Part shown: positions 1-64,000 of the stretch, piece after piece
Position numbering within the stretch: the first letter of the stretch is position 1
Layout: every line of letters starts with the position of its first letter
Translations under genes and position numbers: made by a program
Assembly (NCBI GenBank): GCA_965248455.1
Contig: OZ252105.1
Location: forward strand, 200,993-264,992
Source of the DNA: Dehalococcoidia bacterium
Lineage (GTDB): Bacteria; Chloroflexota; Dehalococcoidia; Lucifugimonadales; Australimonadaceae
Direction of reading: 5' to 3'
DNA: 64,000 nt
Notes under the pieces: model-generated
What the model was told of the DNA's origin: nothing
The model's database searches: none
What the model saw: the letters and a program-made list of their open reading frames with translations, nothing else

Positions 1-1
1 G

Positions 2-385
2 AAGATCATCATCATCGCTTCCACGGCGGGAAAACGAGGGCTGCCGAGGTATTCGGCCTACACCGCATCGAAGTTCGCGTTGGTGGGCTTCACGCAGTCA
101 GTGGCGCACGAACTGGGGGCGTACGGCGTGAACGTCAACGCGATATGCCCGGGCCTGGCCGAGACCGAGCGCGTCATCCATATCGCCAACGCTGTGCGCT
201 CTGCCGATCAGACGGCTGAGGAGCACCTGCGCGAGATGGTATCCGAGCGGTCGTCGGCCAACCCGCTCGGTCGCATTACGGAGACACGCGACATCGCTCG
301 GATGGCCGCCTTCCTGGCGTCTTCCGAGTCGGACTATCTCACGGGATTGGCCGTCTCCGTCTCAGGCGGGGACGTGATGTACTGA
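2..385 (+). CDS. short-chain dehydrogenase/reductase, 5'-truncated by window edge
   Basis: Frame open from nt 2. Translation KIIIIASTAGKRGLPRYSAYTASKFALVGF... has the SDR catalytic YxxxK (YTASK) and ICPG. Stop at 383-385. Confidence 0.85.
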   Translation, partial: KIIIIASTAGKRGLPRYSAYTASKFALVGFTQSVAHELGAYGVNVNAICPGLAETERVIHIANAVRSADQTAEEHLREMVSERSSANPLGRITETRDIARMAAFLASSESDYLTGLAVSVSGGDVMY

Positions 386-441
386 AGAATCGAGGAGGGC
401 CTGGCTACGCGCCGGGCCCTCTCCCAGCGGCCCCGAGGGCC

Positions 442-597
442 TTACTTCATGTCCGCCATCTTCTTGCCGATGATGTTCAAGCCGGTGCCACAGGTGGGGC
501 AAGAGCCCTTGATGATGGGCTTCCCGTTCTTCGTCATCTCGTCGCGAGGGGCTGTCATCTCACGCTTCTCTCGACACTTGACGCAGTATGCCTGCAT
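442..597 (-). CDS. small zinc-ribbon protein (DUF5679-like)
   Basis: MQAYCVKCREKREM...GSCPTCGTGL has two CxxC pairs. The internal ATG at 597 is preceded by GGAGG (revcomp of 604-610), so the longer 660 start was rejected. Confidence 0.55.
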   Translation of the reverse strand: MQAYCVKCREKREMTAPRDEMTKNGKPIIKGSCPTCGTGLNIIGKKMADMK

Positions 598-801
598 GCA
601 TTTCCTCCTTCGCCGTCCCTTGCGGGCTCGTGATACTCTCAATCCTTTCCTACTGCGCATAGCGTCTACAACACTTTATGAACACGTTTTTCGTGTGTTT
701 TGAGACAGGAATGGAAACGAGGACAGGCTTCATCGGTGTGATTGGCGCACTTTTGAGCGCTCCGATAGACTGCCTACAGCCTGAACATGAGGGAGAACGG
801 C

Positions 802-1413
802 ATGCTTTACGAACTACGCACCTATAACCTGACTGCGAACTCCGTGCCAGAGGTGGAGCGGCGTTTCGCCGAGAAGATCGAGGCTCGCATGAAGCTGTCA
901 CCGCTGGTGGGCTTCTGGCACACGGACATCGGCCCGCTCAACCAGATCGTGCATCTGTGGGCGTACGAGTCCCTGCAGCATCGCGCCGACACCCGAGCCA
1001 AGGCTATAGCCGACAAGGTGTGGCCTCCCGACATCACCGAGTTCATCGTTTCCATGGAGAGCGACATCCTCACCCCGTCGCCGGTGAACGACCCGCTCGA
1101 CGGCCCGCGGGAGTGGGGCAACTTGTACGAGCTGCGCATGTACACCTATCCCTCAGGGGCGGTTCGTTCGATCATGCAGCAGTTCACCGAACAGGCGCCG
1201 AGGCGTCTGGCGCTTTCGCCGGGCTGCTTCTTCGCCAGCGACCTGGGGCAACTCAACCGCTTCTATCAGCTCTGGCCGTACAAGGACTGGGATCATCGGG
1301 ACGAAATGAGGAAGGTGTACAGCCAGGGCATCTGGCCGCCGCACACCGACGAGCACCCCGTGCAGCAACTGGTGCGGCACATGGTTCCGGCGGCGTTCTC
1401 TCCCCTCCATTAA
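802..1413 (+). CDS. NIPSNAP family protein (two tandem domains)
   Basis: MLYELRTY... and a second LYELRMYTY repeat are typical of NIPSNAP. GAGGGAG RBS lies 6 nt before ATG 802. Confidence 0.8.
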   Translation: MLYELRTYNLTANSVPEVERRFAEKIEARMKLSPLVGFWHTDIGPLNQIVHLWAYESLQHRADTRAKAIADKVWPPDITEFIVSMESDILTPSPVNDPLDGPREWGNLYELRMYTYPSGAVRSIMQQFTEQAPRRLALSPGCFFASDLGQLNRFYQLWPYKDWDHRDEMRKVYSQGIWPPHTDEHPVQQLVRHMVPAAFSPLH

Positions 1414-1497
1414 GGCTCGTTTGACCGGCTCAGGGGCGGGTGGTACCTTCCACGTGATCAAAGAAGACACGTGATCAGGCTGGCGAAGGAGGAATCG

Positions 1498-2352
1498 ATG
1501 CGGTTGGTGAGCTTTGACGACTACCAGATAGGGGTACTGACTGAGAACGACGAGGTCGTGGACATAACCGACCTGATTCCCGAACTGCCTGCCGAATTGC
1601 AGTCGTTCCGGATGCTGCTGCTTATCGAGCGATGGGACGGGTTGCGCTCGAAAGTGGAGGAGATGGCCGCTGCCGGAGGCGGCGTGCCGTTGTCCTCGGT
1701 AGGTTTGCTGGCTCCGGTGCCCGCGCCGCGCAAGGTCTACGCGCAGCCTACGAACTACAAGGCTCACTCGGAGGAGATGCAGGGAAGCCCCTGGGGCGGT
1801 ACCGCTCCGCAGGTTACGGCAGATCAGGGGATGTTCCTCAAAGCGTCGAGCGCGGTGTCCGGCCCCAACGACGCGATACAGCTGCCGTATTCCGACCGGG
1901 TGATCCATCACGAGTCGGAGTTGGTGATGGTGATCGGCAAGGGGGGCAGCATGATTCCGGTGGAGGAAGCGCTCTCCCACGTTTTCGGCTACACCTGCGG
2001 TTTGGATATAACCGTGAGAGGGCCGGAGGATCGGAGCAAGCGCAAGTCTTTCGACACGTTCGCTCCAATCGGCTCGTGCATCGTTACGGCGGACGCGATC
2101 CCTGATCCGCAGGATCTGGAGATCAACCTGTGGGTGAACGAGGAGCTTCGGCAGCACGCGTTCACGAAAGACATGATCGTCGATTGCAAGAACCAGATAG
2201 CGAACATGTCCTGGGTTGCGAAGATGGAGCCGGGCGACCTGGTGTTCACGGGCACGCCCGAGGGCGTTGGGCCCGTCGCGCCCGGCGACCTGGTAACCAT
2301 CAACATCAGCGACGTTGGGGAGTTGTCCGCCAAGGCGGAGTCTCGCGAGTAA
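1498..2352 (+). CDS. fumarylacetoacetate hydrolase (FAH) family protein; candidate fumaryl/maleylpyruvate hydrolase
   Basis: MRLVSFDD..., HHESELVMVIGKGG and FTGTPEGVGP motifs match the FAH fold. AAGGAGGA RBS precedes ATG 1498. Confidence 0.85.
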   Translation: MRLVSFDDYQIGVLTENDEVVDITDLIPELPAELQSFRMLLLIERWDGLRSKVEEMAAAGGGVPLSSVGLLAPVPAPRKVYAQPTNYKAHSEEMQGSPWGGTAPQVTADQGMFLKASSAVSGPNDAIQLPYSDRVIHHESELVMVIGKGGSMIPVEEALSHVFGYTCGLDITVRGPEDRSKRKSFDTFAPIGSCIVTADAIPDPQDLEINLWVNEELRQHAFTKDMIVDCKNQIANMSWVAKMEPGDLVFTGTPEGVGPVAPGDLVTINISDVGELSAKAESRE

Positions 2353-2385
2353 GTTATCCGCGAGTAGTTAAAAGAGGAGGCTGCG

Positions 2386-3441
2386 ATGTCCTGGACGATG
2401 CCGGAGACCGAGAAAGCGTACCATCAGGAGCTCGATGACGAGAACATCAACCCGCTGTGGGTGATGCACGCCAACCCGCCGGAGCGGCCGAAGATCGAGC
2501 CGTACGTCTGGCGCTGGGAGCGTATGCGCGAGTTGGCGATGCAGGCAGGTGCGCTGGAGAGCCTGAAGGGCCAGGGCTTCCGCCGTGCGCTGACCATGCG
2601 GAACCCGGGTCTGAAGAACCCGCAGGCGGGCGCGACCAAGACCATGTCCGCTGCTGTCCAGATCGTGTGGCCCGGCGAGATCGCGGAGGCGCACCGCCAC
2701 ACAGCGGCAGCGATCCGTTTCGTCATCGAGGGCGAGGGCGCGTTCACCGTTCAGGACGGCGAGCGTTTCCGCATGGAAGCTGGCGACCTGACGCTCACGC
2801 CGAGTTGGGCATGGCACGACCATAACAACCCGGAAGACAAACCCGTCATCTGGCTGGACTGCCTGGACGCTCCGATGGTGGGGTACTTCGACGCTATGTT
2901 CCAGGAGCCGTACCCGGAGGACGTGCAGCCGATCACGAAGCCCGTTGGCTACACGAACGCCTCCATCGGCAACGGCCTGATGCGGGCAAACCTCAATGAC
3001 GTATCGGGCGGGACGCTGCCGATCACGTATAAGTGGAACGACGCCTATGGCGCACTCCTGGGCTACGGCGAGGAGGATCGTTTCGACGGGGTGCTGATGG
3101 AGTACGCCAACCCGGTTACGGGCGGGCACAGCATGCCGACGCTGGCGCTGAAGTTGCAGCGGCTGGCCCCCGGCTCCCACACGGACGCCCATCGTCATAC
3201 GTCCAGCGTCGTCTATCACGTTGCCAAGGGCGAGGGGTACTCGATCATTGCGGGCAAGCGACTCGAATGGTTCAAGGGCGACACGTTCGTCCTGCCGTCG
3301 TGGTCGTTGCACGAACACGGTACGGATTCGCAGGACGACGCTGTGCTGTTCTCGATGAGCGATCTGCCGATCGTCGAGGCGATGGGTCTCTACCGCGAGG
3401 AAGAGGGCCAGCGTCAGGAAGTCGTCGGCGCCATCGGTTAG
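2386..3441 (+). CDS. gentisate 1,2-dioxygenase-like bicupin dioxygenase
   Basis: 351 aa. HRHTAAAIRFVIEGEG and a second cupin HRHTSSVVYHVAKGEG. Length and motifs are typical of gentisate / 1-hydroxy-2-naphthoate dioxygenases. Confidence 0.8.
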   Translation: MSWTMPETEKAYHQELDDENINPLWVMHANPPERPKIEPYVWRWERMRELAMQAGALESLKGQGFRRALTMRNPGLKNPQAGATKTMSAAVQIVWPGEIAEAHRHTAAAIRFVIEGEGAFTVQDGERFRMEAGDLTLTPSWAWHDHNNPEDKPVIWLDCLDAPMVGYFDAMFQEPYPEDVQPITKPVGYTNASIGNGLMRANLNDVSGGTLPITYKWNDAYGALLGYGEEDRFDGVLMEYANPVTGGHSMPTLALKLQRLAPGSHTDAHRHTSSVVYHVAKGEGYSIIAGKRLEWFKGDTFVLPSWSLHEHGTDSQDDAVLFSMSDLPIVEAMGLYREEEGQRQEVVGAIG

Positions 3442-3453
3442 GTTGGCATTGAC

Positions 3454-3484
3454 GTGAAGGGGCGCTGCGAACGCGCCCCTTCAC
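3454..3484 (+). terminator. GC-rich hairpin after the dioxygenase gene (terminator-like, no U-tract)
   Basis: gtgaaggggcg (3454-3464) pairs perfectly with cgccccttcac (3474-3484). Confidence 0.4.
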
Positions 3485-3508
3485 TGTGCTCATCGATAAG
3501 GAGATTCC

Positions 3509-4768
3509 ATGACCACTGTTCACCCGGACGGCTCCATCAAGCCGCTGAAGATGGGAATCATCGGCGTTGGGGTTGGCGCCACGCAGATCATGCCCAGCAT
3601 GGAGAGCATGGCGGAGATCGACCTGATGGCCGCCGCCGATACGAGCCCCCGCGTTCGGGAAGCGTTCCAGCAACGCTTCCCGGATGCACGCGTCTACGAT
3701 AGCGCGGAGGCGCTCTGCGCCGATCCTGACGTGGAGGCGGTCTGGGTTGCGACTCCCAACAACTTCCACAGTCCGCATGTGGTGCTGGTAGCCAACTCCG
3801 GTAAGCACGCCGTCTCCGAGAAGCCTATGGCGCTGAACATGCGTGAGGCCGAGGCGATGGTGGACGCTGCTGCGAAAAACGGCGTGAAGCTCCTGTGCGG
3901 CCACACGCTGGGGTTCAGCCCTCCGGTGATGGCTATGCGGCGCATCATCCAGTCGGGCGAGTTGGGGCCGCTGAAGGCGCTCAACAATTGGGCGTTCACC
4001 GATTGGATGCTGCAGGCGCGGCAACCCGAGGAGCTGGATGAGAGCGTTGGCGGCGGCGTGCTGTACCGCCAAGGGCCGCACCAGCTCGACAGCCTGCGGT
4101 TGCTGGGCGGAGGCATGGTGCGAACGCTCCGAGGGACGACCGGCAAATGGTGGCCCGAGCGCAACGCCGTGGGGTACTACTCCGCGCTGATGGAGTTCGA
4201 GGACGGCGTAACGGCGAGCGTTACCAACAACGGCTACGGCTACTCCATGACCGCCGACCTGATGCCGTGGAGCGACGAGCAGGGCAGGGGCCTGATCGAG
4301 GGGTACACCCACGACGACCGTGTGCGTATCCGCGCTGAACTGAAGGACGGCACACGCGACGAGTTCGAGGCGAAGGACGCCCTGCGCATCGGGTCAGAGC
4401 ACGAGCGCCGCTTCTGGCGGGAAACACCGAAAGAGAAGCCGCCCTGGCGTCCGACGAACCTTGGCATCCTCGTTGCGACTTGCGAGCGGGGCGACCTGCG
4501 GCAGTCGCGGTACGGGTTGTACGTCTACAAGGACGGCAGCGTCGAGGATCGTGCGCTGCCTGAGTCGGGGTACCACGCGGGGCGCGAAGATTTGATCGAG
4601 CTGTGCAACGCGGTACGGAACGGCGCTCCCGTGTTCCACGATGGGCGATGGGGGATGGCGACGCTGGAACTCATCACCGGCATCATGGAGTCCTCCCGCA
4701 CCGGCAGGGACGTGCAGCTGACGCATCAGGTGCCGATGTCCCCGGAGTACGACGCAGCGGCGAGCTGA
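3509..4768 (+). CDS. Gfo/Idh/MocA family oxidoreductase (copy 1)
   Basis: N-terminal Rossmann MGIIGVGVGATQ, EKP motif (VSEKPMAL). AAGGAG RBS. Confidence 0.85.
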   Translation: MTTVHPDGSIKPLKMGIIGVGVGATQIMPSMESMAEIDLMAAADTSPRVREAFQQRFPDARVYDSAEALCADPDVEAVWVATPNNFHSPHVVLVANSGKHAVSEKPMALNMREAEAMVDAAAKNGVKLLCGHTLGFSPPVMAMRRIIQSGELGPLKALNNWAFTDWMLQARQPEELDESVGGGVLYRQGPHQLDSLRLLGGGMVRTLRGTTGKWWPERNAVGYYSALMEFEDGVTASVTNNGYGYSMTADLMPWSDEQGRGLIEGYTHDDRVRIRAELKDGTRDEFEAKDALRIGSEHERRFWRETPKEKPPWRPTNLGILVATCERGDLRQSRYGLYVYKDGSVEDRALPESGYHAGREDLIELCNAVRNGAPVFHDGRWGMATLELITGIMESSRTGRDVQLTHQVPMSPEYDAAAS

Positions 4769-4803
4769 CCAAGGGTCTGCCCGCCGCTGCATTGCGGTCT
4801 TCC

Positions 4804-4849
4804 CCGAACCCTCACTCTAACCCTCTCCCAGAGGGCGAGGGGATTTGCG
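4804..4849 (+). repeat. interspersed hairpin repeat, module A
   Basis: ccgaaccctcac.ct.accctctcccagagggcgaggggat.tgc is nearly identical to 6321-6366. Reverse-orientation relatives at 60861-60903 and 60955-61002. Confidence 0.8.
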
Positions 4850-4873
4850 CCCCCCATCCCATCGAGAGCGGGA

Positions 4874-6139
4874 CTAGGCGAAATTCGCGTCGATCTCCGG
4901 GGCGAGTTGCGCCTCGATCAATGGCTTCAGGTTCGGCTTGTCCCTGAACGGTCCTCCCGTAACCTCGTAACCGGGGAAGTAGGAGTGCTCCTGCGGGAGG
5001 GTGATGACGCCCTTGTCCTCGCGGTGGACGTTCATCGGCTCGCCGCCGTCCTCGACGATCTGCATCTGCTCCTCCAGCATCTTGCGATAGAGGATGATGC
5101 CCACGTCCGTTACACCCAGGGCCTCGGTCGTGCGGTCGCTGATGGGGCCCTGCATGATCCAGGCGGCCTGATCCTGCCCCAGCACCCAGTCGGCACGGAT
5201 GCGGCCGTCGTCCTTGAAGACGTTCTCGTAGACGTAGGGAATCTCGGTCTGCTCGATTACCTCTCCGGGGTCGGGCACACGCACGCGCAGCACGATGTGG
5301 TAGGTGTGCGTGTCGTCCATGGGGACGCGCATCTGGAAGGCGTGGCTGCGCTGCTGGCCTACGCGGAGGATGTTGGGGAACAGCACCGGGTGGCCGATGC
5401 GCCACCACTCGTTCTCCTCCGTGTCGCCCTGCATCAGCCGACGCTTGATGACGCCGTACTCGAAGCGGTCGAAGCCGACCTTGACCTCGTGGCGTCCACG
5501 AGCGCCGTCGCCCTGCATCTGCTTCTTCCACTGTTCGCGCTCTTCCACGGGCTTCTCCATGCCGAGGACGTAGGAGCCCCAGTAGTTGTGCAGCCATTCG
5601 AAGTGGACGGGGTCGAGGGAGTTATCCATGCACTGGAGCCAGTTGCACGGCAGTTCCATGGCGATGACGCGACGCTCGACGCCCTCCCACATGAGGATGT
5701 CCCACTGGGGGAGCATCGGCGCGGGGGCTTCGCCCATGTAGGCCCAGACGATCCCTGAGCGCTCCTGGACGGGGTAGGCCTTGATGCGCACCTTGTCCTT
5801 GAATTTCGAGCCTTCCGGCTCCGAGGGCTGATCCATGCACTGGCCGGTCTCATTGAATATCCAGCCGTGGTAGGCGCAGCGGATGCCGTTCTCCTCAGGG
5901 ATGCCGTAGGAGAGGTTCGCCTTCCGGTGGGCGCAGGAGGGCTCGATCAGCCCCAGCGTGCCCTTTGCGTCGCGGTAGAGAACGAGGTCTTCGCCCAGGA
6001 TGCGAACCTCTTTCGTTGGGTTGTCAGCGGTGAGCTCGCCGCTCGGCGAGATGGGATGCCAGTAGTGGCGCAGCAACTCGCCCATCGGTGTGCCCTTGCC
6101 GACACGAGTGAGCCGTTGGTTCTGTTCCATCGTAAGCAT
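4874..6139 (-). CDS. Rieske [2Fe-2S] aromatic ring-hydroxylating oxygenase alpha subunit, paralog 1 (subfamily A)
   Basis: CAHRK...CAYHGW Rieske motif and NSLDPVHFEWLH iron motif. 421 aa. GGGAGGA RBS. Confidence 0.9.
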   Translation of the reverse strand: MLTMEQNQRLTRVGKGTPMGELLRHYWHPISPSGELTADNPTKEVRILGEDLVLYRDAKGTLGLIEPSCAHRKANLSYGIPEENGIRCAYHGWIFNETGQCMDQPSEPEGSKFKDKVRIKAYPVQERSGIVWAYMGEAPAPMLPQWDILMWEGVERRVIAMELPCNWLQCMDNSLDPVHFEWLHNYWGSYVLGMEKPVEEREQWKKQMQGDGARGRHEVKVGFDRFEYGVIKRRLMQGDTEENEWWRIGHPVLFPNILRVGQQRSHAFQMRVPMDDTHTYHIVLRVRVPDPGEVIEQTEIPYVYENVFKDDGRIRADWVLGQDQAAWIMQGPISDRTTEALGVTDVGIILYRKMLEEQMQIVEDGGEPMNVHREDKGVITLPQEHSYFPGYEVTGGPFRDKPNLKPLIEAQLAPEIDANFA

Positions 6140-6267
6140 CGGGAGTCCTCCCTCTCAGTGTGTGCTCGTAATGACTACATCCAAGCTTCTGTGTGCATCT
6201 TACTCCAAACGGGTAAGTCAAGGGGTAGGGGGTTCAGCAGCACTTGGACGTTGGGATGCCAGGCGTG

Positions 6268-6390
6268 GCGAAACTTTAATTCAGTCTCATTTAGTCTCAT
6301 TCCGTCTCATTTCCTGTCGTCCGAACCCTCACCCTTGCCCTCTCCCAGAGGGCGAGGGGATCTGCCTTCCAAACCAGGGATGCGAGGTTC
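6268..6390 (+). repeat. mosaic repeat: module E (3 x 10-nt GTCTCATTTN) + module A + 5' part of module B, cut by IS30
   Basis: E flanks (gcgaaactttaattca / cctgtcgtc) match 7612-7667. A matches 4804-4849. B (gggatgcgaggttc) continues at 7418. Confidence 0.8.
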
Positions 6391-7417
6391 GCTGGATTCA
6401 CAAACGAAGTGCAACATCAGATTAAGGTGTTGCCATGGGATACACACAGGTCACCATTGAGGAACGGTGTGAGATTGCCCGCCTACGTGCCGCGGGCACC
6501 TCGATCCGGCAAGTCGCTGCAGGTCTAGATCGCGCGCCATCGACGGTTGCTCGGGAGCTGAAGCGCAACGCTTCACGCACCACGGGCTACCGGCCGTCGT
6601 ACGCGCAGGAGCAGTCCCGCGCGCGCCGCTGGTCCGGTTCCCGGTTGGAGCGGGATACGGCTCTGCGTGCCTGCGTCCTCGAACGCCTCGGTTGGGGTGG
6701 TCGCCGGAGCAGGTATGCGGGCATTTGGCGCGGGGGGCGGGCAGAACGGTCATCTCCTACGAGAGCATCTACCGGTTCATCTACGCGCAGAAAGCGCGGC
6801 ACAAAGACCACGGCTGGAGGCAGTATCTGCCGGAGGCGAAGTGGAAACGCGGCAGGCGTGTGCGCCAAAGGAGCAGTTCGGTCTCCTTCATCCTCGAGCG
6901 TCACTCGCTCGCCGAGCGCCCGCCCGCCGTTGCAGACCGACAGACCTTCGGCCACTGGGAGGCTGACCTGATGCAGTTTGGGAGGTCGGGGGCGGTGGTG
7001 CTGGTGCTGCACGAGCGGCACTCGCGCCTGATGATGGCCGTCCGGCTGCCTTCGAAGGAAGCAGGACCGGTCGTGAAGGCCATGGCGCGCCTCCTGGGGC
7101 CGTTGCCGCCGGAGTTCCGGCAGACGGTGGCGCTCGACAACGGGACGGAGTTCGTGCGGCATCATGAACTGCACGCCTTGGGGATCGAAACGTTCTTCTG
7201 CGACACGCACTCGCCGTGGCAGAAGGGGGGTGTGGAGAATGGGATCGGTCGGCTGCGTCGCGTGCTGCCCCGGAAGACGAACCTGGGAGAGATGTCTGAC
7301 GAGCGGTTTACGGGGCTGCTGCAGGGGTATAACAATACGCCGCGCAAGTGCCTCGGCTACCAGAGCCCATCCGAAATATTCTGGAGTCAAGTGTTGCACT
7401 TCAAATGTGAATCCACC
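6391..7417 (+). mobile_element. IS30-family insertion sequence (about 1.03 kb)
   Basis: Terminal inverted repeats g.tggattcaca...gaagtgcaaca at 6391-6416 and 7392-7417 (22 of 26 by hand). TTC is duplicated at 6388-6390 and 7418-7420. Joining the flanks restores an intact module B. Confidence 0.8.
6435..7415 (+). pseudogene. IS30-family DDE transposase, interrupted by a frameshift near 6690
   Basis: HTH N-terminus in frame 0 (…VLERLGWG), then GWSPEQVCGHL…HWEADLM…LDNGTEF…PWQKGGVEN in frame 2. The shift lies in the run ggttggggtgg. The frame has no stop inside the IS and reads on to 7918. Confidence 0.6.
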
Positions 7418-8070
7418 TTCCCGCCTTCGCGGGAACGACGAGGGGGGGTGAACCCTGGCCCTATTTGGCCCTGTTTGGCCTCGTTTACTCCTAGCGGCGA
7501 GGCTGAAAATGAGGCCACCGTGGCCTCATTTGGCACTGCGCTCACTCGTACGCGGTGGGCCAGTTGGCCCTGGTTGTGGCCTTGGTTGGCCTCGTCAGGA
7601 GTGCCCGGAGTGACGAAACCTTTAATTCAGTTGCATTTGGTTGCATTTGGTTGCATTTCCTATCGTCTACGCGGGGCAGGGATGCGTCGTTCCCGCGAAG
7701 GCAGGAACGACGAAGACCAATGTAGCAGTCAGCGGCGCTATGCCGTAATGGGCAGTTGTCGTTGGTTTGGGGGTTGGGCGTATGTTGGGGATGGCATGGC
7801 GTTCGGGCGATTCGCGAACGGCCCCTACAATCTAGGCAGGGGCCTGACATGCGCGGTTCCCGTCTGCATGGGAACGACGTATGCGAACAATGTAGCAATC
7901 AGCGAGGCTATGGCGTAATGGGCAGTTGTCGTTGGTTCGGGGGTTGGGCGTATGTTGGGGATGGCATGACGTTAGGGTCGTTCGCGAACGGCCCCTACAT
8001 CCAGACAGGGGGCAGGGATGCGAGGTTCCCGCGTTCGCAGGGAACGACGGAGCCTTCGCAGGAACGACGG
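7418..8070 (+). repeat. about 650-bp non-coding repeat array: rest of module B, three sets of 3x short tandem repeats, a 12-bp-stem palindrome, module E, then (B-D)x2-B
   Basis: 3x TGGCCNNNTT at 7456-7485. Palindrome at 7507-7531. 3x GTTGGCC.. at 7563-7594. 3x GTTGCATTTG at 7630-7659. D copies at 7718-7829 and 7888-7999. B hairpins at 7672-7713, 7836-7879 and 8010-8070. Confidence 0.85.
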
Positions 8071-8105
8071 CCCCAAGGCGTACCTATTGCAGATTGCGCT
8101 TGACG

Positions 8106-8954
8106 TTACGTGACACGGGTCATTCGAACTGCGAAGTCGCGGAGATTCGGTGCGCTGGCGCGCGCCGTGTCGATGACCATTGCGAGCGCCCACCCCACAG
8201 CGCTCGCTGTCCATTCAGGTAGGGTAACCGACACGCCGAGGCCGGAGTGCGCAGGGGAGATGGGGTGGTCCGGCGCCCCGAAGAACGACTTTTTGATTGA
8301 GCGCTCATCAGGCACGGCTACTACCGGTCCGAACTCGAATGGTGGTGTGTACTCCCGCCGGAGGCTGGCGAGCAACTCTGCCTCGGTATGTCCCCCGAGC
8401 AATCCCTGGTCGAAGGCGATGAGCGCGTCTGCTTGCTCCTTCTGAGTAGTGTTAAACCAATTGAGCTCAGAAACGAGATCGCCAAGTGGGGATCGTGTCC
8501 TAGGGTCCAGGAAATGTGCCGTAACCTGGAACCCGGACAACTCGACGACCCCAAAGCGGCGGAGTGCGTCATCGAAACACTGAATCAACGCCGGCAGCGC
8601 CAAAGCTAGCTCCACCTCGCTTAGCCGCCGTTTCGATAGCGGCGCATACGCATAACCTACAAAACCTGGGGGCGGCGGGCTGCCTGACTCGACGACATCA
8701 CCTGTCGGATCATCCGCCAGTCCTACCTGCACCCATCCGAGCCGGGATGCGCCGGTTCCGGCGGTCAACTCCGCATCGTTCATATTCCAGAGCGACGAGC
8801 GGCGGTGAGGGTGGCGATTCGACGGCAGGGTGGACCAACCCATCAATTCAGCACGCGCGTTGAAAACGCTATAGAGGTCCTCCTCGTCGGAATCAATCAG
8901 GTTCGTGCCGGGGGCAAGTTGCCCGAAAGCCTCAACGAAAAGCACCGACGGCAT
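8106..8954 (-). CDS. hypothetical protein (282 aa), no family recognised
   Basis: Uninterrupted ORF with a strong AAGGAGGG RBS (revcomp of 8960-8970). By eye slightly less GC-rich than neighbours. Confidence 0.55.
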   Translation of the reverse strand: MPSVLFVEAFGQLAPGTNLIDSDEEDLYSVFNARAELMGWSTLPSNRHPHRRSSLWNMNDAELTAGTGASRLGWVQVGLADDPTGDVVESGSPPPPGFVGYAYAPLSKRRLSEVELALALPALIQCFDDALRRFGVVELSGFQVTAHFLDPRTRSPLGDLVSELNWFNTTQKEQADALIAFDQGLLGGHTEAELLASLRREYTPPFEFGPVVAVPDERSIKKSFFGAPDHPISPAHSGLGVSVTLPEWTASAVGWALAMVIDTARASAPNLRDFAVRMTRVT

Positions 8955-9096
8955 GACAACTGCCCTCCTTCAACCCGGAGACTGCCTTGGCAACACTCCC
9001 ACGCCTGACTATCTCATGTTTTCTCGAAATCGTGTTCGTTTCTGTTGCTATCCAACCTCTGGGCAACTCCTCGCTATCCGCACTTACCCTCCCAAG

Positions 9097-9129
9097 CCAG
9101 GGATGCGAGGTTCCCGCCTGTAAACAACG
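9097..9129 (+). repeat. solo module B
   Basis: ccagggatgcgaggttcccgcc... matches the B consensus. Confidence 0.7.
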
Positions 9130-9188
9130 TCCTTGGGAACTACAGCGGGCGTATCCTGCGCCAAGTCTGCGGCTATACTCCCGCAACC

Positions 9189-10175
9189 ATGGTCAGGGCA
9201 TCCAGGGCGGTATGGCGGTACCGGTGGGAGATTGCGCCGTTCCTTCTGGCCGGCGCAGCGCAGGCTGTCCCCTATTGGTTCATCGCTCTGCTCCACAATT
9301 TCGGTCTGCTCTCCTCTGCGAGGTGGGCTACGGGACGTTCAGGTTGGCAGGCGGCCTACCCGGGGGACGCAGTTTGGTTCCTGTCCGGCATCGTTGGATT
9401 CGCTCTGTTATTCGTTGTGTTACGACATGGCATCCGTCGGTTGGAGGCTCTGGGTCGCCCCGTTACGAAAGCGCTATGGGAGGCGTTGCTGTTGGCGCTG
9501 GGGGTGTCGCTGCTCGCCTATGCTGCGTGGCATGCCCTGACCGTATTCCTTGGGTTGGGTGTCTGGTGGAACGTTTACCCGTGGTTCTACTACCTTGTTC
9601 TTCTTTCGATCGTGGGGATCGTGGGGTGGGCGGTACGCACACTCTGGAGCAGGGGGGCAGCAACCGCGCTTTTCATAGTCATCGCCGCCATCATCGTCGC
9701 AGGCTCCGCTGCTCCTAGGATGTACACTGTGCGCTTGGAAGCCGAGGTGCTGTGGCTTGGCGCTTGGCTAACTATCTGGGCTATCTTCGCTGCTCAGCTG
9801 CTGCTCCTCCTACTCACGGGAGTGCTCGCCCACCATCTGCCATCCCAACCCGCGTGGCGGCAATGGCTGATGACGGGAGGACTCCTCACCACTGCAAGCG
9901 CCGTAAGGGTCGCCACTCTGGTACTACTGGAAGCGTTGGGGAGCACATCCCTTCCTTTCTGGTTCGGCTACGTCTGGGATCTGCTTGAGAGCGGCGACAC
10001 GCCTCTTCGTGTTCCTCCTGTTGGTGTTGTTGTGGCTACCAACCTGGCGCACGTCTATGCAGTCGCAGCACTCGCATTCGTGGCTTCGTTCGGATTCCAC
10101 ACGCTGCTTCGGAGGCGCCACTCCGCCGCCTCTGAAGCCGACCCCCCGCCTGCGCCGGCTAGCGAAGAGCGCTGA
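9189..10175 (+). CDS. hypothetical polytopic membrane protein
   Basis: Multiple long hydrophobic segments (FLLAGAAQAVPYWFIALL, LLALGVSLLAYAAW, ...). ATG 9189 was chosen because the upstream ORF part runs through repeat B. No clear RBS. Confidence 0.5.
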   Translation: MVRASRAVWRYRWEIAPFLLAGAAQAVPYWFIALLHNFGLLSSARWATGRSGWQAAYPGDAVWFLSGIVGFALLFVVLRHGIRRLEALGRPVTKALWEALLLALGVSLLAYAAWHALTVFLGLGVWWNVYPWFYYLVLLSIVGIVGWAVRTLWSRGAATALFIVIAAIIVAGSAAPRMYTVRLEAEVLWLGAWLTIWAIFAAQLLLLLLTGVLAHHLPSQPAWRQWLMTGGLLTTASAVRVATLVLLEALGSTSLPFWFGYVWDLLESGDTPLRVPPVGVVVATNLAHVYAVAALAFVASFGFHTLLRRRHSAASEADPPPAPASEER

Positions 10176-10182
10176 GTATCCT

Positions 10183-10279
10183 GGGGTTCACCCTCATCCC
10201 CGCCTGGATTCCAGCCTTCGCTGGAATGACGGGGACAGGGGGCCGGGGATGCGAGGTTCCCGCCTTCGTGAGAACGACG
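10183..10279 (+). repeat. partial module A + hairpin variant + module B
   Basis: ggggttcaccctcatcc (A tail), attccagccttcgctggaat palindrome, ggggatgcgaggttcccgccttcgtgagaacgacga (B). Confidence 0.7.
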
Positions 10280-10351
10280 AACCACTAACGACTGAGGTTG
10301 CATGTGAGGCGTGTCTCCGTGAAGATGCGGTGCAGGGAGCGTGTGAGCCTT

Positions 10352-10573
10352 ATGCGATGGCCTGAGTCGCCGGATGAGATCGTTGTGCGGGATGGTCATC
10401 TGACTATCAAGCTGTTCAAGCTTGACGGCGGCTGGTACGCACAGGTGGAGTCTTCGCTGGAGGGTAAGATCTTCGAGGGGCGCGTGACGGAGATGTCCGG
10501 CCTGCTCGCGGGGCATCCGCTCGTGAGTACGCTGGTCGAGACTGGCGACGATGAAAATACCAATGGTGGATAG
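10352..10573 (+). CDS. small hypothetical protein
   Basis: ORF only (MRWPESPDEIVV...). No recognised motifs and a weak RBS. Confidence 0.25.
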   Translation: MRWPESPDEIVVRDGHLTIKLFKLDGGWYAQVESSLEGKIFEGRVTEMSGLLAGHPLVSTLVETGDDENTNGG

Positions 10574-10585
10574 GAGAGGGGCCAG

Positions 10586-11407
10586 GTGACTGACAGACTT
10601 GCCGGGAAGGTTGCGATCGTAACGGGGGCAGGGTCGAGCGGGGCGGGAGTCGGCAACGGGAAGGCTGCGTCCATTCTGTTCGCTCGGGAGGGCGCGAGCG
10701 TCCTGCTGGTGGATCGTGAACTGGAGCGCGCGCAGGAGACGCTCGCGCTGATCGAGGCGGAGGGCGGCACAGCGTCGGCTATCGCGGGCGACGTTACGAG
10801 CGCGGCGGACTGCGAGAACATCGTGCGCGCCGTCGTCGAGCGGTACGGACGGCTCGACATACTGCACAACAACGTGGGCATCTCCACGCGCGCTAACGTG
10901 GTGGAGGTAACCGAGGAGCAGTGGGATCACATCATGGCGGTGAACGTCAAGAGCATCGTGCTGACCTCGAAGTACGCTATCCCTGAGATGAAGAAGAACG
11001 GCGGCGGGTCGATCATCAACCTTGCGTCCATTGCCGGGCTGCGGGCGAACAGCAGCGCTCCGTATACGGCGTCGAAAGCGGCAGTTATCGGCCTTACGAC
11101 GTCGATGGCGGGCGACCACGGAGGGGATGGCATACGGGTGAACTGCATCGCCCCGGGGCTGGTGTACACGCCGATGGTTGCGCCGCGCATGGATGACGAT
11201 CTGCGGCAGGTACGCAAGCGCGCCGCGCCGCTCGGCACGGAGGGCACCGCCTGGGACGTTGCATGGGCGGCGGTGTACCTGGCAAGCGACGAGGCTCGCT
11301 GGGTTACCGCCATCACGTTGCCGGTCGACGCGGGTCTGCTGGCGACCTCTCCCGTTACGTACAACAGACTCGGTCAGCAGCAGCACGGAGGCCCCGTCAC
11401 CGGATAG
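10586..11407 (+). CDS. SDR family oxidoreductase
   Basis: GKVAIVTGAGSSGAGVG glycine-rich loop and YTASKAAV catalytic motif. GTG start after GGAGAGGGG. Confidence 0.85.
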   Translation: MTDRLAGKVAIVTGAGSSGAGVGNGKAASILFAREGASVLLVDRELERAQETLALIEAEGGTASAIAGDVTSAADCENIVRAVVERYGRLDILHNNVGISTRANVVEVTEEQWDHIMAVNVKSIVLTSKYAIPEMKKNGGGSIINLASIAGLRANSSAPYTASKAAVIGLTTSMAGDHGGDGIRVNCIAPGLVYTPMVAPRMDDDLRQVRKRAAPLGTEGTAWDVAWAAVYLASDEARWVTAITLPVDAGLLATSPVTYNRLGQQQHGGPVTG

Positions 11408-11469
11408 CGGGCGTGTGGTACGCTCTCGCAGGGCTTGGCAGACTAGGCGCCCTATGCGCTGGAGGAGAC

Positions 11470-12561
11470 ATGAAAGCGGCTGTTCTGGTTGAAAGCAATG
11501 CACCACTCGTCATCACGGATGTCGAGCTGGACCCACCCAAGGCGCATGAGGTTCGCGTGCGCATCGCGGCGGCGGGCGTCTGCCGCAGCGACCTGCACTT
11601 CATGCGCGGCGAGGCGGTCATCGCGCGGCCTGCCGTGCTGGGCCACGAAGGCTCCGCCATCGTGGAGGAGGTGGGCGAAGGGGTAACGCGGGTAGCGCCC
11701 GGCGACCACGTCATCCTCTCGTTCGTTCCGTTCTGCGGGCATTGCAACTCCTGCCTGAGCGGCAGGGCGAACATCTGCGATACGCATCTCAAGACGGGCC
11801 CCAATATGTTCGACGGGACGCGCCGCCTCCACTGGAACGGGCAGGACGTGGCGCACATGGGCAAAGTCGCGTGCTTCGCGGAGCATGCCGTCGTCCCGGA
11901 GACGGGCTGCGTGAAGATATCGCCGGACTTTCCGCTTCCGCAGGCGGCGTTGATCGGGTGCAGCGTTACGACGGGCGTCGGCGCGGCGCTCTTCAACGCG
12001 AAGATCGAGCCCGGCAGCACCGTTGCGGTCATCGGCTGCGGCGGCGTGGGGCTGAACATCGTGCAGGGCGCACGGCTGGCCGGCGCGAGCAGGATCATCG
12101 CCGTTGACATCAACGACGCAGCGCTCGAGTTCGCCACGCGGTTCGGCGCCACCGACGCCGTGAACGCAAAGCAGACGGACGCACTGAAAGCGGTGCGCGA
12201 TCTGACCGACGGCGGCACGGATTACAGCTTCGAGTCGTTCGGCTCGTCGGAGACCGTAACGCTCGCGTTCGACTCGGCGCGCAAGGGCGGGACGGCGATC
12301 ATTGTGGGGCTTGCGGCTGTGGGAGACTACGCCAGCATCGATCCGGTGGCGCTCGTGCGGCAGGAGAAGACGCTCAAAGGCTCGTACTACGGCACCTCCC
12401 GCCCGGCGATCGACTTCCACCGGATGGTGGACCTGTACAACCGCGGGCAGATCGACGTCGATGGGTTGATCACGCGGACGTACACGCTCGATCAGATCAA
12501 TGAAGCCTATGATGAGTTGGGGCGCGGCGTCGTTGGGCGCGGCGTGATCACGTTCGGGTAG
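11470..12561 (+). CDS. zinc-dependent alcohol dehydrogenase family protein
   Basis: GVCRSDLH, GHEGSAIVEEVGEGV and GCGGVGL Rossmann motif. GGAGGAG RBS before ATG 11470. Confidence 0.85.
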   Translation: MKAAVLVESNAPLVITDVELDPPKAHEVRVRIAAAGVCRSDLHFMRGEAVIARPAVLGHEGSAIVEEVGEGVTRVAPGDHVILSFVPFCGHCNSCLSGRANICDTHLKTGPNMFDGTRRLHWNGQDVAHMGKVACFAEHAVVPETGCVKISPDFPLPQAALIGCSVTTGVGAALFNAKIEPGSTVAVIGCGGVGLNIVQGARLAGASRIIAVDINDAALEFATRFGATDAVNAKQTDALKAVRDLTDGGTDYSFESFGSSETVTLAFDSARKGGTAIIVGLAAVGDYASIDPVALVRQEKTLKGSYYGTSRPAIDFHRMVDLYNRGQIDVDGLITRTYTLDQINEAYDELGRGVVGRGVITFG

Positions 12562-12564
12562 GGC

Positions 12565-13038
12565 ATGACACACGTTACGCTGACAGTCAACGGCAAACGC
12601 CGCTCCGCAGAGGTCGAGGACCGCGACCTGCTGGTCGATCTGCTGCGCGAGAAGCTGCGCCTTACGGGAACGCACGTGGGCTGCGATACGAGTCAGTGCG
12701 GTGCGTGTACGGTGCTGGTCAACGGCGCGGCGGTGAAGTCGTGCTCGATGTTCGCGGTGCAGGCGGAGGGCGCGCGCGTCACGACGATAGAGGGCCTCGC
12801 GAAAGGCGAGACGCTCCATCCCATACAGCAGGCGTTCCATGAGCAGCACGGCTTACAGTGCGGCTTCTGCACTCCGGGGATGGTGATGATGCTGCACGAG
12901 TTCCTGAGGCGAAACCCCGACCCCTCCGAGCACGAGGTACGCTCCGCTCTGAGCGGGAACATGTGCCGCTGCACCGGCTACCAGAACATCGTCGCTTCCG
13001 CGCTGCATGCCGCGAAGACGATGCAGGCGCGAACGTGA
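12565..13038 (+). CDS. (2Fe-2S)-binding small subunit of the xanthine dehydrogenase/CoxS family
   Basis: [12 protein letters not shown] and CGFCTPG...CRCTGY cluster motifs. Confidence 0.85.
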
Positions 13039-13910
13039 TACCCGCGACGTTTGCCTATCACGCGCCCAAGTCGCTTCGCGAGGCGGTGCGTCTGCTGCGC
13101 GAGCACGAGGGCGAGGCGCGGGTCGTCTCCGGCGGGATGAGCCTGATCCCGGCGATGAAGCTCCGGCTCGTTCAGCCCGAGCATCTCGTCGATATCGGGA
13201 GGCTGGACGAGCTCTCCTATGTCCAGCGGGCGGGCGATGGTTTACGCATCGGCGCTGCGACTACCTACCGAGACATCGAGAAGTCGCGCATCGTGGAGAG
13301 TGTTGCGCCGTTGCTCACGGAGACCGTCCGTGTGGTGGGCGACCTGCAGGTGCGGAACAAGGGCACCATCGGTGGCGCGGCGGCGCATGCCGACCCCGCG
13401 GCTGACGTTCCTGCTGCGCTGCTTGCGCTGGAGGCGAGGCTTCGCGTCGTGGGCGGGCGGCGGTCGCGCGTCATCCCCGCGCATCGATTCTTCGTCGATG
13501 CTTACGAGACGGTCCTGGGGCCGACCGAAGTGCTGACGGAGGTGGAGATTCCCAAGATGCCTCCGCGCACCGGGTGGGCCTACGTGAAATTCGCGAACAA
13601 GGCGTCGCGGTTCGCCATCGTGGGCGTTGCTGCGTTGCTGACGCTCGACCGCAAGGGCGGCGTTACGCGAGCACGGATAGCCGTCACCGGCGCAGGGCCG
13701 AGGCCGGTTCGCGCCAGGGTGAGCGAGCGACTGCTGACGGGACGGTCGGCATCGAGCGCCGCTATCGAGGCCGCCGGGGATAGAGCCTCACGCGGGATGG
13801 AGTTCCTCTCGGACATACATGGTTCCGAGGAGTACCGCGAGCATCTGACGGGAGTCATCACGAAGCGTGCGCTCGAAACGGCAGCGGAGCGCGCCGGCAT
13901 CGCGTTGTAG
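13035..13910 (+). CDS. FAD-binding medium subunit of the xanthine dehydrogenase/CoxM family
   Basis: [28 protein letters not shown] motifs. GTG 13035 overlaps the coxS-like stop (GTGA). Confidence 0.8.
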
Positions 13911-13921
13911 GGAGGGGACTT

Positions 13922-14311
13922 ATGGCTATGACGGCAGAGCGCGTGATGAAGATTCTGGCGCAATCACGGGCGAAATCGGCGGAGCTTGGTTTGCTGACTA
14001 CGACGGCGGTCGTTGACGAGAACGGCCTGCTGCAAGGTCTGCTGCGGATGGAAGGCGCTCGCTTCACGACGGTGGAGATCGCGCAAGGCAAGGCGAGAGG
14101 GTGCGCCGGCGCTCGCCGCCCCACCGTGGAGATGGCGGAACGCGCGCAGCGCCCCGTTTTCATGTATCAGGCCATCCACCAGGGCTTCATCTTCGCGCAG
14201 GGCGGCGTGCCGATCATGGACGGCGAAGCGTTCGTTGGGGCGGTTGGCGTCTCAGGCGCAACCGACCCCAACGACGACGAGGCCATCGCTTACGCGGGCC
14301 TCGCCGATTAG
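13922..14311 (+). CDS. GlcG/HbpS-like (DUF336) heme-binding protein
   Basis: 129 aa. ...AQGGVPIMDGEAFVGAVGVSGATDPNDDEAIA is typical of the GlcG family. Confidence 0.75.
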   Translation: MAMTAERVMKILAQSRAKSAELGLLTTTAVVDENGLLQGLLRMEGARFTTVEIAQGKARGCAGARRPTVEMAERAQRPVFMYQAIHQGFIFAQGGVPIMDGEAFVGAVGVSGATDPNDDEAIAYAGLAD

Positions 14312-14342
14312 CGTCGGATAGCAGCGGCTTTCGCGGGCATCA

Positions 14343-14450
14343 CGCGGCATGGAATGCATCGGGGATATCCACGGCTCGGAGGAGTACACACGAGCATCTG
14401 CACCCGCGTCATCACTCAGTGCGCGTTGGAAGAGGCCTTCCGTGGATTGG
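14343..14450 (+). pseudogene. degenerate fragment of a CoxM-like 3' end
   Basis: Reads [15 protein letters not shown], then a 1-nt indel, versus [29 protein letters not shown] at the real coxM-like end (13790-13880). Aligned by hand at nucleotide level. Confidence 0.5.
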
Positions 14451-14633
14451 GCGCCATTCAGATGCCTGCTCAGGTAACACGGTAGCGATCACAGGTGTTT
14501 CGTGATCCGCAAACTCAACCACGAACGCCTTGCCAGACGCATGAACATGCACGATTGTCCCAACCTCCCCAGCCTGTAAACCGTCCTGTGGAAGGGCAGT
14601 TGTAAGAGTGATGATGTCATGTTCCTTGAGCAT
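14412..14633 (-). CDS. DUF4926 domain protein
   Basis: MLKEHDIITLTTALPQDGLQAGEVGTIVHVHASGKAFVVEF resembles DUF4926. GGGAGG RBS before ATG 14633. Confidence 0.6.
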   Translation of the reverse strand: MLKEHDIITLTTALPQDGLQAGEVGTIVHVHASGKAFVVEFADHETPVIATVLPEQASEWRPIHGRPLPTRTE

Positions 14634-14728
14634 CTCGCCTCCCAAGCGGGTAAGCCGTAATCAGCCGTGGACTAGTGTTCCCTGTGTCTACGACCGGTTA
14701 ACGTGGGCCTGTCTCGCATTCGGAAGCC

Positions 14729-15340
14729 TCAACCCCGGTTGTCCCACTTGTCCCAGTGCGTTACCTCGGAGGAGGGTCGGCGGGTCGTTGGGCCGTAGTT
14801 ATGCCCATCCTGCGGCCAGCCCAGGGGGATCATGGCGGCGGTTACCCAATCGTCCGGCAGGCCGATGGCCTCGCGGATCTGGGGCTCGAAACCTCGGCGC
14901 ACGCGCGTCGTCAGCACGCTGCCGAGCCCGTAAGCTCGCGCGGCGAGCAGCATGTTCTGCACGGCGGGGTAGATGGACGCGCCGTGATGCACATCCGTTC
15001 CGGGGTGGTGCGTCACGGCCAGTATCCACACAGGAACGTCCATGACGTGCTGCGCGAGGTAGTCCGCCGACGCAGCGGCGCGCTCCTCGGAGGGAGTCGA
15101 CGCTTCGCCGTGGTTCGGGCGGGCGGTCGCCGGGTAGTGCTCGGCGATGATGCGCTTGGTGGCCTCATCCTTGATGACGACGAACCCCCACTGCTGCGAG
15201 TTCCCGCCGTTGGGGGCGCGTATGCCTGCGTCGATCACCTTGCGGACGAGGTCATCCGGGACAGGGTCGGGTTTCAGGTAGCGCAGCGCTCGCTGCGTGT
15301 ACATGGCATCGAACAGACCGATATCTTCACTCATTGTCAC
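14729..15340 (-). CDS. nitroreductase family protein
   Basis: RALRYLKPDPVPDDLVRKVIDAGIRAPNGGNSQQW is a typical nitroreductase N-terminus. Confidence 0.85.
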   Translation of the reverse strand: MTMSEDIGLFDAMYTQRALRYLKPDPVPDDLVRKVIDAGIRAPNGGNSQQWGFVVIKDEATKRIIAEHYPATARPNHGEASTPSEERAAASADYLAQHVMDVPVWILAVTHHPGTDVHHGASIYPAVQNMLLAARAYGLGSVLTTRVRRGFEPQIREAIGLPDDWVTAAMIPLGWPQDGHNYGPTTRRPSSEVTHWDKWDNRG

Positions 15341-15429
15341 CGCACCTCGTTAGTATGCGTCTTGCGCGTTGGAGTAAACTTACCACGGTAACGGCTCCTA
15401 CGCTTACGCTGCCCACAACTGGAGGAAGC

Positions 15430-16662
15430 ATGCTGACCACTGATATGAATGACCGCTTGACGCAGGTTGGCCCGGGGACGCCGATGGGCGGATTGATGCG
15501 CCGCTATTGGCATCCGATAGCCGCCAGCGTAGAGCTCACCGCCGACAACCCGACGAAAGAGATTCGCCTGCTCGGCGAGGACCTGGTGCTGTACCGCGAC
15601 GCCAAGGGCACGGTCGGATGCATCGAGCCGTCCTGCGCGCATCGCAAGGCGAACCTCTCCTACGGCATACCTGAGGAGAACGGCATCCGCTGTGCGTACC
15701 ACGGCTGGATATTCAACGAGACCGGCCAGTGCATGGACCAGCCCTCGGAGCCGGAAGGTTCGAAGTTCAAGGACAAGGTGCGCATCAAAGCGTATCCCGT
15801 CGAGGAGAAGGGCGGCGTCATCCACGTCTACATGGGCCCCACGCCGGTTCCCGTTCTGCCGAACTGGGACCTCTATCAGTGGGAGGGCGTCGAGCGCTCC
15901 ACCTACGCGGTGATGCTTCCGTGCAACTGGCTGCAGTGCCACGAGAACTCGCTGGACCCCGTCCACTTCCAGTGGCTGCACCGCTACTACGGCATGTGGC
16001 GAGCGGCCAAGATCATGGGAGAGGAGACCCGCGAGGAGTTCGACCGGATATCGGCGGCTCGGGGCAGGGCGCACGTCAAGATCGGATTCGACCGCTTCGA
16101 GTACGGCATCATCAAGCGTCGGATGCTGGAAGGCGAGGATGAGAACAGCGAATGGTGGCGCATCGGCCACCCGATCCTGTTCCCGTACACGTTGCGGGTA
16201 GGGCAGGAGCGATGGTTCGAGTTCCAGCACCGCGTGCCCGTGGACGACACGCACACGCTCCATTTCGGCTACACGATCCGCGTCCCGGATCCGGGCGAGA
16301 CGATCGAACCTGCGCCGATGGTTCACGACCCCAGGCCCGCTTTCTTCGATAACGGCCGCGTGAAAGACGACTGGGTGGTGGGGCAGGATCAGCTCGCGTG
16401 GATCATCCAGGGCCCGCGGATGGACCGGAGCACCGAGGCGCTCGGCGTTACGGACATCGGGCTTATCATGTTCCGCAACCTGCTGAACGAGCAGATCCAG
16501 ATCGTGGAGGACGGCGGCGATCCGCTGAACGTTCACCGTCAGGAGAAGGAGATCATCGAGCTGCCCACGGAACATGCGTACTTCCCCGGCTACGAAGTTA
16601 CGGGAGGGCCGTTCGCGGGCTTGCAGCCCGGCCCTGTGGAGCTCGAACGCTCGCTCCTCTGA
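15430..16662 (+). CDS. Rieske oxygenase alpha subunit, paralog 2 (subfamily A)
   Basis: CAHRK...CAYHGW and NSLDPVHFQWLH. GGAGGA RBS before ATG 15430. Close to paralog 1. Confidence 0.9.
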   Translation: MLTTDMNDRLTQVGPGTPMGGLMRRYWHPIAASVELTADNPTKEIRLLGEDLVLYRDAKGTVGCIEPSCAHRKANLSYGIPEENGIRCAYHGWIFNETGQCMDQPSEPEGSKFKDKVRIKAYPVEEKGGVIHVYMGPTPVPVLPNWDLYQWEGVERSTYAVMLPCNWLQCHENSLDPVHFQWLHRYYGMWRAAKIMGEETREEFDRISAARGRAHVKIGFDRFEYGIIKRRMLEGEDENSEWWRIGHPILFPYTLRVGQERWFEFQHRVPVDDTHTLHFGYTIRVPDPGETIEPAPMVHDPRPAFFDNGRVKDDWVVGQDQLAWIIQGPRMDRSTEALGVTDIGLIMFRNLLNEQIQIVEDGGDPLNVHRQEKEIIELPTEHAYFPGYEVTGGPFAGLQPGPVELERSLL

Positions 16663-16693
16663 GCGCGCTCGGGCGCATAACGGACGTATGAGT

Positions 16694-16728
16694 AAGGGGG
16701 CTGTCGTTGCGATAGCCCCCTTCTTTTG
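16694..16728 (+). terminator. rho-independent terminator
   Basis: aagggggct (16694-16702) pairs with agccccctt (16714-16722), followed by cttttg. Confidence 0.65.
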
Positions 16729-16750
16729 AGGACGACCGGGCATGAACCGG

Positions 16751-17176
16751 TCACGGCAATTCAAGGGCGACGCGCTCATTGACAGCGTCAAAGGTACACC
16801 GGAATTGGTTAAGGATGTCGCGGCCTAGCAGCGATGGCAGTTGCGCGTCTGTCTTGCCTGCAATGAGATCGATAGCAATCTCGATTTCACGGAAACCGCC
16901 AAGGGCAGCAGTATCGTGAAATCGGAGGATAGCCTCCGTCTTCTTGGACCGTGTCTCACCGCCCACGCCGTTCGCGGTCTGGTAGCGTCCCTTGACTGAT
17001 GACATCTGGATACCCATCCTGCCCACGTCATAGGGTAGTAGCGAAGTACCATCTGCTCCCGTGTCCACGAGGAATTCTATATCTGCGTGAAGTCTTAGAG
17101 CAGGAAGGTAGACCTGAGCTAGGATGTAAGGCGCAGGCGGGGTATCGTCGTGCTGGTAGTACCCGTGTATCGCCAC
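16751..17176 (-). CDS. retropepsin-like (clan AA) aspartic protease, single lobe, copy 1
   Basis: FLVDTGADGTSL catalytic DTGA and LLGRDILNQF. GTG start lies 1 nt after the upstream stop. Confidence 0.75.
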   Translation of the reverse strand: MAIHGYYQHDDTPPAPYILAQVYLPALRLHADIEFLVDTGADGTSLLPYDVGRMGIQMSSVKGRYQTANGVGGETRSKKTEAILRFHDTAALGGFREIEIAIDLIAGKTDAQLPSLLGRDILNQFRCTFDAVNERVALELP

Positions 17177-17177
17177 G

Positions 17178-17435
17178 TTACAGAATCAAGCGCCTCGGTT
17201 TCTTGGACGCGTATCTGAGGACGGCGTGGTTCTTGGGCACTCCCTTGTTATCCATCTCCTTCAAGACGCCTTTCAATGTCTTGTGGGTAGCCACAATCGT
17301 GCCCTTGTAGACTGCCACGTAGCTGTCAGGGTACTTCTTGCGCACCTGTGGCCAGATAGAGCTGAGATAGTCGCCGTCTTCACGGAACTGCGTGTGCGTC
17401 GCCAGATCAAAGCTCGGTATGCTCTCGGTAGTCAT
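17178..17435 (-). CDS. small partner protein (DUF5678-like), copy 1
   Basis: 85 aa. ...KKYPDSYVAVYKGTIVATHKTLKGVLKEM... AGGAG RBS. Homologous by eye to 48206-48502. Confidence 0.55.
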   Translation of the reverse strand: MTTESIPSFDLATHTQFREDGDYLSSIWPQVRKKYPDSYVAVYKGTIVATHKTLKGVLKEMDNKGVPKNHAVLRYASKKPRRLIL

Positions 17436-17592
17436 GGTCAGTGACTCCTAATCCTTCTCTCTTCGTCGTATGACTTCCCCATAGGAGAATTCATTTAGCA
17501 TGATAGCAAACGCGGACGCTCGGGACGCAGCGGGTTGTTGTTGCGGAGTGGGTTTCGGTGATGCGGAGGTTGATCCATGACGAGTGCTCTGT

Positions 17593-17628
17593 TTGACAGG
17601 CCCCTTGAGTTAGTCACATACTTAGTCA
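17593..17628 (+). promoter_or_regulatory. candidate phd-vapC promoter with direct-repeat operator
   Basis: TTGACA (17593-17598), 18-nt spacer, CATACT (17617-17622). TTAGTCA is repeated at 17610-17616 and 17622-17628. Confidence 0.35.
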
Positions 17629-17650
17629 GGATGCCCATCAAGGAGCCGCG

Positions 17651-17881
17651 ATGTTAACGGTGAACGTGCACGAAGCAAAGACCCACTTGTCACGGTTGCT
17701 GGCGAAAGTCGAGGCTGGCGAGAACGTCATCATCGCCCGCAGCGGCAAGCCGGTTGCGCGGTTGGTGGGATACCAGCGCCAGGGTAAACCGCAGTTCGGC
17801 TCCTGGAAGGGCCGGATATCGCTTGACGATAGCTTCTTCGACCCACTCCCGGAGGAGGAGTTGGCCGCTTGGGAGAGATGA
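17651..17881 (+). CDS. type II antitoxin, Phd/YefM family
   Basis: MLTVNVHEAKTHLSRLLAKVEAGENVIIARSGKPVARLV is the canonical Phd N-terminus. Confidence 0.8.
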   Translation: MLTVNVHEAKTHLSRLLAKVEAGENVIIARSGKPVARLVGYQRQGKPQFGSWKGRISLDDSFFDPLPEEELAAWER

Positions 17882-17884
17882 GCA

Positions 17885-18271
17885 TTGCGGCTGCTGCTCG
17901 ATACTCACGCGTTCATATGGTGGCTTGCCGGAAGCGAACGGCTGCCGGTCATCGCCCGCCGCGCCATCGGTGACGAATCGAACGACATACTGATCAGCGC
18001 AGCGTCTGCCTGGGAGATTGCCACCAAGCATCGTCTCGGCAAGCTTCCGGGAGCCGAAGCCCTTGCGTACGACGTTGCCGGAGCCATTGCCGACGAGGGC
18101 TTTGAAGAGTTGCCCATCACCATTGAAGACGCTGCACACGCGGGAAGATTGCCCGGCTCCCATCGCGACCCCTTCGACCGGATGCTCATTGCGCAAGCGC
18201 TGAGGCGCGACCTGACGCTCATATCGAGCGAATCGTTGTTCGACCAGTACAGCGTCAGCCGTATCTGGTGA
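17885..18271 (+). CDS. vapC: type II toxin, PIN-domain VapC
   Basis: LLLDTHAFIWW...SAASAWEIATK...DPFDRMLIAQA PIN acidic residues. TTG start. Confidence 0.85.
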   Translation: MRLLLDTHAFIWWLAGSERLPVIARRAIGDESNDILISAASAWEIATKHRLGKLPGAEALAYDVAGAIADEGFEELPITIEDAAHAGRLPGSHRDPFDRMLIAQALRRDLTLISSESLFDQYSVSRIW

Positions 18272-18344
18272 ATCGACGGGCGAACCCTGACGGGTCTGCA
18301 CATTCATTGCCCACGAGGGACGCCCCTACGACAAATCGCCGCTA

Positions 18345-18374
18345 CTAGGAGACGCCCTGGCCGGAGTAGGCTAC
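18345..18374 (-). repeat. degenerate duplicate of the Gfo/Idh/MocA (copy 2) 3' end
   Basis: 24 of 30 nt identical to 18780-18809, including a 19-nt perfect run. Reads VAYSGQGVS* versus the real IAYSGQGVG*. Confidence 0.75.
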
Positions 18375-18761
18375 TTATTGTTCGGCTGACTGTTGGTAAC
18401 GAGAGATGATGCTCGTAACGCCGGGGTACACAGAGACTTGTTCTTTGCCGTCCCACCAGATATACGCTTCCAGCTCGCTGCGGTTGAGTTTCACTTTTCC
18501 GCCAGCATGTACTAGCACCACCTTGTGAACGTTGAAACTCTCCTCGCTGTTGTAATCAAAAAGCCGTTCCGCTTTGTATGCCCGCAATCCCAACTCTTCG
18601 CTGAGTTCGCGGCAAGCGGCGGTAAGGGCAGCCTCGCCTCGTTCGATGCCGCCGCCGGGCAATGAGTAATGCTGTCTGCCCTTATCGAGTACCAACAGGT
18701 ACTTACCATCTCTGATTACAAGGGCAGTGGCGCGTTGGCGTTTAGCAACACCTTTACTCAT
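18375..18761 (-). CDS. NUDIX hydrolase (copy 1)
   Basis: Nudix box GGGIERGEAALTAACRELSEELGL. Visibly AT-richer than its surroundings. Confidence 0.85.
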   Translation of the reverse strand: MSKGVAKRQRATALVIRDGKYLLVLDKGRQHYSLPGGGIERGEAALTAACRELSEELGLRAYKAERLFDYNSEESFNVHKVVLVHAGGKVKLNRSELEAYIWWDGKEQVSVYPGVTSIISRYQQSAEQ

Positions 18762-18779
18762 GCCAGACGGACTGCACGG

Positions 18780-20006
18780 CTAACCCACACCCTGGCCGGA
18801 GTAGGCTATCTGGTGCTCCATGAAAACTTCTCGGCGCTCCTCGGAGGATTTGATGATGCCGAGGATGACCTCCTGCGTGGCCTTGCCCCAGTGCGCGTCG
18901 TGGATGCGGACGGGCGTGTCTTCTCGGGTGGCGCGGCACATCTCGTCGACCTCTACGGAGCAGTAGCGCCGGTTGTAGCCGTCGCCCGCGGACACCTCCA
19001 GCTCCTCGTTGCCGTCGTTGCCGTAGATGGTCAGGCCCGTTGGCGTCTGGCGCATGTCGCCGTGCTCGCACGAGACGAGCGTGAGGCCGAAGAACGCATG
19101 CCGCCTGTCCGGCGAGACCGGGTGGTCGATGGGGCGGTTGAGGGAGCCTCCGTAGCGAGTCGTGTCCTTGTACGCCTCCTCGGCGTCGGCGTCGGGGAAG
19201 GCGGCGATGCGCTTCCGGGAACTGACGTGCAGATCCGGGTTCATCGTCGTGCCCTGGAGCGTATAACCGAACGTCAGCTCGGCGCTGTTGAAGTGGCCGT
19301 AGCCGTCGTAAGTGATGGTTGCGGTGTGCCCGTCCACGAAGTCGAGGAACGCGGTGAAGCTGCCGTCGATGGGGCGGTTCGTGTCGACGATGTTGGTCCT
19401 GGCGCGCACGGAGCGCACCATGCCGCCGCCGACCATCCGTGCGATGTCCACCTGGATAGGCCCCTGGCGGCGGACGATGCTGCCGCCCCGGTGCTGCATC
19501 AGCTCCTCCTTGGCGCGCGGACGGTAGATCCAGTCGCTGTAGAACATCGTGTGAATCATCACGACGTTCCCAAGCCTGCCACTGTTGGCGATCTCCGCCA
19601 TCTTCAGAATCGGCAAGTCGAGGCTCTGGGAGTGGCCTACGATCACGCGCGTGCCGTTCCGCTCCGTCGCTTCGATGATGGAATCGCACTCGTCCAGCGT
19701 CAGCCCCATCGGCTTGTCGAGGATGACCTGCTTGCCGCGCTCCGCCGCCATGACGGTATGCGAGGCGTGCATCTCGTCCGGCGTCATCACGTAGACGACG
19801 TCCACCTCGGGGTCGGCGCACAGGCCCTCTGCGTCATCGTAGGCGCGCCCGCCGAAATCGCGCTCGAACCGTTCGCGGGCTTCCGGTCGCGGGTCGGCTG
19901 CCGCCACGATGCGGGCGTTAGGGTTCGCGCGCAGTTCAGGAATCATGTTCATCGCGCCTGCGCCCAGGCCGATGATGCCGAAATTGAGGGGCGTTGAGTT
20001 GGTCAT
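18780..20006 (-). CDS. Gfo/Idh/MocA family oxidoreductase (copy 2)
   Basis: FGIIGLGAGAMN Rossmann motif and ILDKPMGL. ATG 20006 after GGGAG. Lies 90 nt downstream of Rieske paralog 3. Confidence 0.85.
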   Translation of the reverse strand: MTNSTPLNFGIIGLGAGAMNMIPELRANPNARIVAAADPRPEARERFERDFGGRAYDDAEGLCADPEVDVVYVMTPDEMHASHTVMAAERGKQVILDKPMGLTLDECDSIIEATERNGTRVIVGHSQSLDLPILKMAEIANSGRLGNVVMIHTMFYSDWIYRPRAKEELMQHRGGSIVRRQGPIQVDIARMVGGGMVRSVRARTNIVDTNRPIDGSFTAFLDFVDGHTATITYDGYGHFNSAELTFGYTLQGTTMNPDLHVSSRKRIAAFPDADAEEAYKDTTRYGGSLNRPIDHPVSPDRRHAFFGLTLVSCEHGDMRQTPTGLTIYGNDGNEELEVSAGDGYNRRYCSVEVDEMCRATREDTPVRIHDAHWGKATQEVILGIIKSSEERREVFMEHQIAYSGQGVG

Positions 20007-20096
20007 GGTTGCTCCCTGGTAGACGCTTGAAGTGGAACGGACGAAGCGGGAGCGGGCATCCGCCGCCCCCTGCTTCCAACGCAACGCATAGGCGAA

Positions 20097-21374
20097 TCAA
20101 GCCGTTGCGTGCTCCTTCGAGACGTAGTCGGTCTGTGCGAGGAGGTCGACGATCAGGGGCTTGAGCTTGCTCCCGTAGCGCGCGACCTCGTCGATATCGG
20201 ACGTTCGGCTGAGCGTTCCCCAGCCCTCCTGCGGCACGTGGATCATCACGTTCTCCGCCGGGTCGCGGATGACGTTGAGCGGCTCGCCGTTGTCCTCGAC
20301 CACGGACGTCTGCTCGTCGAGCATCTTGCGGTAGAACACCAGCCCACGGTCGGACTCGCCGAGGCGCTCCATCGTGCGGTCCATGACGGGGCCTTGGAGA
20401 ATCCAGACGACGTGATCCTGAGCGAGCGTATCGTCGCTGCGCCATGCGCCGTCCGGGCGCGTCAGCGCGATGTTCGTGTACGGCACTTCATCCTGCTCCG
20501 GCACCTCGATGTCCTCGGGGAACCAGTAGCTCGTCAGTTCGACATGCCATGTGTGGGTATCGTCTATCGGCACGCGGTACTGGAAGAAGTAACGTCCGCC
20601 TCCGCCCTGCTGCAGGAGGTTCGGGAAGAGCAGGGGGTGGCCCACGCTCCACTTGGGGGACTCCTTCGTCGTGTTGCCGTAGATGCGCCGCTTGACGATG
20701 CCGCGCTCGAACTGGTCGAAGCCTATCTCCTTGTGGCGGTCGTAGGCGGCGAGGCTCTCAGCGACGGCGTCGCGCCGTCCTTCCAGCCTGGCGGTGTGCG
20801 CGCCGTAGACGCCGTGCAGCCATTCCAGGTGCACCGGATCCACCGAGTTCTCCATGCATTGCAGCCAGTTGATCGGCAGCTCAGCGATGAACGCCTCGCG
20901 GAGGACGCCCTTCGTCTGAGCGAGGATGTCGTAGTTGGGCAGCAATGGAGCGGGCTGCGGCCCCATGTATGCGAAAACGAGGCCTCCCAGTACCTGCACG
21001 GGGTAGCCCGCGATCTTCACCTTCTCCTTGAAGCGTCCGTCGGGATGCACCGTCTCTTCGAACGGCTGTTCGATGCACTGGCCGGTCTCGTCCATCATCC
21101 AGCCGTGGTACATGCAGCGCAGGCCGTGCTCCTCCGGTATGCCGTAGGAGAGATCGACGCGTCGATGCGGGCAGGCGCGTTCGATGAGTCCGAGCGTACC
21201 GGACTTGTCGCGGTAGAGGACGAGGTCTTCTCCGAGCAGGCGCACCGACTTGGTGGGGCGTTCGTTGAGCTCGGCGGCGGCGGAGATGGGATGCCAGTAG
21301 CGGCGCATCAGTTCGCCCATGGGCGTACCGGGGCCGACTCGTGTTATTCGTTCGTTCTGCTCAGCGGTCAGCAC
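20097..21374 (-). CDS. Rieske oxygenase alpha subunit, paralog 3 (subfamily B)
   Basis: CPHRR...CMYHGW and NSVDPVHLEWLH. GTG start after GGGAGG. Confidence 0.9.
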   Translation of the reverse strand: MLTAEQNERITRVGPGTPMGELMRRYWHPISAAAELNERPTKSVRLLGEDLVLYRDKSGTLGLIERACPHRRVDLSYGIPEEHGLRCMYHGWMMDETGQCIEQPFEETVHPDGRFKEKVKIAGYPVQVLGGLVFAYMGPQPAPLLPNYDILAQTKGVLREAFIAELPINWLQCMENSVDPVHLEWLHGVYGAHTARLEGRRDAVAESLAAYDRHKEIGFDQFERGIVKRRIYGNTTKESPKWSVGHPLLFPNLLQQGGGGRYFFQYRVPIDDTHTWHVELTSYWFPEDIEVPEQDEVPYTNIALTRPDGAWRSDDTLAQDHVVWILQGPVMDRTMERLGESDRGLVFYRKMLDEQTSVVEDNGEPLNVIRDPAENVMIHVPQEGWGTLSRTSDIDEVARYGSKLKPLIVDLLAQTDYVSKEHATA

Positions 21375-21433
21375 TGCCGAACCTCCCTCATACGTTCAGT
21401 ACGCTTTCGGACTTTCGGAGATTGTAACGCTCC

Positions 21434-21958
21434 TCAGGCTCCGTACCACCCATGCTTGTCCACCAAGCCTCGGACGTAGGCGATCTGTCCTGTGTGCTGG
21501 ATGAGGTCTCCGGTTACGCGGGCGATGGAGATCTTGATGGTTTCGTTCTGTGGAACGCCTACCGCGCTCGGCTTCTCCAGGTCCTCGTCCTTTACCGCCT
21601 CGAGGAATGCGCGGGATTTTTCACGCGCGGCTACGAAATAGGCCATGAGCGTTTCGGCGTCCACGGGGTCGAATCCGCGCACCTGTTCCAGCGAGTCGCC
21701 GTTGCCCGTCCCTCTGTCCGGCGCGAGGCCGAAGCGTTCGTGCCAGCTGTCGGCCACCCATGCCTCTTCGGTGCCGAGGAGCTGGGAGTAGTTCCTGTCC
21801 TGCGTACGGGTGAGGTGCCAGGCCGTCCAGCCGATAGGGTTGCCTTCCGGGCCGGATGGCTGCGCCTTGAGCTGCTCGATGCTCAGGCCGGTGAGGGCGC
21901 GGTTGAATACGCCGCCGATGCGGTCGTACGCCGCGTTGGAAATCTCTCCTGCGCTCAT
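21434..21958 (-). CDS. DinB family protein
   Basis: 174 aa. WTAWHLTRTQD and DLIQHTGQIAYVRG are typical DinB/DUF664 His motifs. The longer ORF to 22723 is antisense to the crotonase gene. Confidence 0.75.
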   Translation of the reverse strand: MSAGEISNAAYDRIGGVFNRALTGLSIEQLKAQPSGPEGNPIGWTAWHLTRTQDRNYSQLLGTEEAWVADSWHERFGLAPDRGTGNGDSLEQVRGFDPVDAETLMAYFVAAREKSRAFLEAVKDEDLEKPSAVGVPQNETIKISIARVTGDLIQHTGQIAYVRGLVDKHGWYGA

Positions 21959-22063
21959 TGAAGACCTCGTGTTTTCACGTTGGGTATGGCAGAAGACTAG
22001 CCGCCGTTTCGGAGCCTCGTCAATCGTAGCGTTCATTGGACACCGGGGGAGAGCGTCCATAGA

Positions 22064-22951
22064 ATGCTGCGCGGGCTTCTGCATGGAGCGAGGAGAGAGA
22101 TCACGGCCAATTTCATCGATGTTCAGCGGACCGACGGCGTTGTCCTGATCACGCTCGACCACCCGGAGACGCGGAATGCGCTCGGTGGTGAGATGGCGGC
22201 GGAACTGTACGAGGAGTTCGACCGATTCGAGTCGAGCGCGGAGGATCGCGTGCTGGTGCTCACGGGGCGCGACCCCTCGTTCTGCTCGGGCGCGAACATC
22301 CGGCGCTTCGACGAGGTGATTGACCGCATCGAAAGCAGCGAGCCTGAGTCGCTGCCCTGGGGCGGCATGGAGGCCAGGCTTGGCCAGCCTCAGGCGGGCA
22401 GGGCGGAGGCCGGGTTTGGCTCGGTGTCCAACGTGCCCCTGCGCATCAACGAGATACAGAAACCGACGATAGCGGCGGTGAATGGCCATGCGATAGGCGT
22501 CGGCCTGGGCCTGGCACTGTCGTGCGACATCCGCATTGCATCGGAGAAGGCGGAGTTCGCGGAGGCGTTCGTGCGGATGGGGCTCGTTCCGGGCGACGGC
22601 TCGTGCTGGCAGTTGCCGCGTCTCATCGGCCTGAGCAATACGTACTACATGCAGTACACGGGCGAGCGTTTGAGCGCGGCAGAGGCGTACCGCATGAATC
22701 TGGTGAGCAAGGTGCACCCGCACGACGAGATGCTGACATCAGCGCTCGAATTCGCCGCGCGGCTTGCGGCAGGCGCGACCTACGCGATGTCGCTCACCAA
22801 ATATCTCGTGCAGAAGTCACACAGCATGGAACTCGGCGAGAGCCTGCGGCTTGCGCAAGCGGCGCAGGAGTTGGCCCGGCGTTCCGACGATCATAAGGAA
22901 GCGGTCAAGGCGTTCATCGAGAAGCGTCAGCCGGAGTACAAAGGCAGGTGA
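22064..22951 (+). CDS. enoyl-CoA hydratase/isomerase (crotonase) family protein
   Basis: VVLITLDHPETRNAL, FCSGANI and AAVNGHAIGVGLGLALSCDIRIAS. Start uncertain. Confidence 0.8.
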   Translation: MLRGLLHGARREITANFIDVQRTDGVVLITLDHPETRNALGGEMAAELYEEFDRFESSAEDRVLVLTGRDPSFCSGANIRRFDEVIDRIESSEPESLPWGGMEARLGQPQAGRAEAGFGSVSNVPLRINEIQKPTIAAVNGHAIGVGLGLALSCDIRIASEKAEFAEAFVRMGLVPGDGSCWQLPRLIGLSNTYYMQYTGERLSAAEAYRMNLVSKVHPHDEMLTSALEFAARLAAGATYAMSLTKYLVQKSHSMELGESLRLAQAAQELARRSDDHKEAVKAFIEKRQPEYKGR

Positions 22952-22955
22952 TGCA

Positions 22956-23828
22956 GTGAAGGTTGGAGTGGGGCTCCCGTTCAAGATGCCGACCGATAGC
23001 TGGGACTATATCTCCGAGTTGGCGCGCCGCGCGGACGAAGGGCCGTTCTCCTCGTTCTCCGCGCTCGACCGTCTGGCGTACGACAACTTCGAGGCGATGG
23101 CCGAACTCGCGGCGGTCGCTGCTATCACCAAGCGTCTGCGCCTCGTCACAGCCATCCTGATGGCCCCGCTTCGGAACTCGGGGGTTCTCGCCAAGCAGGC
23201 GGCGACGATCGACGCTATCTCGAACGGCAGGCTGACATTGGGGCTCGCCGTCGGAGGGCGCGAGGACGATTCCATCGTTGCGCCGGTGGAGTTTCACGAT
23301 CGGGGGGACCGATTCGACGAGCAGTTGGTGCACATGCGCCGCATCTGGGCGGGCGAGGTGCTGGAAGGCGCGCAGAGGCCGGTGGGCCCCGCGCCCGTTC
23401 AGCCGGGCGGCCCTGAGATCCTCATAGGAGGCCTGAGCCGGAGGGCGATCGCACGCGTGGGCAAATTCGCGAATGGATACGTCATGGGCGGCAGGGCGCT
23501 CGAGGCCGAGTGGGCGAAAGAGGTCATCACCGACGTCGAGAAGTCGTGGGCGGATCATGGACGCGAGGGCAAGCCGCGTATCATCGTTACGCTGCCGTGC
23601 GCGCTTGGCCCCGGCGCCGAGGACGCAGTCTCCGATGCGCTCGGCGACTACTACGGCGGTCGGCAAGCCTCGGCTGCTTCCCGCCAGGCGCGCCTGCAAC
23701 CCACGTCCCCGGAGATCATCAGAGACGCCATCCGATTGCACGAGGAGCTGGGCACGGACGAGATAATCTTCCGCTCCGTGACGGCGGATCTGGATCAGCT
23801 CGACAGGTTGGCTGACGCCATCAGCTGA
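22956..23828 (+). CDS. luciferase-like (LLM class) flavin/F420-dependent oxidoreductase
   Basis: VKVGVGLPF..., ISNGRLTLGLAVGGREDD and RFDEQLVHMRRIWAGE. GTG start just after the crotonase stop. Confidence 0.8.
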   Translation: MKVGVGLPFKMPTDSWDYISELARRADEGPFSSFSALDRLAYDNFEAMAELAAVAAITKRLRLVTAILMAPLRNSGVLAKQAATIDAISNGRLTLGLAVGGREDDSIVAPVEFHDRGDRFDEQLVHMRRIWAGEVLEGAQRPVGPAPVQPGGPEILIGGLSRRAIARVGKFANGYVMGGRALEAEWAKEVITDVEKSWADHGREGKPRIIVTLPCALGPGAEDAVSDALGDYYGGRQASAASRQARLQPTSPEIIRDAIRLHEELGTDEIIFRSVTADLDQLDRLADAIS

Positions 23829-23830
23829 CC

Positions 23831-25117
23831 ATGACAACCGAGCCGGAAGGACAGGAACCCGATACGCTGGAGGCTCCTCCTCCGCCTCGCGGTATACGGG
23901 AGTGGGCGAGGCGTAACGATACCCTCGTCGCGCTCCTTCTTCCTGCGTTCCTCCTTGGTTTGGGCAGAGGTTTCATCGTTCCGGTGCTGCCGGGGATAGC
24001 GATGGGTTTCGGCGCGAATGCCGCCGGAGCCGGTCTCATGATATTCGTGCCCATGCTCGGCGGGGTCTTCTCGACGTTGCCGACCGGCTACTTCATCGAC
24101 AAGATAGGCCGCAGGAAGATCCTCATATCGAGCACGCTGCTGGCGTCCGCCTCGGCGCTGCTTGCGCTCCGCGCCACCAGTTACGCCGAGCTTCTGCTCT
24201 ACCTTGGCCTTGGCGGAGTCGCGCAGCAGGTATGGCAGATGAGCCGCCTGACGGTGATCGCCGACTCCGGAGCGCAGTCTCAGCGCGGGCGGATGATCAC
24301 GGGCATGGCGGGAGCGAGCCGCGCCGGCATGATGCTTGGTCCGCTGCTGGGCGGCATCGTCGGCGAGGTGTTCAGCTTGCGCGCGCCCTTCCTGCTGTTC
24401 GGCATCGCGGCGTTTCTCGCTACGATTCCCACCTACCTGTTCGTACTGGAGACAGCGCCAACGGTGCTCGCGCGGCGCAGGGGCGAGAGCGTCGATACGA
24501 CGGATACGTCGTGGAGCAAACTGCTCACGCGCTCGGTGGTCGTGTTGTTCGCGGCGCAGTTCATGGCGAACATCGGACGAGGCGGCGCGCAGGGGCAGGC
24601 GGGCATCTACGTCATCTTTGCTGCATATGCGTACGGCCTCAGCGCTGGCGCTCTAGGCGGCGTCAGTTCCGCGATGGCAGTGATCAGCATCCCCGTTACG
24701 CTGATGGCAGGCCAGGTGATGGACCGCTTTGGCCGCAAGCGCACCATCGTTCCGGCGAGCGCGCTGCTGGGCGTGGGCCTCTGGTCGATGGCGTCAGTGG
24801 CAGGCGGCGAGTTCCCGCTGCCGTTCTTTATCATCGCGTTCATCATCATCAACCTGGCCGTGTCGTTCATGGCGGGTTCGATGCAGACGCTGGGCTCGGA
24901 CATAGCGCCTCCCGGAGCGCGAGGCAAGTTCTTCGGCGTCAACCGTCTCATCGCAGAGGCTGGCTCGATGAGCAACCCGGGCATCTTCATCGTGGCGACG
25001 GCGCTGGTGACCGGCGCGGCGGGGTTTGCGGCGGCGTTCGCGTCCATGGGGGCGTTTGCGCTGATCGCATCGTCGCTCGTGGGGCTTCTGCTGCGGGAGA
25101 CGTTGCGGAAGGGTTAG
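23831..25117 (+). CDS. MFS transporter
   Basis: About 12 hydrophobic segments and the MFS loop motif GYFIDKIGRRK. Confidence 0.85.
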   Translation: MTTEPEGQEPDTLEAPPPPRGIREWARRNDTLVALLLPAFLLGLGRGFIVPVLPGIAMGFGANAAGAGLMIFVPMLGGVFSTLPTGYFIDKIGRRKILISSTLLASASALLALRATSYAELLLYLGLGGVAQQVWQMSRLTVIADSGAQSQRGRMITGMAGASRAGMMLGPLLGGIVGEVFSLRAPFLLFGIAAFLATIPTYLFVLETAPTVLARRRGESVDTTDTSWSKLLTRSVVVLFAAQFMANIGRGGAQGQAGIYVIFAAYAYGLSAGALGGVSSAMAVISIPVTLMAGQVMDRFGRKRTIVPASALLGVGLWSMASVAGGEFPLPFFIIAFIIINLAVSFMAGSMQTLGSDIAPPGARGKFFGVNRLIAEAGSMSNPGIFIVATALVTGAAGFAAAFASMGAFALIASSLVGLLLRETLRKG

Positions 25118-25194
25118 GCGCGCGGCATGAAGCGCATCGAGCAACAGTGAACACATCTGTTGACTGCAACAGAACTTTGCATATGCTATAGGCG

Positions 25195-25383
25195 ATGACC
25201 GCGAATGAACTGCGTCGCTGGCTCAGGAGCCGGGGTTGTACTTTCCACACACACAAAGGCGGCAGTGGACACCTCACGGTCAGACACGAAAACCGCACAT
25301 CGCAACTGCCGATGCATGGTAATCAGAAAGAACTCGGCCCGAAGCTTGTCGCGAAGATCAAGAAAGACCTGGGGTTGGAGTGA
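25195..25383 (+). CDS. hicA: type II toxin HicA (mRNA interferase)
   Basis: 62 aa. ELRRWLRSRGCTFHTHKGGSGHLTV is the canonical HicA sequence. Confidence 0.85.
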   Translation: MTANELRRWLRSRGCTFHTHKGGSGHLTVRHENRTSQLPMHGNQKELGPKLVAKIKKDLGLE

Positions 25384-25799
25384 TGATTGACTACCCGATT
25401 CGATTGGAAGCCGACGACGACGGCAGCATGCTGGTAACCGCGCCTGACTTTGCGGAGCTCACCACGTTCGGGGAGGATCGGGATGAGGCTCTCATCCGCG
25501 CGGTGGATGCGCTGGAAGAGGCCATCGCGGCGCGGATACATGCCGGTCAGGACATCCCTACGCCCTCGCCAGGTCAGATTCGTGTCGTGTTGCCAACCCT
25601 TACGGCAGTGAAAGTTGCTCTCTACCAGACCATGAGAAACCAGGGCATCGGCAAGGCCGAGTTGGCGCGCCGCCTGGGCTGGCATCTGCCGCAGGTCGAT
25701 CGTGCGCTGGACATTCAGCATCACTCACGGATGGACCAGATGGACGCTGCCCTAGGCGCGGTCGGCTACAGGCTTCAGGTCAGCGCTTCGCCAAGGTAG
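25380..25799 (+). CDS. hicB: type II antitoxin HicB with C-terminal HTH
   Basis: Overlaps the hicA stop by 4 nt. YPIRLEADDDGSMLVTAPDF HicB fold plus an IGKAELARRLGW HTH. Confidence 0.8.
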   Translation: MMIDYPIRLEADDDGSMLVTAPDFAELTTFGEDRDEALIRAVDALEEAIAARIHAGQDIPTPSPGQIRVVLPTLTAVKVALYQTMRNQGIGKAELARRLGWHLPQVDRALDIQHHSRMDQMDAALGAVGYRLQVSASPR

Positions 25800-25842
25800 T
25801 GGCTCCACGCTTTGCCGCTACGCAACGTTTCTCGGGACACGC

Positions 25843-27012
25843 CTAGGCGAGCAGCGGGGCGCGCTGAGCCGGCGCTGGCGGCAGTTCGTGGGTACGCGGC
25901 TGCCCGACCGAACCGCCATCGAGGTTCTCGATAGACATCGTGCTTGCGCCATACACGATGTACTCCTGCCCCGTCTGGAAGCGCTCGCGCTCGATCATGC
26001 TGGAGAGCAGTTGCGCTGCGCCGCGCCCCACACGACCGATGGGGATGGTTACGAAGGTGAAGGGCCTGCGGTCGTGCTGAGGGAGCACCTCCCGATTGCC
26101 GAGGGAGATGATGCTGATGTCGTCAGGCCAGCGTACCCCTGCCGCGTAGCAGGCGCGCACGAGGAGAGAGAGATGCGAAGGGGGCGTGAAGATCGCCGTG
26201 GCGCTTGCAAAGGCCTCCGTGAGCTCCGGGCTCGCCTCCGTGTCGGATTCCCATACCAGCGCATCCTCATCGAAAGGCAGGCCCAGGTTCGCCCAGGCTT
26301 TGTCCAGCCCGCGGTAGCGTCCGCCGAAACCGGCACCGGTTCCACCGAGGACGGCTCGTATCCGGGAATGGCCGAGGTTCGCCAACACTCCCACCGCGCG
26401 TTCGACGGCGGCTACCGAATCCCACCCGATGCTGCCTACGCCGGGGGGTAACGAAACGGAGCCGGTCCAAGGCTTCAGGAGCACGACGGGGATGTCGGCG
26501 GCGACGGCGGGCCCCAGCGAAGAGAACAGATCGTCGTCGGGATCCGGTACGTCTCCGGGAACGCCGCAGAGCAACAGCCCCGCGACGCCGGTCGTTACCG
26601 CCTGCCGTATGTATGCTCGCCGCAGCCGGTGCTCAGCGGTGCAATCAACGATCAGGCACTGATAGCCCAACCCTTCGAGGGCGTTGCGGACGACGATGGT
26701 GATGGGCCCGAACAGTCCGGAGTTCATCAGATTCCAGGTCATCAACATGACGGTAGGCTGAGAGCCCTGTGCCTTCAGCGTGAACCTGCCGGGAGCGAGG
26801 CCCTGCGCCTCGAGTTCGCGCACGACCATTTGGGAGAGTTCGTCCGAGGGGACGCCCATGTCCTCAAGCAATGCGCAGAGCTGGCCTATCTTCCGGGTCG
26901 GGATGCTAACCCGTCCGCTGCACCAGTTATGCACCGTCTGCACAGAGACGTTGAGCCTGTGCGCCAGATTGGAGCGGGAGAGGTGGTGTGATTTGAGCAA
27001 TAGACTGAGCAT
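25843..27012 (-). CDS. transcriptional regulator: XRE-type HTH fused to a LacI-type periplasmic-binding-protein-like sensor domain
   Basis: LSRSNLAHRLNVSVQTVHNWCSG HTH, then a PBP-like domain. Divergent from the tctC genes. Confidence 0.75.
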   Translation of the reverse strand: MLSLLLKSHHLSRSNLAHRLNVSVQTVHNWCSGRVSIPTRKIGQLCALLEDMGVPSDELSQMVVRELEAQGLAPGRFTLKAQGSQPTVMLMTWNLMNSGLFGPITIVVRNALEGLGYQCLIVDCTAEHRLRRAYIRQAVTTGVAGLLLCGVPGDVPDPDDDLFSSLGPAVAADIPVVLLKPWTGSVSLPPGVGSIGWDSVAAVERAVGVLANLGHSRIRAVLGGTGAGFGGRYRGLDKAWANLGLPFDEDALVWESDTEASPELTEAFASATAIFTPPSHLSLLVRACYAAGVRWPDDISIISLGNREVLPQHDRRPFTFVTIPIGRVGRGAAQLLSSMIERERFQTGQEYIVYGASTMSIENLDGGSVGQPRTHELPPAPAQRAPLLA

Positions 27013-27142
27013 GTGATGCCTTGGGCAAGCCAACCCAACGAAATTACAGCATCCAGGCACGGAGTTTGCAATCATTCGGGGCAGTGCCTATGCTCCAGTG
27101 GATTAAATCGGCAATCCGTTATGCACCGGGTAGGGAGGGAAC

Positions 27143-28495
27143 ATGCGACTACGACTAAATGGGTGGACGGCCGCCTTCGCGGCTGGAGCAGCGATGTTGC
27201 TCGTGCTGGCCGCTTGCGGCGGCGATGACCCCACCGCGGCGCCAGCTGCGACGTCGACACCGACGCCGGAAGCGATGATGGAGGCGACAGCGACGCCTGA
27301 CGCGATGGTGGCGACGGCAGCGCCGACGGCAGCACCGGCAGGGGCGACAGCCGCGCCAGCTGCGACGGCAGGACCGACAGCAGCGCCAACAGCAGCGCCG
27401 ACGGCAGCCCCAACGGCAGTGCCCGCGGTTCCCGACCCGGCGGTCACGTTTGAAGGGAGGACCATCCGCATCGTGGCGAACTCGTCTCCGGGCGGCGGCA
27501 CGGACACGCAGGGGCGCGTTATGGCGGCGTTCATGAGCCAGTACATACCGGGCAACCCGCGCGTGGTGTTCACGAACCAGCCGAACAAGCCACTGGAGTA
27601 CATTTTCGCAGCGACAGAAGCGCCCAAGGATGGCACGTACATCTCCTGGAACAGCTCGCCGCAGTTGAATTACGGCTTCAATGCGGACACGAAGTTCATC
27701 AAACGCAGCACGTTCGAGCCTCTGGGCTCGACCATCGATCCGACCCGCGCATGGATAACGTATGACGCGGTGGGCAACCTGGGTCCAAGCGCAGCTACGA
27801 ACTGCCTTTGGGACTACTCCGGCATGAGCAGCACGGGCGGCGGCACGCATGGCGAATTCCTGCTGGCCGATGAACTCTCCGACATCGCCCAGGGCAACCC
27901 CACGCTGTTGTCGACGGTGTACGCGTCCGAGCAGTTGGACATCCCGTTCCGCTTCTTCGGTTTCACCACTGTTGACACGAATGCGTTGTTCCTGATGTGG
28001 GCGCGTGGAGATGTCAACAGCACCGTGCAGCCCAGCTACTGGCACCGGTTCCCGCTGGAGAACCCGGGCTGGTTGGAAACCGGCTTCGTCCGGCAGTTGG
28101 CGGGCATGGGCCCTGGCACCATGAAGCCCAACTCGCTGGGTCCACCGCAGTGCGGCGATATGCGCGATTACCTCAACGATGAGCAGAAGTTCATCTACAA
28201 CTCCATGATCGGCCCGCCGAATTACGCATCGAAGGCGCTTTGGCTGCCGCCGGGCACACCGGACAACATCGCCGACACGCTTTCAGCGGCGTTCGAAACA
28301 GCGTTGACGCAAGACGAAGAACTGATTCGGAAGTATGCGGGAGTAGCGGGCGAGAGCCCCGGTTGGATCGGCCGTGACGAACTGACTGCGGCGACAATCG
28401 AGAACGAGATGCTGTACGAAGGCGCTCAAGCGGTTGTCGAGGCGCAGATGGATCGGCTGCTGCCCAAGTACTTCTCCGATTACATCGGCAGGTAG
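27143..28495 (+). CDS. tctC: tripartite tricarboxylate transporter substrate-binding lipoprotein (TctC/Bug family), copy 1
   Basis: Lipobox LVLAACGG, a long Ala/Pro/Thr linker, then IRIVANSSPGGGTDTQGR Bug-family motif. Confidence 0.75.
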   Translation: MRLRLNGWTAAFAAGAAMLLVLAACGGDDPTAAPAATSTPTPEAMMEATATPDAMVATAAPTAAPAGATAAPAATAGPTAAPTAAPTAAPTAVPAVPDPAVTFEGRTIRIVANSSPGGGTDTQGRVMAAFMSQYIPGNPRVVFTNQPNKPLEYIFAATEAPKDGTYISWNSSPQLNYGFNADTKFIKRSTFEPLGSTIDPTRAWITYDAVGNLGPSAATNCLWDYSGMSSTGGGTHGEFLLADELSDIAQGNPTLLSTVYASEQLDIPFRFFGFTTVDTNALFLMWARGDVNSTVQPSYWHRFPLENPGWLETGFVRQLAGMGPGTMKPNSLGPPQCGDMRDYLNDEQKFIYNSMIGPPNYASKALWLPPGTPDNIADTLSAAFETALTQDEELIRKYAGVAGESPGWIGRDELTAATIENEMLYEGAQAVVEAQMDRLLPKYFSDYIGR

Positions 28496-28583
28496 TACGA
28501 CCTAACGCAGTGGGGGAGCGGCGGCCCCTGGATACCGCAGGAGCCGCCCTTCCTCCGAAGTTGGAAGCTGCATATAAATAAAA

Positions 28584-28612
28584 TTGCAATATTCTGTGAT
28601 ATGATTTGTAAT
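28584..28612 (+). promoter_or_regulatory. candidate sigma70-type promoter inside an AT-rich island (about 28571-28650)
   Basis: TTGCAA, 17-nt spacer, TGTAAT. A second weaker candidate is TTGACG (28618), 18-nt spacer, GATAAA. Confidence 0.3.
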
Positions 28613-28780
28613 AAATCTTGACGATTGCGTATGCTCCTCGTGATAAACATGCACGGGTGTGCGGCTGACCCGTAAGGGTCATTCGTGCGTAGTGTCTTAT
28701 CCCTCAGGGAGGAAGGCGAAGAAACGCCGGTGGCTTACGTTCGAGTAGAGACGCACATGGAAAGCAACAGGGAGGATGAG

Positions 28781-30139
28781 ATGCGGATTACGACTAAATG
28801 GGTGGCCGCCTTCACGGCTGGCGCAGCGATGCTGCTCGTGCTGGCCGCTTGCGGCGGCGACGACCCCACCGCTGCGCCTGCTGCGACGGCGACGCCAACG
28901 CCGGAAGCGATGGCGGCGACAGCAGCGCCGACGGCAGCCCCGGCACCAGGGGCGACAGCAGCGCCAACGGCAGCCCCGGCACCAGGGGCGACAGCAGCGC
29001 CAGCTGCGACGGCAGCGCCCGCTGCGACGGCAGCGCCCGCTGCGACGGCAGCCCCAACGGCAGCGCCTGCGGTTCCAGACCCGGCGGTCACCTTTGAGGG
29101 CCGGACGGTTCGCATCGTGGCGAACTCGTCTCCCGGTGGTGGCACGGACACACAGGGGCGCGTCTTGGCGGCATTCATGAGTAAGTACATCCCCGGCAAC
29201 CCGCGCGTGGTGTTCACGAACCAGCCGAACAAGCCGCTGGAATACATCTACTCAGCGACGGAAGCGCCCAAGGATGGCACGTACATCTCCTGGAACAGCA
29301 CGCCCCAGTTGGACTTCGGCTTCAATGAGAGCACGCAGTTCATCAGGCGCAGCACGTTCGAACCCATCGGTTCCACGATCGACCCGACGCGCAGTTGGAT
29401 GACGTACGATCCGGTAGGCAACCTGGGCCCCAGCGCGGCCAACAGCTGCATCTGGGACTACTCCGGCATGAGCAGCACGGGCGGCGGGAACCATGGCGAG
29501 TTCCTGCTGGCAGACGAACTCTCCGACATCGCTGAGGGCAATCCCACGCTGTTGGCCACGGTGTATGCGTCTGAGCAGTTGGACATTCCGTTCCGCTACT
29601 TCGGATTCACCACTGTTGACACGAACGCGGTGCGCACGATGTGGGCACGCGGAGACATCAACTCCACGGTGCGGTCCAGCCTCTGGTACCGCTTCCCCGT
29701 GGAGAACCCGGACTGGATTCCTTCCGGCCTGATGCGCGTGATGGCGGGCATGGGCCCGGGCATGTTGCGGGCTAATGCACAGACCGAACCGCACTGCCCC
29801 GACGTGCGCGGACAGTTCGACGACGACCAGACCTTTATCTACAACTCACTGATCGGCCCGACGAACTACGCGTCGAAGGCGCTTTGGCTGCCGCCCGGCA
29901 CACCGGAAAATATCGCGGACACGCTGACGGCGGCGTTCGAGACGGCGCTGACGCAGGATCAGGACTTGATTCAGAAGTACGCCGGAGTCGCGGGCGAAAG
30001 CCCCGGCTGGATCGGCCGTGCCGAGTTGAAGGCCGCGACGATCGAAAACGAGATGCTGTTCGAAGGCGCTCAAGCGGTTGTCGTGGCGCAGATGGAGCGG
30101 TTGCTGCCGAAGTACTTCTCCGACTACATCAGCGGATAG
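28781..30139 (+). CDS. tctC: TctC/Bug family substrate-binding lipoprotein, copy 2 (tandem paralog)
   Basis: Same architecture as copy 1. GGGAGGA RBS before ATG 28781. The linker is built from nucleotide tandem repeats. Confidence 0.75.
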   Translation: MRITTKWVAAFTAGAAMLLVLAACGGDDPTAAPAATATPTPEAMAATAAPTAAPAPGATAAPTAAPAPGATAAPAATAAPAATAAPAATAAPTAAPAVPDPAVTFEGRTVRIVANSSPGGGTDTQGRVLAAFMSKYIPGNPRVVFTNQPNKPLEYIYSATEAPKDGTYISWNSTPQLDFGFNESTQFIRRSTFEPIGSTIDPTRSWMTYDPVGNLGPSAANSCIWDYSGMSSTGGGNHGEFLLADELSDIAEGNPTLLATVYASEQLDIPFRYFGFTTVDTNAVRTMWARGDINSTVRSSLWYRFPVENPDWIPSGLMRVMAGMGPGMLRANAQTEPHCPDVRGQFDDDQTFIYNSLIGPTNYASKALWLPPGTPENIADTLTAAFETALTQDQDLIQKYAGVAGESPGWIGRAELKAATIENEMLFEGAQAVVVAQMERLLPKYFSDYISG

Positions 30140-30158
30140 CAACTGAGAGACTGCTAAC

Positions 30159-30199
30159 GGAAGGGGCGGCGCATGGCGCCACCGTGGCCGCCCCTTTCC
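30159..30199 (+). terminator. GC-rich hairpin after tctC copy 2 (terminator-like)
   Basis: ggaaggggcggc ... gccgcccctttcc. Confidence 0.45.
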
Positions 30200-30323
30200 G
30201 GCGCTAAGGTGAGTGAACGGACGAGTATGCTCCCCCGCCTGCGAGGCGGGCCGGGGCTGAGCTTCTATCCCTTGGTTCCGAACGTCGAATGCTTGGCATG
30301 GCGGCGTGATTGGAGCGGATGCG

Positions 30324-32363
30324 ATGCTGGGTGATTTTGCAGACGGACTCGCTTATCTGGGCACCGTTAGCTACTGGGGGGCGTTCCTGTTGGCCGTATT
30401 CATCACCGTGCCGATTGCCCTGATACCGGGCATCTCGGCCACGCTGGTGATGGCCATCATGATTCCGTTCATCGTTATCCAAGTGGACGATCCGGTGATT
30501 GGCTTGGTTATGCTGGCGACGCTCACCGGCATCGACAATACACTGGATTCCATCCCCTCGATTCTCCTGGGGATGCCAGGCGGCGCGACGCAGGTAACGT
30601 TCCTCGAAGGGAATCAGTTAGCCCAGAGAGGGCAGGCTGCGCATACGTTGGGCGCCGTCTACGCCGTTTCAGCCATTGGCGGGGTTGTCGGCGCGTTGTC
30701 ACTTGCCATCATTATCCCCGTCATCTCACCGTTCGTACTGGCGTTCGGTTTCGCGGAGATCGGCGCGATGGCCTTGTTCGGCGTCGCGATGGTGGCGGCA
30801 TTGAGCGGCGGCGCGATGATCAAGGGAATCGCTGCTGCCATTGTCGGGATGCTGCTCAGCACCGTCGGCCCTGCCGGTCTCGACTTCCGTTATTCGTTCG
30901 ACCAGCAGTGGTTGATGTGGACCGGATTCCCGCTTATCGCGACGACCATCGGCGTGTTCGCGCTGCCGGAGATCATCGACCTCACCATGACGCGCAAACC
31001 TCTCGCGCCTCCGAATGCGAAGATCAGCTACAACGAGATATTCAGCGGCGCGAGGTATGGCTTCAAGCGATGGCCCATAGCCATCCGCCAGTCGCTCTTC
31101 GGCGTCTTCCTGGGCGCAGTGCCCGGCATCGGCAGCGGTGTCGTGGACTGGATGTCCTACGCCTTCGGCATCTTCTGGACGAAGGACAAGAGCCAGTTCG
31201 GCAAAGGATCGCTGGACGGCGTGTTGTTCGCGGAATCGGCGCAGAACGCGAAAGAAGGCGGCCAGGCGGTGCCAACGTTGGCATTGGGCATCCCGGGCGG
31301 ACGCGCATGGGCTTTCGTCATCGTCGCCATGCTGTCATACGGCATCGCGCCAGGCCCCCGGATGCTGGAGGAGCATGCCGACATCACCATCATGATCATC
31401 CTGAGCCTCGGGCTAGGAAACCTCATGGTGACGATGCTCGGCATGGGCTTCACGCGGCAGATGGCGCGTCTCACCCTGATTCCGTACCCCGTCCTCGGTT
31501 TCCTCATCATTCCCATCTCGCTCCTGGCTGCGTTCCAGGACACGCGGGATGTGAGCGCGATCGCTATCGTACTGGGCGGCGCGGCGCTGGGCATGCTCAT
31601 GAAGCGCTACCGCTGGCCGAGGCCCCCGCTGCTCATCGGGTTCATTCTGGGGTCGATCATCGAGAAGAACATCACGGACTCGGTGGCACGATACGACTGG
31701 GTGGGGACGTTTACGCGTCCGTTGTTCATCATCCTGGTGATACTGGCAATCGCGATAGCAGCGCTGTTCACGAAATTCATGAGCGGCGGAACGAACACCT
31801 CTCCGGTGGAGGGCGTTCCGATTCCACCGGCGGGTGAATCGCAGGACGCGCCGGTTCGCCGTTCCTCACGGTTCAGCAACATGCGATGGCGTTGGCGTGA
31901 AGAACAGATATTCACCCTGACCGCCATACTGGTGATGGGCTACGTTATCTGGGAAGCGCAGTTCTTCTCATTCTTCGGGCGATGGTTCCCCATGAGCCTC
32001 GGCATAGTCGGGCTCGTCCTCGTGATCGCGCAGTTCATCCGTGAAGGCCTTGGCGCCAAGACGGGCGACATCATGGATATCGGCATCCGCAGCAGAGGAA
32101 TGGAGGGCGCGCGATCCGCAGGGCTCATCTTCCTCGGTTTGCTGTTAGGCATGCTGGTCATAGCGGGTCTCATCGACGAGGGGTTGAAGTGGGGAGCGAT
32201 AGTGATTGCGCTCCTTGGACCGCCTCTCATCATGCAGAACCGCACCGGCGTGATTGGCGGTATCCTCGCGGCGACGTTGCTTCTGAATCTGAATGTGTGG
32301 TTCTTCGATTACCTGCTTGCCGTGATCTGGCCGAATGCCTTCATCCTTCGCTGGTTCAGCTAG
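30324..32363 (+). CDS. tctA: TctA-family permease with a C-terminal 4-TM TctB-like extension
   Basis: 679 aa versus about 500 for TctA alone. After a polar linker (…GESQDAPVRRSSRFSNMRW…) come four more hydrophobic helices. No separate tctB ORF. Confidence 0.75.
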   Translation: MLGDFADGLAYLGTVSYWGAFLLAVFITVPIALIPGISATLVMAIMIPFIVIQVDDPVIGLVMLATLTGIDNTLDSIPSILLGMPGGATQVTFLEGNQLAQRGQAAHTLGAVYAVSAIGGVVGALSLAIIIPVISPFVLAFGFAEIGAMALFGVAMVAALSGGAMIKGIAAAIVGMLLSTVGPAGLDFRYSFDQQWLMWTGFPLIATTIGVFALPEIIDLTMTRKPLAPPNAKISYNEIFSGARYGFKRWPIAIRQSLFGVFLGAVPGIGSGVVDWMSYAFGIFWTKDKSQFGKGSLDGVLFAESAQNAKEGGQAVPTLALGIPGGRAWAFVIVAMLSYGIAPGPRMLEEHADITIMIILSLGLGNLMVTMLGMGFTRQMARLTLIPYPVLGFLIIPISLLAAFQDTRDVSAIAIVLGGAALGMLMKRYRWPRPPLLIGFILGSIIEKNITDSVARYDWVGTFTRPLFIILVILAIAIAALFTKFMSGGTNTSPVEGVPIPPAGESQDAPVRRSSRFSNMRWRWREEQIFTLTAILVMGYVIWEAQFFSFFGRWFPMSLGIVGLVLVIAQFIREGLGAKTGDIMDIGIRSRGMEGARSAGLIFLGLLLGMLVIAGLIDEGLKWGAIVIALLGPPLIMQNRTGVIGGILAATLLLNLNVWFFDYLLAVIWPNAFILRWFS

Positions 32364-32607
32364 GTCTTATGCAAACGAAGGCTTTCGGACGGGGTGCCCG
32401 TGTGGAGGTTCCGTCCGCTGCCTATCGGCGGGCTTTCACCCTGGTTGCAACGGGAGTAGATCGGCGGGAGAGGCGCGATGCGCGCGATCGCTGATGGTGG
32501 CTCACAGCCTTTAAATGAATGGCTGATCGCCCTCGGCGTGATTGGACTCGCGATAGATGGACTAGGTGCGTTTTGCTCGCACACTTCCGTGAAAAAGGAG
32601 AAGGTTG

Positions 32608-32814
32608 ATGTCTAATCGGCAAAAGCTCTGGCGACAGGCGGCGTTGGGGGTTATGGCTTTGGTTTTGGTGGTGGCGGCGGCGGCGGGCGCGGGTATGGTG
32701 ACAGAGGCGGGAGAGATGGCGTTGGCGGCGTTTTCACTAACGTCGATAGTGGTGGCTGCGGGGTTGGTGATAGTGGCGAGGAGAATCGCAGAATGGGGAG
32801 GGATGGAAAGATGA
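32608..32814 (+). CDS. small hypothetical membrane protein
   Basis: AAGGAGAAGG RBS and two hydrophobic helices. Confidence 0.35.
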   Translation: MSNRQKLWRQAALGVMALVLVVAAAAGAGMVTEAGEMALAAFSLTSIVVAAGLVIVARRIAEWGGMER

Positions 32815-32864
32815 CACTTGGCCGCCGTGGCAGAAGGTCGGCGGTGGCGCGCGATGGGTGACGA

Positions 32865-33326
32865 ATGAGAATTACCATGAAGCTGGCGCTGGCTGCATTC
32901 GTAGTGGGGCTGGTAGCTGCGCTGGTCGGCTGGGTGTGGCTCGGCGAGGTGGGGGAACTGAAATCGCGCACGGAACGCTCGGTTGCCACCTACCAGGACG
33001 GGATGCTGATCTACACGACGCTCGCCGGAACAGAGGCCACGATTCCGGTGTGGGACGAGTGCAAGAATCTGGGCCCGCGTCCTGCGAACGAGTGCATTGC
33101 GTACTACGAGAACGGCGATGAAGTAGTCATTACGTACGATTCGGCAGAGCCCACGCACGCGTGGCGTGGCCCGACGCCTAACGGCGTGCCAGCAACCGGG
33201 TTGTTCTGGGGCGGCATCGCGCTGGGGATATTCGCGCTGTTCGGAATCTGGTTCACGTCGTCGTGGTACCGGCGACTCAGCCGCCCCACCATCGCAGGGC
33301 AGGGCGCTCCTCCTGTGGAGGATTAG
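32865..33326 (+). CDS. hypothetical membrane protein (DUF3592-like topology)
   Basis: N-terminal TM, soluble middle part, C-terminal TM (LFWGGIALGIFALFGIWF). Confidence 0.45.
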   Translation: MRITMKLALAAFVVGLVAALVGWVWLGEVGELKSRTERSVATYQDGMLIYTTLAGTEATIPVWDECKNLGPRPANECIAYYENGDEVVITYDSAEPTHAWRGPTPNGVPATGLFWGGIALGIFALFGIWFTSSWYRRLSRPTIAGQGAPPVED

Positions 33327-34885
33327 TCCAGCACCTCCGCCGTCTGCTTCTCGATCTCAGGGAAGAGCAGCGACTTCACCACGACAGGGACGACGCGCGC
33401 CGGGTAGATCATCTCCCCGATGTCTATGTAATCGAACTCCTGCAGGAACAGGTTGTCTATGGAGATGACCGGGTTCGTGATGCCAATGTCCTTCGTGATG
33501 GTTTCGCCGATGAGCTTGGCGAAATCGCCCGTGAACACCAGCATCAGCGGCGACCCGTTCGCCAGCGACCGGGGCATCGCCGCAACGATGCCGTCCGCGA
33601 TCTTCCGTATCTGCGAGTAGCGGGGCAGACCATCCCAATCGAAAGCGAGCGCCACCTGCTGCCCTCCCTCGGTGAGGTCCTGACGCTCGAACGCCTGGTT
33701 GACCAGTGCGGCAACCTCCTCCGGCTGCACTTCGTGATCCTCCGACAGCTTCGAGATGAGCACCGGCACGTTCCGGTACGGCAGAAGCGACGTGTCGGAG
33801 ATGGAGAGCGTGTTGCCGCTCAACTGAACCGTGAATTGCGATGCACCTATCACCGTAGCCCTGATGCGCTCCGTCGCGGGCTGTACGGGCGCGGGAAGGG
33901 CGTTCTCGGCCATCTTACGGCTCACTGCGTCGGCCAACGCCATGGCCAGATCGCCGAAGTCTTTGGTCTCGTTACCGTAGATGTACTCCGAGACGCCGCC
34001 GGAGAAGACGAGAGCGTCGTAGGCCATGTCGGCTGGCATATCGGGCGTCAGGAGCAGCGCCTGCGTCAGTTCGGAGCGCGGACGGCCCTGGATGACGTCG
34101 ATGATGACTTCTCCGAGCGCGTCAGCGATAGCGATCCTGCTCTGATCCGACAGCGGTTCGCCGAAGCTCAGGGGAACGCTGATGGCGTCGGCGGTGGTGT
34201 GCGCCGCTTCCTCGACGCGCGTGATGCTGCCGTCAGCGCCGGTGGCGACGAGCCTGCCGCCGACGTTGACCGTGGCGGTCTGCGCGACGCGTCCGTCCTT
34301 GACCAGTGCGAATTTCGTCGTGCCCCCTCCGATGTCCACGTTGAGCACCGTCTGATGCGGATTGCGCGAGAGCTTCACCGCGCCGGAGCCGTTCGCTGCC
34401 AGCACCGATTCCAGGTTGTGGCCGGCTGAGGCGCACACGAACTTGCCCGCGTGATCGGCGAAGATGTCGGCTATGGCGTGAGCGTTGCGACGCTTGATCG
34501 CCTCGCCGGTGAGGATGATAGCTCCGCTGTCGATGTCCTGCGCCTGAAATCCCGCCTCTGCGTAGGAGTCAGCGATGAACCCTTCGAGGAGTTGTGTGTT
34601 GATGAGGTTGTCGTGCGTGTACGGCGTCAGCAGGATGGGCGACTTGTAGAGCGTCTGCCGGTCGACGACGACGTACCTGCTCGAGTGCATCTCCTGCACG
34701 CGCTGCAGCGTGATGTTGGAGAACATCAGGTGCGAGGTTGACGACCCGATGTCTATCCCGACGGTCTTGAGTTCGATGACCTCGTGATGGTAGTAGTCGT
34801 GGTCCGGGTTGTTCAGCTCGATAGAGAGCTTCGCCAGCCGCTCTTCGTCGGGATCGTGGGCATGCGCCCAGGGCTCATCGTGCAT
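33323..34885 (-). CDS. EutA-like ASKHA-superfamily ATPase, copy 1
   Basis: 520 aa. VGIDIGSSTSH and NVDIGGGTTKF phosphate-binding motifs. His/Asp-rich N-terminus MHDEPWAHAHDPDEE. Confidence 0.8.
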   Translation of the reverse strand: MHDEPWAHAHDPDEERLAKLSIELNNPDHDYYHHEVIELKTVGIDIGSSTSHLMFSNITLQRVQEMHSSRYVVVDRQTLYKSPILLTPYTHDNLINTQLLEGFIADSYAEAGFQAQDIDSGAIILTGEAIKRRNAHAIADIFADHAGKFVCASAGHNLESVLAANGSGAVKLSRNPHQTVLNVDIGGGTTKFALVKDGRVAQTATVNVGGRLVATGADGSITRVEEAAHTTADAISVPLSFGEPLSDQSRIAIADALGEVIIDVIQGRPRSELTQALLLTPDMPADMAYDALVFSGGVSEYIYGNETKDFGDLAMALADAVSRKMAENALPAPVQPATERIRATVIGASQFTVQLSGNTLSISDTSLLPYRNVPVLISKLSEDHEVQPEEVAALVNQAFERQDLTEGGQQVALAFDWDGLPRYSQIRKIADGIVAAMPRSLANGSPLMLVFTGDFAKLIGETITKDIGITNPVISIDNLFLQEFDYIDIGEMIYPARVVPVVVKSLLFPEIEKQTAEVLD

Positions 34886-34984
34886 CGTGTGCGTTCCTTT
34901 CCGTATTCCGATTGCGTTTCGGGACGCACGGGGCTGGCGCGCGTTGAACGCACGTCAGTTCCCACCGGCGCTGCGCGCCCGCTG

Positions 34985-36079
34985 TTAGTGGTCAGCGACG
35001 CCTGTGTAGTCCCATTGATAGTTGACGTCGCGGTATGCCCCGTCCGGCATCCCGCACGGGATGTCGCGCTTGGCGAGCTCCTCCTCGAACATCTGCCGGA
35101 TCCACGGCTCCTCGTTCGGGTATTCGATCTGGTCTTCGGACAGATTCTGCACCTGCTCCGACATGCCCATGAACTGGTTGGGCGGATGGAGCGCGAGGTA
35201 GCGCCCGTGGGTCGCGCCCAGGTTGAAATGCTGATGGAACCAACGGTCGGGGGGAACGAAGCAACTGGCCTCGTGCCACGGCACCACGACCTTCTCCTTG
35301 CCTTCCTGCCACATGATCGAATAGCCCTCGCCGCCGGGGATGACGATGACGCGCCCCGGCCCGTGGCGGTGGCCCTTCTTGTAGGTGCCGGTAGGGAAGA
35401 CGGACATGTGCGCATGCAGCTCCGACCCCGGAATCTGCATGTAGACCGACCGGTTGACGGAGCCTCGCCCTGGCCGGTGCATCAGCTTGTCCCAGACGCC
35501 CATGTCAGGGAAGAAGTTGCCGAACCAGAGGGTGCGCCCGGCGGCCCCTTCCGCGACGTGTTCCTGTGTCGTCGCCTCGGCTTCGGAGTAGAACTCCTGG
35601 CCGCTGAGCACGTCCTCCTCGAACGGGTTGTTGAAGAAGAAGGCGGGGTTCGGAATCGCGGACATCGCGATGGGCAGGTAGTTGTAGTGCAGCAGCCGCA
35701 CCGGACGGTCGCCGTGCATATTGTTGAACTGCGCCCACGAGTTGCGGGGGATGAGGAAGAGCGAGCGCGGAGACCACTCGAACGTGTGGCGCTCGCTGCC
35801 TTCGCTGCTCCAAACGACGGTTGTGCCCTGACCGCTCAGCACGTAGACCATCTCGTCTATCGCCTGCTTGAAGGGTTTGAGCGTACCGCCGGGCGGAATC
35901 TCCTGCACGCGCCCCTCCACGACGCCGGGCATACCCTCCAGCTGGATGAACGCAGCATCGCACTCGCGGAGGCTCCATGGTCCGACTTCCACGTTGCGGA
36001 GGTCTTCGAGGTAGTAACCCCGATGCACAGGGACGCCTTGCTCATTCATCCATCGGTCGTAGGTGAAATCGTTGGCCAT
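34985..36079 (-). CDS. bicupin protein, copy 1 (unknown function)
   Basis: 364 aa with two cupin barrels. The C-terminal barrel has LHAHM, KKGHRHGPG and WFHQHFN. GGAGGAG RBS. Confidence 0.8.
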   Translation of the reverse strand: MANDFTYDRWMNEQGVPVHRGYYLEDLRNVEVGPWSLRECDAAFIQLEGMPGVVEGRVQEIPPGGTLKPFKQAIDEMVYVLSGQGTTVVWSSEGSERHTFEWSPRSLFLIPRNSWAQFNNMHGDRPVRLLHYNYLPIAMSAIPNPAFFFNNPFEEDVLSGQEFYSEAEATTQEHVAEGAAGRTLWFGNFFPDMGVWDKLMHRPGRGSVNRSVYMQIPGSELHAHMSVFPTGTYKKGHRHGPGRVIVIPGGEGYSIMWQEGKEKVVVPWHEASCFVPPDRWFHQHFNLGATHGRYLALHPPNQFMGMSEQVQNLSEDQIEYPNEEPWIRQMFEEELAKRDIPCGMPDGAYRDVNYQWDYTGVADH

Positions 36080-36205
36080 ATCTCCTCCGTGGGCCTCGAT
36101 GGTCGGCCCGGATCCCTCGCTGGTAGTGGCGTTGCGCGCGTTGCCGCCACGCCATCACCAGCATATTATGCCACTGCGGGAATCATCGGCGAGGTGACTA
36201 TAGTA

Positions 36206-37855
36206 GTGAGCAGCATATTGAACAGATCGCATAGCCCCATTTATACCACCCGAGGCATCGTTGGCTCGGCTTCTCCGCTCGCAGGAGCGGCGGGCGCGCA
36301 CGTTCTGCGCGAGGGCGGCAACGCCTTCGACGCCGCCATCGCAGTGGCCGCCGCGGAGGCCGTCACGCTTCCCATGATGTGCGGCATCGGCGGTGAAGTG
36401 TTCGCGCTTCTCTACCATGCGGCCTCCGGCAAGATATACGGCATCTCCGGCTCAGGGAAGGCTTCCCTCAGCGCGACACGCGACTATTTCGTGAGCCGGG
36501 GGTACGTGAAGATGCCGGCGGACGGTCCACTTACCCCTGCCGTGCCCGGCGAGGTACACGCCTGGCAGACGATCCTCGACAACTTCGGGTCGAGGACGCT
36601 CGCGCAGCTCATCGAGCCGGCCATCACGCTTGCGACCGATGGCTTCTCGTTGCCTCCGCGCTCGGCCAGCTACTTCACGGATCACTACACGAAGCTCTCC
36701 AAGTACCCCACGACGGCCAAGGTATTCATCAAACCGGACGGCTCGCCGTACCTGTTGGGCGACGTGTTCGCGCAGCCCGCTCTGGCTCGCTCCCTCCGCC
36801 GGGTAGCGGACGGCGGCCCGGACGAGTTCTACCGAGGCGCGCTTGGCAAGGAGATTGCGCAGGGCATCGCCGACGGCGGAGGGCTCATCGACGAGGACGA
36901 CCTTGCGCAGCACGAGACGCTCTTCTATGACGACCCGCCTTCCGTGGGCTACCACGGGCATACGGTGTACGCAACGGGCCTACCGTCCCAGGGAGCGCTG
37001 ACGCTCGAACTGTTGAGCCTTCTCGATGGGTTCGACCTCGCCGCGCTTGGCCACAACACGGCGGAGTGCATTCATACCATGGTAGAGGCGAAGCGTCTCG
37101 CGTTTGCCGACCGCCTCGCCTACATAGGCGACCCTGAATTCGTGCGCGTGCCGCTCGATGAACTGCTCTCTCCTGAATACGCCGCGCGCCGCCGGTCGCT
37201 CATCGACCCTGAACGGGCAGCGGGAAGCATCGTTCGCGCGGGCGAGCTGGCGCATTCCGTGTCGCCCTCACCGACTACGTCGTATTTCAACGTCATCGAC
37301 AGCGAGGGCAATGCCGTCTCGTTCATCCACAGCCTTTCGATGTACTTCGGTAGCGGGTTCGTTGCAGGCGACACCGGCGTTCTGCTGAACGACCGCGTGG
37401 GCCGCGGCTTCTCCCTCGAAGAAGGACACGTCAACGTCGTTGCTCCGGGGAAGAAGACGATCAACACGATTCACTCCTACATGGTGTTTCAGGACGGCAA
37501 ACCCGTGCTCGTCGGCGGTACGCCTGGCGGGGACAATCAGCCTCAGTGGAACGCGCAGGCTATCTCCAACGTCATCGATCACGGGATGGACGTGCAGCAG
37601 GCCGCCGATGCTCCGCGATGGACGCACTTCCCCGGAACGGATCCGCGCTCCATCGACCAGGAGATGGCGCTGCGGATGGAAGACGGCTTCAGCGAGGAGG
37701 TCACACGCAGCCTCGCAGCGAAAGGCCACAACGTCGCCGGCTATCCCACGGTGGGTACGCCGGGCGCGGTTCAACTCATCGCGATAGATCATGAACGGGG
37801 CGTTCGCACCGGCGGCACGGACCGCCGTTCGGACGGCTACCCCACACCGGAGTAA
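36206..37855 (+). CDS. ggt: gamma-glutamyltransferase family protein
   Basis: GIVGSASPLAGAAGAHVLREGGNAFDAAIAV and later the GGTPGGDNQPQ motif. GTG 36206 after GAGGTG. The upstream part of the 1023-aa ORF is antisense to the bicupin gene. Confidence 0.85.
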   Translation: MSSILNRSHSPIYTTRGIVGSASPLAGAAGAHVLREGGNAFDAAIAVAAAEAVTLPMMCGIGGEVFALLYHAASGKIYGISGSGKASLSATRDYFVSRGYVKMPADGPLTPAVPGEVHAWQTILDNFGSRTLAQLIEPAITLATDGFSLPPRSASYFTDHYTKLSKYPTTAKVFIKPDGSPYLLGDVFAQPALARSLRRVADGGPDEFYRGALGKEIAQGIADGGGLIDEDDLAQHETLFYDDPPSVGYHGHTVYATGLPSQGALTLELLSLLDGFDLAALGHNTAECIHTMVEAKRLAFADRLAYIGDPEFVRVPLDELLSPEYAARRRSLIDPERAAGSIVRAGELAHSVSPSPTTSYFNVIDSEGNAVSFIHSLSMYFGSGFVAGDTGVLLNDRVGRGFSLEEGHVNVVAPGKKTINTIHSYMVFQDGKPVLVGGTPGGDNQPQWNAQAISNVIDHGMDVQQAADAPRWTHFPGTDPRSIDQEMALRMEDGFSEEVTRSLAAKGHNVAGYPTVGTPGAVQLIAIDHERGVRTGGTDRRSDGYPTPE

Positions 37856-37859
37856 CGAC

Positions 37860-38783
37860 ATGCCCATCACGCTCATGGCGGATCATGAATACGCCGCCGA
37901 ATACCTCGCGAACGGCTCTATCAAGGTCGAAGGATTCGACGTCGAGACGGTCTGGCCGGAGGGAGGCTCAGCGTCCGTCTACGCCAAACTGTTCACGGAA
38001 CCTCCCTACGATGTGATGGTGGTGCCCATCACGAACTTCCTCATCGCGGTTGACCTCGGCAGGCCGTTGGCGGGCATCCCCGTGTTCCCGGACGTGTCGT
38101 TTGCGCACACCGGCGCGCAGGTGAATACGAACGCCGGTATCACGAGCCCCAAGGATCTCGAAGGCAAGCGCGTCGGTGTTCGCGGGTGGGGCTTCAACCC
38201 TGGGACATGGCTGCGAGGCGCGCTCGCGGATGTCTACGGCCTCGACGCTACACGGGTGCATTGGGTGGAGGCGGAGCCCAACTCACTGATGAACGCGGAC
38301 TACCCCCGCGATTCCCGGTTCAGCGTCTCCAAGGGCGGCGACCAGATCGCGGAGCTGGAGAGCGGCGCGTTGGACGCGGTGCTGTTCGACCGCTCCGGCC
38401 CGCCGCTCGCAGGAAACCGCGCCCGGCTGTTCGACGACCCTTTGGCCGCAGCGCTGGAATATCACGCGCAGACGAGCGTGCTGCCGGTGAACGTGATGCT
38501 GGTGGCGAAGCGGGATGTGCTCGATGCGAACCCCGGCCTCGCACAGGCGGTCGTCGAGGCGTCGGACAAAGCGCGTGAAGCGTATTACGCCCACGCTTCC
38601 GACGACGATGAGCATATGGGCTTGCCCATCGGCTGGCTGCGGCAGCACGGCCTGTTCCCGCACGAGAACGGGTTGGAGCGCAACCGCAACGCCATCGAGA
38701 CCATCGTCCGCTACGCGGCAGACCTCGGCCTCATCAGCCGTCGCTTTACGCCGGAGGAGCTGTTCTTCGACGGCGTGCGTTAG
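37860..38783 (+). CDS. 4,5-dihydroxyphthalate decarboxylase-like (PBP-fold) protein, copy 1
   Basis: IPVFPDVSFAHTG…GITSPKDLEGKRVGV pattern is shared with copy 2 (57360-58337) and with my recollection of PhtD/Pht5-type decarboxylases. Confidence 0.65.
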   Translation: MPITLMADHEYAAEYLANGSIKVEGFDVETVWPEGGSASVYAKLFTEPPYDVMVVPITNFLIAVDLGRPLAGIPVFPDVSFAHTGAQVNTNAGITSPKDLEGKRVGVRGWGFNPGTWLRGALADVYGLDATRVHWVEAEPNSLMNADYPRDSRFSVSKGGDQIAELESGALDAVLFDRSGPPLAGNRARLFDDPLAAALEYHAQTSVLPVNVMLVAKRDVLDANPGLAQAVVEASDKAREAYYAHASDDDEHMGLPIGWLRQHGLFPHENGLERNRNAIETIVRYAADLGLISRRFTPEELFFDGVR

Positions 38784-38882
38784 GAGTGGCACGGGCGATA
38801 TATAGCAAAGTTAGGGAGTTTATCAAAATTCGATAACTTTCCTAACCTTACTAACTTCCATAACTTCGCTAACTTTGCTATA
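38739..38882 (+). repeat. direct repeat L: last 14 codons of the decarboxylase-like gene + TAG + AT-rich palindrome with 5 x 9-nt TAACTTNNC units
   Basis: tatagcaaagttag (38801-38814) pairs with ctaactttgctata (38869-38882). 9-mers at 38834-38878. Matches 40048-40164. Confidence 0.8.
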
Positions 38883-38892
38883 AACTGGATGC

Positions 38893-40092
38893 ATGGATCC
38901 TATACGTAACCCGTACGCGCCTGGCGCGGGAACACAGCCTCCGGAACTGGCAGGCCGCCAGGAGATACGCGAAGCCGCGCGTATCGCGCTGGAACGGATT
39001 CGGAGGGGACGTCCCAACAAGAGCATGATGATGGTGGGCTTGCGGGGCGTGGGGAAAACGGTGTTGCTCGACCGGGTGAGGCTGGACGCAGAGGCCGCCG
39101 GGATCGTCGCCTTGCGTGTGGAAGCCGCTGATGACCGCTCGCTCCCATCGATGCTTGCGCCGGAATTGCGCGCAGCCTTGTTGCGTCTGTCGATGAAGGA
39201 TGCCGCCAGGGAGTTAGCGCAACGCGCTTTGAGAGGTCTCGCGGGGTTCGTCGGCGCGCTCAGAGTGAGGTACCACGACATCGAGGTCGGCCTGGACTTG
39301 GAACCGGAACCGGGGTTGGCGGACAACGGGGACTTGGAGATTGACCTGCAGAGCCTGTTCGAAGCGGTAGGGGCTGCCGCAAAGGCGGATGGAACCTGCA
39401 TAACACTCTTCGTCGACGAACTCCAGTATGTGAAGGTGAACGAACTCGCGGCGCTGATTACCGCATTGCACCGGATGGCGCAGCGGCAGCTCCCTGTCAC
39501 TATGGTTGGGGCGGGCTTGCCCCAGGTGCGGGGCCGCATGGGGAATGCGAAATCCTACGCAGAGCGGCTTTTCGATTTCCCCGAAATCGGGCCGTTATCC
39601 CCCCAAGATGCCAAACTGGCCATCGTCAAGCCCGCTGAGGACGAGGGCGTGACGATAGAGGAGCCCGCCCTCGACGCCATCGTTGCCAGAACGGGGTGCT
39701 ACCCTTACTTCCTACAAGAGTGGGGAAAACATCTGTGGGATGCCGCCGAAAGTTCCCCTATCACCATCGCCAGTGTGGAGACTGCCTCTGCGCAGGCCAT
39801 AGCCGATCTGGATGCGAGCTTCTTCATGGTCAGGTTCGACCGGCTGACCCAGTCAGAGAAGAGATACCTCCGAGCGATGGCCAGCCTTGGCGATGGGATC
39901 CACCGCTCCGGTGACATCGCCCAAGCGATGGGCCGCAGCGTCAGTTCCCTCGCGCCCACTCGCAGCCAGCTCATCAACAAGGGCATGGTCTGGAGTCCGA
40001 GCCATGGAGATACCGCCTTCACCGTCCCCATGTTCGACGAGTTCATGCGGCGCATCATGCCGGAGGAACGGCTCTTCGATGGCGCTGAATAG
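38893..40092 (+). CDS. AAA+ ATPase with C-terminal winged-helix-like domain
   Basis: Walker A GLRGVGKT and Walker B LFVDELQ. The last 14 aa RRIMPEERLFDGAE resemble RRFTPEELFFDGVR at the end of the preceding gene. Confidence 0.75.
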   Translation: MDPIRNPYAPGAGTQPPELAGRQEIREAARIALERIRRGRPNKSMMMVGLRGVGKTVLLDRVRLDAEAAGIVALRVEAADDRSLPSMLAPELRAALLRLSMKDAARELAQRALRGLAGFVGALRVRYHDIEVGLDLEPEPGLADNGDLEIDLQSLFEAVGAAAKADGTCITLFVDELQYVKVNELAALITALHRMAQRQLPVTMVGAGLPQVRGRMGNAKSYAERLFDFPEIGPLSPQDAKLAIVKPAEDEGVTIEEPALDAIVARTGCYPYFLQEWGKHLWDAAESSPITIASVETASAQAIADLDASFFMVRFDRLTQSEKRYLRAMASLGDGIHRSGDIAQAMGRSVSSLAPTRSQLINKGMVWSPSHGDTAFTVPMFDEFMRRIMPEERLFDGAE

Positions 40093-40164
40093 GAGTGGCG
40101 CAGTACATTTATAGTAAAGTTAGGGAAGTTAGCAAAATTCGATAAACTACCTAACTTTGCTATA
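40048..40164 (+). repeat. direct repeat R: copy of the decarboxylase-like 3' end + TAG + AT-rich palindrome with 2 x 9-nt units
   Basis: 32 of 45 coding nt identical to 38739-38783 by hand. TAGGAGTGGC is shared. Palindrome arms at 40110-40123 and 40151-40164. 27 nt (3 units) shorter than copy L. Confidence 0.8.
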
Positions 40165-40211
40165 AATGGCGTTATACCTCCGCACGCAGCACATGTAACC
40201 GACGGCGCGCG

Positions 40212-40805
40212 TTAACGCAGGAGCGCCTGTCCGGCTGCAACTGCGGCTTCCCATTCCGGCGTTCCGAGCAGCTCCGGGAGACCCAGCGGCTCCGCAGGAG
40301 GGAAGTTGGCGTTTCCCAGCATGTACTCCAGCCATATGACGTCTCTCCACGCTCCAAGCTTGTAGCCGACCTCGTGAAATGTGCCGATCTGCTCGAAGCC
40401 CATGGCCTCGTGTAGTCCGATGCTTGCAGGGTTCGGCTCCGTGACTCCGGCGTAGGCGCGGCGGTATCCGAGCAGGCGGAGCGTTCCCAAGAGAGCGATG
40501 TACAACGCTGTGCCGATGCCCGTGCGGTGGTGCTTCGGGTGGATATAGATGGTGGTCTCGACAGACCAGCGGTAGGCAGGGGAGACGCGGTGCGGGCTGG
40601 CGTAGGCGTAGCCGGTCACGAGGCCATCGCGCTCGCAGACGAACCATGGCAACCGATCGATTGACCTCTGGATGCGGTCGCGGAAATCAGCGCCGGTGGG
40701 AGCTGTGTAGACGAAGGTTATCGCCGTATCGCGGGCGTAAGGCTCGTAGATCGCCGCGATCTGGTCGGCGTCGTCTTCGCGAACGAGCCGGAGGGTAGTT
40801 GGCAT
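40212..40805 (-). CDS. GNAT N-acetyltransferase (phosphinothricin/YncA-like)
   Basis: IHPKHHRTGIGTALY…GLHEAMGFEQIG is the acetyl-CoA-binding region. Confidence 0.8.
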   Translation of the reverse strand: MPTTLRLVREDDADQIAAIYEPYARDTAITFVYTAPTGADFRDRIQRSIDRLPWFVCERDGLVTGYAYASPHRVSPAYRWSVETTIYIHPKHHRTGIGTALYIALLGTLRLLGYRRAYAGVTEPNPASIGLHEAMGFEQIGTFHEVGYKLGAWRDVIWLEYMLGNANFPPAEPLGLPELLGTPEWEAAVAAGQALLR

Positions 40806-40808
40806 AGC

Positions 40809-42125
40809 CTACGCATCGCGGACGGCTGCGACTCCGGCGCGGAATGCTTCGATGGTGCGCTCGATGTCCTCGTCGGTGTGGCAGACGCCGACGTACAGCT
40901 TGCCGGAGGGCTTGAAGACGCCGTGCTCCAGCAGCGTGTTGTCGAATATGCGGTTGAGCGTCTTGTCCACCAGCGTGGAGCGGTAGTCGACGATGGGTTG
41001 CTCGGTGAAGTAGACATCGAACATCACGTCGACGCCGCTCACGACCGCAGGAACCTCCGCCTCGTCGAAGAGGCGTTGGAGCGTGTTGCGGAGCCTTGCA
41101 GCGCGCTCGTGGTACGCCCCGTACGTCCCGGGTACGCTCAGGACATCCAGCGTTGCGAGGCCTGCCGCCGCCGCGACCGGGTTGCCGTTCAGCGTGCCTG
41201 TCTGCGGCACGTAGCGGTCAGCGGGCGCAGTGCGAGGGTCGTACGCTTCCAGCAGGTCGCGCCGTCCAACGACCGCTGCCAGGGGGAAGCCGCCCCCCAC
41301 GATCTTGCCGATGGCCGCGATGTCCGGCACGACGCCGTAGTGTTCCTGCGCGCCGCCGTAGGCGAGGCGGAAGCTCGTGACGACCTCGTCGAAGATGAGC
41401 AGAACGCCGTAGCGCTCCGTCAGCGTGCGCAGTCCGGCGAGGAATCCCGGCTGCGGTGCGATGACGCGCTGCACCGGCTCCACGATGACCGCCGCGAGTT
41501 CGTCGTGGTACCGGTCGAGCAGGTCCTCCACCATGTTGAGGTCGTTGAATGGCGCGACAAGCACCGTCTCCTGGACGGCCTTGGGTATGCCCGCGGAGCT
41601 CGGTTCACCGTGAGGGAACTCCGTCTTCCCGGAAGGCGACAGGCTCATCAGTGAGTAGTCGTGCATCCCGTGGAAGCCGCCCTCGAATTTGAGGATCTTC
41701 TCCCGTTTGCGGAACGAACGCGCGATCTTCAACGCGTTGTAGGTCGCCTCGGTGCCGGTGCTGACGAAGCGCACCTGCTCCGCGCACGGCATCGCTTCGA
41801 TGATGCGCTCGGCCAGTGCGATAGCGTACTCGTTCTGCGTGAAGAACGTCGTGCCCTTGGCCATCGCCGCGCTTGCGGCTTCGATGACCTTGGGGTGGGC
41901 ATGGCCAAGCACCATCGGCCCCGACCCCAGCAGATAGTCGATGTAGGAGTTGCCGCTCATGTCGCTGATGTGCGACCCGTGGCCCTCGCGTACGACGAAC
42001 GCATAATCGTCATCGAGCCGCAGGTTCCCGAGCGTACCGCCGGGCAGCGCGCGCGCCGCTCTCGCGAGCATCTCTCGTTCTTCAGGTGTCCTGTTCAAGC
42101 GTGACAAGGGGCAACTCCTCTCCAT
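40809..42125 (-). CDS. class III aminotransferase / glutamate-1-semialdehyde aminomutase-like
   Basis: LPGGTLGN…YIDYLLGSGPMVLGHAHP…FVSTGTEAT…FDEVVTSFR motifs. Start uncertain. Confidence 0.8.
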   Translation of the reverse strand: MERSCPLSRLNRTPEEREMLARAARALPGGTLGNLRLDDDYAFVVREGHGSHISDMSGNSYIDYLLGSGPMVLGHAHPKVIEAASAAMAKGTTFFTQNEYAIALAERIIEAMPCAEQVRFVSTGTEATYNALKIARSFRKREKILKFEGGFHGMHDYSLMSLSPSGKTEFPHGEPSSAGIPKAVQETVLVAPFNDLNMVEDLLDRYHDELAAVIVEPVQRVIAPQPGFLAGLRTLTERYGVLLIFDEVVTSFRLAYGGAQEHYGVVPDIAAIGKIVGGGFPLAAVVGRRDLLEAYDPRTAPADRYVPQTGTLNGNPVAAAAGLATLDVLSVPGTYGAYHERAARLRNTLQRLFDEAEVPAVVSGVDVMFDVYFTEQPIVDYRSTLVDKTLNRIFDNTLLEHGVFKPSGKLYVGVCHTDEDIERTIEAFRAGVAAVRDA

Positions 42126-42364
42126 CGTCTATCGTTGAATCGTCCGGTCGATTCTGCCATGCGCGCCGACGCGTTGCTACTGCCGGGGCGCTGTCCTCCG
42201 AACGATCAGGCGCGAGATGGGGCTGTGGCCTTCCAAGGCGCTGGCGTTGTGATAGGCTTTCGGTTGGCGTCGGTTCGTTGCCGAGGCGCGCGGCTGGCGG
42301 CAGTAGAGGTTGGGCGTGCAAACGCGCCTACCTTGAAAATCTTGTGAATACGCGGAGGGAGAGC

Positions 42365-43099
42365 ATGGCAATAAAGGAAGTTGCGGAAGTCAGCGCTGGG
42401 GGAGACCCGATGCCGGTTCATACGGCACGTCCGGATGGCGACGGGAAGAGCCCGGCAGTCATCGTGATTCAGGAGGTATTCGGCGTCAACAACCACATGA
42501 AGAGCATCGTTGATCGCTTTGCCGCCGAGGGCTACTTCGCCGCTGCGCCCGAGCTGTTCCACCGCTCCGGCGCGGGCACAGAGGTTGCGTTCACGGACAT
42601 GGAGCGCGCGTTCGCCGAGCGGGGCAAGCTGTCCATGGAGGACATCAACGCCGACGTGCAGGCGACGATAGACTACCTGCGCAGCAACCCGAACGTGGAC
42701 GCCGACAACATCGGCATCGTTGGCTTCTGCTTCGGCGGCATGGTGTCGTACCTCGGCGCGACCATGGACGGTATCAAGGCGGCAGCCGTGTACTACGGCG
42801 GAGGCATCCTGCCGCGACCGGACGCAGCGGAAGGCACGCCGCGTCTCCTCGACCAGACCGCCGACAGCGTGCAGGCGCCGATCATCGGCTTCTGGGGCGA
42901 TCAGGACGGCGGCATACCCGTCTCCAACGTCGACGCCATCGAGGCCACGTTGAAGGAGAAGGGCAAGTCCATCGAGAACCACGTCTACGAGGGCGCGGGG
43001 CACGGCTTCTTCTGCGACGAGCGCGGCAGCTACAACGAGGCCGCTTCGAACGACGCATGGCCCAAGACGCTCGCGTTCTTCGGTGCGAACCTCAAGTAA
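42365..43099 (+). CDS. dienelactone hydrolase family protein
   Basis: AVIVIQEVFGVNNHMK and GIVGFCFGG nucleophile elbow. GGAGGGAG RBS before ATG 42365. Confidence 0.85.
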   Translation: MAIKEVAEVSAGGDPMPVHTARPDGDGKSPAVIVIQEVFGVNNHMKSIVDRFAAEGYFAAAPELFHRSGAGTEVAFTDMERAFAERGKLSMEDINADVQATIDYLRSNPNVDADNIGIVGFCFGGMVSYLGATMDGIKAAAVYYGGGILPRPDAAEGTPRLLDQTADSVQAPIIGFWGDQDGGIPVSNVDAIEATLKEKGKSIENHVYEGAGHGFFCDERGSYNEAASNDAWPKTLAFFGANLK

Positions 43100-43128
43100 T
43101 CGCGAAGCGGTACACGATACGCAAAGCG

Positions 43129-43163
43129 AAGGGCCGGAGCTGATGCTCCGGCCCTTTCTCGTT
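43129..43163 (+). terminator. bidirectional rho-independent terminator between convergent genes
   Basis: aagggccggagc (43129-43140), tgat loop, gctccggccctt (43145-43156), then tctcgtt. Confidence 0.6.
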
Positions 43164-43215
43164 GGCCTCTCATGGCGTCGGCGGGCGCATCGAGCCACCC
43201 GTCGCGGTTCGCGCC

Positions 43216-44736
43216 TCAACCCGACTGTGAGCGTAAGGAAAAGACGAGCGACTTGACCGTTACGGGGATAACCTCCGACGCGCCCATAGGCTTGCCGATG
43301 TCCACGTAGTCAAGGTCGCCGACCTCAATGCCGTCTATGGCGATGATAGCGCGATTGAAGTTCAACTCCTCACGGATGATGCCGCCGAGCGATTTGGCGA
43401 CGTCCACGTCAACGACGAGGAAAACGGGTGCTTCGGGCGGCTCGTCGGCGACCGTCTTGATGATCGACTCAGCAAGGCGGCGGATGTACCAGTAATCGGG
43501 TTGGCCGGCGATGGACATGGCGAGGACCATCGAGGAGGGCAGCCTGTCCATGTCGTACTTACCGACGCCTGCTGCGAGCGCGGCCTCCATCTCCTCCGCG
43601 CTTTGCTCCTTATTGATGAAGGCGCGTGCCACCTGTACGCCCCGGACGGGGAGCACGTCAGCGGTTGCGATGTAACTCGTGCTGCCGCTGGCCTGCAGCG
43701 TGTACTCGCCCGCGCCGATGACCGTAGCGCGGATGCCCTCCGCAGGGGTGATGAGCACGCCGGGCCGGAATGTTCCCATGGAGCGCTCGCGGACGATTCT
43801 GCCGAACCAAGGGCCTACGTCTCCGTACGACTCGCTCGTACGGTCGTAGACGTACTCCGAGACGCCGCCTGAATAGACGATATGGTCGATGTCGTGCAGG
43901 GACGATACGCGCAGGCCGTCGGTCAGCAGAAGGGACTCGGTAAGTGGGTCCACGTCGCCGCCGCTGATGACGTCGAACAGGATGTCGGTCATCCTGGCAA
44001 CGAATTGATCGCGCTGGGCCTCGGTCAGCTTGCCGCCGACCGCGACCTCGTGGCCGAGCGTCTTCATGATGGTGCGCGCGGGCTGTTCGACCCGCGTGAT
44101 CGTCATATCGTCGTCGTAGGCGATGAGCCGCGCGCCGATCTCGACCACCACCATCTGGGAGATCTCGCCGCCTTGGATGAGCGATATCTTGGTCGTTCCG
44201 CCGCCCATGTCTATGTCGAGCACGGAATTGGAGTGGCTCTTGGAGATGGCGACTGCGCCCGACCCGAAGGCCGCGAGGAGCGCCTCGTGCATCGGCCCTG
44301 CAGACGCGCAGATGAACCCGCCGGACTTTTCGGAGAAGTACTCCAGGATGGGCTGAGCGTTCTCCTTCTTGAGCGCCTCGCCCGTGATGACGACTGCGCC
44401 CGTATCGATGTCGCCCGGGGTGAACCCGGCCTCGCTATAGGACTCCTCGATGAACTGCTGCACGCTGTCCGTGTCGATGGCCGTGTTGGAGGAGTACGGC
44501 GTGAGCATGATGGGGGAGCGGTAGAGCACGTCACGGTTGGTGACGACGAACTTCGCCGACAGCCCCGCCCCCTCGCGCCGCAGGATGAGCCTGGAGAAGA
44601 TGGTGTGTGTGGTGGAGGAGCCTATATCAATGCCCACGCTGTGCAACGTGAACTTCTCGATTCCCTCGATGTCCTCGGCATCCTCGCTGTAGAGGAGGTC
44701 GAGGGCGTGTCCGTGATCGTGATCGTCGTCGTGCAT
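43216..44736 (-). CDS. EutA-like ASKHA-superfamily ATPase, copy 2
   Basis: 506 aa. VGIDIGSSTTH and DIDMGGGTTKI. His/Asp-rich N-terminus MHDDDHDHGHALD. Confidence 0.8.
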   Translation of the reverse strand: MHDDDHDHGHALDLLYSEDAEDIEGIEKFTLHSVGIDIGSSTTHTIFSRLILRREGAGLSAKFVVTNRDVLYRSPIMLTPYSSNTAIDTDSVQQFIEESYSEAGFTPGDIDTGAVVITGEALKKENAQPILEYFSEKSGGFICASAGPMHEALLAAFGSGAVAISKSHSNSVLDIDMGGGTTKISLIQGGEISQMVVVEIGARLIAYDDDMTITRVEQPARTIMKTLGHEVAVGGKLTEAQRDQFVARMTDILFDVISGGDVDPLTESLLLTDGLRVSSLHDIDHIVYSGGVSEYVYDRTSESYGDVGPWFGRIVRERSMGTFRPGVLITPAEGIRATVIGAGEYTLQASGSTSYIATADVLPVRGVQVARAFINKEQSAEEMEAALAAGVGKYDMDRLPSSMVLAMSIAGQPDYWYIRRLAESIIKTVADEPPEAPVFLVVDVDVAKSLGGIIREELNFNRAIIAIDGIEVGDLDYVDIGKPMGASEVIPVTVKSLVFSLRSQSG

Positions 44737-44781
44737 CCGTCAGTTATCCCTCAATGTTGATGTAGTGTCTGGCGGGGCGGG

Positions 44782-45882
44782 TCAGGCTTTCGCGGCCTCG
44801 TAGTTCCATTCGTACGCGTGGTTCTTGTAGGCCTCGTCCGGAATCTCGGAGGTCATGCCGCGCTCGGCCAGCTGACCCTCGAAGTATTCGCGTATCCACG
44901 GATCCTCGTCGGGGTACTCGATCTGGTCGCGTCCGCGGTCTTCTACCTTCTCGCTCATGCCCATGAACTGGTTGGGTGGATGGAGCGCGAGATAGCGTCC
45001 GTCCGCCTTGCCCAGGTTGAAGTGCTGATGGAACCAGCGGTCGGGCGGAACGAAGCAACTGGCCTCGCGCCAGTGGATAACGACCTTCTCCTGGCCTTCC
45101 TCCCACATGACGGAGTAGCCCTCGCCGCCGGGGATGACGATGACGCGTCCCGGGCCGTGGCGATGGCCCTTCTTATACGTTTTCGCGGGGAAGACGGACA
45201 TGTGCGCGTGCATCTCCGAGCCGGGGGATTGGATGAACACCACGTGCCCACCTGCGCCCCGTCCCCAGAAAGGCACGAGCTTGTCCCAGGCGGCCATGTC
45301 GGGGAAGAAGTTGCCGTGCCATACCTGGCGCCCGCGTCCGGCGAAAGCGCCCTCGCCCGCTTCCATGATGGCCTTTGCCTCGGAGTAGAACTCGTCGGTG
45401 CTGTGCAGGAAGCTACTCTCGGAGTAGGGGTTGTTGAAGAAGAATTCCGGGTCGGGCGTGGCGGACATCGCGATAGGCAGGTAGTTGTAATGGAGGAGCC
45501 GCGCGGGATTCTGGCCGTCCATGTTCGTGAGTTGGCAGTGCGAATTGCGCGGGATGAGGAAGAGGCTGCGCGTCGCCCACTCGAACGTCTTCTTGGGTCG
45601 TGAGTCGTCCGTCCATACGGTGGCGACGCCGCGCCCGCCGAGGACGTAGACCTGCTCGTCGACCGCGAGTTTCAGCGGCGGGAGCGTGCGGCCGGGCGGA
45701 ATCTCCTCGATGCGCCCCTCGACGACGCCTTCCATGCCTCGCAACTGCATGAACGCTGCATCGACCTGGCGGTCCTCCCACCAGCCGAGTTCAACGGTGC
45801 GCAGGTCTTCCACGTAGTAGCCCCGGTGAACGGGTATCCCCTGTGCTTCCATCCAGTCGTCATACGTGAAACGTCGTGCCAT
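44782..45882 (-). CDS. bicupin protein, copy 2
   Basis: 366 aa, collinear with 34985-36079. Same MHAHM, KKGHRHGPG and WFHQHFN motifs. Confidence 0.8.
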   Translation of the reverse strand: MARRFTYDDWMEAQGIPVHRGYYVEDLRTVELGWWEDRQVDAAFMQLRGMEGVVEGRIEEIPPGRTLPPLKLAVDEQVYVLGGRGVATVWTDDSRPKKTFEWATRSLFLIPRNSHCQLTNMDGQNPARLLHYNYLPIAMSATPDPEFFFNNPYSESSFLHSTDEFYSEAKAIMEAGEGAFAGRGRQVWHGNFFPDMAAWDKLVPFWGRGAGGHVVFIQSPGSEMHAHMSVFPAKTYKKGHRHGPGRVIVIPGGEGYSVMWEEGQEKVVIHWREASCFVPPDRWFHQHFNLGKADGRYLALHPPNQFMGMSEKVEDRGRDQIEYPDEDPWIREYFEGQLAERGMTSEIPDEAYKNHAYEWNYEAAKA

Positions 45883-46080
45883 CGCTAAGCCTCCTCTGGC
45901 TTGCTAGCCGTGGTGCATCTTACCTGAGTGGCGGGGTTGGCGGTAGACGGGGCGGGAGGAGCTTTGGAGGAGGTATTCGGCGGATACGCCGCCGGACGCG
46001 GTGATGCCTCTCGCCGGCTCCGCATTGCGCCCCGCTGGCGGCGCAGCAGGGAAAGGACGCTCTCCACCGCGCTGCTATCA

Positions 46081-46482
46081 TCACTTAATCTCTTTTGTCT
46101 GTGTTCCTTGCTTCGATGCCTTCCACAAACCCAGGGCCTTACTGTCATAACCAAAGGCAAGCTCCCATAGTTCAATATTCCATGGATTCCGCCATCGAGC
46201 ATCCATGCACTCTTTACGCTGAAAATGCAGGTTGCCCCCCGTGGGACGACCAGTGAATACCGTAATAGGATGTTTGTTTCCAGTGAACAATATGCCGGTT
46301 ATTTCTACGATAATGCCGGTTTCTTCCTTGGTTTCACGATAGGCAGCATGGCGACTTCTTTCATGGTGGTCAACATGACCGCCTGGCAACGCCCACTTCC
46401 CCTTCCGTGACCCATATGCCCGCTGCACAAATAGAGTTTCCCCATGGTCGTTTCCGACCAAACAAGCCGCCACCCTCGTCAT
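46081..46482 (-). CDS. NUDIX hydrolase (copy 2, divergent from copy 1)
   Basis: Nudix box GGHVDHHERSRHAAYRETKEETGI. AAGGAG RBS before ATG 46482. Visibly AT-richer than its surroundings. Confidence 0.75.
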   Translation of the reverse strand: MTRVAACLVGNDHGETLFVQRAYGSRKGKWALPGGHVDHHERSRHAAYRETKEETGIIVEITGILFTGNKHPITVFTGRPTGGNLHFQRKECMDARWRNPWNIELWELAFGYDSKALGLWKASKQGTQTKEIK

Positions 46483-46635
46483 GGTATTATCTCCTTCTGC
46501 ACCTGCGCCCGTGCCGAACAATTTATCTTCATCGCCTAACCTCAAAGCCTCGCTCGATATCGAAGATGTCATAGAAGTCTTCCGCCAAGCGCTCTCTGTA
46601 GGCTTCCTCGGGGCGGGGAGCCGCCGCCTGCGCGC

Positions 46636-47745
46636 CTAGTCGCGTATGTCCTGGAGGAACCACTCGGTGGGGAGCTCGTGGCCGAGGCCCTGAGCCTTCG
46701 CCAGCTCGTAGGCGCGGCCTGCCACGGCGAAGAACTGCGCGCCCTGGATGTTCCCGCGCTCCGAGTAGGTTACCGCGCTGTTGCTCGGCCTGCCTTCCGC
46801 GCCCTCGATCATCTCTTGCAGGAAGACGACGCGGCCCTCCGCGACGATACCGTGGGCGCGGCTGACGCGCGACCGCGATTGGTTGCTGGACGCCGGGCGT
46901 CCGCCGGGCGCGTTGGCCTCGTAGGCGATGAACTCGTCGTGCAGCGCCATCTCCGGTATGCCGACAGGGGCGGGCGCGGAGCCGAGGCGCAACGAGCGGT
47001 CTATGCGCTCCATGGCCTCTCCATCTATGCGCCCGCCGACGCAGGTGATGTGCGCGCCGTCCTCGATGTCCTTGCCGAAGATGACCGGCTCCACGGAGTC
47101 GGTGCAGCCTGCGACGATGTGCGCTCCCTTGCACGCTTCGGCGGCGCTCGTGACAGGGATGACCTCGATGCCCAGCTTCTCCTGAATCTCAGCGGCGTAC
47201 GCTTCCCGGTTGGCCTTAGTGGGGCTGAACACCTGGATGCGCTTGATGTCGCGGACGGCGGCGAACGATTCGGCGTGCGAGCGCGCCATACCGCCTGAGC
47301 CGATCATCGCGACGACCGAGGCATCCTCGCGCGCCATGTACCCCGCGCCGATGCCGGAGTCCGCGCCGACGCGCATGTGCTGCAGAAAGCCGTCGTTCAT
47401 GATCGCCAGAGGTTCGCCGTTCTCGGTGCTCATCAGGAAGATGAGGCCGCAGAAGAGGCCGGGCTGCACGCAGTACTTCTCCTCCGTGCGTACGCCCTCG
47501 TACTCCTGTTCGTACACCACGTCGGACTTCATGCGAATGGCGAAGTAGCCGGATGCGGAGCCTCCCTCCATCGTGCCCCACTGGTACATCTTGTTCGGGT
47601 CGGACGTGGGGATGCGCAGATCGATGCGCGGCCTGCAGACCGCCTCAGTGCGCGCGAGCTCCTCATAGGCGCGCTTCAGCGAGTCGATGGTGTCCTGCAT
47701 CGTGAGGACGGCTGCGACGTTGTCGTTGTTCAGGATGAGCGTCAT
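46636..47745 (-). CDS. ornithine cyclodeaminase / mu-crystallin family protein
   Basis: MTLILNNDNVAAVLTMQDTIDSLKRAYEELA N-terminus and MIGSGGMARSH Rossmann motif. ATG 47745 overlaps the protease stop (ATGA). Confidence 0.8.
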   Translation of the reverse strand: MTLILNNDNVAAVLTMQDTIDSLKRAYEELARTEAVCRPRIDLRIPTSDPNKMYQWGTMEGGSASGYFAIRMKSDVVYEQEYEGVRTEEKYCVQPGLFCGLIFLMSTENGEPLAIMNDGFLQHMRVGADSGIGAGYMAREDASVVAMIGSGGMARSHAESFAAVRDIKRIQVFSPTKANREAYAAEIQEKLGIEVIPVTSAAEACKGAHIVAGCTDSVEPVIFGKDIEDGAHITCVGGRIDGEAMERIDRSLRLGSAPAPVGIPEMALHDEFIAYEANAPGGRPASSNQSRSRVSRAHGIVAEGRVVFLQEMIEGAEGRPSNSAVTYSERGNIQGAQFFAVAGRAYELAKAQGLGHELPTEWFLQDIRD

Positions 47746-48206
47746 GGGGTAGGCTCCTGTCGTGGGTAGGACTCGAAAGTAACGCGGCCGGTAACGCCGT
47801 TGTAAGTCATGGTGAAGCGCCGGAGAATGTCCCTGCCAATGATGGCATAGTAGGGCAGGCCCCCACTTGTCAGATGAACGCCTGCGAATTGGCCGTTGAT
47901 CGTGAAGTCGAAATGGGGGATATGAACCTGCGCTAGGTGCATGTTCATCGCGGCTGGGCCATGAATCCCAGTTATGACCTGGTGATCCACTACGGGAAGG
48001 CGCAGGTTGTCGGCAAGGCTTGTGTCGATGCAACTTTCTGAGGCGCCCGTATCGATGAGAGCGGGGAACTGGTCAGACCCAAGGTTAGGCTGGTTGCCGC
48101 TGTCAGGGTCGTAAGAAGTGTCAAGGCCAATTCGGACAGCCAGTGTTGGCCCTATGCTCACCAGCATGTCCGGCTGCCCGTCGAATCCGCAGTCGGCAAC
48201 TGGCAT
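47742..48206 (-). CDS. retropepsin-like aspartic protease, copy 2
   Basis: ALIDTGASESCI (DTGA) and IIGRDILRRF. The ATG overlaps the upstream stop by 1 nt. Confidence 0.7.
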   Translation of the reverse strand: MPVADCGFDGQPDMLVSIGPTLAVRIGLDTSYDPDSGNQPNLGSDQFPALIDTGASESCIDTSLADNLRLPVVDHQVITGIHGPAAMNMHLAQVHIPHFDFTINGQFAGVHLTSGGLPYYAIIGRDILRRFTMTYNGVTGRVTFESYPRQEPTP

Positions 48207-48502
48207 CAGTGAATCCCGAAAACGAGGGACGGAGGCAACTGCAACGGCCCTTTCCCTACTTTGCGAATGAGGTACGGCCCGCGACCGAAGCGGCGCATCG
48301 CCACCCGGGCCGCATCCTCAAATGCCGGATAGGTTCCGATGAGTTCCCCGTCACGCACGATGACCCACTCGCCGAAGTGGTCGGTTTCCAGCAAGTCCTG
48401 CATCCGCTCGTAGGCGGCAATCTCTTCACTCAACTTGGCCATGGCGTCCCCCGCCGGTTGTTCGCCAACCTCATGGGTAGATTGCTGCCTATTAGCGCGC
48501 AT
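48206..48502 (-). CDS. small partner protein (DUF5678-like), copy 2
   Basis: …DHFGEWVIVRDGELIGTYPAFEDAARVAMRRF… aligns with copy 1. Start is either 48502 (overlapping the Rieske stop) or ATG 48442. Confidence 0.5.
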   Translation of the reverse strand: MRANRQQSTHEVGEQPAGDAMAKLSEEIAAYERMQDLLETDHFGEWVIVRDGELIGTYPAFEDAARVAMRRFGRGPYLIRKVGKGPLQLPPSLVFGIH

Positions 48503-49785
48503 CAGCCTTTTGCTGCTGCAGCCTCGCGTCTGTCCAGGATGGGGCTGTACATCGTGGCGGCACCCTGGCGAGAGGACGTGTCCACGTAGTTGTGCTGCTC
48601 CGTCATGAACGGGATGTAGGCGTTCTGCTCAGCGTCTCGGTAGACCTCCATGGGGTCTCCGCCGTCCTCGACGATGCGGATGTTGTCCTCCAGCATCTGC
48701 CGGAACATGATGATGCCCTTGTCGGAGCGTCCCAGATGCTCGCCGGTGCGGTCCGCGATATCGCCCTGCGTGATCCACGCAGCGGGGTCTTGCGAGGAAT
48801 TGCTGCGCAATTCCGGGTAGACCGGCTGACCATTCACGTCCAGCATGGGAACGGGCGGGCGGTAGAAGGGAATCTCCTCCGCTGTCTGTTCCTCGTCGCC
48901 TGCGACCATCGGGTAGCACGCCACCCACCAGTGGCCGGTCGTGTAGTCGTCGATGGGGGTGCGAATCTGGAACGCGGGGCCCATCGAGAAGCTGCCCCGG
49001 TACGTGCCGTCGGTGATGTTGAAGCCGTCGCCGCCCTGGCGCAGGTAGTTCGGGAAGATGATGGGGTGCCCATCCTTCCATTCGGTGTCTTCCTCGGAGC
49101 CGCCTTCCCAGATACGGCGCTTGATGATGCCGTGCTCGAACGCGTCGAAGTGGATGACCTTGTGAGGGCGGCGCGTACGCCGATCCTCATCGCCGTTCAT
49201 CTCTCGGATGAAGTTTGCCCACGCGACGTGCAGCCATTCGAGGTGTACGGGGTCGAGCGAGTTCTCCTGGCACTGCAGCCAGTTGCACGACAGTTCAGCG
49301 TAGCCGATGTCGCGCAGGACGCCGGTTGCGGAGAAGACATCGTAGTTGGGGATGAGCGGCACGGGCGTGGGGCCCATGTAGGCGAACACCAACCCAGCCT
49401 TCACCTCCACCGGGTACGCCTTCATCTTGATCTTGTCCTTGAACCGCGCCTCCGGGTCCTCCGTCTCCTCGTACGGCTGCTCGATGCACTGCCCCGTCTC
49501 GTCGTACAGCCATCCGTGATACGGACAGCGCAGACCATGCTCCTCCGGTATGCCGTAGATCACGTTCATGCGCCGGTGAGCGCAGTGCGGCTCCATGAGG
49601 CCGAATGTGCCGGAGCGATCCTTGTACAGGATGAGATCCTCGCCCAGGAGGCGCACCTTCATCGTCCACTTGTCGTTCATCTGCGAAACGGCGGCGATGG
49701 GGTGCCAGTAGCGGCGCATCAGCTCGCCCATCGGCGTGCCGGGGCCGACTCGGGTATAGCGGTCGTTAGCTTCCTGTGTCAGCAT
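48502..49785 (-). CDS. Rieske oxygenase alpha subunit, paralog 4 (intermediate subfamily)
   Basis: CAHRR...CPYHGW and NSLDPVHLEWLH. AAGGAGAG RBS. Confidence 0.9.
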   Translation of the reverse strand: MLTQEANDRYTRVGPGTPMGELMRRYWHPIAAVSQMNDKWTMKVRLLGEDLILYKDRSGTFGLMEPHCAHRRMNVIYGIPEEHGLRCPYHGWLYDETGQCIEQPYEETEDPEARFKDKIKMKAYPVEVKAGLVFAYMGPTPVPLIPNYDVFSATGVLRDIGYAELSCNWLQCQENSLDPVHLEWLHVAWANFIREMNGDEDRRTRRPHKVIHFDAFEHGIIKRRIWEGGSEEDTEWKDGHPIIFPNYLRQGGDGFNITDGTYRGSFSMGPAFQIRTPIDDYTTGHWWVACYPMVAGDEEQTAEEIPFYRPPVPMLDVNGQPVYPELRSNSSQDPAAWITQGDIADRTGEHLGRSDKGIIMFRQMLEDNIRIVEDGGDPMEVYRDAEQNAYIPFMTEQHNYVDTSSRQGAATMYSPILDRREAAAAKG

Positions 49786-49852
49786 GAGAATTCTCTCCTT
49801 GTGCTGTGGTTACCGGATTCTGTGCGATTTGGCCAGAGTATAGCAGTCCTTC

Positions 49853-51130
49853 CTATGCTCCCTGTGCTGCCCCCGCGGTGCGGGGTATGCTGCGCAGGCC
49901 TTCCCAGCTTTCCAACGTCTCATCCACGAGCGAGGCGACTGTTGGCTCGCCGGCCTCGACGAGCGTGTAGCCGAAGCGGCGGCGATTGCCGAACTTCACG
50001 TGCTCCAGCGGCAGGTGGATGGCCTCGTTCGTCGCAGGGTCGCGGAACGTGTTCATGGGGTCGCCCCCGTCCGCGACGAGTTGCGCCTGCTCCTGAAGGA
50101 GCTTGCGGAAGAGGATGATGCCCTTGTCCGACTCACCAAGATGTTCGAGGTTGCGCTTGGCGACGGGGCCCTGCGTTATCCACGCGAGGTAATCCTGGTT
50201 GAAGAGGATGTCGCTGATGTAGCGCCCCTCGTCGTTCTTGAGCGGGATGTAGCGGTAGGGGACGACGTCCTGACGCGGCGCCTGCGACCCAGGTGCGGGC
50301 CGCCAGGCGTAATAGGAGACGTGGTAGGTGTGCGTGTCGTCCGCGGGCACACGGAACTGGAAGGTGGAGCGTACCTCGTCCCCGACGAGCAGGATGTTGG
50401 GGAACATGATGGGGTGCCCCTCTGACCAGTCGTCGTCTTCCTCCGTGTAGCCTGCCTCGACGCGGCGCTTGATGATGCCGTGCTCGAAGACGTCGAATCC
50501 GATCTTCAGATGCGTGCCTCGCAGTTCAGGCAGTGCGTGGACGCCGTTGCGCTGCACGTTGGTGTAGTAGGCGTGGAGCCACTCGTTGTGAACCGGGTCG
50601 AGCGAGTTCTCCTGGCACTGCAGCCAGTTGCACGGGAGCTCCGATATGCAGACCTCCCGCACGGCGTTGTCCCAGGTCAGCTGCTCCCAACGCGGCAGCA
50701 GCGGCGCAGGCTGCGGACCCATGTATGCGAAGACGAGGCCTCCCAATTCCTGCACCGGGTAGCCCGCGATCTTCACCTTCTCCTTGAAACGTCCGTCCGG
50801 GTGCACCGTCTCCTCGAACGGCTGCTCTATGCACTGGCCGGTCTCGTCCATCATCCAGCCGTGGTACATGCAGCGCAGGCCGTGCTCCTCCGGTATGCCG
50901 TAGGTGAGATCGACCCTGCGATGCGGGCAGGCGCGCTCGATGAGTCCGAGCGTACCGGACTTGTCGCGATAGAGAACGAGATCTTCGTTGAGCAGGCGCA
51001 CTGGCTTGGTGGGGCGCTCGTTGAGTTCAGCGGTAGCGGCGATGGGATGCCAGTAGCGGCGCATCAGTTCGCCCATAGGCGTACCCTGACCTACTTTCGT
51101 AAGGTCTTCGTTGGCTTTGACGCTAAGCAT
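49853..51130 (-). CDS. Rieske oxygenase alpha subunit, paralog 5 (subfamily B)
   Basis: CPHRR...CMYHGW and NSLDPVHNEWLH. GGGAG RBS. Confidence 0.9.
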   Translation of the reverse strand: MLSVKANEDLTKVGQGTPMGELMRRYWHPIAATAELNERPTKPVRLLNEDLVLYRDKSGTLGLIERACPHRRVDLTYGIPEEHGLRCMYHGWMMDETGQCIEQPFEETVHPDGRFKEKVKIAGYPVQELGGLVFAYMGPQPAPLLPRWEQLTWDNAVREVCISELPCNWLQCQENSLDPVHNEWLHAYYTNVQRNGVHALPELRGTHLKIGFDVFEHGIIKRRVEAGYTEEDDDWSEGHPIMFPNILLVGDEVRSTFQFRVPADDTHTYHVSYYAWRPAPGSQAPRQDVVPYRYIPLKNDEGRYISDILFNQDYLAWITQGPVAKRNLEHLGESDKGIILFRKLLQEQAQLVADGGDPMNTFRDPATNEAIHLPLEHVKFGNRRRFGYTLVEAGEPTVASLVDETLESWEGLRSIPRTAGAAQGA

Positions 51131-51190
51131 GCATTATCTCCCGAGTCTGGAGTTAGGCGATAGCGTAGTTAAGCAGGAAGCACTCGTCAA

Positions 51191-51224
51191 GGAGAGAACG
51201 TGCGCGGGTCAGCGAACGTAGGCG
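51191..51224 (+). repeat. direct repeat flanking the higBA cassette (left)
   Basis: ggagag..g.gcgcggg.tc.gcgaacgtaggcg is shared with 51971-52006, with a perfect 13-nt core gcgaacgtaggcg. Confidence 0.45.
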
Positions 51225-51262
51225 TGGGATCGGGGATGATCATCGAAGTGTCATGAGCGGCT

Positions 51263-51586
51263 TTAGTGGGCAGGCGCGTAGAGGGAGAGCTTCTCTTCAT
51301 CCAGGAGCTTGGCACGGCGCTCGACCCCCTCGACGGGGGATTGATCCCGCCAGAGTTGCCATCGCACTTCTAGGTTGAGCCAGACCTCGGCGCTCGTCCC
51401 GAAGGCGGCCCCTAGTTCTCTGGCTGTCTGGCTGGTGATTGCCCGCTTGCCATTGATCAGTTCGCTGACCTTCGGTTCGCTTCTGCCTAGAACCTTGGCG
51501 AGGTCGCGCTGAGTCCAGCCGCGTGCCTCGATCTCATCCTTGATGTACGCACCGGGAGGATATGCTTCCGCAACTGTCCGTTCCAT
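51263..51586 (-). CDS. higA: type II antitoxin HigA (XRE HTH)
   Basis: PGAYIKDEIEARGWTQRDLAKVLGRSEPKVSELINGKRAIT. Confidence 0.8.
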   Translation of the reverse strand: MERTVAEAYPPGAYIKDEIEARGWTQRDLAKVLGRSEPKVSELINGKRAITSQTARELGAAFGTSAEVWLNLEVRWQLWRDQSPVEGVERRAKLLDEEKLSLYAPAH

Positions 51587-51615
51587 GTCCTCGCCCTCGC
51601 GGCCTTGCGCCGGAT

Positions 51616-51912
51616 TCAGTGGTAATCGGTGACCTCTACCAAAACAACTCTGGAGCGTCCACCCGCCTTTTCAAGTTCGATGATGAGCCTGTATTGATCG
51701 TTCAGGCGCATCGAGTGCTGGTGGCTGCGGTTGCCGCGAAGCTTCTCGAAACGCAACGACCGCATCTGCCGCAGATCCCGCTCGTCCTGGGCCGCCCGAA
51801 TCCAGCCGATGACCTTGCGGTAACTCTTGACCACGCCAACGGGCAACCCCGCGTCAACCCCAGGGTCAGTCTCCAAGCGATCCAGTTCTTCATCCGCGAA
51901 CTCGATATCCAC
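51616..51912 (-). CDS. higB: type II toxin HigB / RelE-ParE superfamily
   Basis: …SLRFEKLRGNRSHQHSMRLNDQYRLI… killer-protein motif. Lies upstream of higA, the usual HigBA order. Confidence 0.8.
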   Translation of the reverse strand: MDIEFADEELDRLETDPGVDAGLPVGVVKSYRKVIGWIRAAQDERDLRQMRSLRFEKLRGNRSHQHSMRLNDQYRLIIELEKAGGRSRVVLVEVTDYH

Positions 51913-51970
51913 AGGCTAGCTCACTTTACCAGGTTACCACAAGGTGATAACTCCATCTATCTCGTCTTAC

Positions 51971-52006
51971 GGAGAGCGCCGCGCGCGGGGTCGGCGAACG
52001 TAGGCG
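51971..52006 (+). repeat. direct repeat flanking the higBA cassette (right)
   Basis: See 51191-51224. Confidence 0.45.
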
Positions 52007-52111
52007 GCTGCTATTATGGCTTGCCAACCAAACCGCGCACAGCCCGGAGCCTCACTGCTTGCAGGGTGGTACCACATAGTCGCAGTGCTTTACGCATGCA
52101 ACCACATGTAG

Positions 52112-52495
52112 GTGTACGACATGGCCACCTACAGCATAAGAGAATTCAAAACCAGAGTCAGCGGCATACTCAGGAACCTCGACAATGGCGAAGAAGTGAT
52201 CATCACCCGCCGCGGGGAACCGTGCGCTAGGCTCATGCCTGTCCAGCGTTCCATTGGGGGAAGGCCTTCACTCGGCACACTCAGGGGAGCCTTGGCCAAC
52301 CTGCCGGACGCGAGTTACGAGGACTTCCAGAAATCTACCAGCTCGATCCCCACTTCCTGTAATCGAGACAGAGACCGCCACGAGGGCGGTCTCCACTCTA
52401 CCGGCGAAACGTCAGGGATAGCGCCATACGAACGCGCCCGCACTATCGGCCCAGCGTGGCCTCCACGCCGAGGTAGTCTACCCAGGTGCGCATGA
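52112..52495 (+). CDS. orphan Phd/YefM-type antitoxin; only the N-terminal 70-80 aa look genuine
   Basis: MATYSIREFKTRVSGILRNLDNGEEVIITRRGEPCARLMPV. The ORF then runs through a hairpin and 53 nt into the 3' end of Rieske paralog 6. No toxin gene follows. Confidence 0.4.
   Translation: MYDMATYSIREFKTRVSGILRNLDNGEEVIITRRGEPCARLMPVQRSIGGRPSLGTLRGALANLPDASYEDFQKSTSSIPTSCNRDRDRHEGGLHSTGETSGIAPYERARTIGPAWPPRRGSLPRCA
52369..52393. other. conserved GC hairpin downstream of Rieske paralog 6
   Basis: cagagaccgcc acgag ggcggtctc. The same sequence occurs at 58500-58525. Confidence 0.6.
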
Positions 52496-53711
52496 CCTCC
52501 TCGATGTCGGTTACGGCGGTGGTGTCGCCCGCCTCAGGCGGGATGTAGCGTGCCTGCGCCCGCATGCCGAACTTGACCTTCTCCACAGGGGCGTGGAGCA
52601 GCTGATCAGGGTCGTTGCGGAAGACGTTCATCGGGTCGCCGCCGTCCTGGGCGATGGCGATGTTACGCTGCAACTGCTTACGGAACAGGATGATGCCGAC
52701 GTCCGACGCGCCGAGCTTCTCCTTCTCGCGCTTGGCGATCGGACCCTGAGTCGCCCACGCCATGTAGTCCTGGTTGAACGTCCAGTCGACGATGAAGCGG
52801 CCCTCGTCGTCCTTGAGGGGGACGTAGCGGTAGGGCACGGTCTCCTGTCGCGGGGCGGCTGCGCCGGGAGCGGCGCGGTAGTTGTAGATCGACACATGCA
52901 GCGTGTTGGAGTCGTCGACGGGTACGCGGAACTGGAAGGTGGCGCGCGCCTCGTTGCCCACGAGCAGGATGTTGGGGAAGAGGACGGGGTGCCCCTCGGC
53001 CCACTCGTCGTCGGTTTCGTCCTTCCCGAACAACAGGCGGCGCTTGATGATGCCGAACTCGAATTCGTCGAACCCGATATTCATATGCTTCCGGGATGAA
53101 CCCTGTTGGGAAACGGCGATGCGATCCGTGTTGCGGTACGCGCCCATGTACGCGTGAAGCCATTCGACGTGAACCGGGTCGAGCGAATTCTCCTGGCATT
53201 GCAGCCAGTTGCAGGGGATCGTCGTGATCGCGATGTCGCGGACGGCGTTATCCCACAGCAGGTGCTCCCAGCGCGGCAGCAAGGGGGTGGGCTGCGGGCC
53301 CATGTAGGCGAAAACAAGCCCTGCCATCTCCTGCACGGGGTAGCCCGCGATCTTCACCTTCTCCTTGAAGCGTCCGTCCGGGTGAACGGTCTCCTCGAAC
53401 GGCTGCTCGATACACTGGCCGGTCTCGTCCATCATCCAGCCGTGGTACATGCAGCGCAGACCGTGCTCCTCCGGTATGCCGTAGGAGAGATCGACGCGGC
53501 GATGCGGGCAGGCGCGCTCGATGAGTCCGAGCGTACCGGACTTGTCGCGATAGAGCACCAGGTCCTCGCCCATGAGTCGCACGGCCTTGGTGGGGCGTTC
53601 GTCGAGCTCGGCGGTAGCGGCGATGGGATGCCAGTAGCGGCGCATCAGATCGCCCATCGGCGTACCGGGGCCGACCTGTGTGAGTTCTGCGTTCTCCTGG
53701 GTGCTCAACAT
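52443..53711 (-). CDS. Rieske oxygenase alpha subunit, paralog 6 (subfamily B)
   Basis: CPHRR...CMYHGW and NSLDPVHVEWLH. GGAGGGA RBS before ATG 53711. Confidence 0.9.
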   Translation of the reverse strand: MLSTQENAELTQVGPGTPMGDLMRRYWHPIAATAELDERPTKAVRLMGEDLVLYRDKSGTLGLIERACPHRRVDLSYGIPEEHGLRCMYHGWMMDETGQCIEQPFEETVHPDGRFKEKVKIAGYPVQEMAGLVFAYMGPQPTPLLPRWEHLLWDNAVRDIAITTIPCNWLQCQENSLDPVHVEWLHAYMGAYRNTDRIAVSQQGSSRKHMNIGFDEFEFGIIKRRLLFGKDETDDEWAEGHPVLFPNILLVGNEARATFQFRVPVDDSNTLHVSIYNYRAAPGAAAPRQETVPYRYVPLKDDEGRFIVDWTFNQDYMAWATQGPIAKREKEKLGASDVGIILFRKQLQRNIAIAQDGGDPMNVFRNDPDQLLHAPVEKVKFGMRAQARYIPPEAGDTTAVTDIEEVMRTWVDYLGVEATLGR

Positions 53712-53736
53712 GGACTGATCCCTCCACACGTGCAGA

Positions 53737-53757
53737 TTGGCGGCATTGTAGCACTGC
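53737..53757 (-). promoter_or_regulatory. conserved 21-nt motif carrying an extended -10-like TGCTACAAT
   Basis: Revcomp reads gcagTGcTACAATgccgccaa, 25 nt upstream of the paralog 6 ATG. An identical 21-mer lies at 56210-56230. Confidence 0.35.
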
Positions 53758-53974
53758 GCTAGCCCGGCGATGCAGTTGCCTGGGACTGTGTGGAACTATG
53801 CGCTATCGTGCAGCCGTGGGCGTAGTACGTGTGGCTGCTTAGTTGCACACAGGCATCGCAGCGCTGGTGTCTGCTACTGCTATCTTCCCTGCACCGCTGT
53901 CTACTGGGCGTGACTGTCAGCGTATAAGTGCCGCTTTCTCCTGCGAAGTTCTCCACACTTACGCAGTATTAGGC

Positions 53975-55258
53975 TCAACCTTGGTATCGGACGATGTCGC
54001 GAACCGTGAGCATCGCCACTACCAATGTCGCAACGCCGATAACGACACCCACGATGAGCGCGTTGGGCGCCAGGATCGCAGCCGCCATGCTCCCAAGGAT
54101 CAGCTGACCCAGCGACGGCCCGCCGCGATTCGAGAGTTGCAGCACGGCGGTCGCGCGGCCTCGTATGTCGTCGGGCACCGCCATCTGCAGGATCGTTGAG
54201 CGCATGATGGCGCCGATCCCGTCCGTCGCTCCCACCAACGTCAGCGCGAGCAGCGAGAGCAGATAGTTACGCGACAGTGCAAACACCGCCATCGAAGCGA
54301 GATACGCAGCGTAGGAGCCCACCACCACGAGTCCCTTGCGTTTGAAGTCACCGGCGATCAGCAGCGCGCCGGAGCCCAGCAGGAACCCCACCGCTGGCGC
54401 GGAGAACAGCACCCCGTAGCCGAACGTGCCGACCTCCAGGATGTCCTTGAACACCGGCACGAGGCCCCGATGGTTCGTGAACAGCATCGCCACGATATCC
54501 AGCAGCATCATGGCAAGTATCACGTGTGTGCTGAACACGAACCGGAAACCCTGCAGCATCGACTTCACGTCCATGCGCCGCCTGCCTCCCGATGTGCCGG
54601 GCGGCATCGCCTTGACCAGGAACAGTGCGCCGATGGAAGGGACGAAGATGAAGCAGACGGTGGCGTAGGTCCAGCCCGCGCCAACCAGTCCGATCAACAG
54701 TCCGCCTATGGCCGGGCCGATGAGCATCGCGGCGTGGCGTGCGGCTTGGTTCAACGTGATCGCGTTCATCAGGTGGCTGCGAGGCACCAGGTGGGGGAGC
54801 ATCGCCATGCGCGCCGGACCCTCGAACGTGTTCACCGCCGCAGTCACGAGGGTGGTTCCGTAGATGTGCCACACCTCGATGCTGTCGGTCAGCATCAGCG
54901 CCGCAAGCACACAGGCCAGCAGGAAATTGCCTGCCTGCGTGATGATTAGCAGCGTCCGGCGATCCACCATGTCGGCGATGGAGCCTCCGATGAACACGAG
55001 GAGGAGCATCGGCCCGAACTGGAAGACGCCGAGAAGACCGAGGCTGAAAGGGGAGCCGGTGATCTCCCAGATGACCAGGAGGTTGGTGATCTGCCGTATC
55101 TGAAAGCCGACGAAGCCGATGACAAAGCTGGCGAGCACCCATCGGAACTCGCCGAACCCGAACGAAGCCAGAGGTTTGATCCTGGCAACGCTTGGCTCGC
55201 GTTCAGGGGTTGGCCCGCGTCCGGCGGATGGAGAATCCGGGCCTAGCGTTTCAGCCAC
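53975..55258 (-). CDS. MFS transporter
   Basis: About 12 TM segments and GGSIADMVDRR loop motif. Confidence 0.8.
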   Translation of the reverse strand: MAETLGPDSPSAGRGPTPEREPSVARIKPLASFGFGEFRWVLASFVIGFVGFQIRQITNLLVIWEITGSPFSLGLLGVFQFGPMLLLVFIGGSIADMVDRRTLLIITQAGNFLLACVLAALMLTDSIEVWHIYGTTLVTAAVNTFEGPARMAMLPHLVPRSHLMNAITLNQAARHAAMLIGPAIGGLLIGLVGAGWTYATVCFIFVPSIGALFLVKAMPPGTSGGRRRMDVKSMLQGFRFVFSTHVILAMMLLDIVAMLFTNHRGLVPVFKDILEVGTFGYGVLFSAPAVGFLLGSGALLIAGDFKRKGLVVVGSYAAYLASMAVFALSRNYLLSLLALTLVGATDGIGAIMRSTILQMAVPDDIRGRATAVLQLSNRGGPSLGQLILGSMAAAILAPNALIVGVVIGVATLVVAMLTVRDIVRYQG

Positions 55259-56277
55259 GCAGCGCGATCCTCACGAAACAACTGCCGCAGCAGCGCGTAG
55301 ACCATCACGGTTACCAGGCTCCAGCCAAGGAAGTCGACTGCTCCAACGATGCTGGATGGTATCGCATCTCTGTACGAACTCCCCAGTACCAGCATGCGGC
55401 CTATGTAGAAACTTCCTAGGTGGAAGACAATAGCTTTGCTAACCACCGCGACTGCGACAAACCCTGCCAACGCGGTCAACTGCAAGCGTCGCGCGCTAGG
55501 GGAGCGGGAATCGAACCCGGATGCGATGACCGCAGCGCCCAACAGCATGAGCATGTAAACCAATATCGCCACCGGTGAGTACAGGTTGAAAGGGAAATCC
55601 AGCGGAGGCACCCCCAATAGTACCGGCGCATACGCTCCTTCACGTGCGAGGTGCACCGCAATCACGAACCACCCTCCGAAGGCGGCGCGCCGCGCTGAAT
55701 AGACTGCGAGGAGTGCCACAAACACGACGGACGCACTCCGCAGCAGGAGAAACCAAACCGCTGGCGGTAACTCATCTCTCTCAAATACCACCACCCCGAG
55801 AAACAGCGCCCACTGGAAGAAGGCGACCAGAAGCCACCCGGTAACCAGCGCCCATAGCGCGCGCTCCGCCACACCGAAGTCGCCGCGCCATACCCTCATG
55901 GTTCCCACCACCGCGATTCCAGCGGCCACGCCATAGCCCACGAAGCCGGCGGCTGACCATACGGAATACGAAGTGGCGCCTAACCACCGATACAACACGG
56001 ACGAAAACTGATACAGCTCGAACGAAACGAATACCTCCGATGCCAGCAGCAGGGAGACAGGAAGCAGCGTTCGTATTCGTAGCGGTTGCGAAATGAAGAC
56101 GGCAATCTCTCCGAGACTGTCTTCCCTTCCGAGACTAGGCGGACTGCGGGCAGCAACCAGCTTGGGGAGGCTGACCCTACAGGGACCAATTGTCCTTGAT
56201 GTTGTCCACTTGGCGGCATTGTAGCACTGCACCCAACCTGTCCCAGCACATACGGGATGACTATGAGGCGCGCTCAA
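55243..56277 (-). CDS. hypothetical polytopic membrane protein, start unresolved
   Basis: Hydrophobic throughout. The N-terminal about 36 codons of the ORF run through the Rieske remnant (56170-56230), so the true start must lie below 56170. It may be 5'-truncated. Confidence 0.4.
   Translation of the reverse strand: MSAPHSHPVCAGTGWVQCYNAAKWTTSRTIGPCRVSLPKLVAARSPPSLGREDSLGEIAVFISQPLRIRTLLPVSLLLASEVFVSFELYQFSSVLYRWLGATSYSVWSAAGFVGYGVAAGIAVVGTMRVWRGDFGVAERALWALVTGWLLVAFFQWALFLGVVVFERDELPPAVWFLLLRSASVVFVALLAVYSARRAAFGGWFVIAVHLAREGAYAPVLLGVPPLDFPFNLYSPVAILVYMLMLLGAAVIASGFDSRSPSARRLQLTALAGFVAVAVVSKAIVFHLGSFYIGRMLVLGSSYRDAIPSSIVGAVDFLGWSLVTVMVYALLRQLFREDRAAWLKR
56170..56230 (-). pseudogene. deletion scar of a Rieske oxygenase gene (upstream motif fused to the 3' terminus)
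   Basis: 56170-56209 matches 58548-58587 (last codons plus stop of paralog 7) at 37 of 40 nt. 56210-56230 is identical to the upstream motif of paralog 6. Confidence 0.55.
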
Positions 56278-56305
56278 GTCAGCGTCGTCCTGATATGGTG
56301 CTGAT

Positions 56306-56839
56306 ATGGAGATTGACTTGGCGAACGGCTACGTGCTCCGGCCTTGGGACACCGCGTGGCGGGACGGCGACCAGGGGCGTTTCGTCACGCTCGCGAACGA
56401 CTACGACATCTGGATAAACCTCCGCGACCGCTTCCCCCACCCATACACCCGCTCAGACGCCGAGGACTGGGTTGCCTTTCAATCGGGCCGGGACCCGACC
56501 ACGGTATTCGCGGTCTGCGACGCCGAAGGGCCGATCGGCGCCATCGGCCTGGAAACGCGCGAGGACGACTACCGGCACTCCGCCGAGATCGGCTACTGGC
56601 TGGGCAAGCCGTTCTGGGGACGCGGGATCATCACCTGCGCCGCAAAGGCCGTGACAGCCTACGGCTTCCAGACGCTGGGACTCATGCGCATCGACGCGCC
56701 TGTCAGGGCATCAAACGACGCCTCGGCACGCGTGCTGGAGAAGGCGGGCTACCAACGCGAAGGGCTGCTCCGCAAGGTCGCGCTGAAGGAAGGCGAGCCC
56801 GTGGACTACTTGCTCTTCGCCATCCTGCGAGAGGACTGA
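56306..56839 (+). CDS. GNAT N-acetyltransferase (RimJ/RimL-like)
   Basis: EIGYWLGKPFWGRGIITCA…NDASARVLEKAGYQREG. Confidence 0.8.
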   Translation: MEIDLANGYVLRPWDTAWRDGDQGRFVTLANDYDIWINLRDRFPHPYTRSDAEDWVAFQSGRDPTTVFAVCDAEGPIGAIGLETREDDYRHSAEIGYWLGKPFWGRGIITCAAKAVTAYGFQTLGLMRIDAPVRASNDASARVLEKAGYQREGLLRKVALKEGEPVDYLLFAILRED

Positions 56840-56840
56840 A

Positions 56841-57353
56841 TTGGACATTCCCGCTGGCAACTACCTGATCCGCTCATGGCGTCCCGAGGACGCCGAATCG
56901 TTGTCGGCGCACCTCGATAACCCGAACGTGACGGGCCAGCTCCTCGCCCGGCATCCGCGTCCCTACACCGTCGAGCGGGCGCGGGCGTGGATCGATCTCT
57001 GCGCCATCGAGGCCGACCCGGTCAACTTCGCAATCACCGACAAGCAGGACGCCATCGGCGGCATCAGCTTGTACCTTCAGCGCGGCGCCCGGGGGCGGTC
57101 CGCAGAGATCGGCTTCTGGGTCGCCGAGCCCTTCTGGGGGAAGGGCGTCGCTTCGGCGGCGGTTGGCGCGTTCGTGGACTACGCATTCACGCAGTTCGAC
57201 CTCGCCCGGCTGTACGCCAACGTGTTCAGTGGCAACGGGGCCTCCGTCCGGGTGCTCGAGAAGATAGGATTCGTCTACGAAGGAACGATGGCCAAGAGCG
57301 TATGGAAGGACGGGCGCTTCATCGACGAGCTCGTCTACGCGGTAGTGAGGTAA
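56841..57353 (+). CDS. GNAT N-acetyltransferase (RimJ/RimL-like), tandem paralog
   Basis: EIGFWVAEPFWGKGVASAA…NGASVRVLEKIGFVYEG. TTG start. Confidence 0.8.
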   Translation: MDIPAGNYLIRSWRPEDAESLSAHLDNPNVTGQLLARHPRPYTVERARAWIDLCAIEADPVNFAITDKQDAIGGISLYLQRGARGRSAEIGFWVAEPFWGKGVASAAVGAFVDYAFTQFDLARLYANVFSGNGASVRVLEKIGFVYEGTMAKSVWKDGRFIDELVYAVVR

Positions 57354-57359
57354 ACAACC

Positions 57360-58337
57360 ATGCCGAACCTGAAACTGACGATAGCAATTTCCCCTTGGGA
57401 CCGCATCAACCCCCTTCTGATCGGCGAGGTGAAGCCCGAGGGCATCACGCTGGAGCACCATAACATCCCGCTTCAGGACATCTGGCGTCGCCAGCTCCAG
57501 GACAACGAGTTCGACATCTCCGAGATGTCCATGTCCTTCACGCTGCAGGCCATCCCGCTGGGCTGGGACTACCGCGTCCTGCCCGTCTTCCACAACCGCA
57601 CCTTCTCCTACGTGAACACGATGATTCGCCTCGGATCCGGCATCCGGCAGGACCACCCCGAGGATATGATCGGTAAGCGCGTTGGCGTCGTCGATTACCA
57701 GATGACAGCGGCGCTCTGGACGCGAGGCATCTTGGAGCACGAGTTCGGCGTCGCCCCGCGCGGCGTCGAGTGGTTCCAGGGCAGGCTCGACCCCGCCATC
57801 CCCGGCCAGACGGAGCCCTTCCGCCCGCCGGAGGGAGTCGTGATCAACCCGCCGCCCAACAACCTCGAACAGCTGATGGCCAACGGCGCGCTTGATGCGA
57901 TGTACTCGGTCCATCCGCCCACGAGCGGCCCGCTGGCCGACCGCTCGCGCTTCGTTCCGCTGTTCGCGGACGGCGTCGCGGAATCGGAGCGTTACTACGC
58001 CAGGACGGGCGTCTTTCCCGCTCATCACGCGACGATCGTCCGTAAGAGCATGCTCGACGCGCATCCGTGGGCCGCGAAGAGCCTGCTCGATGCGCTCGTC
58101 GAGGCGCAGCGGCTGACGATGGAGCGCGCGATGAAGGAGCCGCCGTCAGCCCTCGTCTTCTCGCGGGAGATGATGGAGCGCCAGCGCGAGACGTTCGGTG
58201 ACAATCCCTACGCCTACGGCCTCGCCGCCAACGCGACGACCATCGACCTGGTCCAGACCTTCGCCGTCGAGCACGGCATGACGCCGCAGAAGCAGCCGCT
58301 CGCGGGGTTCATCGCGGCAGGGGCGCTGGATAGCTAA
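57360..58337 (+). CDS. 4,5-dihydroxyphthalate decarboxylase-like protein, copy 2
   Basis: LKLTIAISPWDRINPLLIGEVKPEGITL…EFDISEMSMS…GKRVGVVDYQMTAALWTRGILEHEFGV fits my recollection of PhtD/Pht5-type decarboxylases. Confidence 0.75.
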   Translation: MPNLKLTIAISPWDRINPLLIGEVKPEGITLEHHNIPLQDIWRRQLQDNEFDISEMSMSFTLQAIPLGWDYRVLPVFHNRTFSYVNTMIRLGSGIRQDHPEDMIGKRVGVVDYQMTAALWTRGILEHEFGVAPRGVEWFQGRLDPAIPGQTEPFRPPEGVVINPPPNNLEQLMANGALDAMYSVHPPTSGPLADRSRFVPLFADGVAESERYYARTGVFPAHHATIVRKSMLDAHPWAAKSLLDALVEAQRLTMERAMKEPPSALVFSREMMERQRETFGDNPYAYGLAANATTIDLVQTFAVEHGMTPQKQPLAGFIAAGALDS

Positions 58338-58380
58338 GCAGGGCAGCCCCCCGCCCGGTGTAGGCGCGGCCCCCTGTCCG

Positions 58381-58478
58381 GTGTAGGGGCCGTTCGCGAA
58401 CGGCCCTAACGTTATGCCACCCCAACGTACTTCCCAAATCAACGACAACTGCCCATTACGCCGTAACCTCGCTGATTT
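58381..58478 (-). repeat. module D repeat (reverse orientation)
   Basis: gtgtaggggccgttcgcgaacggccctaacg…caactgcccattacgcc… matches the revcomp of 7718-7829. Confidence 0.8.
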
Positions 58479-58499
58479 CACGCATGTTCAACCCAAAAG

Positions 58500-58525
58500 C
58501 AGAGACCGCCACGAGGGGCGGTCTC
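58500..58525. other. conserved GC hairpin downstream of Rieske paralog 7
   Basis: cagagaccgcc acgagg ggcggtctc. Copy of 52369-52393. Confidence 0.6.
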
Positions 58526-58553
58526 GACTCAACTGCTCTGATGCACGCTGACC

Positions 58554-59900
58554 CTACAGAGGCCAGTTGTCCTTGATGTTGTCCACAGCGCCGACCTTGC
58601 CGCCGCCGGCAGCGCGCTCGGTGAGCTCATTCTCGGAAGCGGCAGGCGCCTTGTCGGGGAGATCATCCCACGTCTGCAGCACCTGGTTGATAAGCTCGGC
58701 GTCGCGGGAATACCCAGCCTCCCCGGGGATGTACTTCTTCGCGCGCTTCATCCCGAACTTCACGCGCTCCAGCGGAGCGGTGATGCCGCCCTCCGGCGCG
58801 GGTGAGCGGAAAACGTTCATCGGGTCGCCGCCGTCCGCCGTGATATCCATCTGATCGCGCAGCAGCTTGCGGTAGAGGATGAGCCCGCGGTCGGACTCGC
58901 CAAGGTGTTCGAGGTTGCGTTTCGCGATGGGGCCTTGCGTTGCCCACATCGTGTAGTCCTGATTGAAGACAACGTCCACGATCCAGCGGCCGTTCTCGTC
59001 CAGCAGCGGTACCTCACGGTAGGGGACGGACTCCTGCGTCGGGACTGGCTGACCGGGAGCGCCGTGCCATGTGTAGAGCGAGACGTGCAAGGTGTGCTCG
59101 TCGTCTATCGGCACGCGGAACTGCATGGTCACGGATACCTCGCTGCCCACCAGCAGGATGTTCGGCACGAACACCGGGTGCCCGTGCTTCCAGTCGTCGT
59201 CCTCCTCGGTGTAGCCCCTGAACACGCGGCGCTTGACCACGCCGTGATCGAAGATGTCGAAACCGATCTTCTCGTGCTTCGGCAGGTCGAGCAGCGCGCC
59301 CTTGAATCCGGCCCCCTGCTGGACGTACTGCCCCCAGTACGAATGTGCCCACTCGACGTGGACGGGATCGAGCGAGTTCTCCTGGCACTGAAGCCAGTTG
59401 CACGGCAAGTGCGATATCGCGATGTCGCGCACGGCGTTGTCCCAGGCCATCGGCTCCCACATAGGCAGGAAGGGAACGGGCTGCGGGCCCATGTACGCGA
59501 ACACGAGCCCGGCTGCGGCCTGCACCGGGTACCCCGCAATCTTCACCTTCTCCTTGAAGCGTCCGTCCGGGTGAACGGTCTCCTCGAACGGCTGCTCGAT
59601 GCACTGGCCCGTCTCGTCCATCATCCAGCCGTGGTACATGCAGCGCAGCCCATGCTCCTCCGGTATGCCGTAGGAGAGATCGACGCGGCGGTGCGGGCAC
59701 GCGCGCTCGAGGAGCCCCAGCGTGCCGGACTTGTCCTTATAGAGCACGAGATCCTCGCCGAGGAGACGGACGGCCTTCGTAGGCCGGTCGTCGAGTTCAG
59801 CGGCGGCGGCGATGGGATGCCAGTAGCGGCGCATCAGTTCGCCCATCGGCGTGCCCGGACCGACTTTCGTAAGGTCTTCGTTGGCTTTGACGGTGAGCAT
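58554..59900 (-). CDS. Rieske oxygenase alpha subunit, paralog 7 (subfamily B, longer C-terminus)
   Basis: CPHRR...CMYHGW and NSLDPVHVEWAH. 448 aa. GGAGAG RBS. Confidence 0.9.
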   Translation of the reverse strand: MLTVKANEDLTKVGPGTPMGELMRRYWHPIAAAAELDDRPTKAVRLLGEDLVLYKDKSGTLGLLERACPHRRVDLSYGIPEEHGLRCMYHGWMMDETGQCIEQPFEETVHPDGRFKEKVKIAGYPVQAAAGLVFAYMGPQPVPFLPMWEPMAWDNAVRDIAISHLPCNWLQCQENSLDPVHVEWAHSYWGQYVQQGAGFKGALLDLPKHEKIGFDIFDHGVVKRRVFRGYTEEDDDWKHGHPVFVPNILLVGSEVSVTMQFRVPIDDEHTLHVSLYTWHGAPGQPVPTQESVPYREVPLLDENGRWIVDVVFNQDYTMWATQGPIAKRNLEHLGESDRGLILYRKLLRDQMDITADGGDPMNVFRSPAPEGGITAPLERVKFGMKRAKKYIPGEAGYSRDAELINQVLQTWDDLPDKAPAASENELTERAAGGGKVGAVDNIKDNWPL

Positions 59901-60027
59901 GTGTATCTCTCCTCAGCGTGGAGTGGTAAGCATAGAGGTAGTCGAGGATAAGGGTAGGCCGCAAGCCGCTGCGCGTCAATGCGCGCGAGGCGCGTTTCGT
60001 GCGGCGCCTCGCGCGTTTCCCGAGTCG

Positions 60028-60828
60028 TTACGGCCTTGATATCTGCGGAGCGGCCTCCGGGTTGTTCGTAACGATGCGCGTGTAGTACTGCCACACGCCG
60101 CCGACGACGGGACGCGAGCCCGGCGCCAGCACGCCCATGAAGTGCGGCAGTTCCGGCAACGGCGTGCGCCCGGACATCTCGTCCACGATCTCGTCTTCCA
60201 GGTAGGCGTGATCTGCCCCCGCGGCGGAGTAAGCCCAGTAGTTCATCTTGGCCTGCTCCTCCAGCTGGATCATCGTCATGACGGCGTTCTCCAGGCTGCT
60301 GTCTGCGGTGGTGGCCCCGTGGCCGCGCAGCAGGATGGCAGGGGAGTCCCCCATCAGGGTCGCGACTTCCAGCCCCTCCTCCTCGGTCTGGACGGTCTTG
60401 ACGTGCTCCCACACCGGCAGCTCTTTCTGCACGAGTTGCGCGCCCTCCTGGTTCATGGGACGGAGGCGCTTGCGGAGTGTCGTCGCAAGGATGGTGTAGT
60501 GCGGATGTACGTGTACGACCGAGTTCACCTCGGGGCGCAGCTTCATGATGGAGGAGTGCATCTTGACCTCGAACGGCTGCGAGGAACCGCGAGGCCCGTC
60601 AACCTTGTGGCCTTCGATGTCCACCACGATCATGTCCTGAGGGCGCATCGAGTACAGGGCGTCCACGGTGTAACCGCGCCCCTTCACGACGAACTTGTCA
60701 GGATCGTTCGGCAGTCGCAGGCTGGCATGTCCCAGCGACGCCCTGAATCCGGTCGCGAGCCCGACTTCAGCGAGCACGCGGTTAGCGACGGCGACTTCGT
60801 ACTTGATCTCGTCCCATTCCCTGGTCAT
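60028..60828 (-). CDS. class II aldolase/adducin-domain protein
   Basis: …NSVVHVHPHYTILATT… and LLRGHGATT His motifs of the class II aldolase fold. Confidence 0.85.
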   Translation of the reverse strand: MTREWDEIKYEVAVANRVLAEVGLATGFRASLGHASLRLPNDPDKFVVKGRGYTVDALYSMRPQDMIVVDIEGHKVDGPRGSSQPFEVKMHSSIMKLRPEVNSVVHVHPHYTILATTLRKRLRPMNQEGAQLVQKELPVWEHVKTVQTEEEGLEVATLMGDSPAILLRGHGATTADSSLENAVMTMIQLEEQAKMNYWAYSAAGADHAYLEDEIVDEMSGRTPLPELPHFMGVLAPGSRPVVGGVWQYYTRIVTNNPEAAPQISRP

Positions 60829-60860
60829 CTATATGTTCTCCTTACCTTGGTTTGCTTCTG

Positions 60861-61032
60861 GTCCCTTCTCCCTTGAGGGGAGAAGGCTAGGATGAGGGTG
60901 ACCTGCCTCCGTCGTTCCCGCGCAGGCGGGAACCTCGCATCCCTGCCCCCTTCAGATCCCTTCTCCCTTGAGGGGAGAAGGTGAGGATGAGGGTGAGGGT
61001 TCCCCTACGGAACCTCGCATCCCTGCCCCTGC
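60861..61032 (-). repeat. (module A - module B) x 2, reverse orientation
   Basis: A at 60861-60903 and 60955-61002 (cccttctcccttgaggggagaagg palindrome). B at 60910-60948 and 61005-61032 (…ggaacctcgcatccctgcccc). Confidence 0.8.
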
Positions 61033-62220
61033 TCAATCATGCACCTGCTTCTGATGCTGGAGGTATATCTCCTTGTGTTCGCGCGCGGATTGCAGCACGG
61101 AGAGGCAGACTTCGAGGTTCGCCTTCCCCCAGCGCCCGTCGTGCAGAGGCGGGACGCCGTTGACGATGGCGTCGTGCAGTTCCGTGAGGATGTTATCGCG
61201 TCCGGACGTGCCCTTGACCAGCTCGACCTCGCGTTGCCCATCCTCGGCATAGACGAGCAGGCCGTCGGGCGACTGGCGGATGTCGCCGCGTTCGCAACTG
61301 ATGAGGAGCAGGCCGTAGAAGGGAAGGTGCGACGGTGTGTTGCGGTTGCGCGCGCCGGATGCCCCGTAACGAACGCTGCGCTTCAGCGCCTGCTCATGCG
61401 CTTTATCGCCCTGCCGTAGCCTGGCGCGCGCCGCTCCGTAGGACGACACGTCGAACGGCTGTCCGCCCTCTCCTACGTTGAAGCCGAGCTCGGCGGTGCG
61501 GAAGCGGTCGTAACCGTTGTACACGGCTGTTGCGGCCACCCCGTCCTCGAACTCCAGGAAGATGGTGTGCGCGCCCTCGGCAGGCCGCGAGGGGTCGAAC
61601 TTCCCCGTCATCGCGCGAACGCTGCGGACGAGCCCGCCTCCGATCAGCCTGATGACGTCGAACTGATGCGAACCCTGCCGGAAGGTGACGCCGCCCCCGA
61701 GCGAGGTGTCGAGCTCCTCCGGGTTGCGCGGTCGGTACATCCAATCGGTGTAGTACCAGTTGTGCAGCATGCGGAGCGGCCCCAACTCCCCGCTTGCGAC
61801 GAGTGTGCGTATCGCTTTGATGGGCGTTTCATAGCCGAACGAATGGCCGACCATGAACGTAACGCCCGCCTTGTCCGCCGCCTCGATCATCTTGTCGGCA
61901 TCGTCGAGGTTGGTGGCGATGGGTTTCTCGGATACGACGTGCTTGCCATTGGCTATCGCGGCAAGGACGTGGCCGGTGTGATGCTGCGTGGGCGTCGAGA
62001 CGAACAGTGCGTCGATGTTGGGCGACTCAGCGATCGCCTCGGCGCTGGTGAAGGTTTCGGCGTTGGGGAAGTCGGCCTTGAATCGGGCCAGCGTCTCCTC
62101 GTCGAGGTCTGCGGCGCCGGCCATCTCGAAGTTGGGGTTCTTCACGGCTGGAGGCACCAGAGCGCCCCCGGCGGTGCCGAGCCCGACGATTCCGAATCTG
62201 ATGGGTTTCGTAGTGGTCAT
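61033..62220 (-). CDS. Gfo/Idh/MocA family oxidoreductase (copy 3)
   Basis: IRFGIVGLGTAGG Rossmann motif and VVSEKPIAT. Collinear with copies 1 and 2. Confidence 0.85.
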   Translation of the reverse strand: MTTTKPIRFGIVGLGTAGGALVPPAVKNPNFEMAGAADLDEETLARFKADFPNAETFTSAEAIAESPNIDALFVSTPTQHHTGHVLAAIANGKHVVSEKPIATNLDDADKMIEAADKAGVTFMVGHSFGYETPIKAIRTLVASGELGPLRMLHNWYYTDWMYRPRNPEELDTSLGGGVTFRQGSHQFDVIRLIGGGLVRSVRAMTGKFDPSRPAEGAHTIFLEFEDGVAATAVYNGYDRFRTAELGFNVGEGGQPFDVSSYGAARARLRQGDKAHEQALKRSVRYGASGARNRNTPSHLPFYGLLLISCERGDIRQSPDGLLVYAEDGQREVELVKGTSGRDNILTELHDAIVNGVPPLHDGRWGKANLEVCLSVLQSAREHKEIYLQHQKQVHD

Positions 62221-62290
62221 TGCATACTCCGGCCAGCGGGATGGTAGCGAGTGGATAGTAGCGAGAATGGCGTCCGCTTGCTAGTGCCGC

Positions 62291-62677
62291 CCCCTCGTCG
62301 TTCCCCGCACTAGGCCCCGCCGTTCCCGTGGAGACGGGAACCTCGCATCCCTGCCCCTGTTCGGGTGTATGGGGCGGCCCCACCATCGTTCCCGCGAAGG
62401 CACGAACCTCGCATCCCTGCCCCTGCCCGGTGTTAGGGCCGTTCGCGAATGGCCCTAACGTCATGCCATCCCCAACGTACGCTCAACCCCCAAACCAACG
62501 ACAACTGCCCATTACGCCATAGCCCGCTGATTGCTACATTGTTCGCATACGTCGCTCCCGCGAAGGCACGAACCTCGTATCCCTGCCTCCTGCCCGGTGT
62601 TAGGGCCGTTCGCAAATGGCCCTAACGTCATGCCATCCCCAACGTACGCTCAACCCCCAAACCAACGACAACTGCCC
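62291..62677 (-). repeat. repeat array B-B-D-B-D(5' part), reverse orientation, cut by IS110
   Basis: B at 62291-62357, 62384-62427 and 62549-62590. D at 62431-62543 and 62598-62677, truncated at …caactgccc. Confidence 0.85.
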
Positions 62678-62684
62678 CTTGTAT

Positions 62685-62827
62685 GGTGGTGAGAGGCGGG
62701 GTAGGCCGTTTGCCCCTTGGTCGCTGAGACCGTGCGTAAGCATGACCGCCCCGCCTCTATTCCACCCGCCCTACCGGTAGCCCGAACAGTTGCCTGAGCT
62801 AGTGAGCTCGTATTCACAAGGCAGGGC
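62685..62827 (+). ncRNA. putative IS110 bridge RNA (two stem / internal-loop modules) in the left end
   Basis: Stem 62692-62701 pairs with 62749-62758 (10 bp), plus 62685-62689 with 62762-62766. Its loop holds tgcccct (62711-62717, same as target-left plus core) and gcgtaag (62734-62740, complement of cttacgc at 63810-63816). The second module holds acagttg (62786-62792, same as the right IS end) and acaag (62816-62820, complement of cttgt at the left junction). Confidence 0.55.
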
Positions 62828-62854
62828 ACGGAAGGGCAGTCAGGAGCATAGCGT

Positions 62855-63793
62855 ATGGACTCATCCCTCTGCATCGGCATAGACGTTTCCCAGGATTGGC
62901 TCGATCTCGCGGCTCACCCAACCGGACAACCCCAGCGCTTCAAGACCACTCCCGCCGGCCTGCATTCCCTCGTCGAGCACTGTCGCGATGCTCAGCCCCG
63001 CCTGATTGCCTTCGAAGCCTCCGGCGGTTACGAACGCCCTCTCTCCCACGCACTCACCCACGCCCAACTCCCCTTCGCCATCCTCAACCCCCGCAACGTC
63101 CGTTACTATGCCCGCTCCACCGGCGTCCTGGCTAAGACCGACCGCATTGATGCGGCCGTCATCGCCCAGTTCGCCCACGACATCCGCATCCAGCCGAAGC
63201 CTGCGCCGTCGCGCCCCGAGCAGACCGTGCGCGATCTTGCCACCCGCCGCAATCAACTGGTGGGGGACCACACGCGGGTGCGACACCAAGCCCGGCTGTT
63301 CTCCGGCGCAAGCCTGGCCAGCGCGAAGCGCCATCTCGCCTTCCTGAAGCGGGAGATCGCGGCGGTGGAGCAGGAACTGCGGAGGGTCATCGCCCAGGAT
63401 GTCTCCCTGCGCGAGCGTTGGGAGCGGCTGCGGAGCGTTCCTGGCGTGGGTGAGACCCTAGCGGCAGCGCTACTCGGCAGTATGCCGGAGCTGGGACACT
63501 TGAACCGAGCAGCGGTCGGGATGCTGGCAGGCCTCGCCCCGCACGCCCGCGACAGCGGGAAGCGCGAGGGGAAGCGCTTCTGCTGGGGCGGGCGTGCAAA
63601 CGTGCGGAGGGCGCTGTACATGCCTATGCTCTCGGCAGTCCAGCACAACCCCGTGATACGCACGTTCTACCAGCGGCTGCTGGACCAGGGTAAGCCGAGG
63701 AAGGTGGCGCTCGTCGCATGCATGCGCAAGATGCTGACCATACTGAATGCCATCCTGCGTGAGGAGACCACCTGGGACCCACAAATCGCTTGA
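62855..63793 (+). CDS. IS110-family transposase/recombinase (DEDD RuvC-like + Tnp domain)
   Basis: CIGIDVSQDWLD…AFEASGGYE…KTDRIDA… and C-terminal SVPGVGETLAAALL…GKR…GGRANVRRALYM motifs. AGGAG RBS. Confidence 0.9.
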   Translation: MDSSLCIGIDVSQDWLDLAAHPTGQPQRFKTTPAGLHSLVEHCRDAQPRLIAFEASGGYERPLSHALTHAQLPFAILNPRNVRYYARSTGVLAKTDRIDAAVIAQFAHDIRIQPKPAPSRPEQTVRDLATRRNQLVGDHTRVRHQARLFSGASLASAKRHLAFLKREIAAVEQELRRVIAQDVSLRERWERLRSVPGVGETLAAALLGSMPELGHLNRAAVGMLAGLAPHARDSGKREGKRFCWGGRANVRRALYMPMLSAVQHNPVIRTFYQRLLDQGKPRKVALVACMRKMLTILNAILREETTWDPQIA

Positions 63794-63810
63794 CCTGCTA
63801 TCACAGTTGC

Positions 63811-64000
63811 TTACGCCGTACCCCCGCCGACTGCTACATTGTTCGCATACGTCGTTCCCGCGAAGGCACGAACCTCGCCTCCCCGCCCCCTGTCTGGATG
63901 TAGGGGCCGTTCGCGAACGGCCCTAACGTCATGCCACCCCAACGTACCTCCCAAACCAACGACAACTGCCCATTGCGCCGCCATCGCGCCGGCCCTTACA
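63811..64000 (-). repeat. rest of the interrupted module D, then B, then another D; runs off the window
   Basis: ttacgccgta…ctgctacattgttcgcatacgtcgttcccgcgaaggcacgaacctcgc…gtaggggccgttcgcgaacggccctaacg…. Confidence 0.85.

Follow-up and report, generated by a model that had tools for sequence, protein, structure and literature searches.

The nearest solved relatives of the enzymes analysed here are phthalate and isophthalate dioxygenases (32–35% identity). The group includes PDO_KF1 and PDO_DB01 (7FJL, 7V25), 9INA/9IOY and RO_CH34 (7FHR), i.e. Type I-alpha (class IA) Rieske oxygenases of about 420–450 aa that are alpha-only, have a Gfo/Idh/MocA cis-diol dehydrogenase and a PhtD-like decarboxylase as genomic neighbours, and are defined by a FNR_C-type (PDR) reductase. 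Expansion of Rieske oxygenase (RO) paralogs in SAR202 has been published already (Saw et al. 2020, PMC6946804), and COG4638 ring-hydroxylating dioxygenase expansions are described there, in Colatriano et al. 2018 (PMC6123686) and for sponge Chloroflexi (PMC6306507). According to these papers, SAR202 genomes reach a maximum of 62 alpha-subunit genes per approximately 3 Mb, with phthalate 4,5-dioxygenase or phenoxybenzoate dioxygenase as the usual annotation; Saw et al. are sceptical of phthalates as the true substrates. A word search of the main texts found no mention of ferredoxin in these three papers, and none of reductase in the one SAR202 expansion paper searched for that word.

The window (the whole 64-kb stretch of DNA that was analysed) is part of a 2.8-Mb single-contig genome of the Dehalococcoidia/SAR202 (marine/sponge Chloroflexota; estimated completeness 94%), which contains about 49 such RO genes; it represents the same phenomenon in the same lineage. 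Mobile elements and toxin-antitoxin genes are abundant in the window. A genome-wide Rieske scan located exactly seven RO genes there, at the positions and on the strands listed in the initial annotation: RO1 (4874..6139, minus strand, 421 aa), RO2 (15430..16662, plus strand, 410 aa), RO3 (20097..21374, minus strand, 425 aa), RO4 (48502..49785, minus strand, 427 aa), RO5 (49853..51130, minus strand, 425 aa; in tandem with RO4), RO6 (52443..53711, minus strand, 422 aa) and RO7 (58554..59900, minus strand, 448 aa). The starts of RO2 (15430) and RO6 (53711) are internal to slightly longer ORFs and coincide in the alignment with the MLT/MLS N-termini of the other ROs.

Pfam Rieske is matched by all seven proteins (E 2e-17 to 2e-19), each of which also scores above the gathering score for LigXa_C. 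The Rieske ligands (CxH...CxxH), as well as the bridging Asp, both His and the distal Asp (D178/H181/H186/D343 of PDO_KF1), are invariant in the alignment, identical to the ligands of the PDO_KF1 group, and in agreement with the motifs given in the initial annotation. The genes are full-length without frameshifts or stops, the proposed length range of 410–448 aa holds, and no beta-subunit gene is present within the 64-kb window; this confirms the seven ORFs as full-length, alpha-only Rieske oxygenases with intact metal ligands.

In the initial assignment to a 'phthalate/KshA-type' family, the KshA part was inaccurate in detail. In profile searches, the full-length match was to PDO_KF1 (7FJL, E 5.5e-63), with RO_CH34 (7FHR) and 9INA also matched, whereas CARDO, SxtT, DdmC and KshA scored far lower, and the KshA match (E about 1e-10) was limited to the Rieske domain. 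In the tree, the seven ROs form a sister clade of the phthalate and isophthalate dioxygenases (PDO/IPDO) and do not fall inside them, and the phthalate-binding residues (Arg207, Arg244, Ser179, Ser182, Phe278, Phe280 and Phe339) are not conserved; on these sequence grounds, the seven are therefore assigned to the phthalate-dioxygenase family, but not as phthalate dioxygenases proper. The subfamilies suggested earlier hold approximately: the pair RO1/RO2 (67% identity; RO1 in clade II) is retained as sisters, and RO3, RO5, RO6 and RO7 fall together into a 14-member clade with modest support (UFboot 81/SH-aLRT 96, short of the star threshold of the tree); RO4, formerly an 'intermediate', is instead placed in a third, separate subclade. 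Mean identity among the paralogs is 73% for the Rieske domain versus 48% for the catalytic domain, and the pocket positions 182, 244 and 280 vary, which suggests that the electron-receiving domain was conserved while the catalytic pockets diversified.

The companion genes were also as first described, and homologues of phthalate-pathway enzymes are confirmed among them. Gfo/Idh/MocA dehydrogenases, the family of cis-dihydrodiol dehydrogenases, are encoded at 3509..4768 (plus strand, convergent with RO1), 18780..20084 (minus strand, starting 13 nt downstream of RO3 on the same strand) and 61033..62220 (minus strand). The latter two have 7WZD, a 4,5-dihydroxyphthalate (cis-diol) dehydrogenase, as best PDB match (E 9e-77 over the full length, with the next family members only at about E-16, and E 7.5e-93, respectively); the first was assigned by Pfam and BLAST cluster only, and belongs to a 12-member cluster of which six members are located within three genes of an RO genome-wide (p=5.6e-4). 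The gene at 61033..62220 opens a block that continues with a class II aldolase/adducin-family protein (60028..60828, minus strand; Pfam Aldolase_II), PhtC-like, i.e. of the 3,4-dihydroxyphthalate decarboxylase family (NCBIfam NF053537, 117 bits, under the cut-off of 200), and ends with RO7. Two PhtD-like genes on the plus strand match the solved 4,5-dihydroxyphthalate decarboxylase 9JP7, one at 57360..58337 (E 5.9e-41) and a more distant one at 37791..38783 (E 1.3e-20; Pfam NMT1). The proposed lower pathway comprises a bicupin gentisate 1,2-dioxygenase-like ring-cleavage enzyme (2386..3441, plus strand; TIGR02272, E 1e-90, 304 bits, under the cut-off of 442) and a fumarylacetoacetate-hydrolase (FAH) family protein (1471..2352, plus strand; Pfam FAA_hydrolase, E 4e-51). 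Furthermore, 14 of the 80 Amidohydro_2 paralogs of the genome are found near ROs.

We consider it probable that the seven ROs are functional enzymes for carboxylated aromatics that feed phthalate-like steps and are powered in trans by shared, unlinked carriers. They would represent homo-oligomeric Rieske non-heme-iron oxygenases of a clade that is expanded in SAR202 and sister to the proteobacterial phthalate/isophthalate dioxygenases, each most likely cis-dihydroxylating a different carboxylated aromatic from organic matter that is either dissolved or host-derived. The cis-diol would be re-aromatised by the neighbouring Gfo/Idh/MocA dehydrogenase, decarboxylated by PhtD-like, PhtC-like or Amidohydro_2 enzymes, and the ring finally cleaved, e.g. 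by the gentisate dioxygenase and FAH protein encoded at 1471-3441. Since the phthalate-binding arginines are missing, the reading as carboxylated aromatics draws on the neighbours and the family, not on the pocket.

It is less likely, though worth considering, that several of the seven are monooxygenases or demethylases for other dissolved-organic-matter or sponge metabolites (methoxylated or halogenated aromatics, betaines, alicyclic acids). Such activities would suit the unconserved phthalate-binding residues, the variable pocket and the doubts of Saw et al. (PMC6946804), and O-/N-demethylases and hydroxylases occur in the wider family (DdmC, NdmA, SxtT, KshA). A Gfo dehydrogenase lies within three genes of only four of the seven (RO1, RO2, RO3 and RO7, that near RO2 being the partner of RO3 on the opposite strand); RO4, RO5 and RO6 have none within this distance and could be monooxygenases or demethylases. 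However, PDO and IPDO are the nearest characterised relatives by a wide margin, RO1, RO3 and RO7 lie beside cis-diol dehydrogenase and decarboxylase homologues, and a module conserved across phyla has homologues of both.

With respect to electron supply, the initial annotation had recognised neither reductase nor ferredoxin. No PDR-type reductase gene is present within the 64-kb window, as stated; overlooked were a CoxS-type small subunit with two [2Fe-2S] clusters (12565..13038, plus strand; Pfam Fer2_2 and Fer2; NCBIfam matches to glyceraldehyde dehydrogenase gamma and XdhC-type subunits) and a CoxM-type FAD subunit (13040..13910, plus strand; Pfam FAD_binding_5 and CO_deh_flav_C; start approximate, listed ORF 12858-13910), so that the absence of any ferredoxin-like gene is not strictly true. 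The pair, for which no Mo large subunit is encoded in the window, is located about 1.5 kb upstream of RO2, with a nitroreductase-family FMN protein gene in between (14729..15340, minus strand, divergent from RO2; Pfam Nitroreductase, weak BluB-like NCBIfam match). It is the sole combination of flavin and [2Fe-2S] in the window, and FAD with two [2Fe-2S] clusters would offer chemically what PDR offers. A role of CoxS/CoxM (12565-13910), possibly with the nitroreductase-family protein, as non-canonical NAD(P)H-to-Rieske reductase for RO2 and other paralogs is nevertheless improbable. The genome encodes 11 CoxL versus six CoxS and six CoxM, and the orphan pair is therefore more simply a partner of the six to seven orphan CoxL. 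The pair is also apparently co-oriented with SDR, Zn-ADH and GlcG genes, with an opposite-strand gene before RO2; another such orphan pair, at about C1:1911655, has no RO nearby, and CoxM shows no enrichment near ROs.

Neither this genome nor any other tested genome of the genus encodes the usual electron-donor enzymes. No PDR-type reductase was found by PF00175 near the seven ROs or elsewhere in the genome, nor in 15 other genus genomes (16 in total), and GR-type reductases are absent from all 22 genus genomes by Reductase_C (PF14759). The genome has a single NAD_binding_1 protein, a 264-aa Fpr that lacks a Fer2 domain. The same single match was obtained in all 15 other genomes: 14 have a full Fpr (frames of approximately 252-354 aa), and the remaining one, a fragmented, 88%-complete MAG, a partial match only. 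It is highly improbable that a dedicated canonical reductase was overlooked in the unassembled portion of about 6%, on a plasmid, or as a sequence too divergent for the Pfam models. The estimated completeness and the loose first look of the HMM searches, which could pass over odd sequences, leave some room for this, but the congeners agree (15 for PF00175, 21 for PF14759), many of them as single-contig chromosomes, and tblastn queries with the PDRs of the Ralstonia and Burkholderia modules and with the FNR and ferredoxin of Peribacillus detected no orthologue in the genome, the module PDRs giving only a 23%-identity match to Fpr. A motif scan for FNR-like frames with a plant-type Fer2 motif was also negative, though this counts for little, as the scan missed the known Fpr too.

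The seven paralogs are mutually 48–70% identical, whereas RO4–RO7 have orthologues of 86–93% identity in sister species (RO4, 91–93%, and RO5, 87–90%, in congeners); the duplications are therefore old, and the copies have been kept by selection. That the paralogs are decaying remnants no longer in need of a reductase, as the missing partner genes and the mobile elements of the window might suggest, is scarcely credible given their intact reading frames, invariant catalytic ligands, conserved orthologues and a stable copy number across the genus (30–45+ per genome).

For the ROs as functional enzymes, the most likely donors would be unlinked and shared, i.e. a small carrier set without a dedicated reductase. 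The best route would lead from the single-copy Fpr-type ferredoxin-NADP reductase (C1:748310-749104) to the 7Fe ferredoxin (78 aa, C1:1248865-1249101) or to a CarAc/BphF-like Rieske ferredoxin (C1:729144-729476 or C1:1859547-1859885); small Rieske-type homologues of CarAc, BphF and TodB are present outside the window. Against this route, Fpr is also found in relatives that have no RO expansion; it is therefore a housekeeping enzyme and not tied specifically to ROs. The distribution of Fd-112 follows the RO-rich genera, but the conserved operon of its gene, which also comprises two PTPS genes and an SDR gene, suggests a different role; Fd-110 adjoins a classical alpha/beta dioxygenase. No electron carrier was enriched near ROs in a genome-wide neighbourhood test.

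The RO7 block (58554-62220) is the same module of RO, aldolase II and Gfo dehydrogenase as on plasmids of Ralstonia sp. RRA.1, Burkholderia/Caballeronia and Peribacillus sp. R9-11 (NZ_CP146093.1, AP022308.1, NZ_CP133764.1), with the aldolase II and PhtD-like helpers in common; the plasmid ROs, the closest homologues from cultured organisms, are 45–51% identical to the clade of the window, and the Gfo dehydrogenase (61033..62220) shares 50% identity with that of Peribacillus and 46% with that of Ralstonia. No biochemical characterisation of these modules was found in the literature. The Ralstonia and Burkholderia modules have an adjacent PDR-type reductase, and the Peribacillus module a Pyr_redox_2 flavoprotein and an 81-aa 4Fe-4S ferredoxin, whereas the SAR202 module has no adjacent donor. 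This RO clade therefore accepts more than one kind of donor, a simple Fe-S ferredoxin among them, and the earlier premise that an FMN/FAD plus [2Fe-2S] reductase is required was too strict; the initial interpretation as a whole is partly supported.

In sphingomonads and mycobacteria, electron-transfer components are known to be shared and unlinked, with a 'numerical imbalance' of oxygenases and donors (PMC2358900). In their BphA3/BphA4 and PhtAc/PhtAd systems, as here, many oxygenases are combined with few donors, whose genes lie elsewhere ('genetic discreteness'; Kweon et al. 2008, PMC2358900). These organisms, however, keep a GR-type or a three-domain FNR-type reductase, and the SAR202 genus, which has neither, therefore matches none of the five system types described. 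Compared with the PDO_KF1 group, the defining PDR reductase is missing from the genome and from the genus genomes tested (16). To the published picture of SAR202, this analysis adds the absence of canonical reductases across the lineage and the comparison with the plasmid-borne modules.

Seven alpha-only Rieske oxygenases are encoded in the window, here termed RO1 to RO7, at 4874-6139(-), 15430-16662(+), 20097-21374(-), 48502-49785(-), 49853-51130(-), 52443-53711(-) and 58554-59900(-); positions prefixed with C1 are those on the single contig of the genome (OZ252105.1), all others those in the window. All seven ORFs named in the initial annotation are present, and a genome-wide Rieske scan gave exactly seven matches inside the window. 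In Pfam, the Rieske domain (PF00355; E 2e-17 to 2e-19) and, above its gathering score, LigXa_C (PF19301, the catalytic domain of LigXa-type O-demethylases; coverage mostly of profile positions ~207-258 only) were found in each of them; none (0/7) was assigned to any characterised equivalog in an NCBIfam search. The alignment of RO1-RO7 has 136 invariant columns, including the CxH...CxxH Rieske ligands and the NS(L/V)DPVHxEW(L/A)H iron motif, and the Cys/His ligands of the N-terminal Rieske [2Fe-2S] cluster are unchanged in all seven. Residues 1-386 of the phthalate dioxygenase PDO_KF1, in which Asp178 is bridging and His181, His186 and Asp343 are iron ligands (PMC8649396), were rebuilt from the HMMER alignment and mapped onto RO1-RO7; the equivalents of D178, H181, H186 and D343, i.e. 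the 2-His-1-carboxylate triad and the bridging Asp (DxxHxxxxH ... D), are kept in 7/7. By domain HMM and motif alignment, 0/7 copies are degenerate and every catalytic ligand is intact.

Pairwise identity among RO1-RO7 is 48-70% (RO1/RO2, 67%; RO5/RO6/RO7, 68-70%), whereas orthologues of RO4, RO5, RO6 and RO7 in other species of the genus are 86-93% identical; the duplications are therefore older than these species themselves, and every copy has been retained. Mean identity is 73% in the Rieske domain versus 48% in the catalytic domain of RO1-RO7, and 66% versus 45% across the full 29-member clade. This contrast would fit an electron-receiving module that stayed constant as the substrate pockets diversified, Rieske domains being generally better conserved anyway.

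The seven had been placed in a phthalate/KshA-type family, of which the phthalate half stands. With a profile of the seven, the best match among solved structures was PDO_KF1 (7FJL; 216 bits, E 5.5e-63, full length over residues 1-386), and RO_CH34 (7FHR) and 9INA scored 206 bits and 173 bits (E 5e-50); a large gap separates these from SxtT (78 bits), carbazole dioxygenase (72 bits), DdmC and NdmA (61 bits each), and KshA and CntA (43 bits each). The KshA match is on the Rieske side only, the structures aligning to residues ~25-200 (E 2e-10 to 8e-7), hence there is no close homology to this 3-ketosteroid 9-alpha-hydroxylase over both domains. Features of the alpha-only phthalate/isophthalate dioxygenase (PDO/IPDO) family, type I-alpha or class IA, are present, namely full-length homology and no Ring_hydroxyl_B gene in the window; the sole beta subunit identified in the genome (C1:727018-727560) adjoins a classical alpha subunit.

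A maximum-likelihood tree was calculated for 48 paralogs of the genome with PDO_KF1, 9INA, CARDO and SxtT, a small reference set in which the four PDB sequences were rebuilt from alignments. In this tree, 19 paralogs group with PDO_KF1 and 9INA; their sister clade of 29 (support 93/84) holds RO1-RO7 and no solved member from the reference set of four. The proposed pairing of RO1 with RO2 was recovered as sisters, and RO3, RO5, RO6 and RO7 fall together in a subclade of 14 members, with support under the tree's star threshold (UFboot 81 / SH-aLRT 96); RO4, previously considered intermediate, belongs to a third subclade. The phthalate-binding residues of PDO_KF1 (Arg207, Arg244, Ser179, Ser182, Phe278, Phe280, Phe339) are unconserved: Arg207 is an alignment gap in the seven, the Arg244 position reads I/I/V/D/E/E/H in RO1-RO7 (the 200-250 region is gappy, with a one-residue shift possible for RO1 and RO2), Ser179 is replaced by Pro, Ser182 by F/F/L/L/N/V/V and Phe278 by His, and Phe280 is variable. 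RO1-RO7 are relatives of phthalate dioxygenase, not phthalate dioxygenases proper; from phthalate 4,5-dioxygenase proper they differ in sitting outside the PDO/IPDO clade and in lacking its binding Arg pair.

The genome comprises a single contig of 2.80 Mb (estimated 94% complete), of which the window is C1:200993-264992, with 58 Rieske-domain matches. An HMM built from RO1-RO7 identified 48 full-length alpha-only oxygenases among the gene calls and one extra, hidden in a long frame; classical alpha subunits number three, one of them adjoining a beta subunit and a Rieske ferredoxin. With scoring limited to 42 candidates per genome, 30-45 or more LigXa_C matches per genome were found in 22/22 genomes of the genus and in two sister genera, and zero in most other families of the order. 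The relatives recovered with RO6 were all MAGs labelled Dehalococcoidia, Chloroflexota or SAR202, the labels indicating sponge and seawater assemblies. The paralog expansion itself is not new and has several earlier reports; for SAR202, Saw et al. (2020; PMC6946804) described an expansion of COG4638 that reaches 62 copies in a sponge symbiont, most of them carrying the annotation phthalate 4,5-dioxygenase, and question phthalate as the true substrate.

The oxygenase-rich stretch exceeds the window: ~14-15 of the ~49 alpha-only oxygenases lie within C1:117 kb-282 kb, with C1:167211-181994, C1:280202-281542 and the hidden oxygenase (C1:117295-119469) outside the window. Mobile and toxin genes occur among the oxygenases (6692-7918, 17178-18271, 25380-25799, 51263-51912 and 62855-63793), comprising an rve integrase-like ORF that scores under the Pfam cut-off, toxin-antitoxin genes (PIN, HicB-like and HigB/HigA) and an IS110 transposase; proteins of the IS110 type form a cluster of 27 across the genome. 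The whole has the look of a plastic catabolic island. The window also encodes two EutA-like ATPases (520 and 506 aa; 33323-36079 and 43216-45882), each following a protein of ~365 aa whose cupin match is weak at best (the one of 366 aa comes from a paralog cluster of 19) and with no ethanolamine lyase nearby. Two paralogous proteins of 450-484 aa (27143-28495 and 28685-30139; no Pfam match, 13-member cluster) adjoin TctA (30306-32363), and a lipoprotein-like protein of 421 aa whose linker is rich in Pro and Thr (C1:723160-724425) adjoins TctA at C1:724779-726899; these TctA-adjacent proteins may bind substrate for tripartite tricarboxylate transporters in a non-canonical form of that role.

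The companion genes had been read as phthalate-pathway homologues, and their database matches agree. The Gfo/Idh/MocA dehydrogenases (Gfo) at 18780-20084 and 61033-62220 best match a 4,5-dihydroxyphthalate (cis-diol) dehydrogenase (7WZD) over full length (E 9e-77 and 7.5e-93), with sugar-type Gfo members scoring only about E-16 against them; two PhtD-like proteins (57360-58337 and 37791-38783) match the solved 4,5-dihydroxyphthalate decarboxylase 9JP7; for a class II aldolase-family protein (60028-60828), the best NCBIfam model, under its cut-off, is 3,4-dihydroxyphthalate decarboxylase PhtC; and a gentisate 1,2-dioxygenase-like bicupin (2386-3441) and an FAH-family protein (1471-2352) are also encoded. 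The window hence contains a phthalate-like upper pathway in the sense of a Gfo cis-dihydrodiol dehydrogenase plus a dihydroxy-acid decarboxylase beside an oxygenase. The suggested repetition of such steps is supported for RO3, for RO7 and, through Gfo alone, for RO1, but not for RO4, RO5 and RO6, which are without such neighbours. Genome-wide, 6/12 Gfo paralogs lie at most three genes from an oxygenase (hypergeometric p=5.6e-4), and a neighbourhood-enrichment screen over the 48 oxygenases found Gfo dehydrogenases, MFS transporters, Amidohydro_2 and SDR genes. Amidohydro_2, a family that includes non-oxidative aromatic-acid decarboxylases, is the largest paralog family of the genome (80 members, exceeding the Rieske family; e.g. 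C1:171947-173113 and the window neighbours at C1:199505 and C1:265729), with 14/80 members at most three genes from an oxygenase.

When RO6 was searched against plasmids by tblastn, homologues of 45-47% identity were found in Ralstonia, Burkholderia/Caballeronia, Peribacillus and Polymorphobacter, at loci that share the set of oxygenase, Gfo, class II aldolase and PhtD-like protein, plus an electron donor. This donor is a 315-324-aa FAD_binding_6 + NAD_binding_1 + Fer2 protein in the Ralstonia/Burkholderia modules, i.e. a reductase of the PDR type (flavin, NAD and plant-type [2Fe-2S]), and in Peribacillus sp. R9-11 a 337-aa Pyr_redox_2 flavoprotein whose gene precedes that of an 81-aa ferredoxin with a single 4Fe-4S cluster, whereas the SAR202 module is without a donor. 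The Gfo of Peribacillus and of Ralstonia are 50% and 46% identical to that at 61033-62220, and the best match of the aldolase-II proteins of both modules is 60028-60828; the block 58554-62220 is therefore the SAR202 form of a cross-phylum module, minus its donor. Judged by the composition of these modules, the oxygenase clade would evidently function with differing donor types. The Peribacillus block is on plasmid pA (NZ_CP133764.1 104105-108938) of a cultured strain of the Bacillota from Arctic Ocean sediment, and comprises, co-directional throughout, the oxygenase, aldolase II, Gfo, Pyr_redox_2 flavoprotein, 4Fe-4S ferredoxin and an intradiol dioxygenase; its donor arrangement is not represented among the five RHO types that Kweon et al. 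describe.

The initial annotation recognised no reductase in the window, and this was borne out far more widely, with no PDR- or GR-type reductase in the whole genome or in the genus genomes tested. The only PF00175 protein of the genome is a 264-aa two-domain Fpr-type ferredoxin-NADP reductase without Fer2 (Fpr; C1:748310-749104), and PF00111 occurs only in six CoxS-type subunits, one SdhB-like and one FdhA/NuoG-like protein; PF14759 (Reductase_C) is absent from the genome and from 22/22 genus genomes, and the Pyr_redox_2 matches are Lpd-like, TrxB, GltD and unrelated flavoproteins. A tblastn search of the genome with the Ralstonia/Burkholderia PDRs and the Peribacillus flavoprotein and ferredoxin gave only a 23% match to Fpr and a 27% match to TrxB. 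A location of the reductase just outside the window was contradicted by these whole-genome profile and tblastn searches, which found none there. Each of 15 other genus genomes tested has exactly one NAD_binding_1 match (14 full Fpr frames of 252-354 aa, and one partial match in a fragmented 88%-complete MAG), and a PDR-type two-component partner (FNR_C-type) was found neither in the genome nor in these 15. Fpr is considered a housekeeping enzyme because the oxygenase-poor relatives tested likewise have a single NAD_binding_1 match each, except one with zero. All five described RHO system types require a three-domain FNR-type or a GR-type reductase (Kweon et al. 2008, PMC2358900), and from the predicted gene content none of the five appears to be assemblable from these genomes.

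Several candidate reductases were rejected. A GltD-like Pyr_redox_2 protein near two oxygenases (C1:2345498-2346961) is followed by a 1517-aa GltB and represents glutamate synthase; a 307-aa Pyr_redox_2 protein (C1:1251524) carries a CATC motif and is a thioredoxin reductase, not a TrxR-like FNR; the Fer2 matches of 318 aa (C1:45775) and 942 aa (C1:749073) are SdhB-like and FdhA/NuoG-like, respectively; and the extensions of long oxygenase frames (up to 725 aa), considered as fused reductase domains, are Arg/Pro-rich read-through 5' of the MLT start. A motif scan for FNR-like frames was overly strict and not informative alone.

The electron supply, common to all paralogs, would most likely be Fpr with a 7Fe ferredoxin, or Fpr with a Rieske ferredoxin; this pairing is favoured because [3Fe-4S] ferredoxins are established RHO donors (PMC2358900) and the donor in the Peribacillus module includes a simple Fe-S ferredoxin. 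The genome encodes one 7Fe-type ferredoxin (FdxA; 78 aa, C1:1248865-1249101). Its small Rieske ferredoxin-like proteins, named by length, include Fd-110 (C1:729144), which best matches the carbazole dioxygenase ferredoxin in the PDB (E 2e-21) and adjoins the classical alpha/beta dioxygenase, and Fd-112 (C1:1859547), which is CarAc-like (E 2e-12). No electron carrier was enriched near the oxygenases in the neighbourhood screen over all 48. We tentatively propose, with slightly less than even confidence, that the ~50 oxygenases per cell run on a supply outside the five RHO types, either a shared two-domain Fpr with a 7Fe- or Rieske-type ferredoxin or orphan CoxS/CoxM, and that their Rieske domains have co-evolved with a single shared donor.

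For the second of these supplies, an orphan CoxS/CoxM pair and a nitroreductase-family gene lie directly upstream of RO2; the genome has 11 CoxL-type large subunits versus 6 CoxS and 6 CoxM, and the pair therefore more likely partners orphan Mo subunits. Sets of CoxS and CoxM (plus GlcG/HbpS-like) without a Mo large subunit occur at 12565-14311 and C1:1911655-1912964, the CoxS/CoxM set coming after SDR and Zn-ADH genes on the same strand; most CoxL subunits are orphan genome-wide, as are two S/M pairs. Within the preferred pairing of Fpr with a ferredoxin, Fd-112 has a promising distribution, with clear orthologues in 20/21 other genus genomes and one sister genus and none in oxygenase-free relatives, but the conserved operon in which it lies, together with two PTPS genes and an SDR, weakens its case as donor. 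This operon (C1:1859547-1861486; 112-aa CarAc-like Rieske ferredoxin, two 6-pyruvoyl-tetrahydropterin synthase paralogs, SDR) is conserved across the genus and in one sister genus, and points to a pathway of the pterin type that depends on a Rieske protein. Fd-121 (C1:1400149) was discarded as an oxygenase-specific donor, since it occurs also in the oxygenase-free genus of the family.

SAR202 bacteria rank with the most abundant heterotrophs in sponges and in the dark ocean. The genomic case for their oxidising 'recalcitrant' dissolved organic carbon rests mainly on the expanded oxygenases; it presupposes that these work, and this functional assumption now stands against a lineage with no canonical electron donor. 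Only once the donor is identified can these enzymes be expressed and assayed, and in turn their real substrates be found; the donor may prove simple and promiscuous, and useful for Rieske biocatalysis. The donor-bearing module in cultured Ralstonia, Burkholderia and Peribacillus offers a tractable way into an otherwise uncultured enzyme clade, through strains and surrogate reductases.

Overall, the initial observation is real, and its interpretation was largely right at the level of family and pathway, excepting the KshA type and a phthalate pathway for RO4-RO6. Since canonical reductases are absent, the seven belong to the sister clade and related modules bear donors, the electron supply of the SAR202 oxygenases is a defined, testable question. 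Compared with known systems, the SAR202 oxygenase set is not a new kind of system; what is added here, as read from the genomes, is the apparent absence of canonical reductases, both from the entire genome and from those genus genomes that were tested, the placement of the seven in an uncharacterised sister clade of PDO/IPDO, and a module that has kept its predicted donor in cultured members of two other phyla.

Follow-up and report, generated by a model that had tools for sequence, protein, structure and literature searches.

A compact two-gene cassette, in which a gene for a small protein of the DUF5678 family is followed directly by a gene for a single-lobe retropepsin-like aspartic protease, was identified in two copies in 64,000 nucleotides of DNA from a Dehalococcoidia bacterium (GCA_965248455.1 OZ252105.1:200993-264992; this whole stretch is referred to as the window). 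The pairing is far more than a chance neighbourhood, as the homologues have kept their length and motifs and the two genes occur together in dozens of unrelated genomes. The association is robust; its mechanism we infer throughout. The cassette may be an autonomous unit resembling a toxin-antitoxin or defence system, in which the DUF5678 protein restrains a homodimeric aspartic protease, a reading that we consider quite possible, if somewhat short of probable. The families and folds of both proteins, the conservation of the catalytic residues, the order and coupling of the genes, their co-occurrence and fusion, and the occurrence of arrays and of variable copy numbers are established by the results given below. 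The positions of the two pairs are listed in Table 1.

Table 1. Coordinates in the window of the two gene pairs and of a hairpin next to copy 1
Feature	Position	Strand	Description and basis
Copy 1 small gene, DUF5678 family	17178-17435	minus	85 aa; ORF listing
Copy 1 protease gene, retropepsin-like	16751-17176	minus	141 aa, GTG start; ORF listing
GC-rich hairpin	16696-16720	no strand	GGGGGCT-11 nt loop-AGCCCCC; read from sequence
Copy 2 small gene	48206-48442	minus	probably 78 aa from MAKLSEEIAAY; homologue starts and GGGGGA site
Copy 2 protease gene, retropepsin-like	47742-48206	minus	154 aa, ALIDTGASES ... IIGRDIL; ORF listing

Both copies have a compact bicistronic layout with the small gene first and with adjacent or overlapping stop and start codons. 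In copy 1 the stop codon of the small gene and the GTG of the protease gene are separated by a gap of 1 nt (...CTG TAA c GTG GCG...), and an AGGAG ribosome-binding site is present in the DNA sequence 5' of the ATG of the small gene. The ORF listing and the junction thus bore out the original prediction of an 85-aa and a 141-aa ORF lying 1 nt apart. The pair has a GC content of about 54% and its flanks one of about 64%. Two contigs of the ENA metagenome assembly ERZ28763718 (loci L001 and L002) share about 99% identity with the window, and in the annotation of L001 the pair is accompanied by a Phd/YefM-type antitoxin with a PIN toxin, a NUDIX gene and Rieske oxygenases. The neighbours had been described as vapBC and a NUDIX gene; a toxin-antitoxin pair and a NUDIX gene are indeed present in L001, but the vapB-like gene belongs to the Phd/YefM antitoxin family. 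The GC-rich hairpin is placed between the stop codon of the copy 1 protease gene and a convergent Rieske gene, and judged from its sequence it probably serves as a terminator that marks the boundary of the cassette. In this region four positions are different in L001 and L002 compared with the window; they are situated in the loop and at the inner end of each arm, and these differences may be compensatory changes of the stem. The hairpin was missed by the terminator scan because its loop exceeds 8 nt, and the promoter and terminator scan of the locus yielded nothing informative.

The genes of copy 2 overlap by 1 nt (TGATG, small-gene stop and protease start), and the stop codon of the protease gene overlaps the ATG of the next gene. 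This copy is part of an apparently metabolic string of genes with overlapping stop and start codons, which includes a Rieske oxygenase and an ornithine-cyclodeaminase-like gene. The open frame of the small gene reaches position 48502 (48206-48502, 98 aa). As the homologues P0106, P0118 and others begin at MAKL and the ATG at 48442 has a GGGGGA site in front of it, the gene probably encodes 78 and not 98 amino acids. The homologous pair predicted at 47742-48502 is therefore present and remotely homologous to copy 1, but its small gene probably starts at 48442.

The copy 1 protease is a clear member of the clan AA retropepsin-like proteases, which are represented in Pfam by PF13975, PF13650 and PF00077. 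The DTGA and LLGRDIL signatures claimed for it were found as described (IEFLVDTGADGTSLLPYD, PSLLGRDILNQF), the motifs reading IEFLVDTGADGTSL and SLLGRDIL, and the sequence comprises the catalytic D38-T-G-A, a flap G70-x-G72-G73 and G118-R-D120. In comparisons with Pfam this protein scored 29.8 with gag-asp_proteas (gathering cutoff 28.2) and 27.6 with Asp_protease_2 (cutoff 24.3), while the copy 2 protease scored 28.5 with Asp_protease_2 (gathering cutoff 24.3) and 27.9 with RVP (cutoff 20.7). The proposed membership in the retropepsin-like/gag-asp and DUF5678 families was thereby confirmed by HMM searches at Pfam gathering scores. An alignment of 24 proteases with identities down to 22%, to which the copy 2 protease could also be aligned, had D38, T39, G40, G70, G118, R119 and D120 invariant and A41, G72 and G73 at least 90% conserved. 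DTGA is accordingly conserved in the homologues, with an invariant DTG and an alanine that is retained in at least 90%. Length and motifs are kept by homologues down to 30% identity. By BLASTP the two window proteases could be aligned in the C-terminal region around GRDIL only (E 8e-6). The HMM of the first subfamily missed a second and divergent subfamily of proteases, characterised by IDTG[SN]xVS ... GFEDIL.

A profile search of the PDB with the protease matched the proteases of EIAV, FIV, RSV and HIV as well as Ddi1 and ApRick, with EIAV and FIV protease at E about 1e-7. In the profile alignment the catalytic loop, the flap tip and the GRD/N motif of copy 1 line up with those of EIAV and FIV protease. 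The AF2 model of the copy 1 protease (pLDDT 92.1) has a predicted single-lobe retropepsin fold. When this model was compared by Foldseek, ApRick (5c9f) ranked first with a TM of 0.65-0.69 and E 2e-6; the probability was 1.00 for ApRick and the FIV, EIAV, HIV, HTLV and RSV proteases, and Ddi1 was also matched. The copy 1 sequence contains no signal peptide and no TM segment. Family A2 proteases, Ddi1 and ApRick work as homodimers, and by analogy we infer that the cassette protease would homodimerise to join two catalytic Asp residues.

The copy 1 small protein matched Pfam DUF5678 (PF18929) with 27.3 bits (gathering cutoff 23.2), and DUF5678 was matched by 20 of 29 diverse partner proteins (E<=0.01, best 3e-10). 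Thirteen close homologues of the copy 1 protein are of equal length. The copy 2 small protein alone gave 12.5 bits (E 0.13) with the same family, which is under the cutoff, and BLASTP found no similarity between the two small proteins. Alignment of their subfamilies by hhalign gave a probability of 86% (E 4.9e-6, 60 columns), and by this link to the copy 1 subfamily the copy 2 protein appears to be a remote DUF5678 member. It represents a DUF5678-like subfamily of its own, in which the motif FGRGPYLIR is invariant. The pattern that the two small proteins had been said to share was also confirmed (YVAVYKGTIVAT in copy 1, WVIVRDGELIGT in copy 2).

AF2 predicted the order alpha1-alpha2-beta1-beta2-alpha3-beta3 for the copy 1 small protein (pLDDT 85). 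Beta3 is followed by the C-terminal tail SKKPRRLIL, which is basic and hydrophobic, of low AF2 confidence and flexible. Most single-domain members end in P-x-x-hydrophobic-I/L-L at the extreme C-terminus, and other subfamilies of small proteins have equivalent hydrophobic segments. A search of the PDB sequences with the small-protein profile produced nothing credible (best E 0.16), and Foldseek found no fold match for the AF2 model in the PDB (best E 0.3). Since neither sequence nor fold matched the PDB, the small protein cannot be assigned to any known antitoxin or DNA-binding fold. Pfam, the PDB profile search and Foldseek likewise revealed no known DNA-binding family or fold, so that classic type II autoregulation is unsupported. 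An operator search upstream of both small genes yielded no convincing palindrome and only short repeats at chance level. The AF2 model did resemble pandoravirus DUF5678 models in BFVD (E 1.6e-4, TM 0.65, rmsd 1.9 A), a match of one prediction with another, and a few phage proteins, also as predicted structures, matched it with a TM of about 0.65. DUF5678 is a large family: among 1.84 billion clusters, 4893 representatives at 50% identity were matched at E<=1e-3. A protein of 1147 aa with 11 apparent matches (P0173) was rejected as a false positive, being an unrelated repeat protein.

The linkage of the two genes was followed from both sides. A scan seeded with the protease, covering one genome per GTDB species, returned 57 loci. 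In 32 of the 33 loci whose protease matched the subfamily HMM at E<1e-15, the ORF immediately upstream lay on the same strand and matched the small-protein HMM. The reverse scan was seeded with the small protein by means of a degenerate DNA pattern for YPDQWVA in metagenome contigs, and 24 loci were considered that had a solid small-protein match and either a protease match or downstream room for one. A retropepsin-like ORF, the second protease subfamily included, was located directly downstream in 19 of these, while one contained a DPGS variant (L125) and four had no protease. The co-occurrence suspected from the window therefore holds in other genomes from either starting point. The intergenic gap was mostly -4 to +11 nt (36 pairs). 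One single ORF of 376 aa (P0268) joins two DUF5678 domains through a low-complexity Pro/Ala/Gln linker to an Asp_protease_2 domain, and its C-terminal hydrophobic segment resembles a TM helix. Proteins with two to three tandem DUF5678 repeats (P0154, P0155) have a retropepsin-like ORF as the next gene downstream. The linkage thus rests on four independent lines: the two seeded scans, the fusion and the tandem repeats.

Small genes without a protease were found in L073-75, L120, L145, L159, L173 and P0221, the last of which has a sub-threshold Phd/YefM-like N-terminus (24.2 vs 29.8 bits) and no protease downstream. Distant proteobacterial protease matches (L036-L060) had no small partner gene; their lengths of 160-365 aa are those of the longest ORF, counted from the earliest start codon available, and may be overestimates. 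With regard to a programmed frameshift of the Gag-Pro type, the protease frame was open upstream in a few high-GC loci only. Gene callers often truncated or missed the protease gene: it was called as 88 aa without the DTG in L001 and as 59 aa in L069-72, and was uncalled in L061-65. As a consequence, the association is probably hidden in databases.

The pair recurs across many uncultured bacteria. The hosts in the scan of GTDB species were mostly Dehalococcoidia and other Chloroflexota, with some Alphaproteobacteria and Binatia and one Bathyarchaeota. L066 contained three consecutive pairs and its sister strains L067 and L068 contained two, with Uma2 and a DUF433/DUF5615 pair as neighbours; two pairs occurred in L004, and the two pairs of the window are remote paralogues. 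A census by Pfam of the 111 ORFs that flank 28 loci revealed no conserved third gene. Uma2 was the most frequent neighbour (5); scattered housekeeping genes, McrBC, nSTAND3, a Type ISP enzyme and IstB came next. In this small sample of loci the cassette is therefore multicopy, patchy, strain-variable and without conserved neighbours. Frameshifted or truncated proteases were found beside intact small genes in L002, L037 and L108, although this decay could be assembly error instead. None of the four window proteins matched PHROGs, and a tblastn search of 72,556 plasmids with the protease was likewise negative. These results offer no support for an origin from a phage or plasmid, and mobility can be read from the patchy distribution only.

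Rieske and NUDIX genes are located near both window copies. A specific link to Rieske oxygenases was considered and rejected, as no Rieske family ranked among the 25 that recurred most in the census of 111 neighbours at other loci, and as several Rieske paralogues are present in the window itself. NUDIX recurred once more, in L068, and the two NUDIX proteins of the window are unrelated to each other.

According to the reading that we favour, the DUF5678 protein would be made in stoichiometric, translational coupling with the protease and would bind to it. Binding would probably occur via the conserved floppy C-terminal tail (P-x-x-hydrophobic-I-L), which is the conserved feature most likely to mediate control of the protease. 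The tail could occupy the cleft in the manner of a pseudo-substrate, or it could act as an additional strand, blocking or extending the dimer interface formed by the terminal strands. If the small protein were lost or displaced, the protease would dimerise and cleave cellular or invader proteins. In this scheme the two proteins would interact physically, the smaller would inhibit the larger, the released protease would be toxic, and the release would have a trigger. For a toxic protease that would be neutralised through direct binding by the small protein, the fusion P0268 and the strict co-occurrence of the genes provide indirect support only. The likeness to a toxin-antitoxin or inhibitor system is strengthened, though not proven, by the autonomy of the cassette, its arrays, the variation in copy number between strains, the decayed copies, the fusion and a weak link to a candidate defence system of PADLOC (PDC-M08, described below). 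Against a toxin-antitoxin or defence function stand the position of copy 2 in a metabolic string, the predominance of housekeeping genes among the neighbours at other loci, the orphan DUF5678 genes, the lack of an operator palindrome upstream of the two small genes, a negligible match to PDC-M08A and the absence of matches in PHROGs and plasmids. That the pair is the founding member of a family of aspartic-protease toxin-antitoxin or abortive-infection systems, in which dimerisation or plugging of the active site is controlled by a dedicated small protein, is a more doubtful proposition, which we regard as possible.

The tail could also be seen as a cleavage site. DUF5678 would then be a dedicated substrate or precursor that is processed at the tail or at the linkers between repeats, as in a miniature Gag-Pro-like system, and processing would release a mature domain or a C-terminal peptide with a function of its own. 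The tandem proteins with two to three DUF5678 repeats are in agreement with this, as the hydrophobic tail motif is retained between their repeats, within the linkers, and the protease gene is located downstream, and the long Pro/Ala/Gln linker between DUF5678 and protease in P0268 is reminiscent of a cleavable polyprotein. The low AF2 confidence of the tail also means that it is probably extended. However, most single-domain chains stop right after the hydrophobic triplet (...RRLIL-COOH), which leaves no more than 3 prime-side residues and no obvious product. Nothing points to a function of processed DUF5678, and multicopy arrays that vary between strains would be unusual for a maturation pathway. 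A role of DUF5678 as substrate, including the release of a functional product, is therefore considered unlikely.

Equally improbable in our estimation is a housekeeping or regulatory protease that acts in stress proteolysis with DUF5678 as its adaptor, which would recruit substrates or activate the enzyme, for example by dimerisation. Many loci are situated among ordinary metabolic genes, and copy 2 is translationally linked to the string containing the Rieske oxygenase and the ornithine-cyclodeaminase-like gene, as such a role would suggest. The bacterial retropepsin-like enzymes that have been characterised, APRc of Rickettsia (PMC4140852) and the secreted enzymes of Pseudomonas (PMC11957051), are reported to have physiological roles and not those of toxins. 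On the other hand, no neighbour or pathway is conserved across the loci. Several divergent paralogous pairs occur per genome and the arrays differ between sister strains, and the atypical GC content, the pseudogenised copies and the patchy taxonomic spread also argue against an adaptor. A dead or monomeric protease, with the pair acting by binding and the retropepsin fold serving as a scaffold (sensor or decoy), is very improbable: one relative (L125) does have DPGS in place of DTG, but the invariant DTG and GRD and the near-invariant flap GxGG of the 24 relatives, together with the DTG kept in the second subfamily, are what would be expected of an active retropepsin.

A full-text search of the literature, incomplete in its coverage, found no description of a DUF5678/retropepsin pair. 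To our knowledge, hardly any soluble retropepsin-like protease of prokaryotes has been characterised. No function has been assigned to the large DUF5678 family, and its occurrence as a conserved, coupled and sometimes fused module with the protease provides a testable hypothesis for both families. The effector type of the cassette would be an aspartic protease, which is not known to have been characterised in such systems, although a weak relative, PDC-M08, has already been listed. Should the protease prove to be an effector of this kind, toxic or defensive, that is kept in check by DUF5678, the known effectors of toxin-antitoxin and abortive-infection systems would come to include aspartic proteases. 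A retropepsin would then have a natural inhibitor or regulator that is itself a protein, and the system would be a prokaryotic counterpart to the control of retroviral proteases. Such a result would also be relevant to how retroviral proteases originated from cellular or mobile genes of prokaryotes, and thousands of DUF5678 genes, including those of phages and pandoraviruses, could then encode cognate inhibitors or anti-defence decoys.

Among known proteins, ApRick/APRc of Rickettsia conorii (PDB 5c9b, 5c9d, 5c9f) is likewise a bacterial single-lobe protease of clan AA, and it is the best structural match to the model of the cassette protease, with a sequence identity of about 20%. APRc is reportedly anchored in the membrane by an N-terminal domain and is said to act on surface autotransporters. 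The cassette protease differs from this membrane-anchored enzyme in being short and soluble and in having neither a TM segment nor a signal peptide. For APRc and for the secreted retropepsin-like enzymes of Pseudomonas, no DUF5678 partner is known to have been described. The retroviral proteases of family A2 (EIAV, FIV, RSV, HIV-1) and the RVP domain of Ddi1 have DTGA, GxGG and GRD/N in common with the cassette protease, and homodimerisation is presumably as obligatory in the latter as in the retroviral enzymes. Unlike these, the cassette protease is found outside of any polyprotein or retroelement, as a stand-alone gene behind a small partner gene, and its model has an extra predicted N-terminal beta-hairpin of about 30 residues.

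Among curated prokaryotic families, TIGR03698 (clan_AA_DTGF) and TIGR02281 (clan_AA_DTGA) come closest; they were matched at E about 3e-5 with nearly the whole model aligned. The NCBIfam scores for these two families were 24.6 and 24.1 bits for the copy 1 protease and 23.4 and 13.3 bits for the copy 2 protease, and did not reach the cutoffs of 57.35 and 57.95. As they are far under the cutoffs, the cassette protease represents a separate subfamily.

A two-gene arrangement of similar dimensions is listed by PADLOC as PDC-M08, of which the A profile has 86 and the B profiles 93-128 positions, mirroring the sizes of the 85-aa and 141-aa genes. PDC-M08B, which is itself retropepsin-like, matched the protease at E 2.6e-5 (22 bits) and its relatives down to 2.7e-6, near full length; this is a weak match, obtained with profiles that have no cutoffs. 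PDC-M08A matched the small protein at E 0.04 over 16 residues, and one of 29 relatives at E<0.01 (E 0.008). The PDC systems are unvalidated candidates from a guilt-by-embedding screen (PMC12988326). A literature search found no paper that mentions PDC-M08.

The small protein of the cassette, with no known antitoxin or DNA-binding fold, is unlike those of type II toxin-antitoxin systems. We know of no characterised toxin of a toxin-antitoxin system that is an aspartic protease. Makarova et al. are said to have predicted in 2009 that protease-containing COG2856(ImmA/IrrE)-Xre pairs are toxin-antitoxin systems. The cassette does resemble type II systems in being a two-gene operon with the smaller gene first and with adjacent or overlapping stop and start codons, and in being multicopy, patchy and strain-variable, with decayed copies and with other toxin-antitoxin genes beside it.

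The association between the small DUF5678 gene and the retropepsin-like protease gene is systematically hidden in public annotations, as the protease gene is often truncated or missed. In contig L001 the protease was called as an 88-aa protein starting at an internal Met, so that the DTG motif was left out. In the loci L061-L065 the gene was absent from the public gene calls, and in L069-L072 only a 59-aa fragment was called. The full protease ORFs are open in all of these loci and matched the protease HMM.

Further loci carried the cassette in several copies or in fused form. Three tandem DUF5678-protease pairs were present in L066, followed by Uma2, DUF433 and DUF5615 genes, while the sister contigs L067 and L068 had two pairs each; the array is a variable island made of small two-gene modules. 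A natural fusion was found in P0268, where a single ORF encodes two DUF5678 domains, a Pro/Ala/Gln-rich linker and a retropepsin-like domain, with a hydrophobic segment resembling a TM helix at the C-terminal end. Downstream of this ORF on L198 lie an RNase_T-like gene and then a run of small ORFs.

In two loci the protease ORF deviates from the usual form. L002 is the same locus as L001 from the same metagenome, and here a 1-nt deletion was present in codon 4 of the protease gene, although the small gene was identical. The deletion points either to decay of a toxin-like gene or to an error in the long-read assembly. L125 encodes a DUF5678 protein that is extended at its N-terminus, and the retropepsin-like ORF behind it (135 aa) has DPGS in place of DTG; it may be an inactive variant.

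Within the window, copy 2 is part of a same-strand gene string in the order Rieske oxygenase, small gene, protease and ornithine-cyclodeaminase-like gene. The stop codon of the protease gene shares bases with the start ATG of the gene that follows, so the metabolic genes and the cassette may form one transcript. Downstream of copy 1 a hairpin was found with a T-run at its + strand side. Four positions in this region differ between the window and the near-identical contigs L001 and L002, and some of these differences may compensate for each other between the hairpin arms.

Each copy of the pair in the window has a low-GC NUDIX gene within about 1.2 kb (50-56% GC for both genes versus about 64%), and a NUDIX gene also lies at the array end in L068. 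No similarity between the two window NUDIX proteins was detectable by BLASTP (E 0.54). Their proximity to the pairs could be due to chance or reflect accessory genes that are loosely associated. A further small protein of unknown function is encoded near the Phd/YefM-PIN and DUF5678 cassettes (Table, first line).

Locations of features and loci
Feature	Location	Strand	Remark
Small ORF, 77 aa as listed	window 14412-14645	-	position matches gene annotated DUF4926 in syntenic L001, L002
GC-rich hairpin	window 16696-16720		between protease stop and convergent Rieske gene
NUDIX genes	window 18375-18761; 46081-46572
Stop/start overlap, copy 2	window 47742-47745		ATGA
Junction Rieske oxygenase/copy-2 small gene	window 48442-48502
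Rieske oxygenase	window 48502-49785
Protease genes truncated or missed in public calls	L001:6001-6267; L061-L065:4230-4712; L069-L072:5149-5670
Locus of the 1-nt protease deletion	L002:5842-5960
DPGS locus	L125:160-915		minus-strand coordinates
Tandem array	L066:4001-7654
Fusion P0268	L198:139-1269
ApbA-flanked pair	L003:4359-6410
BFVD matches			A0A2U7UD66, S4VV29, A0A2U7UG46

In L003 the pair has a 79-aa ApbA fragment on one side and a full-length ApbA gene on the other, an arrangement that looks like insertion of the cassette within or next to the duplicated end of a gene. The DUF5678 fold was also predicted in viral proteins, namely in pandoravirus proteins and in those of a few tailed phages, among them the BFVD matches to the small-protein model of copy 1.

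Follow-up and report, generated by a model that had tools for sequence, protein, structure and literature searches.

Phage 21 and e14, which insert into icd of E. coli, and ICESt1, ICESt3 and the CIMEs, which lie at the 3' end of the Streptococcus thermophilus gene fda, are familiar examples of elements that reside at the end of a gene. A different type of event, insertion with long target duplication, was described by Nobusato et al. (2000; as cited in PMC2853133), and Furuta, Abe and Kobayashi (2010, NAR; PMC2853133) described the class for restriction-modification genes. In H. influenzae, 46-bp duplications extend into gene 3' ends by 15 bp and 2 bp without an integrase (PMC2853133). [quoted passage not shown] The class with long target duplications has been known since 2000, mainly from restriction-modification genes so far, and its mechanism is unsolved. 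Here, we find that a NUDIX gene is a strain-variable single-gene cassette in the last 30 bp of a Gfo/Idh/MocA oxidoreductase gene of one species of SAR202 (Dehalococcoidia), an uncultured bacterium of marine type, and that its insertion was accompanied by a long direct duplication of the target, 45-47 bp in the least-modified strains.

The window, i.e. the whole 64,000-nucleotide stretch of DNA that was analysed, holds the host gene, the cassette and a copy of the host gene end on its minus strand (Table 1). The host gene has orthologues in 21 of 21 congeners (83-87% amino acid identity), and the JGI name on its close homologues is phthalate 4,5-cis-dihydrodiol dehydrogenase. It ends in ATAGCCTACTCCGGCCAGGGTGTGGGTTAG (18809-18780), and a copy of this end, GTAGCCTACTCCGGCCAGGGCGTCTCCTAG (18374-18345), begins immediately 3' of the NUDIX TAA. 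The two share 24 of 30 bases, including an exact run of 19 nt, and an in-frame TAG terminates each. The repeat had been noticed in the first-pass annotation and is real, with one correction: the spacing, given there as 433 bp, is 435 nt from start to start, and the DNA separating the copies is 405 nt long (a 387-nt ORF plus the 18-nt leader). Counts of the shared 19-mer rule out a chance repeat as the origin of the copies. When up to three mismatches are allowed, it occurs 3 times in the window compared with 0.01 expected, and the whole 2.8-Mb genome has it at only two sites, i.e. the two copies themselves, which also disposes of an unrelated repeat of wide occurrence, an alternative raised at the outset. 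Public metagenome contigs contain a single exact match, unrelated and from human gut, which we read as chance. The vapBC pair is the downstream neighbour in every strain of the species and is missing from the site in congeners.

Table 1. Features of the NUDIX locus and of similar structures in the window
Feature	Position	Strand	Remarks
CoxM-like FAD subunit, 3' end	13785-13910	+	
GlcG/HbpS-like gene	13922-14311	+	
Frameshifted relic of CoxM end	~14322-14450	+	
VapB (Phd/YefM) and VapC (PIN) toxin-antitoxin pair	17651-18271	+	Pfam
Native intergenic DNA, from original gene end to convergent vapC	18272-18344	-	Collinear with empty-site strains
Relic VAYSGQGVS*, the native 3' end of the host gene	18345-18374	-	Same sequence ends the gene in L066 and L079
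Right copy of target duplication (first 23 nt of relic)	18352-18374	-	
NUDIX hydrolase cassette gene, 128 aa	18375-18761	-	PF00293, E 8.6e-13, 48.9 bits
Cassette leader, 18 nt	18762-18779	-	Not in empty site
GGGTTAG, seven non-native bases	18780-18786	-	Last codon (Gly, not Ser) and stop
Left copy of duplicated target, 23 nt, within working gene	18787-18809	-	21/23 identical to right copy
Gfo/Idh/MocA oxidoreductase, host gene	18780-20006	-	Pfam PF01408 and PF22725
AAA+ ATPase gene between 120-nt repeats	38734-40162	+	38734-38853 vs 40043-40162, 75%
Further in-window case	56170-58593	-	

The cassette gene is AT-richer than its host, as first described (GC 0.53 compared with 0.654), and the translation of 18375-18761 contains an intact Nudix box (GX5EX7REUXEEXGU), GGIERGEAALTAACRELSEELGL. 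No match to this gene is found in the 12-kb orthologous loci of congeners. None of the 21 congeners has it, nor do the sampled members of the family, and the best match within the genus is 30% identical. This absence and the empty-site strains described below rule out that the NUDIX gene is ancestral at its position, an outcome that the first-pass annotation had named as fatal to its reading. The nearest homologues (83-84% identity) are located elsewhere, in an ispD-ispF-cysS-x-NUDIX-glcD context. Homology to them is confined to the borders of the ORF and stops at its TAA, and no gene-end relics were found around the homologues in the cysS/glcD context.

Comparison of strain-level metagenome contigs of one species (14 haplotypes) reveals the history of the site; the source metagenomes are ENA assemblies ERZ25069112, ERZ25069191, ERZ25071132, ERZ25074053, ERZ26167216 and ERZ28763718. 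Two strains, L066 and L079, have an empty site, in which the gene ends with GTAGCCTACTCCGGCCA(A/G)GGCGTCTCCTAG and is followed by the DNA that adjoins the relic in this genome; this end is the same as the relic apart from single-base strain differences. Because the empty-site strains end the gene with this sequence, and continue into the same downstream DNA, the 30-nt relic is the original end of the host gene. The order proposed earlier, i.e. true end, cassette and relic end, thus reflects a real insertion, and these strains are the relatives with an empty site for which a search had been advised. The relic is decaying in other strains: in L065 a CAG has become TAG, and in L070 the TAG stop reads CAG.

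The empty site aligns with both copies of the repeats, which range from 23 to 47 nt. Specifically, the two least-modified NUDIX contigs (L070 and L073) carry a repeat of 45-47 nt (identity 42/45 and 46/47) that spans -30 to +15 around the stop, and both copies have the native sequence. In these contigs the leader is 116-118 nt long in place of 18 nt, with similarity in the final ~12 nt, and the 116-nt leader is not present as a repeat family in this genome. The NUDIX haplotype of this genome is represented by seven contigs and has the 23-nt repeat. In other strains nearly the same site is occupied by a GIY-YIG nuclease gene (205 aa; PF01541, E 4.9e-8), a second and unrelated cassette that is not present in this genome. 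It has a duplication of its own, 46-47 nt long in one contig (L078), and a 31-nt repeat in two others (L069 and L076). Inserts measure 412-700 nt and contain one ORF, either NUDIX or GIY-YIG. Beyond the gene end, the two cassettes have no arm sequence in common, and the borders of their repeats differ by 8 nt (-30 vs -38). In congeners, the inserts at this site have no gene-end relics behind them, and further indels at this hot spot come without any duplication. Neither a hairpin nor a terminator reaches significance at the target (z = 0.22), and no structure was detected there that would account for pausing or for a hot spot.

The left copy in this genome retains 23 bp, after which seven new bases form the last codon and the stop, where empty-site strains have CTCCTAG. 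As a result, the host gene is intact, and the cassette follows on its strand after 18 nt. The new stop falls at exactly the native codon position, a coincidence of ~2-5%. The differences between the copies had been taken as synonymous and thus as the mark of a diverged second copy that once functioned, a reading that does not survive: in conspecific L059 and L060 both copies are identical over 23 nt, so the ATA/GTA and GGT/GGC differences arose later, as SNPs in the strain studied here. The junction that follows the duplication, GGGTTAGC, is common to the NUDIX haplotype of this genome and to the GIY-YIG haplotypes L069 and L076, and among 57 family genomes this variant end occurs in this genome only. 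The 7-19 nt past the common 23 nt (GGGTTAGCCG.GC.G), found in both NUDIX and GIY-YIG haplotypes, resemble the gene end of some congeners (GTG GAG TAG CAG). Because the bases after the duplication are common to two cassettes and congener-like, the working end of this genome, GTGGGTTAG, may possibly be an imported allelic end. The proposal that the insert carries a replacement end is therefore only partly upheld: in L070 and L073 both copies are native, i.e. the target was duplicated, and an imported end is possible for the haplotype of this genome.

Similar structures recur in the window and beyond. The same topology had been proposed for the GlcG gene and the AAA+ ATPase gene, and we confirm the repeats of both (76% and 75% identity). 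In the GlcG case, the repeats (13785-13835 and 14337-14387) extend to ~100 nt when gapped. At diagnostic sites, the congener consensus is matched 15 times by the relic and 7 times by the working end of CoxM; of the two, it is the functional end that seems the more foreign. Congeners have either an empty gap or a DUF4926 pair at the CoxM site, never GlcG. A long foreign segment in CoxM was considered as well, since identity to congeners falls from ~13176, but an outgroup lineage has the same drop; this part of CoxM is thus simply fast-evolving, and we withdrew the argument. At thrS it is the relic that looks foreign, and these opposite polarities fit recombination between diverged alleles. In the further case in the window, the last 33 nt of a minus-strand gene (58554-59900), together with 7 nt past its stop, recur 2.4 kb downstream, at 56170-56209 (37/40).

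A genome-wide search for other 3'-end duplications, also advised in the first-pass annotation, returned 12 fragment-like copies of 3' ends lying downstream of their gene (score ≥30), compared with 6 for 3' ends upstream, 7 for 5' ends upstream and 4 for 5' ends downstream at the same threshold. These counts are lower bounds, as the gene caller was crude (2171 calls, with the NUDIX gene itself missed), and the genome holds at least 12 structures of the type gene end, insert, relic end. Their repeats are 23 to ~200 nt long, the inserts are often low-GC, and none has an integrase. Across 13 pairs, mismatches are distributed 45/61/89 over the three codon positions, a significant enrichment of the third position (P = 2e-4) that is suggestive only, because an in-situ duplication would also raise the third-position share to some degree if one copy were under constraint.

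The locus was reported to lack an integrase, and this holds in a wider search: there is no recombinase, integrase or transposase in or beside the site in the 14 strain haplotypes, no integrase in 15 congener loci, and no recombinase in the congeners' inserts at this site. The genome has four tyrosine recombinase genes (PF00589), at 30 kb, 425 kb, 629 kb and 1.19 Mb; the closest is ~190 kb off, and none is near the cassettes of the window. An integrase-mediated element at a gene 3' end is not supported, as no recombinase gene lies in or beside the site in these haplotypes and loci. Regarding a diverged end of the attP type, the haplotypes that look primary are native in both copies, and the variant GGGTTAG belongs to the haplotype of this genome. 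An integron gene cassette does not fit either, given that the relic abuts the NUDIX TAA, that the target has no significant fold and that there is no integrase. Nor does a DNA transposon or IS, because the termini of the insert (AGTCGTGTCAG... and ...GAACAATAA) do not form inverted repeats, there is no transposase and the duplication measures 45-47 bp. The locus does present the features used by Furuta et al. (2010), i.e. a relative with an empty site that aligns to both copies, a duplication longer than 30 bp (in L070/L073 and L078; the haplotype of this genome keeps 23 bp) and an insert below 20 kb without a mobility gene. Restriction-modification cargo, which was a criterion of the original screen and not of the mechanism, is replaced here by NUDIX.

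On balance, these sequence comparisons incline us towards an insertion with long target duplication that would have arisen during repair or replication and been followed by host recombination between strains. Foreign DNA would have been captured by an illegitimate event, associated with repair or replication, that copied the target stretch again, and we infer that no dedicated recombinase was involved. A template switch that left the target and returned to it upstream of the point of departure would give exactly this product. Cassettes were later probably spread, trimmed and swapped among co-occurring strains by host homologous recombination, whose two regions of homology would be the conserved gene and, opposite it, the relic or the downstream DNA; where one side alone matches, homology-facilitated illegitimate recombination would serve. 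A cassette swap would explain the left junction common to the NUDIX haplotype of this genome and one GIY-YIG haplotype. What speaks against random illegitimate events is that two unrelated cassettes use the same ~40-bp target with near-equal duplications (45-47 and 46-47 bp), and this agreement in target and length hints at a site- or length-specific process. The position of the new stop in this genome, the lack of a fold at the target and the indels without duplication also count against this reading.

Other explanations can accommodate part of these observations. The mosaic copies, with 23 or 31 native nt and then GGGTTAGC in the left copy only, would be explained by Campbell-type, RecA-dependent traffic, in which a circle made of one ~46-bp copy of the gene end and the cassette loops out and reaches another cell, both repeats being restored when it crosses over once, by homology, with that cell's copy of the gene end. 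The position of the crossover would set which copy seems native and which foreign, so that both polarities are covered (a foreign working end in CoxM and a foreign-looking relic in thrS), and the process needs no recombinase gene, none having been found. We consider it somewhat unlikely, as homology of 23-47 bp is at or below the range of efficient RecA crossover, the origin of the first repeat-flanked copy is left unexplained, and the different borders (-30 and -38) call for a separate founding event for each cassette. Site-specific recombination by an integrase encoded elsewhere, with the cassettes as integrase-less satellites like CIMEs and the ~46-bp repeats as the identity block common to attP and attB, would account for the rebuilding of a working end that keeps the gene intact. 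It also agrees with the use of one site by two cassettes, 45-47 bp being the size of att blocks in islands at tRNA 3' ends (PMC2853133, Table 2). We nonetheless deem this unlikely: the strain haplotypes and congener loci show no integrase at the site, none of the few tyrosine recombinase genes is near the window's cassettes, and the two cassettes lack a common arm sequence. Their repeat borders, 8 nt apart, and the variable length of the repeats across the genome also count against it.

Quite unlikely, in our judgement, is a trans-acting SAR202 gene-capture process, through an enzyme or a repair pathway, that would cut or switch ~46 bp apart and place promoterless single genes into rebuilt gene ends. 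If it existed, accessory genes could be acquired in an integron-like manner without integrase or attC, and the ~46-bp signature of H. influenzae could reflect a widespread mechanism. Free-standing GIY-YIG homing genes are found between conserved genes in phages, and the occupation of the very same site by a GIY-YIG gene in other strains would suit a homing endonuclease that cuts the empty Gfo/Idh/MocA end, has its own gene copied in by repair and occasionally lets the break capture other DNA, such as NUDIX. We hold this to be highly improbable, given that homing through double-strand-break repair normally proceeds without a 46-bp target duplication, that the many other relic sites of the genome have no such nuclease, and that this genome lacks the GIY-YIG gene in question.

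The insertion with long target duplication favoured here would be a natural illustration of single accessory genes being acquired and exchanged, in a lineage that is abundant and uncultured, without the classical machinery of mobile elements. The site is available empty, as two primary products and in derived forms. It adds to the class an ordinary cargo, recurrence at one ~40-bp target with equal-sized duplications, and a dozen scars within a single small genome; the three points combined make it a good place for working out the mechanism. For annotation, short copies of gene ends behind small ORFs call for caution, as they are insertion scars and not attachment sites.

Compared with known systems, the order of gene end, element and displaced end copy, with the gene still functional, is shared with phage 21, e14, ICESt1 and ICESt3. 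By contrast, those elements are kilobases long, have a tyrosine integrase of their own or rely on one, and use defined att sites, and their replacement end is the element's own, whereas in the primary product here both copies are target sequence. Neisseria minimal mobile elements and integron cassettes are similar in that single promoterless genes are swapped at a fixed spot. The former, however, move by double homologous crossover and leave no duplication, unlike here, and the latter require IntI and attC hairpins, neither of which is found here. Displacement at Rhs, CDI and T6SS loci (PMC5361080) resembles our case in its one-sided entry by homology behind a conserved gene part, in the older end pushed downstream as an orphan and in its strain-variable arrays. 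In those systems it is a conserved internal core that is repeated, and the piece displaced is a variable toxin tip together with the immunity gene (PMC5361080), whereas here it is an ordinary metabolic gene whose final 23-47 bp are repeated. The closest likeness is to the class with long target duplications, in which a short foreign unit, often low-GC, lies between direct copies of a unique target stretch, tens to hundreds of bp long, that may overlap a gene 3' end; each copy corresponds to another strain's empty site, and there is no transposase or integrase. The present locus departs from that class in its cargo (NUDIX, GIY-YIG, GlcG and others instead of restriction-modification genes), in the use of nearly one target by two cargoes, in the later remodelling of the left copy, and in its host, an uncultured SAR202 lineage with at least 12 such scars in 2.8 Mb.

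The end of the Gfo/Idh/MocA oxidoreductase gene (the host gene) is repeated behind the NUDIX gene that follows it, with 24 of 30 positions identical and a 19-nt exact run, as the first-pass annotation had described. That annotation placed 433 nt between the copies; the intervening DNA measures 405 nt and the spacing 435 nt. The 19-mer, for which 0.01 occurrences are expected in the window, is found at these two places only in the 2.8-Mb genome, which argues against a widespread unrelated repeat. The protein encoded between the copies has a NUDIX domain whose Nudix box is complete, and the GC of its ORF is 0.53 vs 0.654 in the host gene.

Positions of features in the window and, where an identifier is given, in strains (L) or elsewhere in this genome (G000)
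Feature	Location	Strand	Remarks
Host gene	18780-20006	minus	3' end ATA GCC TAC TCC GGC CAG GGT GTG GGT TAG
NUDIX ORF	18761-18375	minus	128 codons; 18-nt leader between host gene and ORF
Relic of host gene end	18374-18345	minus	directly 3' of NUDIX TAA; GTA GCC TAC TCC GGC CAG GGC GTC TCC TAG
Additional 12 bases	18729-18755		four codons (GVAK) near NUDIX start, vs L070 allele
Rieske-host gene gap	20007-20096		90 nt only
vapBC pair	17651-18271	plus
DUF5678/retropepsin-like pair	16739-17564		strain-variable; about 97 nt replace 826 nt where absent
Inverted five-gene block	11458-16656
SDR gene	about 10577-11431
CoxM-nitroreductase gap	14412-14645
DUF4160/DUF2442 pair	L078 5630-5992; L079 4932-5511		between Rieske gene and host gene
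GIY-YIG gene	L076 5788-6405; L078 3508-4125; L069 about 8700-9400		205 aa, Cys-rich tail
238-aa gene	L065 14303-15019		additional, internal repeats, between CoxM and GlcG
thrS repeat	G000 C1:1315622-1318712		outside window; 119-nt copy of thrS 3' end, 1.2 kb downstream
Repeats beside recombinase gene	G000 C1:424757-430828		two direct repeats of 62 nt, separated by 5.4 kb

A protein-collection search with NUDIX, the host protein, GlcG, and VapC yields 13 metagenome contigs of the same or a very close species (host protein identity of 96-98%), and alignment of the host gene-to-vapC interval in these and in this genome resolves five haplotypes.

Haplotypes at the junction behind the host gene (positions relative to its stop)
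Haplotype	Members	Cargo	Structure
E	L066, L079	none	gene end ...CAG GTAGCCTACTCCGGCCA(A/G)GGCGTCTCCTAG, then (T/C)AGC..GGCGATTTGTCGTAGGGG..., then vapC
N1	L070, L073	NUDIX	native end through stop +15 nt, 116-118-nt leader, NUDIX, native sequence again from -30
N2	this genome, L059, L060, L065, L067, L068, L072	NUDIX	left copy = first 23 nt only, then GGGTTAG, 18-nt leader, NUDIX
Y2	L078	205-aa GIY-YIG gene	46-47-nt duplication, -38 to about +9
Y1	L069, L076	GIY-YIG gene	31 nt of left copy, then GGGTTAGC(C/A)G.GC.G as in N2

Haplotype E supplies the empty site that bears out the first-pass proposal of an insertion, and its gene end and downstream DNA equal the relic and the DNA behind it. On these alignments, the relic is the original end of the host gene and the event is an insertion with target duplication, the direct duplication spanning 45-47 nt in N1 (identity 46/47 and 42/45). 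Two unrelated cassettes have made use of this one site, with separate junctions. As expected of dead DNA, the relic decays—i.e. CAG has become TAG in L065 and the stop has become CAG in L070. The first-pass argument that synonymous differences betray an imported replacement end is invalid for the NUDIX cassette: the copies in L059 and L060 share 23 identical bases, and the ATA/GTA and GGT/GGC differences are therefore later SNPs of this genome. The GIY-YIG nuclease gene could be a free-standing homing endonuclease; its L069 version has lost internal segments and acquired a premature stop.

A host gene orthologue is present in each of the 21 genus genomes (83-87% aa identity), and most of these keep a conserved row of DinB-like, Rieske oxygenase, Gfo/Idh/MocA, zinc-ADH, CoxS-like, CoxM-like, nitroreductase, and second Rieske genes. 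The NUDIX gene, vapBC pair, and retropepsin pair occur at this site in no congener locus, which speaks against NUDIX being ancestral here; its best match reaches 49% identity in an order sample (301 genomes, including genus and family) and 30% within the genus. In congeners, the host gene is followed by some 100 nt, by a GNAT gene, or by a gene for a large lipoprotein with RCC1 repeats, and neither a gene-end copy nor an integrase was found in this DNA or these inserts. The host gene 3' end is also a rearrangement border, because the block of zinc-ADH, CoxS-like, CoxM-like, nitroreductase, and Rieske genes is inverted in this species relative to all congeners keeping the row, with borders at this 3' end and at the SDR gene; the inversion is also present in strains L065 and L066.

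NUDIX homologues with 83-84% identity sit elsewhere, in a conserved neighborhood (ispD, ispF, cysS, variable gene, NUDIX, glcD-like) where their GC is 0.53-0.55 within DNA of 0.63-0.65 and where no gene-end relics surround them. Nucleotide homology to these copies runs from about codon 7 and ends at the TAA, and the moved unit is therefore essentially one ORF plus a short leader. Homologues of other gene context also deviate in the first six codons.

Other indels at this hot spot, namely the retropepsin pair, the DUF4160/DUF2442 pair, and the L065 238-aa gene, show no duplication at all, and homology ends at gene borders (for DUF4160/DUF2442, exactly at the flanking stop and start codons). They look like cassette exchange via flanking homology.

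The GlcG and AAA+ ATPase parallels drawn in the first-pass annotation are real. In the CoxM/GlcG case, 15 diagnostic sites agree with the congener consensus in the frameshifted relic and 7 in the working end, and another lineage (L077) has the plain arrangement of CoxM then GlcG. At thrS, an essential gene, the working end is congener-like inside the repeat (11 vs 1 sites), most differences between it and the relic fall on third codon positions, and the congener G014 likewise has the first "insert" gene behind thrS. Pooled over 13 pairs, mismatches at codon positions 1/2/3 number 45/61/89. This mixed foreign/native polarity across sites agrees with recombination between diverged alleles differing by a cassette, and not with a single enzyme of one polarity. 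In L065, the CoxM relic is interrupted by an inserted REP-like element, a GC-rich hairpin. Six congeners (loci L025-L027, L031, L033, and L038) have in the CoxM-nitroreductase gap a DUF4926 gene with a ~95-aa partner, a toxin-antitoxin-like pair; nine have nothing there, and this genome keeps the DUF4926 gene alone.

Genome-wide, the terminal 150 nt of each of 2078 called genes served as queries against the 6 kb on either side and against the reverse strands, and we counted gene-end-restricted copies (score of at least 30, tandem paralogues removed). Other 3'-end duplications do exist, with 12 copies downstream and 6 upstream, while 5' ends recur upstream in 7 cases and downstream in 4. Further cases, the Gfo/NUDIX pair among them, fall below score 30, and hpnD, with a 192-nt repeat, was initially sorted with the paralogues. 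Repeat lengths range from 23 to about 200 nt, and the repeats usually run through the stop codon and a few nt further; inserts (0.4-3 kb, GC often 4-11 points under the host gene) encode one IS5 transposase besides orphan or membrane proteins. No integrase was found in the surveyed inserts, and none of the genome's four PF00589 genes is close to the window's gene-end-copy sites. A tyrosine-recombinase gene adjoins the 62-nt repeat pair, which may mark a true island borne by an integrase; it could be contrasted, within this genome, with the cases that lack one. TAG is the most frequent stop genome-wide (48% of 1700 confident calls), and the context TAGG occurs in 8/11 relic-bearing genes vs 16% genome-wide; a ribosome-binding site overlapping the stop may account for this excess.

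Taken together, the sequences show that DNA was inserted with duplication of the target, that the host gene stayed intact, and that strains differ at the site, with no recombinase close by. We infer that the founding events were illegitimate captures in which 45-47 bp of the target were copied a second time; such a duplication would result if, during replication or repair, a template switch departed from the target at +9 to +15 and rejoined it at -30 to -38. Later spread, trimming, and swapping would have proceeded via host homologous recombination, one-sided where needed. N2 of this genome would arise most simply if a Y1-type chromosome had received the NUDIX cassette by recombination, or vice versa, which would explain the left junction common to both. 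Three observations sit poorly with this reading: size and position are almost the same for the two founding duplications, N2 and Y1 have their stop back at the same codon, and no fold marking a pause site was found at the target. Appreciable probability therefore remains for a trans-acting site-specific process, Campbell-type circles, or a hot spot created by a nuclease.

Among known systems, integrons and transposons were rejected, as their defining features are absent. The icd (phage 21/e14) and fda (ICESt/CIME) insertions share the topology but depend on integrases, whereas integrases were searched for here and not found. For later swapping, the best analogue is Rhs/T6SS displacement by homology-facilitated illegitimate recombination (PMC5361080). 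The closest match overall is insertion with long target duplication, defined from strains with vs without restriction-modification genes and including, in H. influenzae, 46-bp duplications that overlap gene 3' ends with no integrase (PMC2853133); the structure agrees, while the cargo differs. No new kind of element is required, and the NUDIX cassette is a well-resolved member of a known, unexplained class, whose unusual feature worth pursuing is that two cargoes use one target with a duplication of about 46 bp each.
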